Shown: positions 1 through 64,000 of the stretch, piece by piece
Layout: each line of letters starts with the position of its first letter
Position numbering within the stretch: the stretch's first letter is position 1
Origin: Trichodelitschia bisporula
Lineage: Eukaryota
Direction: 5' to 3'
DNA: 64,000 bases
NCBI GenBank assembly: GCA_010356995.1
Contig: ML996687.1
Location: 1,055,803-1,119,802, forward strand
Made by a program: the position numbers and the translations under genes
The notes under the pieces: generated by a model
Databases searched by the model: none
What the model was told of the DNA's origin: nothing
The model's input: the letters and a program-made list of their open reading frames with translations, nothing else

Positions 1-543
1 AGCGTCTTAGCATCCGGCGTGGCCTTCGACTCTTGAATCTGTGCGAGCAGCTCCCGAGCAGTATCCTGAACACTTTCCACGACCGATACTAAAAATTCAC
101 CCTCCTTTTTGATCCATTTATTCCGCATGGCTTTGCCCTGGCCGACACCGGCTGATTCGCCAACTTCATTCTACGCGCAGTCAGTTATCTGCCGCTATGC
201 GAGCAAAAGAACTTCATACCCCCAACTCCTTCATCGGCAGGCGCCCTTTGCTCTTCACAGCCTCCCAGACTTTGAATTCGTGGCTCCCGGACGCAGCAAT
301 GAGGGCTCCCTCCTTAGTCAAGAGGACGCGCTCAGATTCTTTGGTATCGTACTCCACCATGGCACGCGACGCCAGCCGATCCAGAGCTGCCTTAACATCT
401 TGTTGTTGGACCCCGGGAAGCGCTTCATCAGTTTTGATTTCCGGAGTGCTGGAGAGGAGATCGAGGACCTTTTGCGTTGTCGAGGCCGTATCTGCGACGG
501 GCAGTGGGGGAGGAACCGGGGCAGGCCCGCGCGTGCCAGGCAT
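1..543 (-). CDS. FRS2: Cytosolic phenylalanyl-tRNA synthetase alpha subunit, 5' part (runs off the window start)
   Basis: Exon 1 ...KAALDRLASRAMVEY...LTKEGALIAASGSHEFKVWEAV; intron ~171-219 (GTATGA..CTGAC..TAG); exon 2 ...VGQGKAMRNKWIKKEG, typical of the eukaryotic PheRS-alpha N-terminus. Confidence 0.88.
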
Positions 544-669
544 TGTGGTGTGCGGGAACAGGTGAACCTGTTACAATTCTAATCCCGATTTGCTCACTTG
601 AGGAATAATTGTTGGGCGGAGCGGGGGAAGTCTGACGCTAAGTTGGGGTAGAGTTCGAACGAGCTTCAG

Positions 670-708
670 TGACTCTGTGGGTTCGTGGAGCTTTTTGGGG
701 GTGAGTCA
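670..708. promoter_or_regulatory. Two Gcn4/CpcA (cross-pathway control) elements upstream of FRS2
   Basis: TGACTC at 670-675 and TGAGTCA at 702-708, 130-165 bp upstream of the FRS2 ATG. Confidence 0.6.
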
Positions 709-1030
709 GCCCGCACGCACGGGCGCCGGCGGGGTAATATGGGCAGGAACGAGGCTTGACTAGCCTTGCCGCACATAGGGCTGAATGCGCCACAACATCA
801 TTTTGAAGCTCGTTTCTATTGGAGTTCAGGAAGCAAACGTCAGAGATGGCTCTCGTACCCGTTCTGTAGTAACAAGTAAAAACACCCGACAGGAAATATC
901 ACATCTATGATGTGAGTTTCATGGTCGAGCTTTACATCTACCGAACCATGCAAAATCAAAAGTGATATAGAACACCGTTGAACCACTTGTGTTTGCCTGC
1001 ACGTGCATCGGAGTGCCCACACAGCATTGC

Positions 1031-3164
1031 CTACATCGCACCCGCTTCTTGCTGCGACTGCTTCCACTTCTGTGCCATAGCCAGCAGGTTCGAAAGCTTG
1101 GCCTCCCGCTCGTCGTCGGCAGGGAATAACCAATCCATGTACTCCTCGAAAGTATCGTCGTCCAGCTTCCTCCGCTTCTTTACACGGCTGGGCATCTGCT
1201 TTTCCACCTTTGCCAGATCTGCGGCTGTTCCGTGAGTAGTCTCGAACGACTTCCACGCATTGAGAAGAACCACACGCTGTTCATGGGTTAAACGTAGTCC
1301 ATATGCAAAGGTTTGAAGGGGGCTCACCTCTTCTTTGAGTTCCTGTTCTTTCATGACTTTGTAAGCCCTTTCGAAGACAGCCCTTGCACGCTTTTTGGCA
1401 TCATTGCTAATGGGCTTCTCCTCATCCTCGTTCTCGTCTTCCTCTTCGCCTTCGTCCGGAACGTTGATCTCAAAATGAGCGTAAGATATCCAGACCTTGA
1501 CATGAGATGTCTTCTGTAACAGCCGCTCGTACAGCTGCCGAGCGCGGTCGTATTCTTGTTGCTCAGTCTCAAAGTCGATGAACTCCTTCCAGACAAGTTC
1601 GGGCATGTCGAGCATTTCCTGATCAATGGCAAGCTCGAAGATAGCGCGAGTGCGATCGGAATCGTCGAGACCGCGTTCTAGTTCGGCAAAAGCCTTCCAG
1701 GCTTCCGCATTTGCAGGGTTCCAGCTGACGTACTTTTCATAGAGCTTCCGACACCTGTCAAATTCGTAGAGCTTGATCTCAAGCTCAATGTACCCTTTGT
1801 ACAGCTTGTCCTTCGGGCACATGCCAATAGCCTGACCAAGGGTTTTCCGAGCTGCCTGGAGTTGCATTTGACGTATCTCGAATCGCGCCTTGTTCAGCCA
1901 AACCTTAGCGAAAGTGAATTTCTTGTGAGGTATGAGCTTGATGCACTCTTGGTAGATCTGAGCCACCCGGTCCATGTCCCGAGGGGTCGTCTCCTCCCAG
2001 GTGGCATAGAAGAGAAACAGGTAAATATACCTTCGCCAATAGCGTTTCTCTGGTGCTGGAGGAATTTGCGCTATTGCCCGTTCATAAACATCACGGGTAC
2101 GATCGATGTCGCCTGCAGTTTCCTCCAGTCGGGCAAGATCTATCCATGTGTCGTAGTTCTTCGGGTTCTGCTTCAGTTCCTCTTCATACTGAACTCTCCG
2201 CTTGGAAAGGACGACATCCTCAACACCGTCTTCATCGCCGAACTGTTTTTCGAATGTAGTGTACGACTTGTGAAGATTTACTGACTTCGACCGCGGCATC
2301 CGATCAAGAGCGAACTTATCTAAGTGGCATTAGCAAGCGGTCCAGTATTTGGCTGAATATCGACTCACATATGGCCCTGGCCCGCTCATACTCCTTCAAC
2401 CGGCTCTCGAATTTTGCAAACTCGATGAATATCCTTTCTGACAAGAAGTCTTCTCCGAGCTCCTCGATCGCCGCGGCGAACACCTCTCTCACCAGGTCGG
2501 TAGTGCCGTGTTCGGTTTCGAATCGAACCCACTTTAGCCACTGTGCTGGTTCCGGATGGACATAGGTTAACCGCCGAAATAACTCCCGGGCTCTGTCATA
2601 CTCTCCGTAGCGAATCTCCATCTTGATCGCAGCCGACCAGGCGGCCACGTCTGGCTCCCATTTCAGCCACCGCTCAAAGACCTCTCGTGTCCCGGCGACA
2701 TTTCCGAGCGTCTCTTCAACCGTAACATACTTGAACCATAGCTTGTCCACACGCGGGAGGATCGTCACAGCCCGATCCAGTAGATTCCGCGCATGCATGA
2801 TGTTCCGATTCAGCAGCTCCGCGTCTACGTATCGGAGCCATATGGTGATATTTGCTGGGTGTACATCGAGAGCACGCTCAAAAATGCTTCGCGCCCGGCG
2901 GAACTCCTTCTGCTCCAACTCCCATTGCGCATAGCGGAGGAAGTTGTTGATGTTGAGGCGGTTGCGGCGAACATAGTCTTCGAACTCCTTGCGCTTCCGG
3001 CCTTGGTATTCGTGCAACTCCTCTAGGTCGGCAAAGCGCGTGGTAGGGGTAGTCTGGGTGAGCTCTTGTCGGTCAACAGCCTCGCGGAGCAGTTGTTCAG
3101 CGGATATTTGCTGGGGAGCGGGAGCTTTGTTCTTGACCCGCGGCGGGCCCCGAGTCGATTCCAT
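1031..3164 (-). CDS. CLF1: Pre-mRNA splicing factor Clf1/crooked-neck (NTC, HAT repeats)
   Basis: [29 protein letters not shown]...[15 protein letters not shown] repeats; C-terminal [13 protein letters not shown]. Introns 2320-2368 and 1277-1327. Confidence 0.96.
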
Positions 3165-3521
3165 AATGGCGGTCAAGAACGATGTACTGTAGATGAGAGC
3201 AGAAAGTAGAGCAGGAGGATATTTGCAATGTTAATATTGTGCACGGCGTTGTCGCGACTGGTAACGTGAAGCTTTGACGCGATTGAGCGTCGTGGAAAAT
3301 CGCTCGGCCCGCAAATGCGGCTCGCCGGATGCCAAGTCTTTAGGCGTCTGCAGCGGCAGCCTATCGCTCGTACGTCGCGCGCCAGAGTGTATTCTCCTGT
3401 AACTTCGTCATCACTCCCTCATCAACGCGCCCACCCCAACAACGTCTACCAACTCCGAGCTCATTGCGCTCCTGATTTCCTGACCGGCAAACACACGACC
3501 GTCCACACCGAGTTGTCCACC

Positions 3522-5408
3522 ATGGCGACATTAGCGGATGAACTCCTCGCCGACCTCATGGACTCCGGGTCCGAGGGCGAAGGCGACGAAGCGCTGAACA
3601 ACTATCTGCAAGAGACAAATGGCGCAGTGAAGGGCAATGAAGAGCATGAATCATCTGCCGACGAAGATGAGAAAATGGACGTCGATCAGGATGAAGAGGC
3701 GATGCTTGCGGCCGCAGCAGCAGGAGGCAGCACTGTTTCCGAGATGCAAGACCATGAGGAGGCAAAAGCGAAGGTGGAAAAGTTGAACTTTGGGGCCATA
3801 TCCGACATCAGAAGTGTTGCTGGTCTTATGAAGACATTAAAGCCTATTATCGAGGTAAGCTCCATCTCTCCTTACTTTCTGTTGAAGTTTTTGAGTTTAC
3901 AACGACAGTTCTGACCTGCTCCACCACTTCAGAAAGTACGCCACTACCAAAGCCTTCCTCCGGAGAAGCAAACGAAGAACGTCGGTTCCATCGAAGACAA
4001 CCCCGAGTACCGTCTTTTGACCCAGGCCAATGCGCTCTCCACCTCCATCGACAACGAGATCATCCTCGTGCACAAGTTCATTCGAGATCACTACTCCGTA
4101 CGGTTCCCGGAGTTGGAGCGGCTTGTGGAGAGTCCGGTACTGTACGCTAAGACAGTTTCTATTATCGGAAACGGGCCGATGGAAGATTTGAAGGCTGTTG
4201 TTAACTCTAGTGACAATCCTGTCGGAGTTCCCCTCAGCCAGGTACTTGACGGACCGCAGCTGATGAGTGTCCGGATGGAAGCTACAACCACCCAAGGCCA
4301 ATCTTTGAGTGATGAGGCACTCCAAACAGTAATCCGGGCCTGCGAAATGGTGCTTCAACTGGACCAGGCAAAGAAGATCCTCACGGATTACGTGCAGTCA
4401 CGGATGAACATGTTTGCGCCGAACTTGACAGCCCTGATCGGTTCGGAAACGGCAGCCTTGCTCGTAAATGCATGCGGTGGCTTAAAGGGCCTTGCGAAGA
4501 CGCCTTCTTGCAACATTCCCAACATCGGCTGGAAGAAGCAGACATTCGGTCTAGCCACGAATGTCGGGGTTCGGCAAAAGGGCTACCTATTCAACTCCCC
4601 GATTGTGCAGAATATCCCGAATGACCTTAAGACGCAGGCCATGCGCATCGTAGCCGCAAAGCTTGTTCTCGCTGCCCGCTGCGATCAGGTACACACGACT
4701 CCGGATGGTGCGACTGGCGAAAAGCTGAAGGAAGACTGCGAGGAGCGACTCGAGAAGCTTACGGAAGCCGCTCCTAATAGAGGTGTCCGCGCACTTCCTG
4801 CCCCGGATGACAAGCCCTCGCGCAAGCGCGGTGGCCGCCGGGCCCGCAAGGCTAAGGAGCAGTATGCCATGACTGAGTTGCGCAAGGCACAGAACCGAGT
4901 GCAATTCGGTAAGGAAGAGCAAGAGGTTGGATACGGTACCGGAGAATCCACTAAAGGTCTCGGGATGGTAGGCCAAGCGGGGGATGGGCGTGTTCGCATT
5001 ACGCAAGTCGATCAACGCACAAAGGCGAAGCTCAGCAAGAAGAACCCCGGCTGGGGAGGCGCGACACCGGCCAATGGCCTTGCATCTTCTCTGCGTGGGT
5101 TTGGTCAGGGTGCTGCGCCTTCGGTGCTGAAGAACCATGGACTCCGTACAACTGGAGTGGGAACAGGCACGTCGTCTGTTATCGCATTTACACCGATTCA
5201 AGGGCTCGAGCTCATCAATCCGACGGTCAAGGATGAAATGGCTAGGAAGCGGAAGGCGGACGAAGATCGGTGGTTCAAGAGCGGGACGTTCACCCAAGTT
5301 GGTGGAAGCCAATCTCAGTCGAACGGCCAGGCGGAGCCAAAGGTGGATTCGGCTGGCTTCAAAGTTCCTGCTATCCCTGCGATCAAGCGGCTCAAGGCAG
5401 AGAAGTGA
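3522..5408 (+). CDS. PRP31: U4/U6.U5 tri-snRNP protein Prp31 (Nop domain)
   Basis: MATLADELLADL; IDNEIILVHKFIRDHYSVRFPELE; SRMNMFAPNLTALIG; RKRGGRRARKAKEQYAMTELRKAQNRVQFG. Intron 3855-3932. Confidence 0.96.
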
Positions 5409-5653
5409 GCGGAAGAGTACTGCATTTACTGGCGTTAACGGGGTCGGTACGGGCGTTAAACTAGATTCCGAGAGTGGGCACTGATATCCTTGAGATTTAG
5501 GACATATTTTTCAAGTGTTTCAATCAGTGAGAGACTGGCCTGTGATTGTGTATGTGCAATTTAGCCATGAGATAACAGCCATTCTAGCTTCCGTTACACC
5601 AGACCCCCTGCCTGCAATGCGCCATTCAATGCTGGGTATACAAAACCAACCTT

Positions 5654-8128
5654 TCACGAGCCTCCCCACGCTTCCCTCCTTTTAGCAGCCTGCTTCTTCA
5701 GAGACTTGATAAAGTTGCTCGTCCCCTTTAAATCTTTGTTCCGGCTCTTGTTGAACTCACGGTACGCCATGTCCTGACCGCCAGAGAGGTCGTCCAACCG
5801 GCCAGCCATGCGTCTCACTCCTGGTCCCTTCCTCGAGCCACCCTTCCCAACAGCACTGAACATGTCATCGGCGATCTTCTCCGACTCAGCCGTCATGTCG
5901 TTCTGTAACAAGACATTAACGAGCATCTCCTTGCGTTCCTGTGGGGTTGTGAAGGCGAGGTCGGGGAACTTGTCGATGCCGTTCAAGTGGGTGATGACTT
6001 TGAAGGCGTAGCCCTGATCAACCAAGAACGCCTGCCGTTTCGCCGCGTAATACATCTCCTGCGTGTCCTTCGAGACAAGGGTGTAGAAGAAAGCATTGAA
6101 ATTCTCGTCGCTGCGGCGTTTGGCCCGTAGAATGCGGCCAAGGCGCTGCGCTTCCTGCCGCCGACTGCCAAAGTGACTGGAGATTTGGATGAGGCAAGTT
6201 GCCTCCGGAAGATCAAGAGAAGTATCACCGATCTTGGAAAGGAAGATGGTGTTGATCTTGTTGTTGTGCTGGAAGTTCTCCAGAATACGCTGGCGCTCGT
6301 GATGGGGCGTACCACCGTAAATGTAGACCTTGTTGAGCTTTTTAGCGTACGCCTCGAGGGCGTAGACGTTATCGCTGAAGACAATGATTTTGTCCCCGCG
6401 TTTTTCATGGTAGTCAATGAGAAACTGACAGCACTGGAACTTGGTGGGGTTCATTGTGAATAGGAGCATGCGCTTGTTCGGCGACTTTGCGTCCAAGTAC
6501 GCCCTGTAGAAGTCGAGGGGCATCGGACACCAGACTTCGGCACACTGGACTTTGGCGATGTGACCCTGTTCGCTCAGTTCCTGCCAGTTGGCTTCATAGA
6601 GCTTCGGGCCGATGAGAAAATTCAGCTCAGTGATCTTGTCGTCTTCACGCAGTAGCGTGGCAGTGAGGCCGAGTTTCGAATGAGCCTTGACTCTGTAGGT
6701 TACCATCTGGAACATTTTGGCTGGAACGACGTGGACCTCGTCTAGCAGCATCAGGCCCCATTCCCGATGTTCGATGAACTCCATGACCTTCGTGGCATCG
6801 TGCGATCGCTTGCCAGATGTTGTCACCATAGAGTAGGTGGAAATAAGGATACCCGTGCTCCCAGAAAAGAGATCTTTCTTATCAGCAGTGAAGACGGCAA
6901 TGTCCTTGGGGTTGATGTTGGACCATTTCAGGAACTCGTTTCGCCATTGCACAACAGACATGGCACTCGTACAGAGAACAATGATGCCCTTCTTGACCGT
7001 GCAGGCAGCCGTGATGCCGACGAGTGTCTTGCCAGCGCCGCAAGGCAACACAATAATTCCGCTTCGCGAACGACCATTACCAAACATCTTCGACAAAGCC
7101 TGCTCCTGGTAGGGTCTGATTTTGGCAGAGGGCTTGAGATCGATGTCGAGGTTTGGATTGACTCTATCGTTCCGAAAGTCGTACTCTTCGGTGAGAGGCA
7201 GGCTTATGGCCTGGCATCGCTTACGAACTGCCTGTACGGACTCCCCTAGGATCTCAAACGAGTGCACCTCGTCAGCATCCTCATCATCGTCTTCATCCAA
7301 AAGTGCAGTTGCCATATTTTGGGCTCCGTCGACATCCTCGTCGCCCTCCGCTTCTACAACAGGATTCTGCTGAGCTTGCCCCCGCCTCGCATCGGCAAAC
7401 ATCTTTGTGCCAGGAATAGCCAAACCATCCATCTTAGGTGCTGCCTCCGTGGTAAACTCATGACTAGAGTCCATTCTGTACTGGCTGATGATGTCGTCCC
7501 GCAGAAACGTCTGAAGAACAGAAGGATCTGAGCTCTCGACGAAGTACTTTGTGTGCTTCAAGACCAATCTGGCCTTGCCATACGACTTCGTAGAAGTTAT
7601 TATGAAGTCGATGGTGGACTGCGGCAGCGGCGTCTTCGAAAACTTTTCCAGCTGCCGGATAATGTCCTCAGTTTGGTAGCCGACAGAAATAGCGGCGTAC
7701 AAACTGTTGTTTGTCATCGTGTACTCGTGAATGCGTGACACGCGCGACTGTGGCTCCGCAATGGCGATGAGGAAATCTTCAGCCTTTTTGAACGTCGGAG
7801 CGAAGCTCTCCACAATAATCCTACCCTTTATCGGGTCAATCCACAACGGCCGATCGAAGTGGTCATCCTTCAGAGTGAGATGACCGAAATCGCGTTCTTG
7901 GAACAAGGACGAGGCGGCATCATGCATAGAGTAATTTCCGTGGTAGTTGCTGGCGGAGAACTTGGACATCAACTTCGAGACGTTCTCCGCGTCATCACCA
8001 CTGAGCTCCCCATTCAAGTAGTCATCATCGCTGAGGCTTTCGACAGTGTTTGGTGTATTCGTACCAGATGCTACGCGCTTCGTAGTCCGATTGTTGGTCG
8101 TGCTGGTGGCTTTCCGTTTAGGAGCCAT
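5654..8128 (-). CDS. SSL2: TFIIH helicase/translocase XPB (Ssl2/Rad25)
   Basis: [67 protein letters not shown]; no intron evident; first ATG at 8128. Confidence 0.97.
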
Positions 8129-8515
8129 CGCAGTCAGACGCCACAAGCGGACGTCGCGGTTGTGTTTTCTCAAACCTTGGAGTACGTGATGGCGGAATAA
8201 AGAGCGGTGTTGAAGACGGGATAAGGTGCTAGCAGTCACAGAGCGGCGGTAGTGGATAGCGAACTTCGAGGAAATGCGGTCTGGGGAGTTGTACGGCGTT
8301 CAAGAAGGTGAAAGTAGGCGGCAGTCTGTCTGTGCTCAGGTCATCCTCCGGTGGCGTAAGCGCCAAGCCTCATGACTAGGGATACCCTACTTGATGCCTG
8401 AGGCTTGAACATGCAACCGCGCGCGCCCGCAGGCTGGTGCTTGCTACTTTACCATCCGAAACCTCCTCCCTTTGCCTCCCCAAATGTGAAGCGAATACCA
8501 CTAATTCTGCTTGCC

Positions 8516-11500
8516 ATGGACCTGAAAACATGGACGTCCGACTCGCTCACAAAGCTCGGAGGTTCGGATCCCACGGTCGTCGAGTTCGTTCTTGCTACGG
8601 CTTCCAATGCCAAATCCGCGTCGCAACTTCACGACAAGCTGGCAGGCTTCCTGGATGCCACAGACGATGATGTCCGCACCTTCGCCGACCAACTCTTTGC
8701 ACGCGCAGGCCATAAAACCAAAAACGTGGAAAGGGAAGGTCCAGTGCGCGTGGAGAAGAAGAAATACGCCCTAGTGTCAATGGAGGTTGATGAAACTCCA
8801 GTTGCACCACCAAAAAGTGCAAAGGGAGACAAAGGTAGTAAAAGGAGTGATAGGGGCGAGCGGCATGGAAAGGACAGGAAGAAGCTGAGAGGGACGAAGG
8901 GAGATTTTGAGGATCGCTGGGGGGATGTATCTGAGGAAGAGGAGGCGGGGGAGGAAGAATTTGAAGAGCCCATTCCCAGAAAGCGACGGCGCTTGGAAAC
9001 CGGATCTCCAATGCCCTCTGGACGCGACGAGGATAATGACGACCGAGAACTCGAACGCGAGCGGGAGCGGGACCGACAAGAGTTACAGGGGCTGGAGGAG
9101 AGGCTGAAGGAAAAGGATGATAAGAAGAAGCGGTTACGGGATGCTGACGCGCCAAAGGACACAGGGGACATCCGCGAGAAGTCTCGTCAGCAGTATCTCC
9201 GCAAGAGAGAGGCGGAAAAGGTCATTCTCCTCCGGAAGCAGGTTGAAGAGGAGGAGGAGGAGGAGCGGAGCAACCCCAACCTTACGGAACGAGAACTTAG
9301 AGAATTCAAACGGAACAGGGAGCTTCTTGAGATTGCAGAGGCCCGGTTGAAGGCACGAGAAGCAGCCGAGGACCGTGAAGGCTTCTACATTCCTGAAGTT
9401 GGCGAGATCAGCAAGCAGGAAACCCTCACCAAGCGAGTCAAGGAGCGGGAAGGCATCAGCGACATTCAGCTGTGGGAAGAGGAACAGACGAGACGGGCAA
9501 AAGCTACTGCGTCTCTTCGCACCCAGCGCGTCACTGAGGACGACTACGAATATGTCTTCGATGACAGCCAAAAACTGGACTTCATCCAGGGGGCTCAGAT
9601 CCCTGGGACCATGAACAAGGAGCAACTTTTATTTCAAAAGCAGATTGACGCCGCCCTGGCCGCTGAGGTCACTTTGCAGGAGAAGAGAAAGGAGCTTCCC
9701 ATGTTCCTATACAGAAAGGAACTACTTGACGCCCTCAAGGAACACCAGAACATGATCGTGTCTAGCGAGACCGGATCCGGAAAGACTACTCAGATCCCTC
9801 AGTATATTTTGGAAGAGAACTTGAATAGCGGACTCATGATTGGGGTAACCCAACCGAGGCGTGTAGCAGCCATGTCCGTCGCTGCTCGCGTAGCTGAAGA
9901 GAGAGGTACGAGGCTGGGCCAGGAGGTGGGATACAGCGTCCGATTCGAGCAGAAAATCAGCGAAAAGACGAAGATCAAGTTTTTGACGGATGGTATGCTC
10001 CTGCGCGAGCTTGTGGCGGACCCTACACTCAGTCAATACAGTGTCATCATGCTCGATGAAGCCCATGAAAGGACACTTAGCACCGACATGCTGCTTGCTT
10101 TTCTAAAGGATCTGAGTCGCGCTCGGAGCGATCTCAAAGTCATCATCAGTTCGGCAACTCTCAATTCAGCCAAGTTCAGTGCATTCATGGACGACTGTCC
10201 CATCTTCCATGTTCCTGGACGAACGCATCCGGTCACCACTTTATTCACCAGCGCCCCAGAGGCGTCGTATCTGGACGCTGCTGTCACTACTGTTTTCCAG
10301 ATCCATCTCTCGCAGCCTATGGGTGGCGATATTCTGGTGTTCTTGACCGGCCAAGATGATATTGAACTCGGGGTCGAAAGAATTGAGGAGACAATAAAAA
10401 AGCTCGGTAACCGAGCAAAACCGCTTGTAGTAATCCCCATCTACGCCAACTTGCCAAGCGAGATGCAGGCGCGCATATTCGAGCCAACCCCACAGGACAC
10501 TCGCAAAGTCGTTTTGGCCACCAATATTGCAGAAACTTCGCTCACAATCGATGGCATCAAGTATGTCATTGACTCGGGACTTGCCAAAGAAAACTTGTTC
10601 AACCCAGCTACCGGTACAGAAAGCCTCCAAGTTACCCCTATTTCCCGCGCCAGCGCCGAGCAGCGGGCCGGTCGTGCGGGTCGTACAGGGCCGGGCACGT
10701 GTCTTCGACTATACACAAAGTACAGTTACTACTCTGAACTGCAGGAAGAACCAGTACCCGAGATTCAGCGCAGCAATCTTTGCCAGCCTGTACTGTTCCT
10801 CAAGACCATCGGGGTCGATAACATCATCGAGTTTGATTTCCTCGACGCCCCTTCACCAGAGGCCCTCATTAAATCCCTCGAATTGCTCTACATGCTTGGT
10901 GCTCTTGCTAGTGACGGCCGGGTCACACGCCTTGGTCGCCAAATGGTCGAGTTTCCGACGGATCCACAGCTCGCCGCTGCGCTCATTGCGTCGCACAAGT
11001 TTGGCTGTGTGCAGGAGATCCTCACCATCGTTGCCATGCTCGGCGAAGCGGCTAACCTCTTTTTCCGTCCCAAAGACCAAAAGGTACACGCCGACAGTGC
11101 CCGCGCACGTTTTACCCATAAAGATGGGGGTGACCACATGACGCTGCTGAATGTATACAACGCGTGGGTCGACACGGAGTACAGCATGCCATGGTGTCGC
11201 GAGAACTTCGTACAGTACCGTTCGCTGCAGCGCGCCCGGCTGGTGCGTGAGCAGCTTGAAGCGCTCTGCGACCGGGTTGAGATCCCCACTGACTCGTCTG
11301 TGGGGGCCAGCGATCATGTCTCCGTACTCAAGGCACTCCTCGCCGGCTACTTCAGTCATACGGCGACGTTAACACGCGACGGCCAGCATTACCGCACGCT
11401 CCGGTCGAATCTGACAGTCCGCATTCATCCCAGCAGCGTGCTTGCAGCGGACGGGATGAAGCCCAAGGTGGTCATGTACCATGAAGTGGTGCAGACGTCT

Positions 11501-11653
11501 GCGGATTGGATGAGGCAAGCCGCGCCTATTGAAGCGGCATGGCTCGGCGAGGTAGCGCCACACTTTTGGAAGAGCGGCGAGGTGGAGAAGGTAGTTGGAC
11601 ATGGGCGGAAGATGCCTAAAGGGCAGGGAGCGCCGGGTGCGGGCAAAATGTAG
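8516..11653 (+). CDS. PRP2: Spliceosomal DEAH-box RNA helicase Prp2/DHX16/Cdc28
   Basis: SETGSGKTTQIPQY, TQPRRVAAMSVAARVAEE, DEAHERT, SAT, QRAGRAGR; N-terminal REKSRQQYLRKRE and EDDYEYVFDD motifs of the DHX16 clade; single exon. Confidence 0.9.
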   Translation: MDLKTWTSDSLTKLGGSDPTVVEFVLATASNAKSASQLHDKLAGFLDATDDDVRTFADQLFARAGHKTKNVEREGPVRVEKKKYALVSMEVDETPVAPPKSAKGDKGSKRSDRGERHGKDRKKLRGTKGDFEDRWGDVSEEEEAGEEEFEEPIPRKRRRLETGSPMPSGRDEDNDDRELERERERDRQELQGLEERLKEKDDKKKRLRDADAPKDTGDIREKSRQQYLRKREAEKVILLRKQVEEEEEEERSNPNLTERELREFKRNRELLEIAEARLKAREAAEDREGFYIPEVGEISKQETLTKRVKEREGISDIQLWEEEQTRRAKATASLRTQRVTEDDYEYVFDDSQKLDFIQGAQIPGTMNKEQLLFQKQIDAALAAEVTLQEKRKELPMFLYRKELLDALKEHQNMIVSSETGSGKTTQIPQYILEENLNSGLMIGVTQPRRVAAMSVAARVAEERGTRLGQEVGYSVRFEQKISEKTKIKFLTDGMLLRELVADPTLSQYSVIMLDEAHERTLSTDMLLAFLKDLSRARSDLKVIISSATLNSAKFSAFMDDCPIFHVPGRTHPVTTLFTSAPEASYLDAAVTTVFQIHLSQPMGGDILVFLTGQDDIELGVERIEETIKKLGNRAKPLVVIPIYANLPSEMQARIFEPTPQDTRKVVLATNIAETSLTIDGIKYVIDSGLAKENLFNPATGTESLQVTPISRASAEQRAGRAGRTGPGTCLRLYTKYSYYSELQEEPVPEIQRSNLCQPVLFLKTIGVDNIIEFDFLDAPSPEALIKSLELLYMLGALASDGRVTRLGRQMVEFPTDPQLAAALIASHKFGCVQEILTIVAMLGEAANLFFRPKDQKVHADSARARFTHKDGGDHMTLLNVYNAWVDTEYSMPWCRENFVQYRSLQRARLVREQLEALCDRVEIPTDSSVGASDHVSVLKALLAGYFSHTATLTRDGQHYRTLRSNLTVRIHPSSVLAADGMKPKVVMYHEVVQTSADWMRQAAPIEAAWLGEVAPHFWKSGEVEKVVGHGRKMPKGQGAPGAGKM

Positions 11654-12421
11654 TGAAGGATCATCGATACTTCTCCAATGTACATGATAGACAGCATTCG
11701 CGTTGCTGATATTTGTTACCAATTGATTCTCACGTTGTCCTGCTACATTCTACTGACAGAGCTGCGGGAACAGTAATCCTGTGACATGTGAACGTCTCCT
11801 TTCTTTTTTTCGTTTCGAGAGCATCACTCGCAGAACGAATGCTGTGTATTGGCCAAAATGGATTACCGCATGCGGTCGAAGGAGGTCTGTGTGGGAACAA
11901 AGGCACTGTGGCTTGGGATGCACAAGCGTGCCAAGGATAGAGCGCGGTTGCGCGTCTCCGCACGGACCCCGCTCCCTCCAAGCGGGCAGGGCCAAGAAGT
12001 TCGTCCAGTTGCGGCCCATGGAAAGGCAGCAAAGAGAGGGAACGAGAGAGTCACCGAACCGGCCATTCCCTCGACTGCACCATCACCACACTTTACACAA
12101 GCACCATCACCGTTATCCTTTCTCGACTCTTTCGCACATTCTTTACCTACGACCCTCGCCGCACGTTGGCACCTTCCCGCTACCCTGTTTTGCTCACCCG
12201 CACTCACCAATACTCTCATCCCGTAGTCCACACCTCCATTGCTGTCTGCTCGCTCAGACTGTGCCGTTCATTAGACGTGGCGGGCTTGGTGGTCAAGCGG
12301 TAGTAGCGACTTGCACTTGATTGCTGCTGCGCTTACGCCATCACCATCCTCTCGCTCTGCTCTGCGGAAGTCTTCAAAGCCCCTAGGACGTCACAGGCCT
12401 GCGCACCGCACCGCTACGGCC

Positions 12422-14580
12422 ATGAGTGCTTCGCCAGCCGCGCCGCCTGGCAGCACGCCAAACGGCGCTCCCCCACAGGCCCGCCGTCGGAGGCCTCCAC
12501 CGAACCCCCTCGTTGCCAACCAGCGTGGCCCGCGAAAACCTCCACCTGTCAAGCGCCTCGCTCCTGCTGCGCATATGCCATCTCCCGCTGCTGGACCGGG
12601 TGTGCCGTCTCCTATGTCAACAGGCACAGCCTCCTTCACGGAACCCGGATCGCCGTTGCCGGAGGATAAGCCGTCCGTCTATCCCATCTTCACCACCAAG
12701 CGCGCTTTGATGGAAGGCATGCGTCACCATGTCGCGCGGCTGCAGTCCAAGCAGACAATAGACGTTATGGATAACAGTTACTTCTCCCCTCCGGTCCGTC
12801 TCCATCGCCGCGACCCCCGTGCCCCCCCTGGTACTTTCGGCAGTGCGGCCGATCTCAAAGAAGAAGAAGAGGATGATAAGGAGAGGGAGATGGCGGAGGC
12901 TGCGAGGCAGGAACGTCAGCGCATCAAGGAGGCAAATGCAAAGCTGATTGCGCCTGCCGCACCGTCTAAGAAGAAGGCGCCACAGCAAGGCTTCTTCAAG
13001 AAAAAGGTCGAACAAGTCTGGCGGACTGACGAGGACCCTGAGGACAGAAAGCGGAGCCAGTTACGATACGAGGAAGCTCTCCCTTGGCATCTTGAGGATC
13101 AGAATCACCAGCATATCTTGCAAGGGTTCTATGAAGCGGCCTTGTCCGAGTCCCATGTTATGCTATTAATGGACGGCGACCACTTCCGGGTGCTGCCGGT
13201 TGAGAAGTGGTACCGTTTCAAGGAGAAGAACAAGTTCAAGCACGTGGATCTCGATGAGGCCGAAGCCACCATGAGCAAGAAAGTCAAGGAGCCGCGCTGG
13301 TTCATGGAGTCGCAGAAGGAAAACGAGCGAAAGAAAATGATGGAGAAGATGGCAGAGCATGCGCGAGGCCGCCTGCGGGTCGGCGCTCGGGATGAAAAGG
13401 TGATCAAGACTGAGGAGGGGTACGAAGTTGATCAGCCCCCAGAAGATGTCGACTGGAATGTCGAGGAAGACTTTGCCGATGATGAAGAGAATCCTATCCT
13501 CGAGGGTGACGAAGATACACAGCAGATGGCGGAGGAACGCATCAAGCGTGATCAGCTTGCTGCCAATGCCTTTGATCTTAGGGACGCTCAGGACGTTGAC
13601 GAAGAGGATGAACGCGAGCGTAAGCTTGCAGAACTCGCTGAGAAGCAGGGGAAGGAGACGCGTCAGGCCCTGATGAAGCTTGAAAAGAACTTCAATTACA
13701 AGGACGACGACAACAAGAACCCCTATGTTGATGTAAAGTCTTTCAGCCTATTGAGTACCTTCCTGCTAACTTCTGTAGTCGGATTCTGAGGCGGACATCT
13801 CCGAGGACGATGATCTCTTCAAAGACGACGGAGAAAAGGATAAGAAAGAGGATGGCGCCGATGACAGTGAAGGCGACAGCGACAAGAGAGGTAGCCAAAA
13901 AGCAAAAGCGAGGGCAGAGAACAAGAAGCCAATGGCCGGTTCCTCGTCGAAAGGGACAAATACACCCAACGGAGGCAAGCCGAACGCTGCTGGCAAGTCA
14001 ACCACCTCTCTCAAGCGTCCTGGTTCTCCCAATCTCTCCGAAGCCAGCGGTAATGAGTCTTCCCGCAAGAAGGCAAAGAAGCAGCATGAGTCTGCGGACA
14101 AGCCTCCGACCTCTTTGAAGGACTTGCAGGCCAGGCAGCTTGCCCAAAAGCATGCACGCAAAGGTGCAGGATCTGGCAGCGATACGGATGCTACTGCTGG
14201 CGGAAAGAAGCCCGGGCTAAAAATTAAACCCGGTGGCTCGAAAGCTGGTACACCGAACGGCTCCCGGGCTGGGAGTCCTGCCGTTGGCGCTTCTTCAAAT
14301 GGAAGCAGGGCTGGCAGTCCTCAAGGTGAGCGGAGACTATATGTGTTCTTTTTCTGAAATGTTGGATGCTAACTGCATGCTAGCCATATCTGACAGCTTA
14401 CCGAGCGCCGAGGCTATTCTTCAGTCCATTCCAAAGGAGGGTATCATGCTTGCGGAACTGAGCAGAAAGTTCCGTGCCCGCGTTGATCAGAGCAAGCTCA
14501 AGGACTTTGTGCGCCTTGTCAAGACCATCACACATTTCGACCCAGCAACAAAGCAAATATTCCCGAAACGGAATGCCTGA
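12422..14580 (+). CDS. TFG1: TFIIF large (alpha/RAP74) subunit
   Basis: GMRHHVARLQSK, PPVRLHRRDPR, LRYEEALPWHLED, LPVEKWYRF, EEDFADDEE, C-terminal winged helix. Introns 13733-13778 and ~14326-14383. Confidence 0.9.
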
Positions 14581-15194
14581 CGCCCTGGAAGTTTTTGACG
14601 CTTCGAGTGGACACTTTTGCAGTAGCCAACTAGAGAACGCCACCGTTTATGCGTGGCATAGTCATTCGAACGAGGGGGCTCGTGTTAGGCGGTAGCGGCT
14701 ATTCTGTTCCGCCCGATTCCCTTTGATACCATATTCAGGCCTGTTACCAACCCAGGCAGTGTTTTTAAACTGGGACTTTGAGTGGAATTCAGCATTCGGG
14801 ATCTGATAGGCGTCTGGGATAGGATTTATGCCAGTTTGTGCTAAGGTGCATACACCGCGAGAATTCTTGTTGTCTACCAGCCATGCTAGAGGTGGACATC
14901 AAAGTCTTGTAGGCTAGAACTAGCAACCACCAGCAAGATACACCTCAATACAAGCATCTGATGTGAACACTACGGGTACCACAACCACTGCCCCCGTGAA
15001 TATGTACGGTAAAGTCAGAAGGGGCACTTAAGTAGAAGGGCCAATCAACGGTGGGTTATGAGTGATTACGAAGATAAGCTGTTGGACGTTGGTCGCCTTG
15101 CATGAGTGTTTGACGTCGGTGGAGTGCATAATGTGCCGGAGGTCAGGTTCTGCCGCACCCGACGCAATTCCACTGATGCAAGTCCCTCCGTCAG

Positions 15195-15218
15195 TGACTC
15201 AAGTTCACGAGGAGTCAT
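15195..15218. promoter_or_regulatory. Two Gcn4/CpcA elements upstream of VAS1
   Basis: TGACTCA at 15195-15201 and GAGTCAT at 15212-15218. Confidence 0.62.
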
Positions 15219-15443
15219 TTTATTCCTCTGCATCCTCTAATTAAACCCCCCCTTAAGCACTTCGCCTAGGAAAAAGCCGCCTCAAGTGCTACTTTTTCCA
15301 TTGGGATCCACAGTGCGTGCGAGAGCTCCCCCCAATCATCCACAATTCTGTTCCGAGCGTGCTTCCTACGCTCGTCGCTCCGCACAACTCGACCCCGCAC
15401 GCTCCCCCGCACATCAGCACACCCCACGCGCAACTTCTCAAAG

Positions 15444-18400
15444 ATGGCTCTTAACGCCGCGTCGCATAACATCCGTAGGCACTTAATTGCTCCCAATTTG
15501 TGTAAGCTGCTAACTGTCATCAATAGCGGGTGAGGAGACGGGACCTGTCTCCGGCCAACCCCCAGCCCTGTCCGACGAGACCAAGGCTGCGCTACTTGGG
15601 TCTGCCGAAAAGGATATCACCGGCCAGAGTGTACCGGGGCAGGACGGAGGAGAAAAGGACGATGACAAGAAAGTGAAGTCGGAGAAAGAACGTATGGTTT
15701 CCCCCCCTGGAGATATGAACTGTGGACACTGCTTACCGCCGCCTACAGTCGCGAAGGAACGCGCAAAGGAAGAAAAGCTGCGGAAATTCTTAGAGAAACA
15801 AGCGAAGAAGGGCACCGCTCCTGCCGCGAAGCCGAAGGAAACTAAGAAGCCAAAGGCAGAGGTCGAAGTCCTCCCAGAGTACGTTGAGGAGACACCAAAG
15901 GGCGAGAAGAAAATCTTGAAGCCGCTCGACGACGTTTTCCACAAAGCATATCTTCCCAAAGTCGTAGAATCAGCTTGGTACGACTGGTGGGAGAAAGAGG
16001 GTTTCTTCCAGCCTCAGCTTGACGCCGACGGCAAGACGAAGGGGGCGGGATACTTTGTCATTCCGATCCCTCCCCCGAATGTAACTGGCGCCCTTCACTG
16101 CGGTCACGCCTTGGGCAACGCTCTTCAGGACTCTCTAATTCGGTGGCACCGTATGAGAGGTTTTTCTACCTTGTACGTTCCGGGATGTGATCACGCTGGT
16201 ATCTCCACACAGTCCGTCGTAGAGAACATCCTCTGGCGGCGGGAAGGGAAGACGCGACATGATCTAGGGAGAGAGGAGCTCGTCAAGCGCATCTGGGCGT
16301 GGAAGGGTGACTACCATGGGCGCATCAACCACGTGCTGAAGCGTCTGGGGGGTTCGTTTGACTGGACCCGGGAGGCTTTCACCATGGACGAAAACCTCAC
16401 TGCAGCTGTGACGGAGACATTCGTCCGTCTACATGAAGAGGGATACATCTACCGGTCCAACCGTCTTGTAAACTGGTGCAGCCGTCTTCAAACCGCGCTA
16501 TCCAACTTGGAAGTGGACCAAAAGGAGTTAACAGGTCGCACTTTGTTGGACGTACCCGGTTACGATAGGAAGGTCGAATTTGGCGTTCTCACATTCTTCA
16601 AGTACCCCATCGATGGCTCTGACGAATTCCTTACCGTTGCCACGACTCGTCCCGAAACTATGCTTGGTGATACCGCCATCGCCGTCCACCCGAACGACAA
16701 GAGGTATACCCACCTCATTGGAAAGAAGGCAAAGCACCCCTTTGTCGACCGGCTTCTGCACATTGTTGGTGACGACTACGTGGATCCTGAATTCGGTACT
16801 GGAGCTGTAAAGATCACACCAGCTCACGACCCCAACGATTTCGCCATCGGCCAGCGTCATAAGCTCGACTTCATCAACATTCTCAACGATGACGGTACTT
16901 TGAATACCAATGCCGGAAGATTCAACGGAGTCAAGCGATTCGATGCTCGGTACCAGGTCATTGACGAACTTAAGAAGGCCGGCCTGTACGAGAAATGGGA
17001 GAACAATCCCATGAAGGTGCCCCTTTGCAACAAGTCGAAGGATGTTATCGAGCCTCTGATGAAGCCTCAGTGGTGGATGCGTATGCGTGAAATGGCCGAT
17101 TCTGCTTTGGATGTCGTCCGTTCCGGCGAGGTGAAGATTCGGCCAGACACGGCGGAGCGCTCATACTTCCGTTGGCTCGAGAACATCAACGACTGGTGCT
17201 TGAGCCGACAGCTCTGGTGGGGCCATCAGATTCCGGCCTACTTCGTCCAGATTGAAGGCGAGCACGGCGATGAGGTAGACGGCAACCTCTGGGTTACCGG
17301 CCGGACAGAGGAGGAAGCCTTCAGGAAGGCAGAGGCGAAGTTTCCTGGCAAGAAAATCACCCTCAAGCGTGACCCCGATGTCCTTGATACCTGGTTCAGC
17401 TCGGGGCTCTGGCCCTTTTCAACCTTGGGATGGCCAAACAATACCAAGGACCTTGAGAATTTCTTCCCTACCTCACTTCTAGAGACCGGCTGGGATATCC
17501 TCTTCTTCTGGGTGGCTCGAATGATCATGTTCAGCCTCAAGCTTACCGGAAAGGTCCCTTTCAAGGAGGTCTACTGCCATTCCCTAGTCCGAGACAGTGA
17601 GGGACGCAAGATGTCGAAGTCCTTGGGTAACGTCGTCGACCCAGTCGACATCATGGATGGTATTTCGCTTCAGGCTCTCAACGATAAACTGCTGGCAGGC
17701 AATCTCGACCCGAAGGAACTGAAGACGGCCACCAAGTACCAACAGACAGCTTTCCCGCAGGGCATCCCTGACTGCGGTTCAGATGCTCTGAGATTCTCGC
17801 TGATCCAGTACACCACCGGTGGAGGTGATATCGCCTTCGACGTTAAGGTCATGCATGGGTACCGTAGGTTCTGCAACAAGATCTATCAGGCCACCAAATA
17901 CGTTCTCGGCAAAATTGGCGACGATTTTGTGCCTCGTCAGACATACCACAAAACTGGCAAAGAGTCTCTGGCTGAACGCTGGATTCTCCACAAGCTAAAC
18001 TACGCCGCGAATAACGTCAATAAGGCTCTTACCGATCGGGAGTTCTCGCGGTCCACTCAGATTGTGTACAACTACTTCTACGATGAGCTTTGCGACGTTT
18101 ACATCGAGAACTCCAAAGCCATCATTCAAGAGGGTACGGAGGAGGAGAAGCGGTCGGCCATGGACACTTTGTACACAGCGCTGGAGGGCGCCCTTACGAT
18201 GATCCACCCGTTCCTGCCTTTCCTGTCCGAGGAGCTGTGGCAACGCCTTCCACGTCGACCTAATGATACAACGCCGTCAATCACTATTGCAAAGGTATTA
18301 TAAGCCGGAACGTTGCATTATCGCTTGCTAATATCTGCAGTATCCCGAATTTGATATTGCACTAGAGGATCATGAGGCCGAGGAGGCGTACGAGCTTCTC

Positions 18401-18922
18401 CTTGGTTGCACCAAGGGTATTCGGTCCCTCATGTCCGAGTACAAGCTCGACGAAGGCAAAGGCAAGAGATTATGCTCCCTATTTGCGCCTCTTCTAACTA
18501 TAATCGCAGTCTTTGTCCAAGCTACAGATGATGCAACCTACCAGACGGCCAAAAACGAAGTCCAGGCCATCAAGTCCCTGGCCGGCAAGGGTGTGGCGTC
18601 TGTTGAGATCCTCTCCAAGGCCGAGCCTACGCCTACAGGCTGTGCCGTCTTCGTCCCCTCATCCAAGGCGGCCGTGTTCCTGGAAGTCAAGGGGCGTGTC
18701 AACATCGAAGAGGAGATCAAGAAGGCGCAAACCAAGCTTAAAAAGGCTTTGGAGGCAGCTACCAAGCAACGCAAGGTTGTGGACGCGCCTGATTTCCAGG
18801 GGAAGGTCAGCCTAGCGGTGCAAGAGGTGGAGCGCAAGAAGCTGGAGGAGTCTCTTGCTGAGCAGAGCAATTATGAGAAGAGTATTCAGCAGTTTGAGCA
18901 GCTTAAGCTCGAAAGTAAGTAG
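15444..18922 (+). CDS. VAS1: Valyl-tRNA synthetase (cytosolic form from ATG 15444; possible mitochondrial form from upstream CTG 15348)
   Basis: [13 protein letters not shown] (HIGH), [37 protein letters not shown]. Introns 15475-15526, 15692-15748, 18295-18340 and 18462-18509 (GC-AG). Confidence 0.97.
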
Positions 18923-19059
18923 ACTTTGCTCGGGGGTTCGTTGCGAATTAGCCGGTGTCGGTAGGGTGGGGTGCGTCATGGATACAAAAGCCATATCTAG
19001 TGCTAGATCAGGCGCTGTCGAATACTACTTCTGCTCTGCGATATCTCATGATGGATGTC

Positions 19060-19960
19060 TCATTTCGGTGAAGAGCCTTCCACTGCCATAATTGCAACGC
19101 TTCTCCCTCTCTCATTTTCATTTTCAACCCACTCCGTCAGGTAACTCGGCACGCCCTTGACCTTATTATGCCCGCTCTCGACCGGGTTCCCAAACTGCAA
19201 CCAACATGGCACCACCCCCGTCCACACACTCCCCACCACAGCCTCATCCCGCAAGTCATGCCGGTCATCATTTGGCCCACCCACACGCACCTTCGCACTG
19301 GCACTAGCGATGTCAACCCGCAGCACGCCCGTAGTAGTCATCTCCGCCTTGGTAGGCGGATTGCGGCTCCGACCCCAGCGGCCGGGAACAAGATTATCAG
19401 TAATCCGGGTCAAGGCGTACAAGCGCTCAGCCTCGTCAGTCACCGGAGAGGCATACCCGTGTACGACGACGGAGGCGTAATTGCAGGAGTTGTGGAAGGG
19501 GCTGAGAGCGAGGACGACGCCTTGCATTGACGTTGCGGCGATGGTGACCGGGAGGGGTCCCGCTGAGCTCCGGAATAAGCGGGCGGAGCTGTGGCCATGC
19601 AGATAGATGTTTTTCGGCCCGGAGGCCGGGTCTTCGGCGAGGAGGTTTAGATCACTGTCTTCGGGAAAGGAGCCGGGGGCGGAAGGCGGGGTCGGGGGCG
19701 GAGGGGGTGGTGGGTAGGAGCCGGTGCAACCGAGCATAGGGAGGAGAGCAGGGAAGGGGTCGTCTCCGTTGGCTGGGAACGAGACGTGGAGAATGGGGGT
19801 AGAATTGAGGATTGTGTGGATGGTGCTGTAGTCATATTTGCCTAGAGTTGGCGTTTAGCATTGGAAATGGTGCAATCAACGTGTGGAGATACAGACCTCG
19901 CGCTTTTAGGCGGTTGACTGTTGCGCGTGGGTGGCGCTCATACTCTTGAGATTCGGCCAT
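19060..19960 (-). CDS. Flavin-nucleotide-binding split-barrel protein (NimA / pyridoxamine-5'-phosphate oxidase-like family)
   Basis: MAESQEYERHPRATVNRLKAR|GKYDYSTIHTILN..LHVSF; IYLHGHSSARL; LALSPFHNSCNYASVVVHG; ASAKVRVGGP; VWTGVVP. Intron ~19842-19896. Confidence 0.85.
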
Positions 19961-20018
19961 CGTTCATGAAGCAATTGGTATCTACTGAAGTGCACTGGAC
20001 TGCGTTTACTTCTTCACA

Positions 20019-20054
20019 TTTATAGTCATTCCCCGCACTTCAATATGTGAGTCA
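20019..20054 (-). promoter_or_regulatory. TATA box plus perfect Gcn4/CpcA site upstream of the NimA-like gene
   Basis: TATAAA on the minus strand at 20019-20024 and TGAGTCA at 20048-20054. Confidence 0.5.
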
Positions 20055-20425
20055 AGTCAACATACGGATCTAATCCGAGATAGCGCTCATGACCCGCACT
20101 GAACCCGCATGTACTTGCTTCTTTTGGAGTGATACGGATTGTAAGGAACAGGGCGCATATGCATGATGCGAAGAAGATTCATTGGATGTCGGTATTATGT
20201 ATCCCGGATGAGTACAGACTACAACGTACTAACATGGGTGATTATTTCAGGGTTGCCGTTTCTGGACGTCGGGATGACGAGCTGCCTGAAAGCCTGAGAG
20301 ATGATGCCCGTATGCCAAGCTCGGGAGCAAGTGGGCGCCGCCTCCGAGGGAATCTTTGGCGGTTCATGCTAACTTATGCCATCGGTAAGTCTCCAGCTCC
20401 AGAGTAACTCCATCATATATCATTC

Positions 20426-22006
20426 ATGGCCGACACTACCATGGTCGAAGCCGCCACAGGAGGCTCAACTTCGTTCCCGCCCCCGAATCCGCGCCTCCAA
20501 GTTCGTCTTCCCCCCCTCTCGACACTCTTGCAAGCTAACGCGCCGCAGACTCTCCTTCGCGCCTCTGCCAAACGCACCCGCGACCTCTTCGCCGCCGACT
20601 TCGCCCAACCCTCCACCCTCGACGTTACCCCTCCGCGTCCCTACACCGTCGTCCCCACACCGGAGCCCCCGCAGACCGCCTCCGATCACGCCGCTCTCAC
20701 CACCCGCCTGCGCGCCGAATACGCCGACGTCAAGGAGCTGCCCCCCACGCTCGCCGCTCGTGTGGCAGGCGCATCTGGAAATGCTGCCGCTCGACATGTG
20801 AAGAAAGCCAAGGCCGGCGCGCATGTTGAGAAGCCGTCGAACCCGAAGGTTGCACTACTGATCGAGGGACTGGGCGAGAAGGAGCGCGCGGCGAGTCTGT
20901 CGACGGCGTTGACGGTGCGCGGTCGTACCGGTCCTGGTGTCCCACCTAATGAAAATGGACCCACGCCCCAGCGCGATATTCCGAGCTCGAGTCTGGTGCG
21001 CAAGGACGCGTTCCGTGCGCCTAAACCGGACTGGCATGCGCCGTGGAAGCTGATGCGGGTTATTTCGGGACATCTGGGGTGGGTGCGCGCCCTGGCAGTC
21101 GAACCGGGGAATCAGTGGTTTGCGTCTGGGGCGGGTGATCGCACGATCAAGATCTGGGATTTGGCGAGCGGGAGTCTGCGCCTGACACTAACTGGTCACA
21201 TCTCGACAGTGCGCGGGCTGGCGGTGTCCCCGCGGCATCCGTACCTTTTTTCCTGCGCCGAGGACAAGATGGTTAAATGCTGGGATCTGGAAACCAACAA
21301 GGTCATCCGCCACTACCACGGCCATCTCAGTGGCGTGTACACCCTCGCCCTCCACCCGACCCTAGACGTCCTCGTTACGGGCGGCCGTGACGGCGTCGCC
21401 CGCGTGTGGGACATGCGTACCCGCAGCAACATCCACGTACTCAGCGGACACAAAGGCACGGTCGCCGACGTCAAGTGTCAGGAGGCCGATCCGCAGGTGC
21501 TGACGGGCTCGCTGGACGCGACGATCCGTCTTTGGGACCTGGCGGCAGGAAAGACCATGGGCGTGTTGACGCACCACAAGAAGGGCGTACGGGCGCTCGC
21601 GACGCACCCCACGGAATTCACATTTGCGAGCGGAAGCACGGGTGCGATCAAGCAGTGGAAGCTTCCCGAGGGGGCTTTCATGGGAAATTTCGATGGGCAC
21701 AACGCGATTATCAACACACTTGCTGTCAATGAGGATAATGTCCTCGTCTCCGGCGGCGATAACGGAAGCATGTCCTTCTGGGACTGGAAAACGGGCCACC
21801 GCTTTCAGGCGCTGGATAGTATTGCGCAGCCTGGGAGCTTGGAGGCCGAGGCTGGAGTCATGAGCTCGACGTTCGACAAGACGGGACTGAGGCTTATCAC
21901 TGGGGAGGCGGATAAAACGATTAAGGTGTGGCGCCAGGATGAGAATGCGACGGAGGAGACACACCCACTGGATTGGCAACCGACGCTGGGCCGCTCGAGG
22001 TATTAA
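20426..22006 (+). CDS. PRP46: Pre-mRNA splicing factor Prp46/PLRG1 (WD40, NTC-related)
   Basis: [67 protein letters not shown]. Probable in-frame intron 20501-20548 (GTTCGT..GCTAAC..CAG). Confidence 0.96.
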
Positions 22007-22301
22007 TGCATTTTGGGCCGGCGTTTGGGTGTAGGTAGGGACTGGGTGTATGATAGGAATTATTTCGTTTTGTGAGCGGTAAAAGCTAGGTGGGCTGCTG
22101 AGGGGAGATACCCTGTTACACTGAATTGAAGATGGATCCGAATGCATTTTGGCAGTTTTCGCAGCTTTCAATTTGACTCAGTGGATAGCTTCATGCCCAC
22201 AGCATCGTACCTCGATACCCCAGTGCACGGCATACATAGCGCGTCGACAACTGACCATCCAAAGTGTTACAACACACGTACTCAGCTATCTTCCTTGGGT
22301 A

Positions 22302-24461
22302 TCACTTCCCCTCTGCTCTCCCCACGAGCCCCTCCCCAAGCCCGATCGGCTCAAAAGCACTCTTATCATTCCTCCGCTGCGCCCACACCACATCCCCCTT
22401 GAGATACACAACCACACCCCCCTTACCCGTCGCACTCGCCGTGACGCGAAACAGCGGTCGCCCCGTAATCTCATGCGCCTTGCGCAGCGGAATCAGCAAC
22501 AGACTCTGCTCCTCGCACCATGCCTCCACCACATCGCGGAACGTCGTTTCCTCTTCCACTGCAACCTTCTTCTTCGGCTCGGGCACCGGCTCTTCCTTGG
22601 CCGGCACGACCGGCCGCGGCGGACCGGCCATCGGCGGCGGCAATTCGCTCTTCGCGCGCTCGCCGAGATCGAGCGCCAGGTTCATCATTCCCAGGCCCTT
22701 GTCCCACATGTCATTGACCTGTGGGACAGCATTGATCTCAGCCGGGATCTGCTCCTTCCACCAGGAAAACCACATCCCCACCTCCTCGTAATTCGGCGTA
22801 TCGGTAAGCCACGCGTGCAGCGTAGCCATCCACTTTGGGAAAAACTCCGCCACGAGCAAGCGGCCCATGACGCGCGGCTGGAAGTAGTCGCGCCATGCGA
22901 GCACGCGCTCCAGCGGCTCGGTTACCTGCTCCGGCGGGTAGACTTCGAATTCGACGGCTAGGACCTGTGCGAGACGAGGGAGGAGATGCCGTATAAGTGC
23001 ATCGTCCAGGCTGGTGCCTAGGACGCTGCGCCATTCCGCCAGCCCTGGGACGGGCCCTCGGGAGAGGTCCCATGTGTCTAGGACAAGGCGAAATTTGCGT
23101 TTTACGTCGGCGAGAAGGCCGGTGGATGACGAGGGGTCGGTGTGGCGCGCGTCGAGGTAGGGCAGCCAGGGGAAGAGCCAGATATGAGGGAGGGGGGCGG
23201 GGGCTGTAGTTTTGAGCGATTTGCGGGGATTCCAGGAAGAGAGGGTGGAGGCGAGTTTCTGCTCTACGAGGTTGTTGATGATATTGTAGAGGATGAAGGG
23301 GGGGAGAAGGGGCTTCCAGATTTCGAGGAGGGATAAAAGCATGGACCAGTGGTGCGGGTTCCAGTCGTTTGTAATAGCCGTCCGGACTTTGGGGAGCCAT
23401 ATTGTGTAGATGAGAGATTCGTAGGCAGAGGTAGACTTGCGGCGACGGGAAGAATCCAAGTCGTCGGCGTTGACTGTGTCCTGCGCCGTATCAAGTCCGA
23501 GGATGGGACGCAAGCGTTGAAGATAGGGTGCTACGAGTCCAGGATCATCCAGCGGCTCCCAATCTTGCATCTCCTGCTTGAAGAGAGGTTTTATGGCCGC
23601 GACAGCCACATCTGAGAGAGCGAGCTGGCTAATGGCACTGCCGTGCTCGGTCTGGATGGCCTCCAAGCGGGATGTCACAGCCTCCCACTGCTCGGAGAGC
23701 ACCGTCGAACTTTGTCTCGCCAGGTCCAATCCCTCCACCGCAGCCACAACCCCCCTCATTAGATCAAGGTCCTTCTCTTCCTCCTCAAGCTCCCGCTGCA
23801 ACTGTTCAATCTCCGCGTCGATGAACTTCTCCCGCTCCTTGAGCTCATCCCACGCCTCCGAGTAGGCGGTAAGCTCTCTCCGCGCCCGCTTCGCCAGCTT
23901 CTCCGCCTCCGTCTCCATCGTCGGCGTCATAGTCGACAGCAGCCCAGCCGTAGAGGTCAACAGCTTGCGTTCCTTGCCCGTCGCATCGATCAAGCTCTTG
24001 AGCACATTCGGCACCACAAGACCCTCCTTCTCAACCTCCGCCGCAGTCTTAATCTTCGTCTTCTGCCGCCCATATCCAGGTGTACTCGCACCGCCACCGC
24101 CGCCGCCCGCCTTCGCAGCCGCTTTGCGCTTCCGTCGCGCCTTACGCTCCTCCTCTGACGAGTCGTCGACCTCCTCACCGCGCGCTTTGGCCACACGCTT
24201 CTTCTCTAGCTTCGCCTGTTCCGTCATCTCCTTCACGGCGCCGAGGCCAGCACCCTGCGGCCGCAGCTTCACCTCGATGGGCGCGACGATGCCTTCCCCC
24301 GAGCGGCCGAGACCTTGACCCTCCTTGTGGCCCATCTTGGCCATCATGCGCTCGGCGAAGGACATCTTGGGCTTCGAGGAGGAGGAACCGGAGGTTTTGG
24401 GTGTTTTGCGGCTGCCGTTGTCTTCGGCATCGCTTTTGCGCTTGAAGGAGTGGCGTTCCAT
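22302..24461 (-). CDS. SPP382: G-patch/GCFC spliceosome disassembly factor Spp382/Ntr1/TFIP11
   Basis: G-patch SFAERMMAKMGHKEGQGLGRSGEGIVAPIEVKLRPQGAGLG; GCFC motifs PHIWLFPWLPYL, FFPKWMATLHAWL, NYEEVGMWFSWWK. Confidence 0.92.
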   Translation of the reverse strand: MERHSFKRKSDAEDNGSRKTPKTSGSSSSKPKMSFAERMMAKMGHKEGQGLGRSGEGIVAPIEVKLRPQGAGLGAVKEMTEQAKLEKKRVAKARGEEVDDSSEEERKARRKRKAAAKAGGGGGGASTPGYGRQKTKIKTAAEVEKEGLVVPNVLKSLIDATGKERKLLTSTAGLLSTMTPTMETEAEKLAKRARRELTAYSEAWDELKEREKFIDAEIEQLQRELEEEEKDLDLMRGVVAAVEGLDLARQSSTVLSEQWEAVTSRLEAIQTEHGSAISQLALSDVAVAAIKPLFKQEMQDWEPLDDPGLVAPYLQRLRPILGLDTAQDTVNADDLDSSRRRKSTSAYESLIYTIWLPKVRTAITNDWNPHHWSMLLSLLEIWKPLLPPFILYNIINNLVEQKLASTLSSWNPRKSLKTTAPAPLPHIWLFPWLPYLDARHTDPSSSTGLLADVKRKFRLVLDTWDLSRGPVPGLAEWRSVLGTSLDDALIRHLLPRLAQVLAVEFEVYPPEQVTEPLERVLAWRDYFQPRVMGRLLVAEFFPKWMATLHAWLTDTPNYEEVGMWFSWWKEQIPAEINAVPQVNDMWDKGLGMMNLALDLGERAKSELPPPMAGPPRPVVPAKEEPVPEPKKKVAVEEETTFRDVVEAWCEEQSLLLIPLRKAHEITGRPLFRVTASATGKGGVVVYLKGDVVWAQRRNDKSAFEPIGLGEGLVGRAEGK

Positions 24462-24940
24462 CGTGACGGTTCGAGGTGGTGAGGCGGAATGAAAGAGCGT
24501 GAGGGTAATAGTGAGAGTCGGAGAGTAGGTGTGGCAGCTAGGCTGCAGATACTCTTATGGCATGCAACGGGCTGTTGTGACTGTTTGCTGCGGGTGAGGG
24601 TTGAGGCTCGGAAATGGACTTTGCCTGCGACGCGTTGACGCACCTTGTCAAAGTTCCACTCAATTCATCGCCACGAGGTACCCGCAGTCTTGGCGTAGCG
24701 CATTGTCCGAAAGGGGTAATGCTGGAGGAGGCGCGATGATGCCCCCGGATTTCCGTTCGAGCTTACGACGTGGATGGCTACGAGACACAGGTATTGCAAC
24801 TTGATTGACGATCAATTCATTTCATGCGTACTCTTCTTTTGGTGCTGCAACGTAGAGTTCGTCAGTCTACAGCGCATTACAATCCACGCCACATATCAGG
24901 CTCCAGCTCAATAGCCAAAAGTCGTCATAGAATCGCTTAT

Positions 24941-27592
24941 CTAGTATGCCGCAGGTCTGACATCCTCATACAGCCGCCTTTCTGCCATCGCCTCCGCTAT
25001 AATCTCTGCAAAGCGTTCAACCGGATTGCTCGCTTCCTTCGCCCGCTCAATAGCTGTAAGCACCCGCTTGATGCCCACGCCCACATCGCCCGACCCTGTC
25101 AGATCTTGTATGATCTCCAAGGCACCGGCAATTTCACGGTCGTCAAACGAACGCTTCTGCCGCAGCACTGCAGCTAGTTCGTCGCGGCTGTTAACGTTGG
25201 GCACGGCGATTTGCCCCGTAAAGTACTGCAACAAATCCAGTTGCTCCAGCACCGAGCGCTTTGACGTTGTGCACAAAACAAGCCGGCGGCGGCCTTTGGG
25301 TGGCGTCTTGGTCAGCAGGTTGCGCAGCGCACTGAGTACGTTGTTGCTGAAGCGGGGGCCGATAGGCACCCAGTCGACTAGGAGTTCGATGTTGTCGACG
25401 ACGACTACGCTGAGAGGGCTCTGTAGGATATTAGAATACCTCTGCTCCTTGTGAACAGTAGCGAAACGTACCTTATCTGCATCACGGAACACCTTGTCCA
25501 ACTGGCCAATCTTCTGGGGCTCATTGAATCCCACCATGTCCTGCGGGCTGATGAGCTTGATGAAGGGGAACTCGGAGTCAATCGCCAAACGCGCTGCGAG
25601 AGCTGTCTTGCCGCTGCCAGGTGGGCCATGCAGCAGCGTGGTCAGAAGACGCATAGAGTTCGGGTTGCGTACAGTGGCGATGTCCTGGCGGCCGATATTG
25701 AGGATGCTGTCCATTGTCGGCGAAAAGTGCAGGATGCCACCAGAGTAGCACTCGCCCAACTCCTCCTCAGCCACGCCGAACAGTGGCTTAGTCTCATCGA
25801 GCGCCGCAAAGAAGTCCATCATCTTGACCTTGATGTTGACCACATCGTCGCTGATGCTGGCCATGGTACCTACCTTGATATGACGGCTGAACGCAAAGGA
25901 AGACGCGGCCCGCACCAGGCCGCTTATTTCAGCGCCGGAGAAGTTCTTCGTGCGGCGTGCGAGCTCGGGGAGGTCGACATCATCATCGAGGAAGCCGTTG
26001 CCTCGCATCTGTGCGGTGTGGATGTTGAGGATCTGAACGCGGCCATGTTCGTCCGGCAGACCAATTTCCAGATGGACTTCTAGACGGCCGGCACGGAGAA
26101 GCGCCTCGTCAATCATGTCCATGCGGTTCGTCATGCCGATGAGCAGGATGTTGTTCAACTGGTCGACACCGTCGAGCTTCGATAGCAGCTGGTTGACGAC
26201 GCTGTCTCCGACGCCCGTGCCACCGCCGGTTCCACTGCCTCTCTGCTTGCAGACGGCATCTAACTCGTCAAAGATGATGATGTGAAGGCCACTCTCATCA
26301 CCTTTTTCCTTATACTCCTTTTCCGCATCTGCGAAGAGCTTCCGAACATTCTCTTCGGACGCACCGACGTACTTGTTCAGGATTTCGGGACCATTGATAA
26401 CCTTGGGCTCTCTCGCGTTCAACATTTTTCCGATTTGACGTGCGATCAAGGTCTTGCCCGTACCTGGCGGGCCGTACAACAAGATTCCCTTGACGTGCAT
26501 AATGCCCATGCGCTCCACTAGCCCAGGTGGGAAGAGACGAGATGCAAAGGCCTTGCGGAAAATGGCACTGAACTCCTTATCAAGGCCACCGATGCCCATG
26601 TCCTCGAACTTGAAATTTGGTTGCAAGATGGAGTTGGCCGCAGGCCGCCGTATAGAAGCCTTGAGGCTGATGGTGCTCCTAGCATCCTTGAAAAAGTTGA
26701 CTTGTGTCTGCCTCGTCACAATGCCGCGGGCTCCCGGATCGGTGCGAGTAGGCGCGTCGGAGGACGTCTTTTCCATGGATAGGTCGGCCAGCTGAACGGT
26801 GCGGATGATGATTTTCAGCGGGATGTTTCTGACATCCAGGAGCGTATGCTGGCCGGGAGAGAGTATCTGGCTTTCAAATGTCTGCCACATGTTAGCATTC
26901 AGCCAAATAGGCCACTATGGATGTGTTAAGCACCCAACCCACCTTTGTAAATATGTCAGCCAGCTCCTCCTGGTCGTACGGAGTTTCGGTTGTCCGCCTC
27001 GCAGCAAATCCAATTTCGGCGTCAATAGACCCCAAGTAACCTTGAGAATTGTCGTTGAATGGCTCATACACCTGAGCCTGCACTACGTCGTTCGGGCCTA
27101 TGCCGATACCAGCCCATGTCCGCTGCGCATCGGTGAGACCAATTTCGCCCGGGCGGCATTGTTCCATGGGCCGTGCAGTGACGACAAACATGCCGTTGAG
27201 CAAAAGGTAGACATCCTGGCGGTCCCCAAAGTCGACTGGCGACACAGCAGCCCTGTGGCGGGGTTAGCAAAACTTTTACATGTAGTGATTTGGACATACA
27301 AGTTTCCAAATGCATACGCATTTCCTCCCGGATTCTTCACGGGACGGAGCTGTGCGTTGGGAGCCCCGCGCGAGGGCACGGCCTGTTGAGATGGCGGTTG
27401 CCTCCCGACCGGCGGGCGCTGCGCAGCACCTCCACCATACTGGCGAGGGGGTTCGTCATTGCCACCGTAGCCACCAGCGCCAGACGGCTGAGGACGGCTG
27501 TAGTTTTGCGAAGGCCGTTGCTGGCCCGGCTGCTGCGAGTCGGACCGGCCGCCGAAGGGATTCATTGAAGGGAGGCCTGTACGGTTGAACAT
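24941..27592 (-). CDS. SEC18: Vesicle-fusion AAA ATPase Sec18/NSF
   Basis: GIGGLDKEFSAIFRKAFASR, GPPGTGKT, IIFDELDA, second Walker A GPPGSGKT, VPIGPRFSN. Introns ~27254-27299, 26882-26942 and 25421-25471. Confidence 0.97.
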
Positions 27593-28252
27593 GGGGTGGG
27601 GGGGTCGATGAGGATGGTTTGCGCAGGTTTAGAAGCCGAGTGGACGTTCAAAGTAGGTTTAGAGCATGCAACAGCGAGGTTTGTGGGCAGCGAAGTGAAG
27701 GTGTAAGGTGGCGAGTGTACTGAGTTACAACGTATTCGTAGGGTGGATTGAAGTCAGCTCCAAGCACCTAGTTCTATACCCCGGTTCAACAAGCCGCACG
27801 CGTGAACGTGGGGTCTCTTCAGCCCTATCGAAAGCGTTTCCGACTGTGGGGAAAGATGGGATCACAACAGCGCTTGTTGGAGCCAGCAGTGACTTCGTTT
27901 ACTCGAGACTACAAGGACAGCTTAATTGAATGTTGTGGAGGAATGAATATCAAAGGTGAAAATGGAAACACTTGACCTGAGGCGACAGCTTTCAATTGCA
28001 AGGAAACTGGAGCCTTGCACGTGATATTATAATATACTATGTAGCACTCTCCCAACCCCGACCTCCCTAACTTCACAGCGAACAGAAAAGCGACTCAAGA
28101 TGCTTTCATATACACCTTTGCTGGTACGTTACTTAGCTATGCATGCACTGTACTTTGTACACACGGGTATTGAAAGTCAATATGCTAGTGTATGGCAGAT
28201 GCGTACAGAGGCAATCGGACCCTCCCATCTGGCATCCTCGATTCGCATCATC

Positions 28253-29176
28253 TCACATGGTATGCCCCTCGGCCGCATACCCCCAGTCCTGTTCGAACTT
28301 CGGCCATCCGCCCTCCGGCTCCTCGCAAAATTTGAGCTCATGTACGACAAAGTCGTACACTCCATCTGCTGGAATCGTCTTGTTGCACACATCACCACCC
28401 ATGGCGATGTTCAACACCACACGCCAATCCTCAAACCTCCTCGTCCCTGGCGGCCGTGACGCCCTCATAACCGGCACTCCGTCCACGTACCACACGCAAC
28501 GACCCCCATCTCCCGAAGGCGGTTGTTCCCACGCCCACCCAAAGCGATAAGCCCGCATGCCTAGCTCCGGAAGCGGGGTCTCGGCAACACGGTGCTTCTT
28601 TGCGTCTGCTGGGGTAAAGTGCCCCCAGTGTAAGCAAGCGTGGTTTGTGCGGCTCGCGTTCCATGCCTCGAATATGTCCACCTCCCCATCCGTCGGCCAG
28701 GCAAACGGTTCAGACGGCAGAAGCCAAAAAGCTGGCCAGATCCCCCTGGCGCAGGGTGCCGTCAGCGTGGCGGTCACAAAGCCTTGTGCGCGGCCGAGTG
28801 TTGCGTGCGTATTAAAGCGCGTTGAAGTATAGCGTTCCTCGGGGGGAAGGTGGGATGCCGCGATGGCACGGAGAACAAGGGCATTGCCCTGTGCGTGGAA
28901 GGCGTTCTCTGGACGGGAGACGTATGTTTGCGCCTCGTTGTTGCCCCAACCGCCGGCACCGAGATCGGGACGAAAGTTTGCTGTTACAGGGTTTGAGGGA
29001 GAGAAGTCTGCTTGCCAGTAAGGCGGTGGAGGAGGGCCGAGCGATTGCTGCAGGTTGGGATTGTATGGGGGTTTGGAAGCGGAGGGAACGGGAGGAGGAG
29101 TGGAAGAAAGGCCATTTTTGGCGAGGATGTCCTCGAACTTCTGCCTCTGCTTCGCAAAGGCTTCCCGGAACACCAT
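28253..29176 (-). CDS. GH16 (ConA-like) glucanase-family protein without signal peptide
   Basis: GAGGWGNNEAQTY, GIWPAFWLLP, catalytic GEVDIFE (ExDxxE), LNIAMGG. Confidence 0.88.
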   Translation of the reverse strand: MVFREAFAKQRQKFEDILAKNGLSSTPPPVPSASKPPYNPNLQQSLGPPPPPYWQADFSPSNPVTANFRPDLGAGGWGNNEAQTYVSRPENAFHAQGNALVLRAIAASHLPPEERYTSTRFNTHATLGRAQGFVTATLTAPCARGIWPAFWLLPSEPFAWPTDGEVDIFEAWNASRTNHACLHWGHFTPADAKKHRVAETPLPELGMRAYRFGWAWEQPPSGDGGRCVWYVDGVPVMRASRPPGTRRFEDWRVVLNIAMGGDVCNKTIPADGVYDFVVHELKFCEEPEGGWPKFEQDWGYAAEGHTM

Positions 29177-30188
29177 TAGGGGTGATGATATCTCCAGAAA
29201 TGGGAAAGAGCTTGTCCGGTAATGGGTTCACTGCAGATTCGGGATGTTAACTGGGTGGCGTGCGGCGGGCCGGATGACTGGGGGATTATTAAAGCGAAGA
29301 TAGAGCTCATGCAACTGAAATCACATGCCGCTTAACCGTTCCACTGGCGTGCAGAGGTGCTCACCGGCTATCATGGTAAAGCGCACGCCCAAGACCCAAG
29401 AGGTGGGAAAGTGGGTTTCTTCCCAGTTGCTAATCCGTTAATACCCCATTCCGGCCTGGTACAGAGCGTGTTAAAGACATGAGATTTTACGGGCATCAGA
29501 CTACATAAAAAGCTACTCAGCACAAATGAGATGTTGCTCGAGGGAAGAAAGGATAAAGCGAGCAAGAAACGGGAGACGAGGGAAGAGAATGGATCAGGAG
29601 GTGCGCCGACATAATAACGTAACGTGTATGAAAAGTGTGGTCAAGAGCCACACGAAAAGGTCGTGGCCATGCCTCTCCGCAAAGAAGCTAAGGCATGGCA
29701 GCCACAACTTTCTCTGGCGGCCCTTCACGTTCTTCGTTTTCTTGGCAGATGGTTTGTGCGCATCGCAACCCAAGATCACATGACATGCTAGACGGGACGC
29801 GGAGCTCTCCTTCACTCATCAACGCTCACACGCTCTCACCTCCGCGACTTGTCACTCCAGCATTCTCCATCGCCGCCCCACAAACTTGTCAACTTCTACA
29901 TGCGCATCACACCCCTCAGAGTCTCTGAGTTGGTTTAAGGATCCGCTTCCGCTGTTGCACCCAACCTCGAAACCTTGCCACTACGCGATCGCCCGGAAAC
30001 GATCCCCCTCCCCCCGCGTCTGCTGTTGCGCCTTTCCACAGCAAATCTCCCCTCCGATGAAATTGCCTTCCACATACTAGGGTCGGTGGAGTGCTAGTTG
30101 GCGTTGTCGACGTTGTCGGTGTTGTCGACGGGTATTGCACCTCCACCTTGCACAACTGCAGGAACGGCGTCCCTCAGACATCAACAAG

Positions 30189-33100
30189 ATGCCGCACGCT
30201 ACTGATGTTGGGGACACTTCCGGGGATAATCCGGAGATGCAGGGTGTTGAGGAAGAGTTAACACTGGGGGGCTTCGACATAACTGAGCTCCTCCTTAACG
30301 GCGACGACACTCAACTCCTTAGAGAACTAGGGGAGGGAGAAGAGAAGGCTCCAGATGCTGTTGATTATGGGGACTTGAGCGACGACGACTTACCTGACGA
30401 GGAGTCTGAAATCGATGACAACGCCAAAGCGGTTCAGGGCCCCGAAGTCAAGGATCCTTCATCACCGAGTCACTTAGAAGATGACATGGCCGACCTCTTT
30501 GGTGAGGATCCCAATCCTCCCGCTCCGGACGTCGGCAACCAAGCTCTCCATCGCCCGAAGCTGTCTCTACCCAGCCTTTCCCTCCCGTTTGGAGGCCTCT
30601 CGCTCCCGGCTGTTTCATCGCCGCAGACGTACGAGGCGCCAGTCAGCGTGACACAGGCTGATAAGAGGCCCAAGGTCAAAGCCTACGTCCTGCCGACGGA
30701 GGAGGACATGAGGCGTCAAACTGCAAGCCTCTTGGAGAGTCTCGCGACCCAGGACGACAAAGATGCTCAAGAACAGGCACGGCTGCTGTCCGCTGCCAAA
30801 GATGATTGGGACCACAGCGTGTTGACTGGCGCGCCTCTGCGCAAGACCTCGCAGCTTCACCCAGGAGCTGCCCCAGAGGTGCCAGAGGATATCGACCTCT
30901 GGTATCCTGGGTTCCGCCAGGACGAGCCGCCCCACTTCCACTCTCTTATGCCCTCGACGTCAGCGCACTTTAGAGGCGAAAAGCCCAACAAGCCGCCCAA
31001 GCCGATATTCCCTTCCAAGGTTAATCTCGAGCCGGATGTGGATCACGAACGCCTGTTTAAGCTAAAATCCGCTTCAATGTCGCAGAAACGGCTGCGGGAT
31101 GAGTCCGTCGCGCAGGGAATAGTTTTCTGTGTGGAACCAGAGGAGAAAGTGCAACAAGAATGGGATGACGACATTGAAATGGTCGACTTGGATGACGATG
31201 AGGAGCTGGGCGGCGTTACAGTTGCCGACTTGCGCATACTTTGCGAAGACTGGTCCCATCTGGTCGACAGCGATGCCGAGGATGAAGGTGCGCATGCTGC
31301 AAAAAGGCGTAAGCTCGATAATTCGCAGGAAGCCCCGATATTCGACGCGCAGGAGTGCCTGAAGCCGAACATCATCCTCATGGAGCAGTTTCCGTCGCTC
31401 GATGATCCCGAAGAGCTTACTGCCGAACTCTCCAAACGCCTTCTCTTGGACCTCAACGACCCTTCGCTGCTCATCGATATTGACCGGTCCGCCGCCGTGA
31501 ACACAGATATTCGGAAAATGGGACGCCTGGTCCGTCGGGATGCGCAAGGGAGTGTGAAGAGTGCACTTGCGCAGAAGTTCAACATCGCCAATGATGAATC
31601 CTATACACTCCTTAAGGATAATCACTCTAACCGGGTCCGGAGTACCCTGACCGACATGAATGTGGAGCACAGCATGCCTGCCCTTCGGCTGCAGTACCCT
31701 TTCTACAAGGTCAAGCTCACCGTTCGCGAAGAGCGCTCCTTCCACCGCCCGGCAATGCACTTCGCCCCTAACCAGCGCATATTGTTCGAGGAGCCCGCCC
31801 GCCTTAAACTCAAGAACGTGAAAGGCAAACCAGCCCGCGAAGTTTTCAGCAAGACCAAAGATCTGACTCTGGCTGACAACTCCCACGCCGTGTTGATGGA
31901 GTATTCGGAGGAGTGTCCCCCGATCCTCAATAACTTCGGCATGGGCAGTCGTTTGGTTAACTACTACCGCCGGAAGGATGAAACCGACACCGCGCGGCCC
32001 AAGCTGCATGTAGGCGAGACACAGGTGTTGCTTCCCCAGGACAAGAGTCCATTTTCCATCTTTGGCGATATCCCGCCTGGGGAGATTGTACCTACGCTTC
32101 ACAACGCCATGTACCGCTCTCCTGTGTTCAAGCACGATCCAAAGCCAACGGACTTTCTTGTTATTCGCACCCGCACAGGAAAAGAGGGCACCAGGTGGTT
32201 TTTGCGCAACATCGACCACCTCTTTACCGTCGGGCAAGAGTTTCCCTCGATTCCCGTCTTCAACAGCGGTGTTCGCCGTGTGGGTGATATTTCCAAAGTG
32301 CGCATGAAGATGATTGCCTTCCGCATCTACAAAAAGAAGCTCAACTCGAAGGCACGCCAGCCATGGCTGACCAATGAAGAACTTCGACAGCACATACTAC
32401 CCGCCGAGCACCAAAATTCTCGCGGAAAGGTTAAGGAGTTCATGGCGTACAACAAGGAGACGGGATCGCTGGTACCCTTGGCGCCATACTCTGACTCGTT
32501 CCTCCCAGATGAGGAAACTTTTCGCACTTGGATCAAACCCGAGGAAATCTGCTCTCTGGACTCGATGCAGATGGGCGCTCGTCAGTTAGCCGACGCTGGG
32601 TTCGAGAAGATCAACATTGATGGTAAAGCGGAAGATATGGCCTTCGATGAGCTTATGGCCCCTTGGGCGACGAGCAAGCACTTCCTGGAGGCATGTACTC
32701 GCAAATCTATGGTGGAGCTCCATGGCAGAGGCGACCCGTCTGGCCGCGGCGAGGCATTCAGCTTCATCAAGTGTTCCATGAAGGGCGGGTTCAAGCCTCT
32801 GGGTGAGAGTGTGGAAGATAAGCTGGATGCTAAGCGGCGAAAGGACAACGGTGGTCACAGTTACAACGTAGCCCGTCAAACCGAGGCATACGAGTTTGCG
32901 TTGAAGCATATCTGGAATGCGCAGTTGCGCAGCCTGTCATCAACCCATGAGCACGAACTCGACACTGAGGTAGAGGATCAGAACCCCAACAACCAATGGC
33001 GATCTGAGGCCGGCACTCCTGCCGCACACTCTCGTTTGGGTGATGAGTCCGCCAGTCAAATCAGTAGGCAGGACAACGCAGAGAGCACTCGGGTCCTTCG

Positions 33101-33876
33101 TATCGTGCGCACCATCGTCGGTAAAAACGACAAGCCGGAGCAGGTCGAGGAAATTATCCACGACCGACGCGTCATCAATGCGTACATCAAGCGGCGCCGT
33201 GAGATGGAGGCAAAGGCTATCAGTCTAGAAGACCTCAAGCCTACCGGCGACCCAGAGCTGGACAAGGCGAATGAGGCTAGGCTGATGGGCGAGCTCTCCC
33301 GCTTAGAGAAGAACAAAGATCGGCGGATGGGGCGCGAGAGGATGAAGGGGAAGAAGCGTTCCAAGCTAGAGGGTTCCGAAGCACCAGGCGACGAGGCGGG
33401 GTACATGGAGACTCCTTCCGGCTCGTATCCTATGGACAACCTCCCAGGAACTCCAGGTGAACAGGGTTCGCAGTCCAAGGAAAAGGGCAATACCGACAAG
33501 GTTTGCACGACCTGCGGCATCCGCGGTCACATCAAAACGAACAAGAAGTGAGTTTTTCTAATCTCCTAAGGCCGAAGCACCTCTAACGCTATACAGGCTT
33601 TGTCCCATGCTCAACGGCACGATAGCCACGACCGGCATATGTCCGCCGGACTACGTGATGCCAGATTTTGATCAGGCCGCCCTTGCGATGAAGTCGGGTA
33701 GGGGTCGTGGCAGAGGCGCGAAGGCCGATGGGGGGACAACCAGGGGTCGCGGTGGAGGTCGACCGCGTGGTGCAGGCAGAGGCCGCGGTGCAGCTCCATC
33801 ACCAGCTTCCACAGCGGCCTCTCCGCATCCACAGTCGGCGTCAGGTTTCATGTCGGCCGGTGGATTCCCGTTTTAA
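30189..33876 (+). CDS. TAF1: TFIID subunit Taf1
   Basis: DAVDYGDLSDDDL (TAND), VEHSMPALRLQYPFY, EYSEECPP..NFGMGSRLVNYYR, LHGRGDPSGRGEAFSF, zinc knuckle CTTCGIRGHIKTNKK|LCP. Intron 33548-33596. Confidence 0.95.
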
Positions 33877-34252
33877 GGGTATTAGCTGCTCGGCGGTGGG
33901 ACCCGTTTGTGAGATGGTTCGCTGAAGGAACTGCTTTAATTGCATTCAAGGGTGTTCGGCGCTTCGGAAAAACGGACAGCGGGTACTTTCTTTCTACCAA
34001 GGTTTACGGGTAGCATGGCATGGGCTGGTGGTAAAGGTTAGGCGCAAGGAGGTTACGGTTCTGCATTGTAACATAATCCCGCCTTAGTTCTAGAGGGCCG
34101 GGTTATGGGTGGAGTCTGAGGAGGCATTACTGTGGATGGACTTGATCCAAGGACGGTGCATACCGAATATGAATCTATCCATCACTTCGCCCCAGGAATC
34201 GAACTTCAGATCAAGTGCATGGTGATCGGTAACACTTCGTATATAACAGTAC

Positions 34253-35229
34253 CTATGCCACCGACAAATCCTTAGGCGGAACACCACTCGGGCTCTTAAA
34301 CTCGCCATTCAAGCTGAAGCCCGGTCCATGCGTCGAGCTGAGTACCACTTCGTGCACCTCCTTGCTTACCCGATCGCTCAGCAGCCCCATATCCTTCCGT
34401 AGCTGCTCCATGAACGCGCGAATATTGCGTTGCAGCTGATCCGGCGTAAACGCCAGCTGTCCCACCGACATCCGCACCACGCCCAAGCGCTCTTTGTACT
34501 CGCTACCGCCAACCAAATCGCGCACCATGATCGCCACATCCTTGACTACGGTCCCCGTCTTCGCGCTGGGCATCAGGCCGCGCGGACCGAGGATGCGGGC
34601 GACACCCGCCTTGTTCAACGCCTGCAGCGAGTCGACATGACAGATACAGCGGTCAAACTCGATTTTGCCCTCCTTTATCGCAGCGAAAATTTCCTCGTCA
34701 CCGGCCATCGCAGCGCCGGCTTTCAGCGCCGCGACCGCAGTGGGGCTGTCCGGTGGGCAGATAACGCAGATGCGCACGTCTGTTTTGACGGGGTGCGGGA
34801 GGCGTAGGCGGTTGCGGAGGATGGGGCCGTTCTTAAGGGTGCGGAGCTTGACATGCAGTTCGTATTTAGGGGAGGAGGGAGGGTAGCCGACTTCGAAGGC
34901 GCGGATGTACCTGGGAGGTGATGCGTTAGCGGAGACTGGTTGAGAGGGCATAAGGTCGCCCACCGCATCGCGTCACAGAGGGAGAACTGCTCGGCGCGCT
35001 TGAGGTCGTAGTTGATGAAGGTGTTGCGGGCTTTGTTCTTCTTCTTTGCCGCGGTTGCGGTGTCTTTGCGCTTGTATTTTTGGGCATTTAGACTGTGAGC
35101 ACCGCCGCCGATGGCCGCGCCACGGGCCTGTTGGAGGGGAACGAGGGGACATTGGAGGTGTGGTCTTCGAGGGGCGGGGGAGAATATCCTGCTCCAGCAG
35201 GAGGTGAATCTGGATGCTATCGAGGCCAT
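34253..35229 (-). CDS. MRPL1: Mitochondrial ribosomal protein uL1m
   Basis: Basic presequence; QFSLCDAMR|YIRAFEVG; LRLPHPVKTD; RILGPRGLMPSAKTGTV; VVLSSTHGPG. Intron 34911-34963. Confidence 0.92.
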
Positions 35230-35544
35230 GGCATTGAGGGGCGGAGGAAGGAGATGGTGAAGCCTTCAGTTTGCGGAGACGCTCGCGGAGGTTTGGATGG
35301 AAAGTTTGGAGGTGACCTTTTTGCCTTGGCGAGCTTACAGCCATTGGGCTGGTGGGTGGCGCTCGATGCAAGCAAACCCCCACCTTGCATGGGATGACTC
35401 CAAAAGCTACACTCTACAGACTTTGCCCCTCCACTTCGCTGATTCAACCCAATTTGCTTTCACAAAGGTTGTGTTTGCTGTATCTGCGCTCTTCTCTCGC
35501 TCTACCACCCACTGCACTACTAAACCACTTGCAATACACTCACC

Positions 35545-37482
35545 ATGGCCGCCGCCGCTATCAAAGAATGGATTGAGCGCGCAACCCAGTTCAGCGTCAA
35601 GGACCGCAAGGCCCTCGAGGCTGCTTTTACCGAGCTCGACGCCCACCTCACCTTGCGCTCGTACATAGTCGGGTACTCTTTGACGGATGCGGACGTGGCT
35701 GTCTGGAAGGCTATTCGCGAGAATCACCTTGCCTACTCCTTCATCAAGCAGGGCCTGTTGGTCAACGTTTCCCGCTGGTTCCGGTACATTGAGGAGACCA
35801 ATCCGACAGTCACATCTCTGCCCCAGATGCCGGCCAAGTCTAAGGCTGCTACGGAAGAAAAGAAGAAGGAGGAGAGCGGCAACTTCGAAATCGGACTTGA
35901 GGATACGTCTAAGGGCGTTGTCACGCGCTTCCCGCCGGAGCCTTCGTATGTATTGTGTCATAGATTTTGAAGCAAAGCTAACTGAAGCAGAGGCTACCTC
36001 CACATCGGCCATGCCAAAGCAGCAGTCATCAATGACTACTTTGCGCACGACAAGTACAAGGGTACCCTGATCCTCCGCTTCGACGATACCAACCCCACCA
36101 AGGAGAAGGAGGAGTTCCAGGACTCAATCGTCGAGGATCTCGAGCTCCTCGGAATCAAGCCGGACAAGCGCACCCATACCAGCGACTATTTCCAAGAGCT
36201 GCACGACTACTGTGTGCAGATGATCAAGGAAGGGACCGCTTATGCCGATGACACCGCGCAGGAAGTTATGCGACAGCAGCGCATGGAAGGCATCCCTAGC
36301 AAGGAACGCGATGCATCACCCGACGCCAACCTCGCTCACTTCAAGGAAATGGAGAAAGGGAGTGAGGAGGGCAAGCGTTGGTGCATCCGGGCGAAGATTT
36401 CTGTCGACGACCCGAACAAGGCCATGCGTGACCCGGTCATCTACCGCTGCAATCCGCAACCCCATCACCGCACGGGCTCGACGTGGAAGATCTACCCCAC
36501 ATATGATTTCTGCTGTCCTATCGTGGACAGCATCGAGGGTGTGACGCACGCTCTGCGTACGACCGAGTACAAAGACCGTGACGCGCAGTACCAGTGGTTC
36601 CTTAAGGCGCTGCGCCTGCGGAACGTCTACAACTGGGACTTTTCTCGCCTGAACTTCATTCGCACCCTGCTTTCAAAGCGCAAGCTGACCAAGTTTGTCG
36701 ACACGGGCCTGGTTTGGGGCTGGGACGACCCGCGCATGCCGACGGTGCGGGGTGTTCGTCGCCGCGGGTGCACTGTTGAAGCTCTGCGCGAGTTCATCCT
36801 CAAGCAGGGCCCGTCAAAGAACATTGTCAACCTGGACTGGACGACTTTCTGGGCTACGAACAAGAAGTACATTGACCCCATCGCTGGGCGCTACACGGCT
36901 GTCGACAACAAAAACAGCGTGACGGCGACGGTGCGCGGAGCGTCTGCGCAGCCACATTCTGAGCAAAAGGAGCTGCACCTGAAGAACAAGGAGCTCGGGA
37001 CCAAGAAGGTGGTATACAGTTCGAGCATCGTTCTGGACCAGGCGGACGCGTCATCGTTTGCTCAAGATGAGGAGATTACCTTGATGAACTGGGGTAATGC
37101 CATCGTGCGCAGCATCAGCCGCAACGATGCAGGCCTCGTGACAGGCCTGGAGCTCGAGTTGAACCTCGCCGGCGACGTCAAGAAGACGAAGAAGAAGGTG
37201 ACCTGGCTCAGCAAGGACCAAGCGCTGGTTCCTGTCGAGCTGGTGGACTTTGATTTCCTTATCACCAAGGACAAGCTGGATGAGGACGACAATTACGAGG
37301 ACTTCCTCACGCCGCAGACTGAGTTCCGCACCGAGGGGCTGGCGGACGAGAACGTGGTGCGGTTGCGTGAAGGCGATATCATCCAGTTTGATCGCAAGGG
37401 GTACTTTAGGGTGGATCGGGCATACTCCGAGGGGAAGCCGGCTGTGTTCTTCCAAATCCCGACCGGAAAGGGCGGAAAATAG
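35545..37482 (+). CDS. GUS1: Cytosolic glutamyl-tRNA synthetase
   Basis: GST-like N-terminus; VVTRFPPEPS|GYLHIGHAK; LRFDDTNP; LLSKRKL; WGWDDPRMPTVRG. Intron 35946-35990. ATGACTC at 35394-35400 upstream. Confidence 0.97.
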
Positions 37483-37906
37483 ACTACACATACTGCTAGT
37501 GAACGGATCAAATGTAATTCCTTGCATTCGAGCAACTTTATAGCTCTGTTCCATAATCTCAGCCTTACTCAGCCGACACGTAAAGAAGACGGAGTATTGA
37601 TTATCCGGCTGTCTCTAGGATAGTTGGTGACTTTTTGGGGTCCAGAGCCACCCGAAAATATTGTCGCTGGTTCCCTCCGCAAAATGCCCAGAAGAAGGGG
37701 CCATAACTTTCTCGAGCAGTCCTCGGTGTGACTGCCGCCTGTTGAAAGGCACCACTTGCTCTGCGCGGCGCGACTGCAGAGCCAACCCACGTCACAGCAC
37801 TGCACCGCGTACCTCGATCTTTTTTTCCTTACACCGTACCTCCATCACTCAGACTCTGTGAGGATCTCTTGCAAACACTCCCGCGGCTAAGCCCGCTGTT
37901 GCGAAA

Positions 37907-39600
37907 ATGGGTGGCGACCTCAACCTCAAGAAGAGTTGGCACGTTGCCCTTTTATCGAACCAGAAGAAGGTGTGGCAAGCCGAGCAAGATGCGCTGGAGG
38001 AGCGGAAGAAGATCGAACTCCTCAAGCGCGAGCGCGAGGAGGAGCGTGCGATGGAGGAGCTCAATCGATTGCAAGAGGAGCATGGCGGGAAAATGAGGCA
38101 GCAGCGTGTCGACTGGATGTACAGTGGTGCGACTGCTGGGCCAGGCGGCACGAGTGAGGAGCAGGAAGCGTATCTTCTCGGTGAGTACTTCCACATGTTT
38201 GCAGTACGGAGTGCTAATGCTATCCAGGCAAGAGACGCGTGGACACTCTCGTCCTCAAGACCGACGAATCTAGATCTGTCGACAAAACTGCGAGTGAAAA
38301 CGCCATGGTCGGGGATTCAAAGGCAAACACAAGCCGTGACATCACTTCAAAGGTCGCCTTGGACCCGCTCCTTGCCATCCAGAAGCAGCGCCAGGCTGCC
38401 CTTGAGAAGCAGATGTCCGATCCTCTCATGCGGCGCCGCCTACTACAGGCGGCTACTGCTGAAGACCCAGCACGCAAGCACCGCAAGCACCACCGCGATG
38501 ACGAGGACCGCGACGGTCGAAGCAAGAGCCGGAGACACAGCGACGAGCACGACCACCACCGGAGCTCTCGCCGCTCGCACAGGCACAGATCCAGATCATG
38601 GTCTCCCGAGCGCTCCCGCCCTTCGCGTCATCATCGCAGATCACGGTCGCCGAGACGGGGCGAGGACAAACGGGATCCGGAGTACCGGAAAGATTCGCGG
38701 CGTTATCGGGAACGGTCACGATCGTGGTCACGATCGCGGTCCCCCCGCCGGGAGGACGCGAGGCGTCGTCGCTCTCGCTCTAGGTCACCTCGGCGAGCCG
38801 AGCGGCGACAGCATGAGTCCGCCCGGGATGAGCGGCCGCGTCGTCGTTCACCCTCGCCATCCCGCGTGGATCCCCGGGAATCTAAGCACAAACCCTCGCA
38901 TCGAACCGCGTCTCGCTCGCCATCGCGGTCGCCGTACCGAAAGGCTGAGCAGAAGACTTCACGTCGGTCACCTTCTCGCTCACTGTCGCCGTATAGTAGG
39001 CGAAAGCGGCTTGCTTCACAATCGACTCAGACCCGTTCACCGTCGCCTTATCGGGCGACGAGACGCGACATAAGCGCTAACCCGCGCGATGGACCTACCA
39101 GCATCTACAACGGCCGGAGGGAGAACAGCAAACGCGATGAAGCGCGCGGGGATTTATACAATGCGGCACCTGACTCTTGCGGTCGCCTTTCTCCCGCTCG
39201 GTCGGCTGCGGGACCACGCCATTCCCGCCCTGGCAACGTTGACAACGGTCATGCCAGCAACGGCCATGCTAACAACGGGAACGGTATCTCAGCGACAAAG
39301 TCAAGCGGATCGGCACCTCTAGCTCAAAGCCAAGAAAAGGCATCTGGTGCTGATGCAGAGCGCGCGGCCAAACTGGCGGCCATGCAAGCGGGCGCTGCGA
39401 AGCTTGAGGAAGCGCGCAATCGCCGATTGGCGGAGTTGGAGGCGCAGGATGCCCTTGAGCGGCAGATGGAGGAAGAGAAGCGGGCGCGGAAGGGCGGCAA
39501 GTTCGTTGCGGGGCTGCGTCGCCAGGCAGAAGTGGTTGGACTCGAGGGGCGGCTTGCAAAGGGGCGCAGTGGGTTTGGAGGGTTCGAGGAGTCCTTTTAG
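37907..39600 (+). CDS. CWC25: Step-1 splicing factor Cwc25 with long RS-rich region
   Basis: [50 protein letters not shown]. Intron 38181-38227. Confidence 0.93.
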
Positions 39601-40133
39601 ATGTTTCACGATGCAAATGAGGCGCAGTGGTTTGGGGGAAGCTGTATATGCTTCTTGATGCTTGATCAGGCATTTTCCGGGGTAGTGTTGGCGGGAGTCA
39701 TGGTACGAGAACTGTAGTCTAAGGAACCTACCGTACCGTACTACTTCCCGACGTATTTGGTGCACATACGAAAACGCGAGTCCAAAGGGGCATTTTATCT
39801 CGTCACGCCATGCAACTTTTTGGCCATCCGAGAAGCCGTCGTCGGAACGTTTACCATCCAGACTGCCGTCTATGGGCCGATGGCTAATAAATGATCCGAA
39901 AGGGGCAAGGCGCCGCACGCACTCACGCGTCGACCCCCTAAACGACGTTGAAGAGCCAATGATAGGACCTCATCTTGCAGCCGCAACCCTCAATGTCAAA
40001 AGTGTGCCAGGGATCGGCCGCTCAACAGGATTCAACGGTCAAACTCTCGCCCACCGCCATTCTCCTCCTCACCACCGTCGCCTTCTTATAACCCTCAGTC
40101 GCTTGGTTTGTGTGTTTCGACAATCACTGCGCG

Positions 40134-41891
<1,758 letters not shown>

Positions 41892-43308
41892 ATAAAAGGT
41901 TGATGGTTCCGGGAGTAGGGGGTGGTTTGCATCCAAGTGTACTGGCGTTTGGGCTGGGGCGCCCTGCGCGGAGGATGCATTATCGGGTGTTCATACCCTT
42001 TGACTTTGGGGCTTTGTAGAGTATCTAATGCTAATTAGTGTGTTTGAATACCTAGACTGCTTGATGTGGACATGTGACCATGGGTTTTGGTGGCTATCCA
42101 GTGGCTTTCTGGTGGCGGCTTGTGCTACCGGTACGGTACGCGGCCCGCGCCACCTCTCGTCATCACGCTCTGACCTCTTCTTCACCTTTTTTTTTTACCG
42201 TACCTTCAACGTTTATCAAACTGTGTGTATCAACTTTGAGCGTCCTGTCATTGGGTACATCCGTAGGCAGTCAATTTTCGGTTCTCGACCGTCTAGTTCT
42301 ATATGGTCGCGAATGGGATCTACAATTGGGGGATTACTTCTACTGCATGTGCTTGAAGGAGGTACGATTTGACCCAGCGGCCGTCATATTTTACGCAGCA
42401 TAGGACAGTTCTTCGACCTGAGTCCAGCACTGCCATCCGCCGAGTTCGCATTTTACGTCTTATATCATACCGAACCATCGCGTGCAATTGCAATAGATCC
42501 TACCATCCGTACACCAATCTCTGTGGTCAATCTTCTCTCACCACGACTTTAATGTCCTTTCCTACGTTTGATTGGCGCGAGCTCTGGAAGCCACGATAGC
42601 GATCTAAGGTAGGGGCATGGCATTCACGGGTGGACTCCTGAAGCTTTGATGCAAAACGTGTGCTCCCGTCAAACAATGGAATTCCGTGCTGACGTGAATT
42701 TGAAGTCGAGAGGAGGTTGAGAGTCCGGCAAGTGGCGGTGCTGACGTGCTGACTGATTTCCTGAGGAGGAGTCTGACAGGCTGAAGGCAAAATACAGTTT
42801 GGGATGCCGTCACGAGGGGCAAAATCGGTGTGGCCGCTGCTCTTCGTTTAGGAGCATTTGAGGCGAGCTGGACTGTTGAAACCAACTCCTGATGTGCGCT
42901 TATTTTCATCTTGTAGATCAATCCCAGATCCTGCGGGAGGTGCATCTGGTTCTCCACGCGAGGTACTCGGAGTAGACATCAAACGAAGAAGAATAACACT
43001 TCAACTCACTTTTGAATGGTTCCAGAGGTCTATCAGCCTTTACGGTAGAAGCACGTTCGGCAGCAATCCGTTGTGGCGTCTAAGAATAAGCAGCACGGGG
43101 GCTAACTATCAATCGCGTATGGTTAGGGCGTCCCATAGCCTTGCAGCATGGCTCAAGTGGCTTATCAGCCTTCGTGCGTGCTAGCTCCACTTTCCTCACT
43201 ATCTTTATGCTCCCCTATTGTTTATCTTAACAACCTCTTCCCCAGTTGCTTCTCCGCTTTCGCGGTGCCTTTACTTTCTCCGTCTCTCTTTCTTTTCCTC
43301 AACATCAG

Positions 43309-44668
43309 ATGGTGACGATCAAGTCCCTCCGCGCCCGCCTTCCCTTCGATATGGACCCCGCGTCCCCGCTCCACCTCGGTCACATCTTCGACACCTATGG
43401 CCGCACGCGCGTGCTGCTCCCGCTGGTCTGCCTTACGGGCGTGCTCTTCCTTATCCTCAACGCGGCATCACTCATGCCATACCAAAGCTACGTCGCGAAA
43501 CATGAAAGCTCCAGCGCCCGGTCGGCGCATGCCTCAAGACAGGTGCGGCGCGTAGCTGCGGCCGCGGGCAACCGCACGCTTGGGTTCCAGAAGGTGTTTT
43601 ACATCTCGCTGCCATTGTGGGTTGCCCCTTATGCTTGCTTCGATGTTTAACTGCGAGTGATGGTTGCTGGATTAGGAAGCTAATATATATCTCGCTAGTC
43701 GCACGGACCGCCAGGATGGCATGAGCCTTATCGCCTCGCTGAGCGGCATCGATGCTACCCACGTGCCCGGTGTCAAGGGCGAGGATATCCACATAAAGGC
43801 GCAGCCGCCCGGGTGGGGCTCGGGGAATGGGCCGCTGGGGTGCTGGCGGAGTCATGCGAATGTGTGGCGGCGGATGCTGGATGAGAATATTGAGACGGCG
43901 CTGATTATGGAGGATGATGCGGATTGGGATGTGGATATCAAGGCGCAGATGGTGCGGGCGAGTCGGGCGATATTGGCGAATCCGAGTGTTGTGACTAATA
44001 CGACGGAGGTGAAGGAGGGGGAGCCGTACCGTGAGTTCAACATTCGTGAGGGCTGGTGATGAGAGGTGGTGCTGACTATGCGCAGGTCGCGACTGGGATG
44101 TCTTTTTCATGGGTCAGTGCTTCTCGCGCGCGCGCAAGCCATGGACCGGTCCCGTGGTTCTGTACGACGACCCTTCGATGCCGGAGTTCGACACGCTCAG
44201 CGAGCAGTTCCAGGCAGACCTCAATGCCTACGGGGCTGCGAAGGGACAGCGGGCGATTGGACGGGCGGCAGATATCATCTGTACGACGGGGTACGCGGTA
44301 ACGAATAAGGGGGCCCAGCGACTGCTGTTTGAGATCGGGTATAAGAACTTTCCGTCGCCTGTGGATAACATGATCTCGTTCCGCATTATGGATGGTGAGT
44401 TTTGATCCGACGTGGGTCTTAGAAGACAGCGACTGACAGTGTAGGGCTCATCCGCGGGATGGTCATGGTTTCGCCGGCGATCAGCATGTTCAGGGTTGGC
44501 GGCATTCGCGACTCCGATAATATGGCTGTTACCGGCGATGTCAAGGACAACTCGGATGGATCGTCGCCGGATCTGCGCAACAGCGTGCGCGAGTGGATGA
44601 AGGGGTATATGTGGCCGGATACGCCGATTGAGCAGTACTGGCCCCCGGTAGAGGTAGCGTCGGGGTGA
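43309..44668 (+). CDS. Glycosyltransferase family 25 (LPS-glycosyltransferase-like), type II membrane
   Basis: N-terminal TM; AAGNRTLGFQKVFYISLP|FRTDRQD; GCWRSHANVW; ALIMEDDADWD; WDVFFMGQC; ICTTGYAVTNKGAQRLL; three introns. Confidence 0.85.
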
Positions 44669-45286
44669 AAAATGGTTTATGGGAGTCTGGTAGGATATAC
44701 TTAGGGTCCTGGGTTGGGATTGACGGATATGGCACGGTCTTTATGCTTCGATTGAGCGACTTATAGCGTGCGTTGAGCGGCCTTTTATGCGGTTGGCGTT
44801 GGTAACGTGATCGGTATGGGTTCTTCGGGCTCTGGGTTACAATAGGGGATGGGCTAGGCTCTGGCTTATTTCGTAGAATGCAAGGAAGCATCTCTATTTG
44901 GTATATAGATATCCGGGAGCTACGGCCTCAATATACCTAATTAGTGACATACACTCAAGTTGAAGCTCGAGCATCGCAACCTCGCCGTCTGGTTGCCCGC
45001 TGTGCATCGCAGCTACCCAAAGCAACTAGCTCTAGCACCTCGGCATCAAAAGCTTCGCAACATCGCACAGCCTCACCTGCCCCACCACAGTCGCATATAA
45101 ATGCAGACCGAACTCGATCTCGTTATACTCGTATTCAGCAGCAGCATGTTCTGCCGCAAGCTGAACTTAGCCTCGTATTAGGTTTCAAAATCAACACCGT
45201 CAGCTCCGCTGCGGGGCGCCTAAAACCCCCGCATATATCAACACCCCCCCCCCCCCCCCTCCTCGTGACACCAAACAACCACAACA

Positions 45287-46425
45287 ATGACGTCCCCACC
45301 CCCCACCGTCCAAACAACCCGCTGGCTCCTCGACACCCGCGCCCTCTGGCCAGGGGACTTCACCACCGCCGTGCGTCCCCCGCATCCCTTCCCCACCCTC
45401 CCCTAACCCACACACAGGCAACACCCTACCTCACCCTCCTGCCCCCGCATACCCATCCAGCAATAACACGCAAATTCCATGCAGTAGACAAACGCATGGC
45501 CCTCGGCTCCGCGCTGCTCAAGCACGCCTTCCTCACCCAGCACACCGGGCTCCCCTTCCCCTCCATCCGCTTCACGCGAAAGCCGGACCCCACGCACGGG
45601 AAACCGGCTTGGTTACCCCCTACGGGACGTGAGGAGGAGGGCAAGGGGGTGGATTTCAATGTTAGTCATGCGGGGGGCATAGTGGTGCTTGTTGGGGCGG
45701 TGGTGGTGGGGGGCGAGGGAGGGGGGAAGGTGCAGGTGGCGACGGATATAGTGCATGCGCCGCGGGATGGGGGGAGGGCGAGGGGGCAGATTGCGGGGGG
45801 GAGTTTGGCGGGGTTCACGGAGCAGTTTACGTCCTTGCTGAGTGAGGGGGAGATTTGGGATGCGACGTATAAGTTACCCTCCCTTACGTTACGGAGTGGG
45901 GAGGTGGTTCCTGGGGCTAGTTTGGGGAGGGCGGATCGGATTATACATGTTGATGAGAGCGCGGTTATGAAGCTTCCGGGTGGAAGGGAGGTTGAGGTTC
46001 TGGGAGAGGATGTGGTGGATGCGAAGTTGAGGCGGTTTTGGACGTTTTGTGCGTTGAAGGAGGGGTATTTGAAGCTCGGCGGGGAGGGGTTGCTGGCGGA
46101 GTGGGTTACGAGGTGTGAGTTCCGTGGTGTGAAGGCGCCGGCGCCGGGGACGGCGGAGAGGTGTGATATTAAGGGGATTTGGGGGGGACGGATACTCAGT
46201 GGCGGGGGATGGGCGTTTGAGGGGGAGGAGGGGGATGAGGAAGTTGAGGTCTCTTTGGATGGGGTTGATCAAGAGGATGTGAGGATCGAGATTCAGGCGT
46301 TTGGGGAGGAGTTCATTATCACGACGCTGCTGCGGCCGGCGAAGGCGCTGGGCGGGAAGGGCGAGTTTGCGCCGTGGAAGAGGGTAGATTTGGAGAGGGA
46401 TATCATGGGTATTGCGAGGGGGTGA
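45287..46425 (+). CDS. PPT1: Sfp-type 4'-phosphopantetheinyl transferase (NpgA/Ppt1/Lys5)
   Basis: MTSPPPTVQTTRWLLDTRPLWP|; DKRMALGSALLKH; HGKPAW; DFNVSHAGG; ALKEGYLKLGGEGL. Intron 45371-45417. Confidence 0.9.
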
Positions 46426-46607
46426 TGTGCTTTTGGGTTGCTACGGACCATATTCTATATCCCCTTGGACACGCGCGATTCGCCCCTGGCGTCTAGCGCC
46501 CGTTTTCCTCCCTCTTCTATCTGGGGAGTCGCAGCTGCGTTGAGCAGCGCGAGCGGCCGCCTGGCGTTCTCGTGGACGCCATGTTGAAACTCCAAAACAG
46601 ATACCTC

Positions 46608-48005
46608 CTACGCCGAACCGCTCGCAAAGTCCTTCAAGTACTGCGCTAGCTTTTGCACACCCTCCACCGTGACCGCGTTGTCTTGCCAATTAGCCATGTC
46701 TCGTTTCATCCATCAGAGTTAGAACTTACAGTTGCTAGCGCGAATACCGCCCACGCTGCGATGTCCCTTCAACCCAGTCAACCCCCTCTTCTCCGCCCCC
46801 GCCAAAAACGCCTTCTCCTTCTCAGCATCGCCGCCCGCAACGCGGAAGCAGATATTCATCCTGCTGCGCACATTCTGCTTCGGCACAACCGTATACACCT
46901 GCGGCGCGGCATCCAGAACCTCGTAGATAAGCCGCGCCTTGAGTGCCGAAACCTCCTCCTGGCCCTCGATCTTACGCGGCCCATACGCATTCACCAGGTG
47001 CGACATGACCTGCCCCGCGATCCAGACGTCGAAGATGGGGAGCGTGTTGTACAGACTGTTATTCTTCGCGATGGTCGGCCAGTCGAACACAATCGGCCCA
47101 ACGGGGAGTCCAAGCTGCCTTAGCAGGTCCGCGGACGCGGGCGTTATGGCGGGCGGGAGGAGGTCCTTGCGCACAATGACGATGGTAATGCCCGCGTTAC
47201 CGACGTTCTTCTGCGCGCCGCCGAAGATAACCGCGTATTTGCTCACATCCACGCGGCGGCTGATGAAGTTGGACGACATGTCCGCGACGACAATGGGCGC
47301 CTCGTCATCAATCGCGTCCTCGGGGAGCTTCTCCAGACTCGCCGGGAAGGAGGGGAACTCAACACCGTCCACCGTCTCGTTGTCGCAATAATACACGAGC
47401 GCGCTGCCCGTCCCGCCCTCGCGCCGCCGCGGCGTGAGTTCCCACTCGCTCTCCGGCGGGATGGCGCCGAACTTGCCGTTGTTGGACTTGCGCGCGTCGA
47501 CCGCGACGTTGACCTTATCGGCCCCAACGAGGCGCGCGGCTTCCTGGCTCGCTTTGAGGGACCACGAGCCGGTGACCAGGTAATCAAGCCGCAGCTCTGA
47601 CGCAACCTCCCCCTGCAGACGCGCCAGGATCTTCGCATCCAGATCGGCCTTGCTCCCCGCCTCCTTGCCATCCGCCAGCGCAACCAGTAAATCCTCCTGC
47701 GCGCGGCGGCGGCGCTTCTCCACCCACACCGCCACGAGATTGTACACGGCGGCCGAGAACTCGCCGCTGCCGCCGCCCTGGAGGAAGAGGATCTCGTGGG
47801 TGGGGGGCACGTCGAGGAGGGTCGTCAGGGCGGCTTTTGCGTCGGCGAGCACGGCGTTGGCGTCGGCGGAGCGGTGGGAGATTTCGCAGATGCCGATGCC
47901 TTGGTCTTTGTAGTTTAGGAGGGCGCTGGAGGCGGCTTCGAGGACGGGGGTGGGCAAGGGCGCGGGGCCGGCGCCGAAGTAGTGGATGTCTGAGCGGGAG
48001 GGCAT
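46608..48005 (-). CDS. SER1: Phosphoserine aminotransferase
   Basis: YFGAGPAPLP, EISHRS, YYCDNETVDGVEF, ADMSSN, FGGAQKN, NSLYNT, LKGHRSVGGIRASN|YNAV. Intron 46683-46729 (AAG acceptor). Confidence 0.96.
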
Positions 48006-48296
48006 GATGGCTGTGGTTGACTGTGGCTGGCAATTGGCGATGATTTGAAGGAGTGAGGGAAGGGAATTGCTGGAGAAGGAATTGAAGAGATAAAATGGTG
48101 TCACCTCAATGCGCAAGGCTTTGGAGTCACTGGCGGCGAAGTCGTACGTAAAACTCCATCTTTACCCCGCCGAAGTCGGTAGCGGGGGAGGAGAGCCGCC
48201 AAGCGTCTGATGGCGTACCCTTACCCCACGCTGGACCAACAGGCTATGACACACTCCCAGAGCAGACCAAATACGAGAGATGAGCCATCAAAAGCA

Positions 48297-49119
48297 ATGG
48301 CCGATGCTTCACTGCCGCCCTTTCCGTTCTTGAGTCATCAGAAGTTTGCTTGGACGTGTGAAGCGTTCGTATGGGCGTTTGATCAATGTGAAGATCAAGA
48401 GGACTGGAGATCGGCGAGGATCGTCAAGAGTGTCAGCATAGATGCTGTCCTATATGTATGAAATACTTACATGAACTTAGCCTACTGGGCCCTGCCTGCG
48501 AATCATACGAGAAGTTAGGCCTGATCATGAAGCGCCAGATCCGTTGCCAGAGCTAGAGGACCACGATTCAGATCCGGTACGACCAAATGTCAACCTCTCT
48601 CGCCTTTGACAGTGTGCTGATTCGAAAAAGGAAGCACTGGTTCGACCTCCCTCTGCACCTTTCCTTACTGTAGAGTATGACATCCATCTCTCGCCGACTT
48701 ACCAAGTTCCAACCCTCTACTTCTCCATCCGGGATGCCTTTGGTCAGCCCATCATGTCCGTCGACACCATCTACCGGCTTCTTGTCTCCGGCTACCATGC
48801 ACCTGAACTGCGGGCGACTGGTATAATGGGTGGCTTAGGCATGGTGGTATGTTGATGAATTTCGTGCATGACTCTACTCTGACGGGCCCAGAACCATCCT
48901 ATGACGGATAGACCAGTGTTCTTCATTCATCCATGCCAAACGGCCGACGCCCTAAGCGCCATTGGAGGTGAACGAGAGGTGCTCTTGGTAGAGTATCTCT
49001 TCATGTGGATGGGGGTGATTGGGGCTTGCGTGGGCCTCAACGTGCCTTTGCAAATGGCTCAAGCGCTTGGGATGACAACCTGGAAAGAGGACATCGACTC
49101 AAAGGACGAGGTTGGGTGA
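48297..49119 (+). CDS. ATG10: Autophagy E2-like conjugating enzyme Atg10
   Basis: FPFLSHQKF; VEYDIHLSPTYQVPTLYF; NHPMTDRPVFFIHPC (catalytic HPC); YLFMWMGVIGACVGLNVP. Introns ~48432-48480, 48577-48630, 48847-48891. Start could instead be 48210 or 48246. Confidence 0.85.
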
Positions 49120-49727
49120 GTTCAGGACTTCTTAATATCCACACACCAAAACAGGAATGCGATCTGCAACCGAGCCTCCGGCATGGCCCGAGCAATGTGA
49201 CATCGGGATCGTTATACATCCTTGCAGGAGGAAGCTGGGATTGGGGAAGGAAGAGGAACGCGCCGAGATGTCGATAAGTTCATGTAACAGGAAGCGAAAG
49301 CGCGTCGCAACAAGTGAATAGACAGAATTCTAGATGATAGTTAACGTGAAGGCGAGGGTCACACACTGTGGATATAGAAAGGAATATGAAGTTGTTGCAA
49401 TGGGGTCAAGGAACAAGTAACTGGAACTCGGCATCGACTTCCTTGCTGTTGACCCCCCCTGCTCCCGTGACCAGGTTCTCGGAGCGGGTCCTTTTCGCGC
49501 CGAGCCTGGCATCGCAACCTCACCCAGGAAGCAACACCACCACCCTATCCCTCATCCCGCTCGCCTAGAACCACCACACCGCAACGCCTCCGACTCCCCG
49601 AGTCCTCGGATCTCGAACTGTGGCCGCTCGCCAAACGCTCTTCGGCATCACAACCGCGCCCCTGCGACAATTGGCCCAGCCATCCGGCGTCACCGATTCA
49701 CAACAAAGAACCGCACACCACCTCACG

Positions 49728-50128
49728 ATGCCGCCCTTACTCCGCTCCCACGCTGCCCGCTGCGTCCTGCGCCGCCCGACCGGAGCTGCTCCGACAATCC
49801 GCCCTTTCACCGCGTCGCGCGAGGTGCGCGGCGGCAGCGGCCACGGCAGCCACTACGATCCGCCGACGGGGTGGCTGTGGGGCATCGAGCCGGGGACTAA
49901 GTACCAGCCTGAGGGATGGGAACAGATCACCTGGTGGGGCTTCTGCGGGGGCTTGACGTTGGCGGTGGTTGCCTATGCGTTCAAGCCGGATACCAGGTGC
50001 GTTTTGGGAGAGGTGGTGACTGGGTGGCGATGAGCTGACATCTTTGCAGCATACAGACTTGGGCGCTTGAGGAGGCGAGGAGACGGCTTGAGGCAGAGGG
50101 CATTCTGGAGGACCCGGAGAAGAAGTAG
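49728..50128 (+). CDS. Complex I accessory subunit ESSS (NDUFB11-like)
   Basis: Mitochondrial presequence; YDPPTGWLWG, EGWE, TM, YAFKPDT|SIQTWALEEARRRLEAEG. Intron ~49997-50049. Confidence 0.9.
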
Positions 50129-50744
50129 TCCGGCTTGTGTGACGATCTCCGGCTGTGGCGCGCCACCGTGGGGTTTGAGCTACGACTGTGTGAGCTGGGA
50201 GCTGGATTGCCGCGCGGGGTAGACGCGTGTACATATTTTACTTTGAACGCATGCTGCCACTCGGGCGGGAACCGTAGACGGGTTTGTTTGCAGTCTTGCG
50301 GCTGCTGAATTGAGATTATGCCTTGATACCTGGACAGTGGTTGAGTGCTCGGTTGTGGCGACGACAAGCTCTAAGATCTGGGCTTGCGGGAACGATTAGG
50401 ATTTCAGACTCGTGCATGAGCTGATGGGTACAGGTGGTTCGACGTTCGTCCAGTTTAGCTTATCGTAGTTTCTCCAAGGTTGCGGCAATCAACGCATGAT
50501 GCGGTGACGCTTTGGATGCCTCGCCCACTTCACTTACGCACAAGAAATCAACAGTGCCAGATGGCGCTCTATCGCTACCGCCGACGAACCATCGACTACA
50601 TCAGAATCGATCACCGTGCTTTCTTTCTCAATGGCTTGTTTTCAATTTGTAAATGTAGTGCCTACGCCCCACTGGCAATGATGGTATCAGTCCATGTGCC
50701 CACCGCCCTACGCCGATGCATGTCCAACACTCCTAACCCACCCT

Positions 50745-51836
50745 CTACGCCCTTTCAAAAGGATACCCCTCCCCATCAACCCCCTCCCCAAACCCATGCA
50801 CGTTCTTCACCGCCTCCAGCACCCGGGCATGCACCTCCACCGGCGCAACCACATTCCCCAGATTCGCAGAACACCTCCTCCCGCGGGAAAAATCAATACA
50901 CTTCCCAAACACATCCGTCACCCGATACCCCGTCTCCTCAACCAGCAACTGACCCCCCGCATGATCCCACACCGCTGTCCGATGCCCCGCATACGTCGGA
51001 ATCCGCACCATAACGTCATGGCCCCCGACAGCGACGGCTACGTACTTCATCTGCAAGCTCCACAGATTCGTCGCCCGCGCCTTGATCCCCAGTAGCTCGT
51101 TCACCCGCTCATGCGCCCCCGTATCCATCGTCGGACTCGCAAATGCATCTACCGTCTTTAGCCCCGCGATATCACCCACCTCCTTGCGCAACGGGATAGG
51201 GACCCGTGGTTCCAACACATCCCACGTGAGGCGCTGCATCCATGCGCCCTCGCCCTGAACGGCGGAAAGCAACCACCCGCTCTCGCCCTCGCGCGGAAGC
51301 GTAGTCTCGCTAATCGGCCCCTGATCCAGCGCCATATTCGGACATCCCAGCACGGCGAGCCGCTGCACCCCATCTTCCACCAGTGCCAGGCACACCGCGT
51401 ACTGCCCCCCGCGCACGAAAGCCTCGGTCCCATCAATCGGGTCCATGATCCAGGTTCTCCCAGGCCCACCCCGGCTAGCACCCATATCAATAATGCGCAG
51501 CATGTCCTCCCTGTCCTTAGGCAGCGCGAGGGATGCGGCAGCCGGGTCGGAGATACGTGTCGTGGTTAGCAGTGTCCATATGTGCTCGATGAGCGCGGGG
51601 GCGGAGCGCAGTTGCTGCGAGGATTCTTCGGCAATGAAAGTATCGTGCGGGAAGGCGGCGTGGAGGGCGGCGATGAGGGAGGCTTGGGCGGCGAAGTCGG
51701 CGGCGGTGGTTATGGGGCTTGATGCGTCTTTGAGGAGGGAGGCGGAGGAGCGGGTTGAGGGGGAGAGGGCGGTGGTTATGCGGCTTGCGCGTTGGACGGC
51801 GAGGGTTGCGATGCGGAGTTCGGTTTCGAAGGCCAT
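50745..51836 (-). CDS. 3'(2'),5'-bisphosphate nucleotidase (Met22/Hal2-like, inositol monophosphatase family), possibly a divergent paralog
   Basis: ELRIATLAVQRAS, SPITTAADFAAQA, IAEES, WIMDPIDGT, QYAVCLAL, LGCPN, WDHAGG. Confidence 0.88.
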   Translation of the reverse strand: MAFETELRIATLAVQRASRITTALSPSTRSSASLLKDASSPITTAADFAAQASLIAALHAAFPHDTFIAEESSQQLRSAPALIEHIWTLLTTTRISDPAAASLALPKDREDMLRIIDMGASRGGPGRTWIMDPIDGTEAFVRGGQYAVCLALVEDGVQRLAVLGCPNMALDQGPISETTLPREGESGWLLSAVQGEGAWMQRLTWDVLEPRVPIPLRKEVGDIAGLKTVDAFASPTMDTGAHERVNELLGIKARATNLWSLQMKYVAVAVGGHDVMVRIPTYAGHRTAVWDHAGGQLLVEETGYRVTDVFGKCIDFSRGRRCSANLGNVVAPVEVHARVLEAVKNVHGFGEGVDGEGYPFERA

Positions 51837-53000
51837 CTTTGGTGGGGTGGTGTCTGGAGGATTGGTTAAAATGGGTTTTTAGGCGGTTGAGGGTGGGCCG
51901 CGGGGCGGGCTGATGTCACGCTTTGTGGCATCATGCGATGATCTGCAGTGCGGCCATCGGGGACAAAGGGACAAGGAATGAGCTGTATTTTGGCAGCTAT
52001 TGTACATTTTAGGAAAGAAGTTTTGCTGAGGTTAGAGTGACTGCTGAGAAGATGCGAGCTGTTGAGACATACGAACCTTACCGGATAATAAGTTTCTGGG
52101 CAAACTGCGGATGTATTGCTTAAACTTGTTGTCGAGGAGCAGGGAATGAATGATGTGTGGTTTGCGGAGTGATGCTTGACTTTTCCGAGATGATAGTCTT
52201 GCAGCATCACGTGGTTTCAAAGTTAGTCGAATGAAATGGCAGGTAACCTGCCGGGAATCCCTGATGATAGCTGCGAACAGAAAATTTGCGATGATATGGT
52301 TTCCTGCACTAGAGTTAGAACTAGTTCTACCATTCAGTCTCCGCAACACCCATTCTGCAGTGCTGAACAATTCAACAGGAAGCGTGGGGCAGCGTTGCGC
52401 CACAATCTCGAATTCCACGACCAATCGCTGCTCTTCGGCAAGATCCTTATCGAACATGTGTTCGGCAAGCCGACCTTTTGTCGGCCCGAAACAAGAATTT
52501 GAACGCGACAACCACGATGACTTTCCGGAGTGAGCAAACTCATCTGACCCTTCAGGAGCAAGTAGAGGTACACTGATCCAAATTCCAGCTGAAACAGGCT
52601 AACAACTTCTGGTACCATACCACCTGCGGGTGGAGGTCGAAAGCATTTCGTGTAGCTTGTGAGTGGCAATGTCAAACGCCGTGCCACGACCGATATCTGT
52701 GAGTTAGCGTGTATCATTCCGTGGGACCTTGTTGAGGGCTGCAAATTTATGTGGTTGAAAAATGAGGATCTCATTCTGTTCCTTTCTCTGCGACTTTCGA
52801 AGCTTGTGCACATTGCCATAAATTCGGTCGAGCTGCGTCATCGTACCATTCCTCCACAAGTGGGCCTCGATTTGAAGCTTCCAGCAGCTCCTCGCTCAAG
52901 ATGACGGCCACGGGCTTCGAACTCCATATAAGCCCAATCTCTCCCCAAATTTCTCTACACAAAATCCTCACCCTACATAGTATCACCAATCCAATTCATC

Positions 53001-53632
53001 ATGACCACAGCAATCGGTCGGGCCGCCCTCCGCTCCACCCGCCGTCTGCGGGCCGCCCATATCATGGCCGACGACGCGCCCATGTACCAAAAGTTCACAC
53101 ATGCAGACAACTCAGCGGGCCAGAGAGCGCTGCGGGAGGGTGCAAAGCGCGATTGGGAGCTCGTGGTACGTATGCCGCACTAGACTCAGCAGGACTGACG
53201 CCGCTAGCCTTTGTACATCATCACTGCTGCTACGGTTTCTTTCGGCTTTGGGTACTTTTGTGCGTATACTTCCAGTCATCCCCCACTTCCTATCTATTCA
53301 CCGATTCGCCTCAAATGGCCGGATCTTATACTGAGACTGGGTAGTTTCGCATCCCACGGGCAAAGTCGGCGCTCCTGCGCTTGTACCCAAGGTGGCCAAC
53401 TCCGAACCATGGAAGGATTCGTCTACCAAGGGCGCCTATAAGTATGTGCCGCATAGCGATTTGCGTAATCCGCCGAAGAATGCGCCGTCGGCAATGCATT
53501 CGGTCATTGTGCCGAACGTGACTCTGCCACGGGTGGGTAAACTACTGGATTTGGTGTGAAGATTGCTTATCAGGGTGGTAGAGCTTGCATCAAGAGTTCA
53601 ACAAATATGGTAAGCCGGAGTGGGAGGTTTGA
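53001..53632 (+). CDS. Small conserved mitochondrial membrane protein, NDUFA4/COXFA4 (B12D)-like
   Basis: Arg-rich presequence; GAKRDWELV|PLYIITAATVSFGFGYF (TM); EPWKD..YKY..KNAPSAMHSVIVPNVTLPR|SLHQEFNKYGK; three introns. Family assignment from memory of similar Pezizomycotina proteins. Confidence 0.65.
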
Positions 53633-54092
53633 CGGAGCTCTCCTGACGGAGCTCCAGACGAGCCGGACTCGAGGGCATTCAGGAGATCTAGAGGCCTCCT
53701 GCATCATGAGTAGATGGACAGAAATGGTCACGATAGCATTCACGTTTCTTCACCTTCAGCACAAATGCAATCCAAATGAACCCTTTGCTATAGTAGTAAT
53801 GATGAAGTCATCCAACCATGCCATCATCGTCAGCCTTATCTCCGCAAGGCTAAATTCTAGCGTGCCGTGGCGCACTCCTGTGGCAGTGCAACCCTGCAGC
53901 CACCAGCGCGAAAGCTTGGGTTCTGGAAGCTCGACGCCCCCAACACACCACCAACGTTCAACGCCCAACTCTCTATCTCTCCTTCGCCCTGCGCAGCGAC
54001 ACACACCCTCAGTCGCGTGCCATCCGCCCTGGAAGCTAAAACCTAAAGCCCCAGCAGAGGCCGGCCCGTCCGCGCCCGCGGCAACCGTCGCC

Positions 54093-54452
54093 ATGTCCAC
54101 CGGTCCCTTGCGCGACTACCTCAACAGTGAGCCGCTCCTCTCAAGTCTTCTAGAAGCCTTTACTGACCACCCGCCCACAGGCAAGGTCCTTATAATCACA
54201 GTTGACGGCCGCGCGCTGCAGGGCACATTGCTCATGTTCGATAACCAGACCAACTTGGTGCTGCAAGACACGGTGGAGCGCATTGTGCGGCCGGTTGACG
54301 ATCCGGAGCCTAGCTCGGAGACTGAACACGGGCTGTATGTTATACGTGGGGATACGGTGGTGGTGTGTGGGTTGGTGGATGAGGAGATCGACTCGGCGAT
54401 TGATTGGGGCAAGGTGCGAGGGGAGGTTATTGGGACGACGAAGCACACGTAG
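54093..54452 (+). CDS. LSM8: U6 snRNA-associated Sm-like protein Lsm8
   Basis: LRDYLN|SKVLIITVDGRALQGTL..DNQTNLVL; HGLYVIRGDTVVVCGLVDEEIDSAIDW. Intron 54127-54180. Confidence 0.92.
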   Translation: MSTGPLRDYLNSEPLLSSLLEAFTDHPPTGKVLIITVDGRALQGTLLMFDNQTNLVLQDTVERIVRPVDDPEPSSETEHGLYVIRGDTVVVCGLVDEEIDSAIDWGKVRGEVIGTTKHT

Positions 54453-56211
54453 CGGCGCCCTGGGAAGGGTGGGTCGAGCGGGAGTTGGAGGATGATCTAA
54501 AAGGCGGCGATGCTGCTGGCTCTCGCCGTTCGACTTGCGCAGTCTCGGAGTTGGGAGCTTGAAGGTATGATCCAAGTGAGTTGAAACGAACATTTGACCC
54601 ATTTCGCATCTGCAGTGAACTGGACGTCGTCATTGACCCAAAATTTTGCCTTTCTCTTCAACCGCCTTCAATATCTCGCGTAAGTGGCTGATTTTGTTGG
54701 ACCACGCGAGGCAGTGCCGTCACACGTCAAGTCCATGCGAGGGGTACAGAAGACACAGGAGGACGAGCCGAAACCGCACGTTTTCTCCGGACCTGCAGTG
54801 TTCGCTCTATTGAACCGGTCCGACTACCGGATTCGGAATCTCTCCCCTCACGGAACATTTTCTCCCGTGCCAACTGGAGCAGCTAACATGCTTTTCCAAA
54901 CATACTCTCCAATTGGCTTGCAAGGAGATGAACATTTCCGCGACCGGGATCTAGCCACTCTGCCCCCCCCCCCCCGAGTTTCATGCAACCCCGGATCCGT
55001 GGCCGAGAAATGACATCTATCCCGGCCCCGCATCCTGGCCCGCCAACCTCACGTCTACCCCTCTACCCGCCGATATGCCCGCGCTCCACGGAACCATCCC
55101 AGCACGGCGTGGCCGGTTGGCCGGCCGCGGGCTGGACGGACGTTGGGCCTTGCTTCAGCGCGCTAGGGGCTGTCATTCTGCAAGGCGTTCCTGGATCGTG
55201 GATGGATGCGAGGCTCGGATCGGCGCTGCTGCCTCAACGGTCGCCACTGGCTGTGGAGAAGGACATGGGCGCGCGGTTCGAGTTGCGCATTCCATCCGCT
55301 TTCTGTAGCACGGCCGCGAGCTTAATCGCCACTGGGACCGTGGTGCATGCCGGCGCCATCGTGAACCGTTTGTTCGCAAATGGGACTGTGCATCCAAGCC
55401 ACGAGTCGCATTCGGCGCTGCGCTATCTATTCTAATCTTCTTCTAGAACTATAGTGCCGATATTAATCAAAGGACGGTACCTGATCTCGTTCGCTCCCTT
55501 CTCCCTTGACGTCATGTCCTACCGTACTGCCATCGCAAACAGTACTCTATGGCATTTGCCGTAGCGACTCAGCAATTCGCCGTCGTCAAGCCGATCAAAG
55601 AACGCTTCTATGTCTGCCCCTGTCCCCAATTTCCTATCCCTACCCTCCCGACGTCACTGCTTCCCATGCGCGCGAAGCGGCTCAACGGTAGCGCTACGTA
55701 TGCGCGACCCTTTGCTTGACTACTGCAAACACTGCGATCGTCCTCGCCACGTCCGCACCTGGTTCCCCCGTTCGGCGCACCGTTTTCGATCACCCTCAAA
55801 GCCACTCGAGCCACAGTGCCGATAGGCTCACATCACGGAGGCTACGCCCGCTATCACGCAGGGGAGAGTATTGATCGGCGGGACGGCTCTGGCGGGTGTG
55901 GGGTGGTGGCAGGTCGGCTGTGCTGTCAAAGGGGTCGTTTCCGGGGAGGGGGGGGGCGATGATGATGTGGATGGCACTGACTCTGGGTATGGGATTTCAG
56001 GAATCCGGTTTGTGGTGCTGGGCGCGGGTACGTTCCTGGTGACGATGGTGGTTCGGCGCGAGGGGTATATAGAGGGGTGGCCCGGTGGGCAATTGAGACC
56101 CATCATCAACTCGACACTCAGACTCAAACTCTATTCCAATCCTCAGCTTTTACCAACCAGCCCTCACTTTCCAAACTCCCACGAACACCCTTCGTTCAAC
56201 CAACCATCAAA

Positions 56212-56582
56212 ATGCTCTTCACCATCGCCCTCTTCGCCCTGCCCCTCGCCCTCGCGGCCCCCGCCGCCGACCCCTCCGTCGAAGTCCCCGCCGCGCTGCT
56301 GTACCCGCGCCAGGCTGCGGTGCTGTGCTCCGGCACGACCGGGAACCCGCAGTGCTGCGCGACGGACGTGCTGGGTCTTGCGGATCTGAACTGCGCGAAC
56401 CGTGAGTTTGATATCTAAATGTAGATTGTGGGAATTGTTGCTGATGGATCTCCTTTCTAGCCCCGACGACGCCGATGAATACCACGAACTTCGTGAACAT
56501 TTGCTCGGCAATTGGACAGCAGGCCGAGTGCTGCGCGATACCGATTCTTGGGCAGGCGCTCATTTGCCAGAAGCCGATTTAG
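56212..56582 (+). CDS. Class II hydrophobin (cerato-ulmin/HFBII-like)
   Basis: Signal peptide; eight Cys spaced C-X8-CC-X11-C-X16-C-X8-CC-X10-C after splicing intron 56402-56460; TATATA at ~56066. Confidence 0.93.
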
Positions 56583-58067
56583 GCTGGCGGGGTTGTGGAT
56601 CTTTTTTGATTCGAAATCTAGGCAATGGTTTATGGATGGAGTAGGATTGGTTGGGTGTGTTCTGTTCGATCTTGTACTCTATAATCGTAGTGGTGCTTGT
56701 ATCAATAGTTGAGACGCTTTGGCGTCGATGATATCATGTCGGTTTCGTGTGCAGTGCCTGTGGAACCAAGGAGTCTATAGTGCTTCGGTTGTGCAAGGCC
56801 GTGTTGAATGTGTTACCAATATCAACTCCGATGTCGAATCTGCATTATATTGCGATTCAAGGAGCTATGTGTTCCGAGTCTGCACATTGAACAAATCGGC
56901 CCGAAATATTTTCTATCCGACTGACCTCCGGGATGAGCCGATATCCGACAGGCGGGTTGTCCCGAAGCTAACAGCCGATCATAAGCTTTGACAGAACGAG
57001 GAGTCGGTTGATCTGCAAACTGTCAGGTTTCAAGTCTTGCGAAGCCAACGACTTAATCGACCTCCACCCTCATAACTGCATACACCCCAAACATCCAGCT
57101 CTATCATCACAGATTTCCTTGCATTTCCAGCGCTGAAGGATACAATATCATAGCATCCACCTCGAAGCACGCGAGAATTGCCACAAGGAAAGCCATTGGA
57201 AGTTCTGAATGAGGCTTCCCGCCGAGTCAAGCCATCAGGGACACAGATGCGCCACACCGGGAGCGCTAAGCTGGAACCAGCTAGCGTGGGGGCGGAAGTG
57301 GCTGGATTCCGGATCGTCCTTCATCTCCCGCCTCGAACATCACCCGTCAACATTCAGCCCCTATTTATACTTCGACCGTTATCCCCCACCAACCGTTGCT
57401 TTACAGCTTCGCGAGGCTGTGGCACTTCAGCTACTCACGGCGGCATCCCTCAGCGCCAATTCGGTGCATCTGCTCCTCCGCCGCCGGGCAACACATGTCT
57501 CGTAACTCCTCCGCCCGCACACAAGCTTCCGAGTGCTGATAGCGCGCCCCCTTTCGGCACAAGCAACGGCTGCGCTAAGCACAGTAAGCAGCCATTTCCC
57601 GGGGCATTTTGGGCAATTGAGCAGCAAGTGCAGGCATGGCTTGAGCCACGGAATGCTCCTAGCGCGTACTTCGTGGCTGCGGCTGGCGTCTGAGCTAATC
57701 TTAGGATGCACAGGAGGCGTGTCCGGCCTAGCTTTAACGTTGTGACTAAGGGACTCCGAATCGTGAGGCTCAGCCGGAGAGGGTGAGCCGTGAGCGTGAT
57801 GTGCGAGTTTTGAACTTCTCCCCTCCATCCAGTCGCTCGCTTGTCATCTTCGTTTGTGGTTTCTGCGGTCGTTACTATCATCGTTCTTTCTTCGGCCTCA
57901 CGCTAGTCTGTCTTCTGCTGGGGCGGAGGTATCGAACTTCTGAGACGCGTTCTTTTGGTGCTCTGTAGTCTTCTGTTGTGCTGTGCACATGTAGCACTCG
58001 TTATCTATCATATCCATCTATCGTCAACTCTCACACTCCTTTGATTTAAGCAATACCAAATATCGAC

Positions 58068-60192
58068 ATGAAGGCCATCTCAGTATGGCTCCCGCTCTTC
58101 ATGGGGCTCGGAACTTGGGCCCTCGACCCCGTCACCAACATGTGTGCCCGTTGGGACCATCAATGTGTGTAGCAGCCTTCCGCGCGAGTGGCATATCTAA
58201 CCGGCACAGCTGTCGTCAAGGACGGAACGCTGTACATCGACGGTGAGCACCTGCAGCCAGTAATACCAGCCCATCTAACCTCGTAGGTGGCATTGAAACC
58301 TTCGGCAGCAAAAAGCCATACACCCTCGGCAGCAGTACGCTCCCCTTCTCCCCGTCAAAGCCAAACTGACCCCCGCAGACCAATGGATCATCCAAGTCGA
58401 CATGTCCTCCTCCTGGGACTGGAAGACCAACATCAGCGAAACAACGCGCGACAAAGTCGAAAACGACGAAACCGGCTCCCTCCCCCCGAACAGCATGCTC
58501 CGCGGCGCCATGTACAGCGGACCCGCCCACAGCGACGTGGTATACACCTTCGGCGGCTCCAAATTCGCCCTCAACACCTCCTTCACAGACACCTACCCGG
58601 AGGCATCGTCCTACACCCTGTGGTCCCTCAACATAACCTCCGGCGCCTGGCGCCAATTCGACGTCAAGGAAGCGAGTCCGCTGCGCCCGAGCCGCGGCGC
58701 GTATGCCGAGGCCAAGGACCAGGCACTAGGCTTCTACTTCAACGGGCAGTTGGATAAGGGGAGCTCGACGGACACGGTGGGCATGGGCAAGACGACGATT
58801 GGCCTTACTGGCATGGTGGTGTTTAATTTCACCGACCCGGCCCAGCCGAAGGCGAGTAACGTCTCCACCGCGAGCATCGACGACAAGACGGCTGCCGTCG
58901 GCGGCAGCCTCACGTACGTCCCCGGTGTGGGTGACAAGGGCATCCTCGTCGCAGCAGGCGGAGCCGCGATCCCAATCGACTCGCCGGCCGAGCAGAACGG
59001 CACGATGGTGCGTCCCCCCTCCCCCCCGCCCCACCCAACCCCCTAACACCGCAACCAGATCTCCTTCGACACCGTCTCAATCCTCGACCTCTCCACGCTC
59101 TACGTGCCCAACTCAAACCCCACATGGCTCCGCCAAAAAACCGGCGGCCAGCTCCCGGAGCCCCGAGCCGACTTCTGCACCGTCGCCGTCGCAGCCCCAG
59201 ACAACTCGTCCTACAACATCTACCTGTACGGCGGGCGCGACCCGACGATCCCCAAGCTCTACGATGACATGTACGTCCTGTCCCTGCCCTCCTTCACCTG
59301 GGTCAAGATCTACAGCGGGGAATCGCCACGCTTCGCGCACACCTGCCACCTCGTGTCGAACCGCATTCTGCTCACCGTTGGCGGCACCGCGAATGCCAAC
59401 GCCACGGCCTTCCAGTGCGACTGGGAGAACAAGGGCGTCGGGATCATGGATCTGAGCACCAAGACCTGGGGGAGCGTGTTCAATGCCAACGCCGCGCCGT
59501 ACACCGTCGGCACCGATATCGTGGCTAAGGTGGGTGGGTCGGGCGCCGGAGCGGCAACGGTCAAGGCCCCGATTAACGGCGGGTGGGGCAGCGATGCGCT
59601 GAAAGCGGTGTTCTTCCCACCGCCCAAGAAAGCTGCGACGGCTCCCTCTGGCGCGAAGAACGGGACTAGCTCTGACAGTGGCGCGGCCGGCAAGACTGAA
59701 GAGAAGAAAAGCAGCGTTGGTGCTATTGCTGGTGGTGTCATCGGCGGGCTGTGCGTGGTTGCCGCTTTCTTGATCTTGATCCTCTTCCTGCTGCACCGGC
59801 GCAAGAAGGCGGCCAAAGCGGCGCATCGGGCCCACGAGTCGGGCGAGGAAAGCGACGCGCCGCTCGCGGGGTACATGGGCGGGCGCGCGGAGGCGGATGC
59901 CGCGAGCACGCGGTACGAGTTGGGTGGTGGAGCGGAGAAGGCGGCTGAGCTGCCGCATACGCCGACGCGCCAGCTTGTGGAGTTGCCGGCGCAGGTGGGG
60001 TATGGGTATGGGCATCATTCGAACGAGAAGGTGGAGTTGCCGGCGGAGTTGGCGCGGAGTGTTACGGTGCGGGAGGCGGTGGTTGAGCGTGGGGTGCAGG
60101 CGAGGAGTAAGGAGGGGAGTGTGGTTAGTATGTCTGTTGATGGGGAGAGGAGGGGGAGTGAGGGGAGTTACGGGCAGGAGAGGCGAGGATAG
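58068..60192 (+). CDS. Kelch-repeat (galactose-oxidase-like beta-propeller) single-pass membrane protein
   Basis: Signal peptide; CARWDHQ|SVVKDGTLYID|GG; DMSSSWDWK; YNIYLYGG; YVLSLPSFTW; PRFAHTC; TM GAIAGGVIGG..RRKK; four introns. Confidence 0.88.
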
Positions 60193-60319
60193 GGGGGTGT
60201 GGGGGAAGGATTGTAGGTAGTCTGCTGGGTGGTGGGTTGGTTGATTTGGGCCTTGGAGAAGGGTTTAATGGATTACTTTGGATCTGGACTTTGGTGAAGT
60301 GGTTGTTCTTGTTTATATT

Positions 60320-61248
60320 GTTTGGGTACATATACGAGGTGAGGTCGCCCACCGAGATGGAGCCAACGTCGATCACATTCCCGACGAACTTGTTCGAGAT
60401 CATCTTGGGGTTGAGAGCAACGACAGCCCACGCTTCCGTAAAGCCCTCCTTCTCGTTGCTGAAGCTGATGGGGGGGAGTAGAGAACGTGGCCTATGACGC
60501 GGTTGGTCTCCTCCGCCCAGTTTCTCTTGACATCGGTCAGCAACTTGTTAGAAGGAGCGATTGCGCATCCCGCCTCAGTGATCTTGGGGCCTACCGCAGC
60601 CCGCTCCGCCTCTGGATTCTCTAACCTCCCAGCTGCCTCAAGACGGGCCTCGAGGTGTGCTTTGACAACGTTCTAGGGTTCGATTGTGGAATCCATGATG
60701 CCGACGCTGAGTCCAAAAGACTCAGTTCCTTAAAACATCACCTTTTTAAGAGGCTGCCCACTCCCCTGCTGGAAGTTGTACAGCTTGTTGTCCTCGTTGG
60801 GGTTGCATAGGACGTGCCGAGCGGTCAGGAGAAGGGGAACTCCAGGCATGCGAGCATCCGTGAAGATAAGCGTCCCGGTTCCCACATTCCACTGTGTTTT
60901 AAAGGGAAAGATGGGGATACCGAGAGAGATAGAAAAGGGTGCGCGGAGGACAGCGTCAGCGTCAGCGCTGGGAGCAGGTTTGTATAGCGACGTAGCGCTA
61001 GTTACCACTGATTCCCGAATCTCTACGTGCACATCTTCGATGTCGTTCTCGAGAAGGAGAGAACGGCGCCGAGCTGCGAGCACAATACCCAGCTCATGGG
61101 AGAGAGAACCAGATTCGACATCGACGAGAATGACGGCGGGAGGTGAGGGTTGACTAGCGAAGCCAATGCGAAGAGGGTGGATGCTGTTACACTGAACTTG
61201 ATTCGATTCGAAGACGAGCTGCAATATAGATTTTAGTTGTATAGACAA
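60320..61248 (-). pseudogene. Disrupted, truncated gene of a fungal trypsin-like protease-fold family
   Basis: LLTARHVL, RVIGHVLYSPP, FTEAWAVV, FVGNVIDVG; in-frame TAA (60730-60732) and TAG (60673-60675); frameshift in the G7 run at 60470-60476; no C-terminal half. Confidence 0.7.
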
Positions 61249-62169
61249 AAACTGTCACGGAGCCATACCTTGTGGGAGTCGCGCTTAAAGATTGGCTCGT
61301 TGGAGAGAGAAGAGGTATGGCACCTGGCAAGGGGGCAGAGGAGAAATGGAAAAGCGATGAATGAGAAGCGAGTGCAGTCCTCGCTCTCTCTATACTGTAC
61401 CGGTGTTTACACCGGTGAAACGTATCTTGACGAAGCGATGAGAAGATTGATGAATCGATATTGAGAGATGAAGCGGAGAGGCTTTGAATTGATGATATTG
61501 TGGTAGCTAATAAAAAGCATAGGCTTGACAGGGTCATATGGTTATGGTGTAAAGTGAGAGATTGTTTGAAAGATGATTGCAAAGATGAAAGAGAGGATGA
61601 GGACCTAAGTGCCCCATGCCCTCCGGGCTCTGGAGCAAGAGCCCTGGGTAGCGATCCGGTGTCTGGCAGGAGCTACCTACCCTCAGCCCTGGGAGGAATG
61701 CGGAGGGGTCGAGACAAGACCCGTGACAGTCACAGTTGTATAGATAATAGTCATGACGACAAAATCTGTGCGAGTCGAGAATAACTGTGTACGGAAAGAG
61801 TCTCTTTGATCTATACGTTGAGGTACTCGGTGGCTGAGCATTGGCGACGTGAGTATACGCCTGGGAACCGTCGGCTTCTGATAGGGTGACAATACGAGAC
61901 AGTAGCGGAGGAGAAAGAAGCTCACAGGAAATCCAATTCGATAGACACCAATGGCTGAAATCAAGCCTTTTGTGCCTGGCTGATGCCCAGGCTGCCCATC
62001 TTTTGATATCCGACGCTAAGGGAGACCATCCAACGGACACCGTATATCCTGCTCAACTGCATACACGCCATCTGACGTCCGTAAGACATCAATAAACCAA
62101 AAGCAAAAATCACAGAACGAGGAGAGCAGGTATCGTAGCGACATGACCGGTCCAATAGCATTACATATT

Positions 62170-62906
62170 CTACACCACCCGTTTCACCTGGCTCCGTTAG
62201 CAAATGCCCCGCATTCAGCTACGAGCACTTACTTCGAAGAACCTCTTCAGCCACCAGACCTGGAAGACGCCTTCGCCGATGAGGACCACGATCTGGAACA
62301 AACTCCACCACTTGACCCGCGCATTGGTGCTCTCTGCTGTGTTACGGTGCGTCCGCTCCCGCACAACAATGTAGCCCTGTTCGTCCTTGACCTGTTGAAT
62401 GAGCTCCGAGAGGTGGCGCACTGTATCCGTTAGCTGTGCTCGGTCCTCCGCCTGCGGCGGTCTTGCCTTCTTTCTCCAGCGGGTCCTGCGGCGCCTCCGA
62501 CTCCGGTACGTAGACAATGCCGTGCACGTTGAACGACACCTCTTTTGTGTTCGCACTCCAATGCTCGTTGCTGAAGCAGTAGGTGTAGCGGCCGTCCATG
62601 GCAGCGGTGAAGGAGTGATCGCCAAAGGAAACCGTGCGCTCGATCATCTGGTAGCCGCCAACGGGATTCGTAATCTATACAATTAGCACAATGCGCGCAA
62701 AGAAGCGAGCCGCGTACCCAGAAATCAATGTCCAGATTCCCACTCCCACCAAACTCACGGTCGCCAACCTGGAAGGTGACCGTCATCTTGTCGTCGGAGT
62801 GCAGCTGCTCATGGAAGCACTCGCGCGAATGCGCCTTGAGCTGGATATTGTGAGCGGAGGCGAGGGAGGCCAGCGCTAACAGCGCGGTGAGGGCGCGGAT
62901 AAACAT
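62170..62906 (-). CDS. EMP24: p24/GOLD cargo receptor, Emp24 (beta subfamily)
   Basis: Signal peptide; HSRECFHEQL; YTYCFSNE; KEVSFNVHG; RERTHRNTAESTNARVKWWS; LKRFFE|VKRVV*. Three introns, one GC-AG (62421-62466). Confidence 0.95.
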
Positions 62907-63286
62907 GGTGAACGGGGCGCGTGGGTTGGCGTGATTGTGTTGCGTTGCGCGTGCTCCTGAGATGCGGTCGAGCTTCGGGAAATGTGTCTACACCCCTGTC
63001 TGCCAGCGTGGTAGCGGGTAAAAGTTGCGCCCCTTCCGAGAATTCAAGCCCCTTGCGCCAATCCAGATCGGGAAATCATTGACAACGTCGTCCCATCTCT
63101 GGCCGGAGCCGTTGGGTGTTCGGAAGGCGCGACAGCGTTTATATACCCGAACTGCTGCTCAAAAGGATGACTCGATGTGTATGTAGCATGTTTCAAGGTC
63201 ATCTTAGATGTCTATCTTGGGTTTGAGGCTAACAGGACATGTTTGAACAGATATCGGACTTTTGCGGAGACAAATGCGGACAACTC

Positions 63287-63330
63287 ATATCAGCAAATAT
63301 CAACAAATATCAACAAATATCAACAAATAT
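63287..63330. repeat. 10-bp tandem repeat (ATATCAACAA) x ~4
   Basis: atatcagcaa atatcaacaa atatcaacaa atatcaacaa atat. Confidence 0.85.
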
Positions 63331-64000
63331 ATATTCAGTCCATAGGAATCCATGCTGAAGGGCAGTTTATAAGGCTATCGTTCCAGTATTCCTATGAAGC
63401 ACCATCTGGTCACGCAGTTTCATGCCAATCTCAAGTTTTGCTCCACTATGTCCGGCTCAAGAATGGCCATCCACCTTAGCACCATGGCATCAGTACCGCG
63501 TTGCCTGCGTCCTTTATGCTTTTTTGGGGCCATATCTCCTCTTTGGTATTGGGGATCCTCGCTTCACTTCTGGGTGGCTTCCTGGCGGCACCGGGAGCCC
63601 CCTTTGAAGGTCTTTGGGAACGCCATCAGCCCCCCTATACGCTGCGGTACCATGGTATCAAGCCTTGAACTGATAGAGGGGGTGCATATGACGGCTATTT
63701 GCCCTCACCCGCAGACTGGAGCACCAGCCGCGACCTCAACTGCCCACCAGCCGCCCCACAGCCGTCACACTTCAGCCGCGCTCCCGGGTGTTTGCCTGTC
63801 ATGCGGCTTTGATGCTTTCCGAGAGCTTCACCTGGGCTTCCGGAAGGGCCCTGTAGGCACAGCAGAGGCGGTCAGTGCACCTTCTCGCATGACCTTCTGA
63901 GAATCATTTCTCCCTCTTCATCCCCATCTCTTTACATCCAGCTTCCCCAGAACGAACCACCACTGACAGTTATCCTGTTTCCAACTGCAACTGAAAGCAG

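Follow-up and report, generated by a model that had tools for sequence, protein, structure and literature searches.

The co-location of seven spliceosome genes in the Trichodelitschia bisporula genome is real. We consider it probable that it is peculiar to the T. bisporula lineage, and that it forms part of a larger pile-up of essential housekeeping genes that reflects reshuffling. Within the region, the CLF1-PRP31 pair is ancient and is the one unit found to be evolutionarily maintained.

Seven spliceosome genes in one window

The window, that is the whole stretch of 64,000 nucleotides that was analysed, is carried by a T. bisporula contig of 2,035,263 bp (2.03 Mb). All seven spliceosome genes named in an earlier note on this DNA were recovered at or near the places where it had put them, each identified at the level of the orthologue, and they are mutually non-homologous, as it had claimed. 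They are listed here together with the promoter region common to two of them.

1034..3164, minus strand: CLF1 (Crooked neck / Cwf4), NTC subunit, with introns at 1277-1327 and 2320-2368
3165..3521, no strand assigned: common promoter region of CLF1 and PRP31, with 357 bp between the two ATGs
3522..5408, plus strand: PRP31, U4/U6 and tri-snRNP protein, with one intron at about 3853-3932 and with Nop and Prp31_C domains
8516..11653, plus strand: PRP2/DHX16, DEAH helicase activating the Bact complex
20426..22006, plus strand: PRP46/PLRG1/Prp5, NTC-related WD40 protein
22302..24461, minus strand: SPP382/NTR1/TFIP11, G-patch disassembly factor, with G-patch and GCFC domains
37907..39600, plus strand: CWC25, step-1 factor, with one intron between two reading frames and with Cir_N and CWC25 domains
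54093..54452, plus strand: LSM8, with an intron predicted at about 54128-54181 from reading of the sequence

CLF1, which carries HAT repeats by Pfam, gave S. pombe Cwf4, human CRNKL1 and yeast Clf1 as its top PDB matches, with Prp6 and Syf1 well below. The top matches of PRP2 were helicase chains of the 6fa9 family (863 bits, under the tool's label 'putative mRNA splicing factor'), which we take to be Chaetomium thermophilum Prp2. Against human DHX16 it scored 849 bits in an alignment over residues 3-1038, full-length and including the N-terminal region; an assignment to another DEAH helicase was rejected, DHX8 (700 bits), DHX15 (665) and PRP16 (619) all scoring below DHX16. PRP2 probably starts at the ATG at 8516, given that its transcript contig begins at 8456-8465. 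The PRP46 reading frame reached 467-711 bits with PRP46, S. pombe Prp5 and PLRG1, and at most 321 with other WD40 proteins. S. pombe C1486.03 and human TFIP11 were the top matches of SPP382/NTR1, and the PDB matches of CWC25 were human and yeast CWC25 only. LSM8 scored 70.7 bits with S. pombe LSm8 and 62.2 with human LSm8; Lsm1, at 44 bits, fell below both, and the reading of this frame as another Lsm protein was set aside.

In total, 25 genes of the window have Pfam or PDB support, to which may be added a PheRS-alpha fragment with weak support and at most about 8 reading frames with none; the figure of '~29 genes' in the earlier note is a fair one for a total of about 25-34. Pfam scans took in 403 ORF translations from all six frames of the window and returned no further splicing gene across them, while in the same window no snRNA gene was seen by Rfam, nor any tRNA gene by ARAGORN.

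The splicing genes yield separate spliced transcripts. Contigs from runs X3 and X4 lack introns and are transcript-like, those from the DNA run X1 keep their introns, and the X3 and X4 contigs form one separate unit per gene or per convergent pair. The mRNA contig of CLF1, for instance, extends from 857 to 3274. SPP382 and PRP46 lie tail-to-tail, with 295 bp separating their stop codons.

A dense run of essential-type genes

Six of the seven splicing genes fall within a compact run that takes up roughly the first 41.8 kb of the window and by a rough sum is about 82% coding; LSM8 lies 12 kb past this run, amid ordinary genes. Beyond splicing, the run contains TFIIH, TFIIF and TFIID subunits (three Pol II general factors), two or three tRNA synthetases, SEC18 and CYP51.

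1..648, minus strand: probable phenylalanyl-tRNA synthetase alpha subunit (FRS2-like), 5' part, with the rest beyond the window edge
5654..8128, minus strand: SSL2/RAD25/XPB, TFIIH helicase, non-splicing, identified from Pfam and a transcript contig
12422..14577 (end approximate), plus strand: TFG1, TFIIF alpha subunit, with introns at 13733-13778 and about 14324-14381
15200..18922 (bounds approximate), plus strand: VAS1, valyl-tRNA synthetase with several introns, called as ValRS from the letters themselves
24941..27628 (upstream exon bounds approximate), minus strand: SEC18/NSF AAA ATPase
30189..33551, plus strand: TAF1, largest TFIID subunit, with a DUF3591 domain
35261..37482 (N-terminal exon bounds approximate), plus strand: GUS1, glutamyl-tRNA synthetase
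39686..41766 (start approximate), plus strand: CYP51B-type sterol 14-alpha demethylase (ERG11), which closes the dense run

The first of these genes is highly covered and spliced, with a transcript-like contig and an intron at 171-219; its match to PheRS_DBD3 was weak (E 4e-4, under the Pfam cut-off), and a PDB search with it gave no match. SSL2 is convergent with PRP31 and head-to-head with PRP2, and the run holds two compact head-to-head promoters, CLF1|PRP31 and SSL2|PRP2. Fourteen of the 17 genes between 1 and 41.8 kb are orthologues of genes that are essential in yeast, and those unrelated to splicing are interleaved among the splicing genes across the run. The local density of such essential-type genes is high, their functions are unrelated, and the enrichment appears not to be confined to splicing.

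The earlier note had held that the grouping is denser than random gene order would give, and the numbers agree. Seven spliceosome genes occur among the about 25-34 genes of the window, where 0.25-0.62 would be expected, with a hypergeometric P(>=7) of 3e-9 to 2e-6 under assumed totals of 100-200 spliceosome genes in 8,000-12,000 genes; multiplied by the approximately 470 windows per genome, this remains at or below 1e-3. Conditioning on essential genes, as the earlier note had proposed, shrinks the enrichment strongly and leaves it nominally significant: given the essential-type genes, 7 of 14 being splicing genes, P is about 1-2e-5 (with assumed totals and essentiality taken from yeast), and the same test with conserved pairs counted once gives 1e-4 to 9e-4. 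A look-elsewhere coincidence, that is an extreme draw without structural or selective cause, singled out among the quarter of a million windows scanned and the many functional categories available, would fit with the finding having been picked post hoc, with a P of 1e-4 to 1e-3 once pairs are merged and essential density is allowed for, and with the many fungal windows and many categories that could together give such a case; we regard it as extremely improbable.

A different account would make the run an essential-gene island under selection, kept or assembled since the clustering of indispensable genes is advantageous, the suggested advantage being low recombination or permanently open, low-noise chromatin with many bidirectional promoters. 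Splicing genes, being a large fraction of all essential genes, would then be carried along as passengers. The count of 14 of 17, the 14 essential-type genes among 31 for the whole window (P 5e-7 to 6e-5) and the two compact head-to-head promoters all point towards such an island, whereas essentiality is here inferred from yeast and the one long-range link examined (CLF1/PRP31 to PRP46, see below) is conserved in none of eight other species. On balance, we think this account unlikely.

Essential-gene clusters in Saccharomyces cerevisiae were reportedly linked to low recombination by Pal & Hurst in 2003 and to low noise by Batada & Hurst in 2007. The T. bisporula run resembles them in its dense indispensable genes of unrelated function, its compact spacers and its head-to-head promoters; T. 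bisporula is, unlike yeast, a filamentous ascomycete, and the likeness is one of gene content and layout. At 14 essential-type genes in 17 across 42 kb, the run is also much denser and longer than is usual for the yeast clusters. Clusters of essential genes in S. cerevisiae are treated in Wang, Lercher & Hurst 2011 (PMC5654408).

Gene order in other fungi

Gene order elsewhere was read from consecutive GenBank accessions or locus tags and from common contigs, and three of the seven genes, CLF1, PRP31 and PRP46, were placed in other genomes. In T. bisporula itself, CLF1 (KAF2405272) and PRP46 (KAF2405278) are 6 accessions apart on one contig, a spacing that calibrates accession order as gene order.

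CLF1 and PRP31 stand head-to-head in T. bisporula with a spacer of less than 1 kb, and their transcript contigs, ending at 3274 and about 3410-3467, leave a gap of about 135-190 bp. When the adjacency was checked in other fungi, for which the earlier note had called, it proved to be kept: of the 11 other species in which both genes could be placed, 9 have them next to each other or on a single small contig, and these take in at least four class-level lineages of Pezizomycotina (Dothideomycetes, Eurotiomycetes, Coniocybomycetes and Thelocarpales). The two accessions or tags follow directly on one another in Tothia, Neofusicoccum ribis, Saccharata, Thelocarpon superellum, Blastomyces dermatitidis, Malbranchea, Chaenotheca and Sclerophora, and in N. 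parvum the genes lie on a common 10-kb contig; the exceptions are Aplosporella and Icmadophila. Five further contigs, of 8.4-79.6 kb, bear both genes. Leotiomycetes, Sordariomycetes and Eurotiales fall outside the CLF1/PRP31 matches listed, and conservation elsewhere means accession order and contig membership, orientation and spacer being known from T. bisporula DNA only.

Divergent gene pairs that are conserved among fungi, have short spacers and join related functions have been described (Davila Lopez et al. 2010, PMC2871058), and CLF1-PRP31 matches this profile in being head-to-head, in its 357-bp spacer, in its related partners and in its conservation across classes. The pair itself does not appear in the portion of that text searched. 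In the supplements, whose tables are possibly cut or thresholded, the only row with 'prp31' is that of the human TFPT/PRPF31 pair (file 6), and the only one with 'clf1' is a co-directional row (file 4).

At longer range, CLF1/PRP31 and PRP46 share one scaffold in all eight other Pezizomycotina with Mb-scale scaffolds, at distances of 57-314 genes versus 6 in T. bisporula: 57 in Microthyrium, 89 in Xylona, 95 in Sarea, 127 in Neodothiora (from locus tags), 159 in Patellaria, 284 in Phyllosticta capitalensis, 311 in Aplosporella and 314 in Pseudovirgaria. In none of the eight does PRP46 lie within 50 genes of CLF1/PRP31. Expressed as a fraction of the estimated genes per scaffold, the distance runs from about 0.07 to 0.63 with a mean of about 0.26, where random placement expects 0.33. 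PRP46 and CLF1/PRP31 are on separate contigs in the fragmented assemblies of Thelocarpon superellum, Chaenotheca, Sclerophora, Dirinaria and Delitschia, and no contig below 500 kb was common to the best 120 PRP46 matches and the CLF1 or PRP31 matches listed.

This pattern of PRP46 relative to CLF1/PRP31 is mesosynteny, as described in filamentous ascomycetes (Hane et al. 2011, PMC3219968), and not a conserved cluster, the three genes being linked by scaffold in every one of these species while their spacing is scattered. Mesosynteny predicts scrambling; by itself it does not predict many same-function genes side by side in one lineage. The scrambled order in other lineages is compatible with a tight T. 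bisporula arrangement that is either derived or ancestral.

These comparisons bear directly on the central proposal of the earlier note, a selected splicing-factor gene cluster. Under selection of this kind, the closeness of spliceosome genes would itself be an advantage, serving to co-regulate the factors of successive splicing steps or to balance their dosage. Part of the proposal holds, in that one splicing-splicing pair, CLF1-PRP31, is deeply conserved with a common promoter region; the splicing enrichment that persists given essential genes also speaks for it. As a selected unit, however, the seven-gene grouping fails. With three of the seven genes placed, it is specific to T. bisporula, the CLF1/PRP31-PRP46 link being missing in every other species examined; unrelated essential genes are interleaved throughout, and in S. 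cerevisiae the seven genes are spread over chromosomes VII, X, XII, XIV and XVI with none adjacent, according to the table in PMC3628832. No k-mer was common to the six splicing promoters beyond those found in random promoter sets of the window, a comparison of low power with six promoters, and a full-text literature search found no description of a fungal spliceosome gene cluster. Taken as a whole, selection for such a cluster appears improbable to us.

In bringing non-homologous genes of one process side by side, the grouping is reminiscent of fungal metabolic clusters such as GAL, DAL, nitrate assimilation and secondary metabolism. Those clusters are contiguous and dispensable, are co-induced by a dedicated regulator, and are often conserved or horizontally transferred. 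The T. bisporula splicing genes, unlike them, are interleaved with unrelated essential genes in a grouping that is not conserved, and are presumably constitutive.

Origin and significance of the grouping

In the explanation that we favour, the seven spliceosome genes would be ordinary, separately transcribed, single-copy housekeeping genes, which in the ancestral state would already have been together on one chromosome. Reshuffling within that chromosome (mesosynteny) would then have left them close in T. bisporula and far apart in other species. The pile-up would thus stem from reshuffling, perhaps together with selection on essential genes generally and not on splicing genes as such. Because the P conditioned on essential genes is about 1e-5 to 9e-4, reshuffling alone is an uncomfortable explanation within this genome.

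It is conceivable, if doubtful, that the window is the right-hand 42 kb of a supercluster of about 100 kb of essential gene-expression and secretion genes, constituting a selected chromosomal domain. Such a domain might, for example, be recombination-cold or constitutively open, and might in part have been assembled from ancient bidirectional units like CLF1-PRP31. If this were true, essential-gene clustering would be far more extreme here than anything described in yeast.

Our findings address an old question, that of selection on eukaryotic gene order outside metabolic clusters. With a promoter region of at most 357 bp in T. bisporula, CLF1-PRP31 offers a clean test case for possible dosage coupling of two spliceosome subunits through a bidirectional promoter. 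The run of essential genes around it is exceptionally dense and specific to its lineage, in fungi with otherwise scrambled chromosomes. Were the run to prove selected, essential-gene clustering would be linked to the mesosyntenic evolution of genomes; if it is unselected, it would serve as a warning that an enrichment in function, however striking in a single genome, can disappear once relatives are checked.

Gene content and identity of the splicing genes

A Pfam scan of stop-to-stop open reading frames of at least 90 residues (272 ORFs), together with 131 ORFs from the gaps that were shorter or unassigned, gave 25 genes with Pfam- or PDB-level support in the window, one weak PheRS-alpha fragment and at most about eight unsupported ORFs. 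Their order is as follows.

1-648, minus strand: left-end gene fragment, PheRS-alpha-like, weak Pfam match
Left part, after the fragment: CLF1, PRP31, SSL2/XPB, PRP2, TFG1 (TFIIF alpha), valyl-tRNA synthetase
Next: pyridoxamine-oxidase-like gene, PRP46, SPP382/NTR1, SEC18/NSF, GH16 hydrolase, TAF1
Next: mitochondrial ribosomal protein L1, glutamyl-tRNA synthetase, CWC25, CYP51
Looser stretch, first: GT25 glycosyltransferase, phosphopantetheinyl transferase, phosphoserine aminotransferase, ATG3/ATG10-like gene
Looser stretch, then: inositol-phosphatase-family gene, LSM8, class II hydrophobin, Kelch protein, emp24 protein

The N-terminal fragment encoded at 1-648 had no match in the PDB search, and searches of the window with Rfam and for tRNAs detected no snRNA, member of another Rfam family or tRNA gene. 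The dense run, which occupies the first 41.8 kb or so of the window, is approximately 82% coding by a rough sum, and LSM8 lies 12 kb beyond it with ordinary genes around it. Immediately downstream of CWC25, CYP51 (39686-41766) is of the CYP51B type, its top match being Aspergillus fumigatus CYP51B at 570 bits.

The seven genes that the earlier note had read as spliceosomal are truly so, each being identified by Pfam domains, best structure matches or both; where a Pfam domain was ambiguous, the best matches among solved structures settled it. The DEAH helicase (PRP2) matched 6fa9-family chains at 863 bits, which are named 'putative mRNA splicing factor' and which we take to be Chaetomium thermophilum Prp2, and full-length human DHX16 at 849 bits (residues 3-1038), clearly above DHX8/Prp22, DHX15/Prp43 and Prp16. 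The WD40 protein (PRP46) scored 467-711 bits against PRP46, S. pombe Prp5 and PLRG1, with unrelated WD40 proteins at 321 or below, and the HAT-repeat protein (CLF1) matched Cwf4, CRNKL1 and Clf1, not Prp6 or Syf1. Similarly, the G-patch/GCFC protein (SPP382) matched S. pombe C1486.03 (Ntr1) and TFIP11, human and yeast CWC25 were the sole structure matches of the Cir_N/CWC25 protein, S. pombe and human Lsm8 scored above Lsm1 for the Sm-fold protein (LSM8), and PRP31 carries Nop and Prp31_C domains.

Chance expectation and essential-gene density

The chance of such a grouping was estimated, not obtained by permutation, from assumed totals of 100-200 spliceosome genes among 8,000-12,000 genes, the 109 proteins listed for yeast giving the scale of the spliceosome total (PMC3628832). 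These totals predict 0.25-0.62 splicing genes in a set of 25-31, and the probability of seven or more under random gene order is 3e-9 to 2e-6, or at most 1e-3 after multiplication by about 470 windows per genome. The excess over random expectation that had been claimed for the seven is thus borne out by this estimate. We regard pure coincidence as very improbable.

The excess extends beyond splicing. Of the 17 genes in the dense run, 14 have orthologues that are essential in yeast.

Essential-type genes: PheRS-alpha-like fragment, CLF1, PRP31, SSL2, PRP2, TFG1, VAS1
Essential-type genes, continued: PRP46, SPP382, SEC18, TAF1, GUS1 (GluRS confirmed), CWC25, CYP51 (CYP51B-like)

They include three subunits of Pol II general factors along with two or three tRNA synthetases. 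The probability of finding 14 essential-type genes among 31 is 5e-7 to 6e-5; conditioned on essential-type genes, that of seven splicing genes among 14 is approximately 1-2e-5, which becomes 1e-4 to 9e-4 when CLF1-PRP31, and possibly PRP46-SPP382, are counted as single units. The enrichment does not appear to be specific to splicing. The three general-factor genes SSL2 (TFIIH), TFG1 (TFIIF) and TAF1 (TFIID) lie within 28 kb (5654-14577 and 30189-33551) with splicing genes interleaved; by a rough estimate, about 0.1 Pol II general-factor subunits would be expected among 31 genes.

An alternative is that selection acts on the dense run of essential genes as such, for example for low recombination or low noise. 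Pal and Hurst, and Batada and Hurst, reportedly proposed these two causes for essential clusters of yeast, and the same proposals appear in PMC5654408. By analogy with yeast, selection of this kind might apply here, and we hold it to be a possible but rather unlikely explanation.

Gene order in other fungi

Gene order was read from GenBank accessions, which run consecutively along the genes in annotated assemblies, or from locus tags. In T. bisporula (Dothideomycetes, Phaeotrichales), CLF1 (KAF2405272) and PRP46 (KAF2405278) are six accessions apart on one 2,035,263-bp contig, a spacing that calibrates accession order as gene order. Three of the seven genes, CLF1, PRP31 and PRP46, were placed in other genomes.

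The accessions or tags of CLF1 and PRP31 follow one another directly in members of the Dothideomycetes (Tothia fuscella, Neofusicoccum ribis, Saccharata proteae), Eurotiomycetes of the order Onygenales (Blastomyces dermatitidis, Malbranchea cinnamomea), Coniocybomycetes (Chaenotheca gracillima, Sclerophora amabilis) and Thelocarpales (Thelocarpon superellum). They also lie together on a 10,034-bp contig of N. parvum and on five further contigs of 8,364 to 79,630 bp. The pair is broken in Aplosporella prunicola (PRP31 on a 129-kb scaffold, CLF1 on a 1.43-Mb scaffold) and split between different MAG contigs in Icmadophila ericetorum. Overall, it is together in 9 of 11 other species, from lists outside which Leotiomycetes, Sordariomycetes and Eurotiales fall, and the adjacency is ancient. 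Davila Lopez et al. (2010, PMC2871058) describe conserved divergent gene pairs of fungi as closely spaced and functionally related, a profile that CLF1-PRP31 fits. The pair goes unmentioned in the text of that paper; in six supplementary files, which are possibly incomplete or thresholded, 'prp31' is confined to a human TFPT/PRPF31 row and 'clf1' to a single co-directional row. In a Watsoniomyces obsoletus MAG, the PRP31 homologue is named 'NineTeen Complex (NTC) component', a name that sister MAGs give to CLF1. A slip of product naming in public annotation is the probable cause, and the two genes involved adjoin one another in most species examined.

PRP46 behaves differently from this pair.

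Distance of PRP46 from CLF1 or PRP31, in genes
From CLF1: Microthyrium 57, Sarea 95, Aplosporella 311, Pseudovirgaria 314
From PRP31: Xylona 89, Patellaria 159, Phyllosticta capitalensis 284
By locus tags: Neodothiora 127

Among these species with Mb-scale scaffolds, PRP46 was on the same scaffold as CLF1 or PRP31 in 8/8 and within 50 genes in 0/8, and their mean relative distance is about 0.26 of the scaffold, near the 0.33 of random placement (genes per scaffold being roughly estimated). The genes are on separate contigs in the fragmented assemblies of Thelocarpon superellum, Chaenotheca, Sclerophora, Dirinaria and Delitschia, and no contig below 500 kb was common to the top-120 PRP46 list and the CLF1 or PRP31 list. 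Chromosome membership that is kept while order is randomised defines mesosynteny (Hane et al. 2011, PMC3219968), and the shared scaffold with scattered order in 8/8 species is its signature. Given these scattered distances, the close grouping as a whole belongs to the T. bisporula lineage alone, or at least is kept nowhere else examined. The S. cerevisiae genes (YLR117C, YGR091W, YNR011C, YPL151C, YLR424W, YNL245C and YJR022W; PMC3628832) lie on five chromosomes, none adjacent, and a full-text literature search found no paper on a spliceosome gene cluster in fungi.

A metagenome scan that used SSL2 as anchor and took 10-kb flanks gave at least 62 loci, which were searched by tblastn with 23 window proteins. 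CLF1, PRP31 or an orthologue-level PRP2 adjoined SSL2 in 0/62 among the loci listed, one of which (L013) had a single DEAH match of 40% identity. With SSL2 about 52-65% identical over long matches, every one of these loci is distant, and the result has no bearing on Pezizomycotina. About 800 bp downstream of SSL2, another of these loci, a short contig, has a weak CWC25/Cir_N-like segment (L029:2556-2789, minus strand; 49% identity, 47 bits), which may be any Cir_N protein.

Transcription units and origin of the grouping

Contigs from X3 and X4, public runs labelled RNA only as a guess and used here only for intron-skipping, omit short GT..AG intervals at the expected introns of CLF1, PRP31, TFG1 and VAS1; contigs of the DNA run X1 show no such skipping. 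This difference supports the gene models of the first 20 kb, with one transcription unit per gene. Two promoters are compact and head-to-head: CLF1|PRP31 (start codons separated by 357 bp; contigs ending at 3274 and roughly 3410-3467) and SSL2|PRP2 (8129-8515; contig ends at about 8205 and 8460, some 250 bp apart), the latter serving one helicase gene of transcription and one of splicing. In a low-power comparison of six splicing-gene promoters with 13 other promoters of the window, no common k-mer rose above the null.

Further introns, observed or predicted, are listed below.

11705-11758, minus strand: 52 bases omitted by a low-depth X3 contig, with CT..AC ends, that is, a minus-strand GT..AG intron; overlaps the PRP2 3' end at a site with no Pfam-supported gene; perhaps from a spliced antisense or otherwise unannotated transcript
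1277-1327: second intron of CLF1, 51 nt, in frame and stop-free
54128-54181: predicted intron of LSM8, 54 nt, in frame and stop-free

Because the last two are in frame and stop-free, an ORF read without splicing continues through both and gains spurious residues.

There is no sign that the splicing genes are transcribed jointly or share a regulator. A cluster selected specifically for splicing would draw support from the conserved CLF1-PRP31 pair; against it, unrelated genes are interleaved throughout and the transcript-like contigs are separate, and we judge it improbable. The best-supported account combines ancestral linkage of the genes on one chromosome, intrachromosomal rearrangement that would have produced a lineage-specific juxtaposition, and a single bidirectional unit, CLF1-PRP31, that would have been maintained. 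The selected splicing-factor cluster proposed in the earlier note is thus partly supported: the CLF1-PRP31 pair is kept, the wider grouping is neither conserved (57-314 genes from CLF1 or PRP31 to PRP46 in all eight species) nor apparently specific to splicing, and the finding belongs to two known kinds, essential-gene clustering and conserved divergent pairs.
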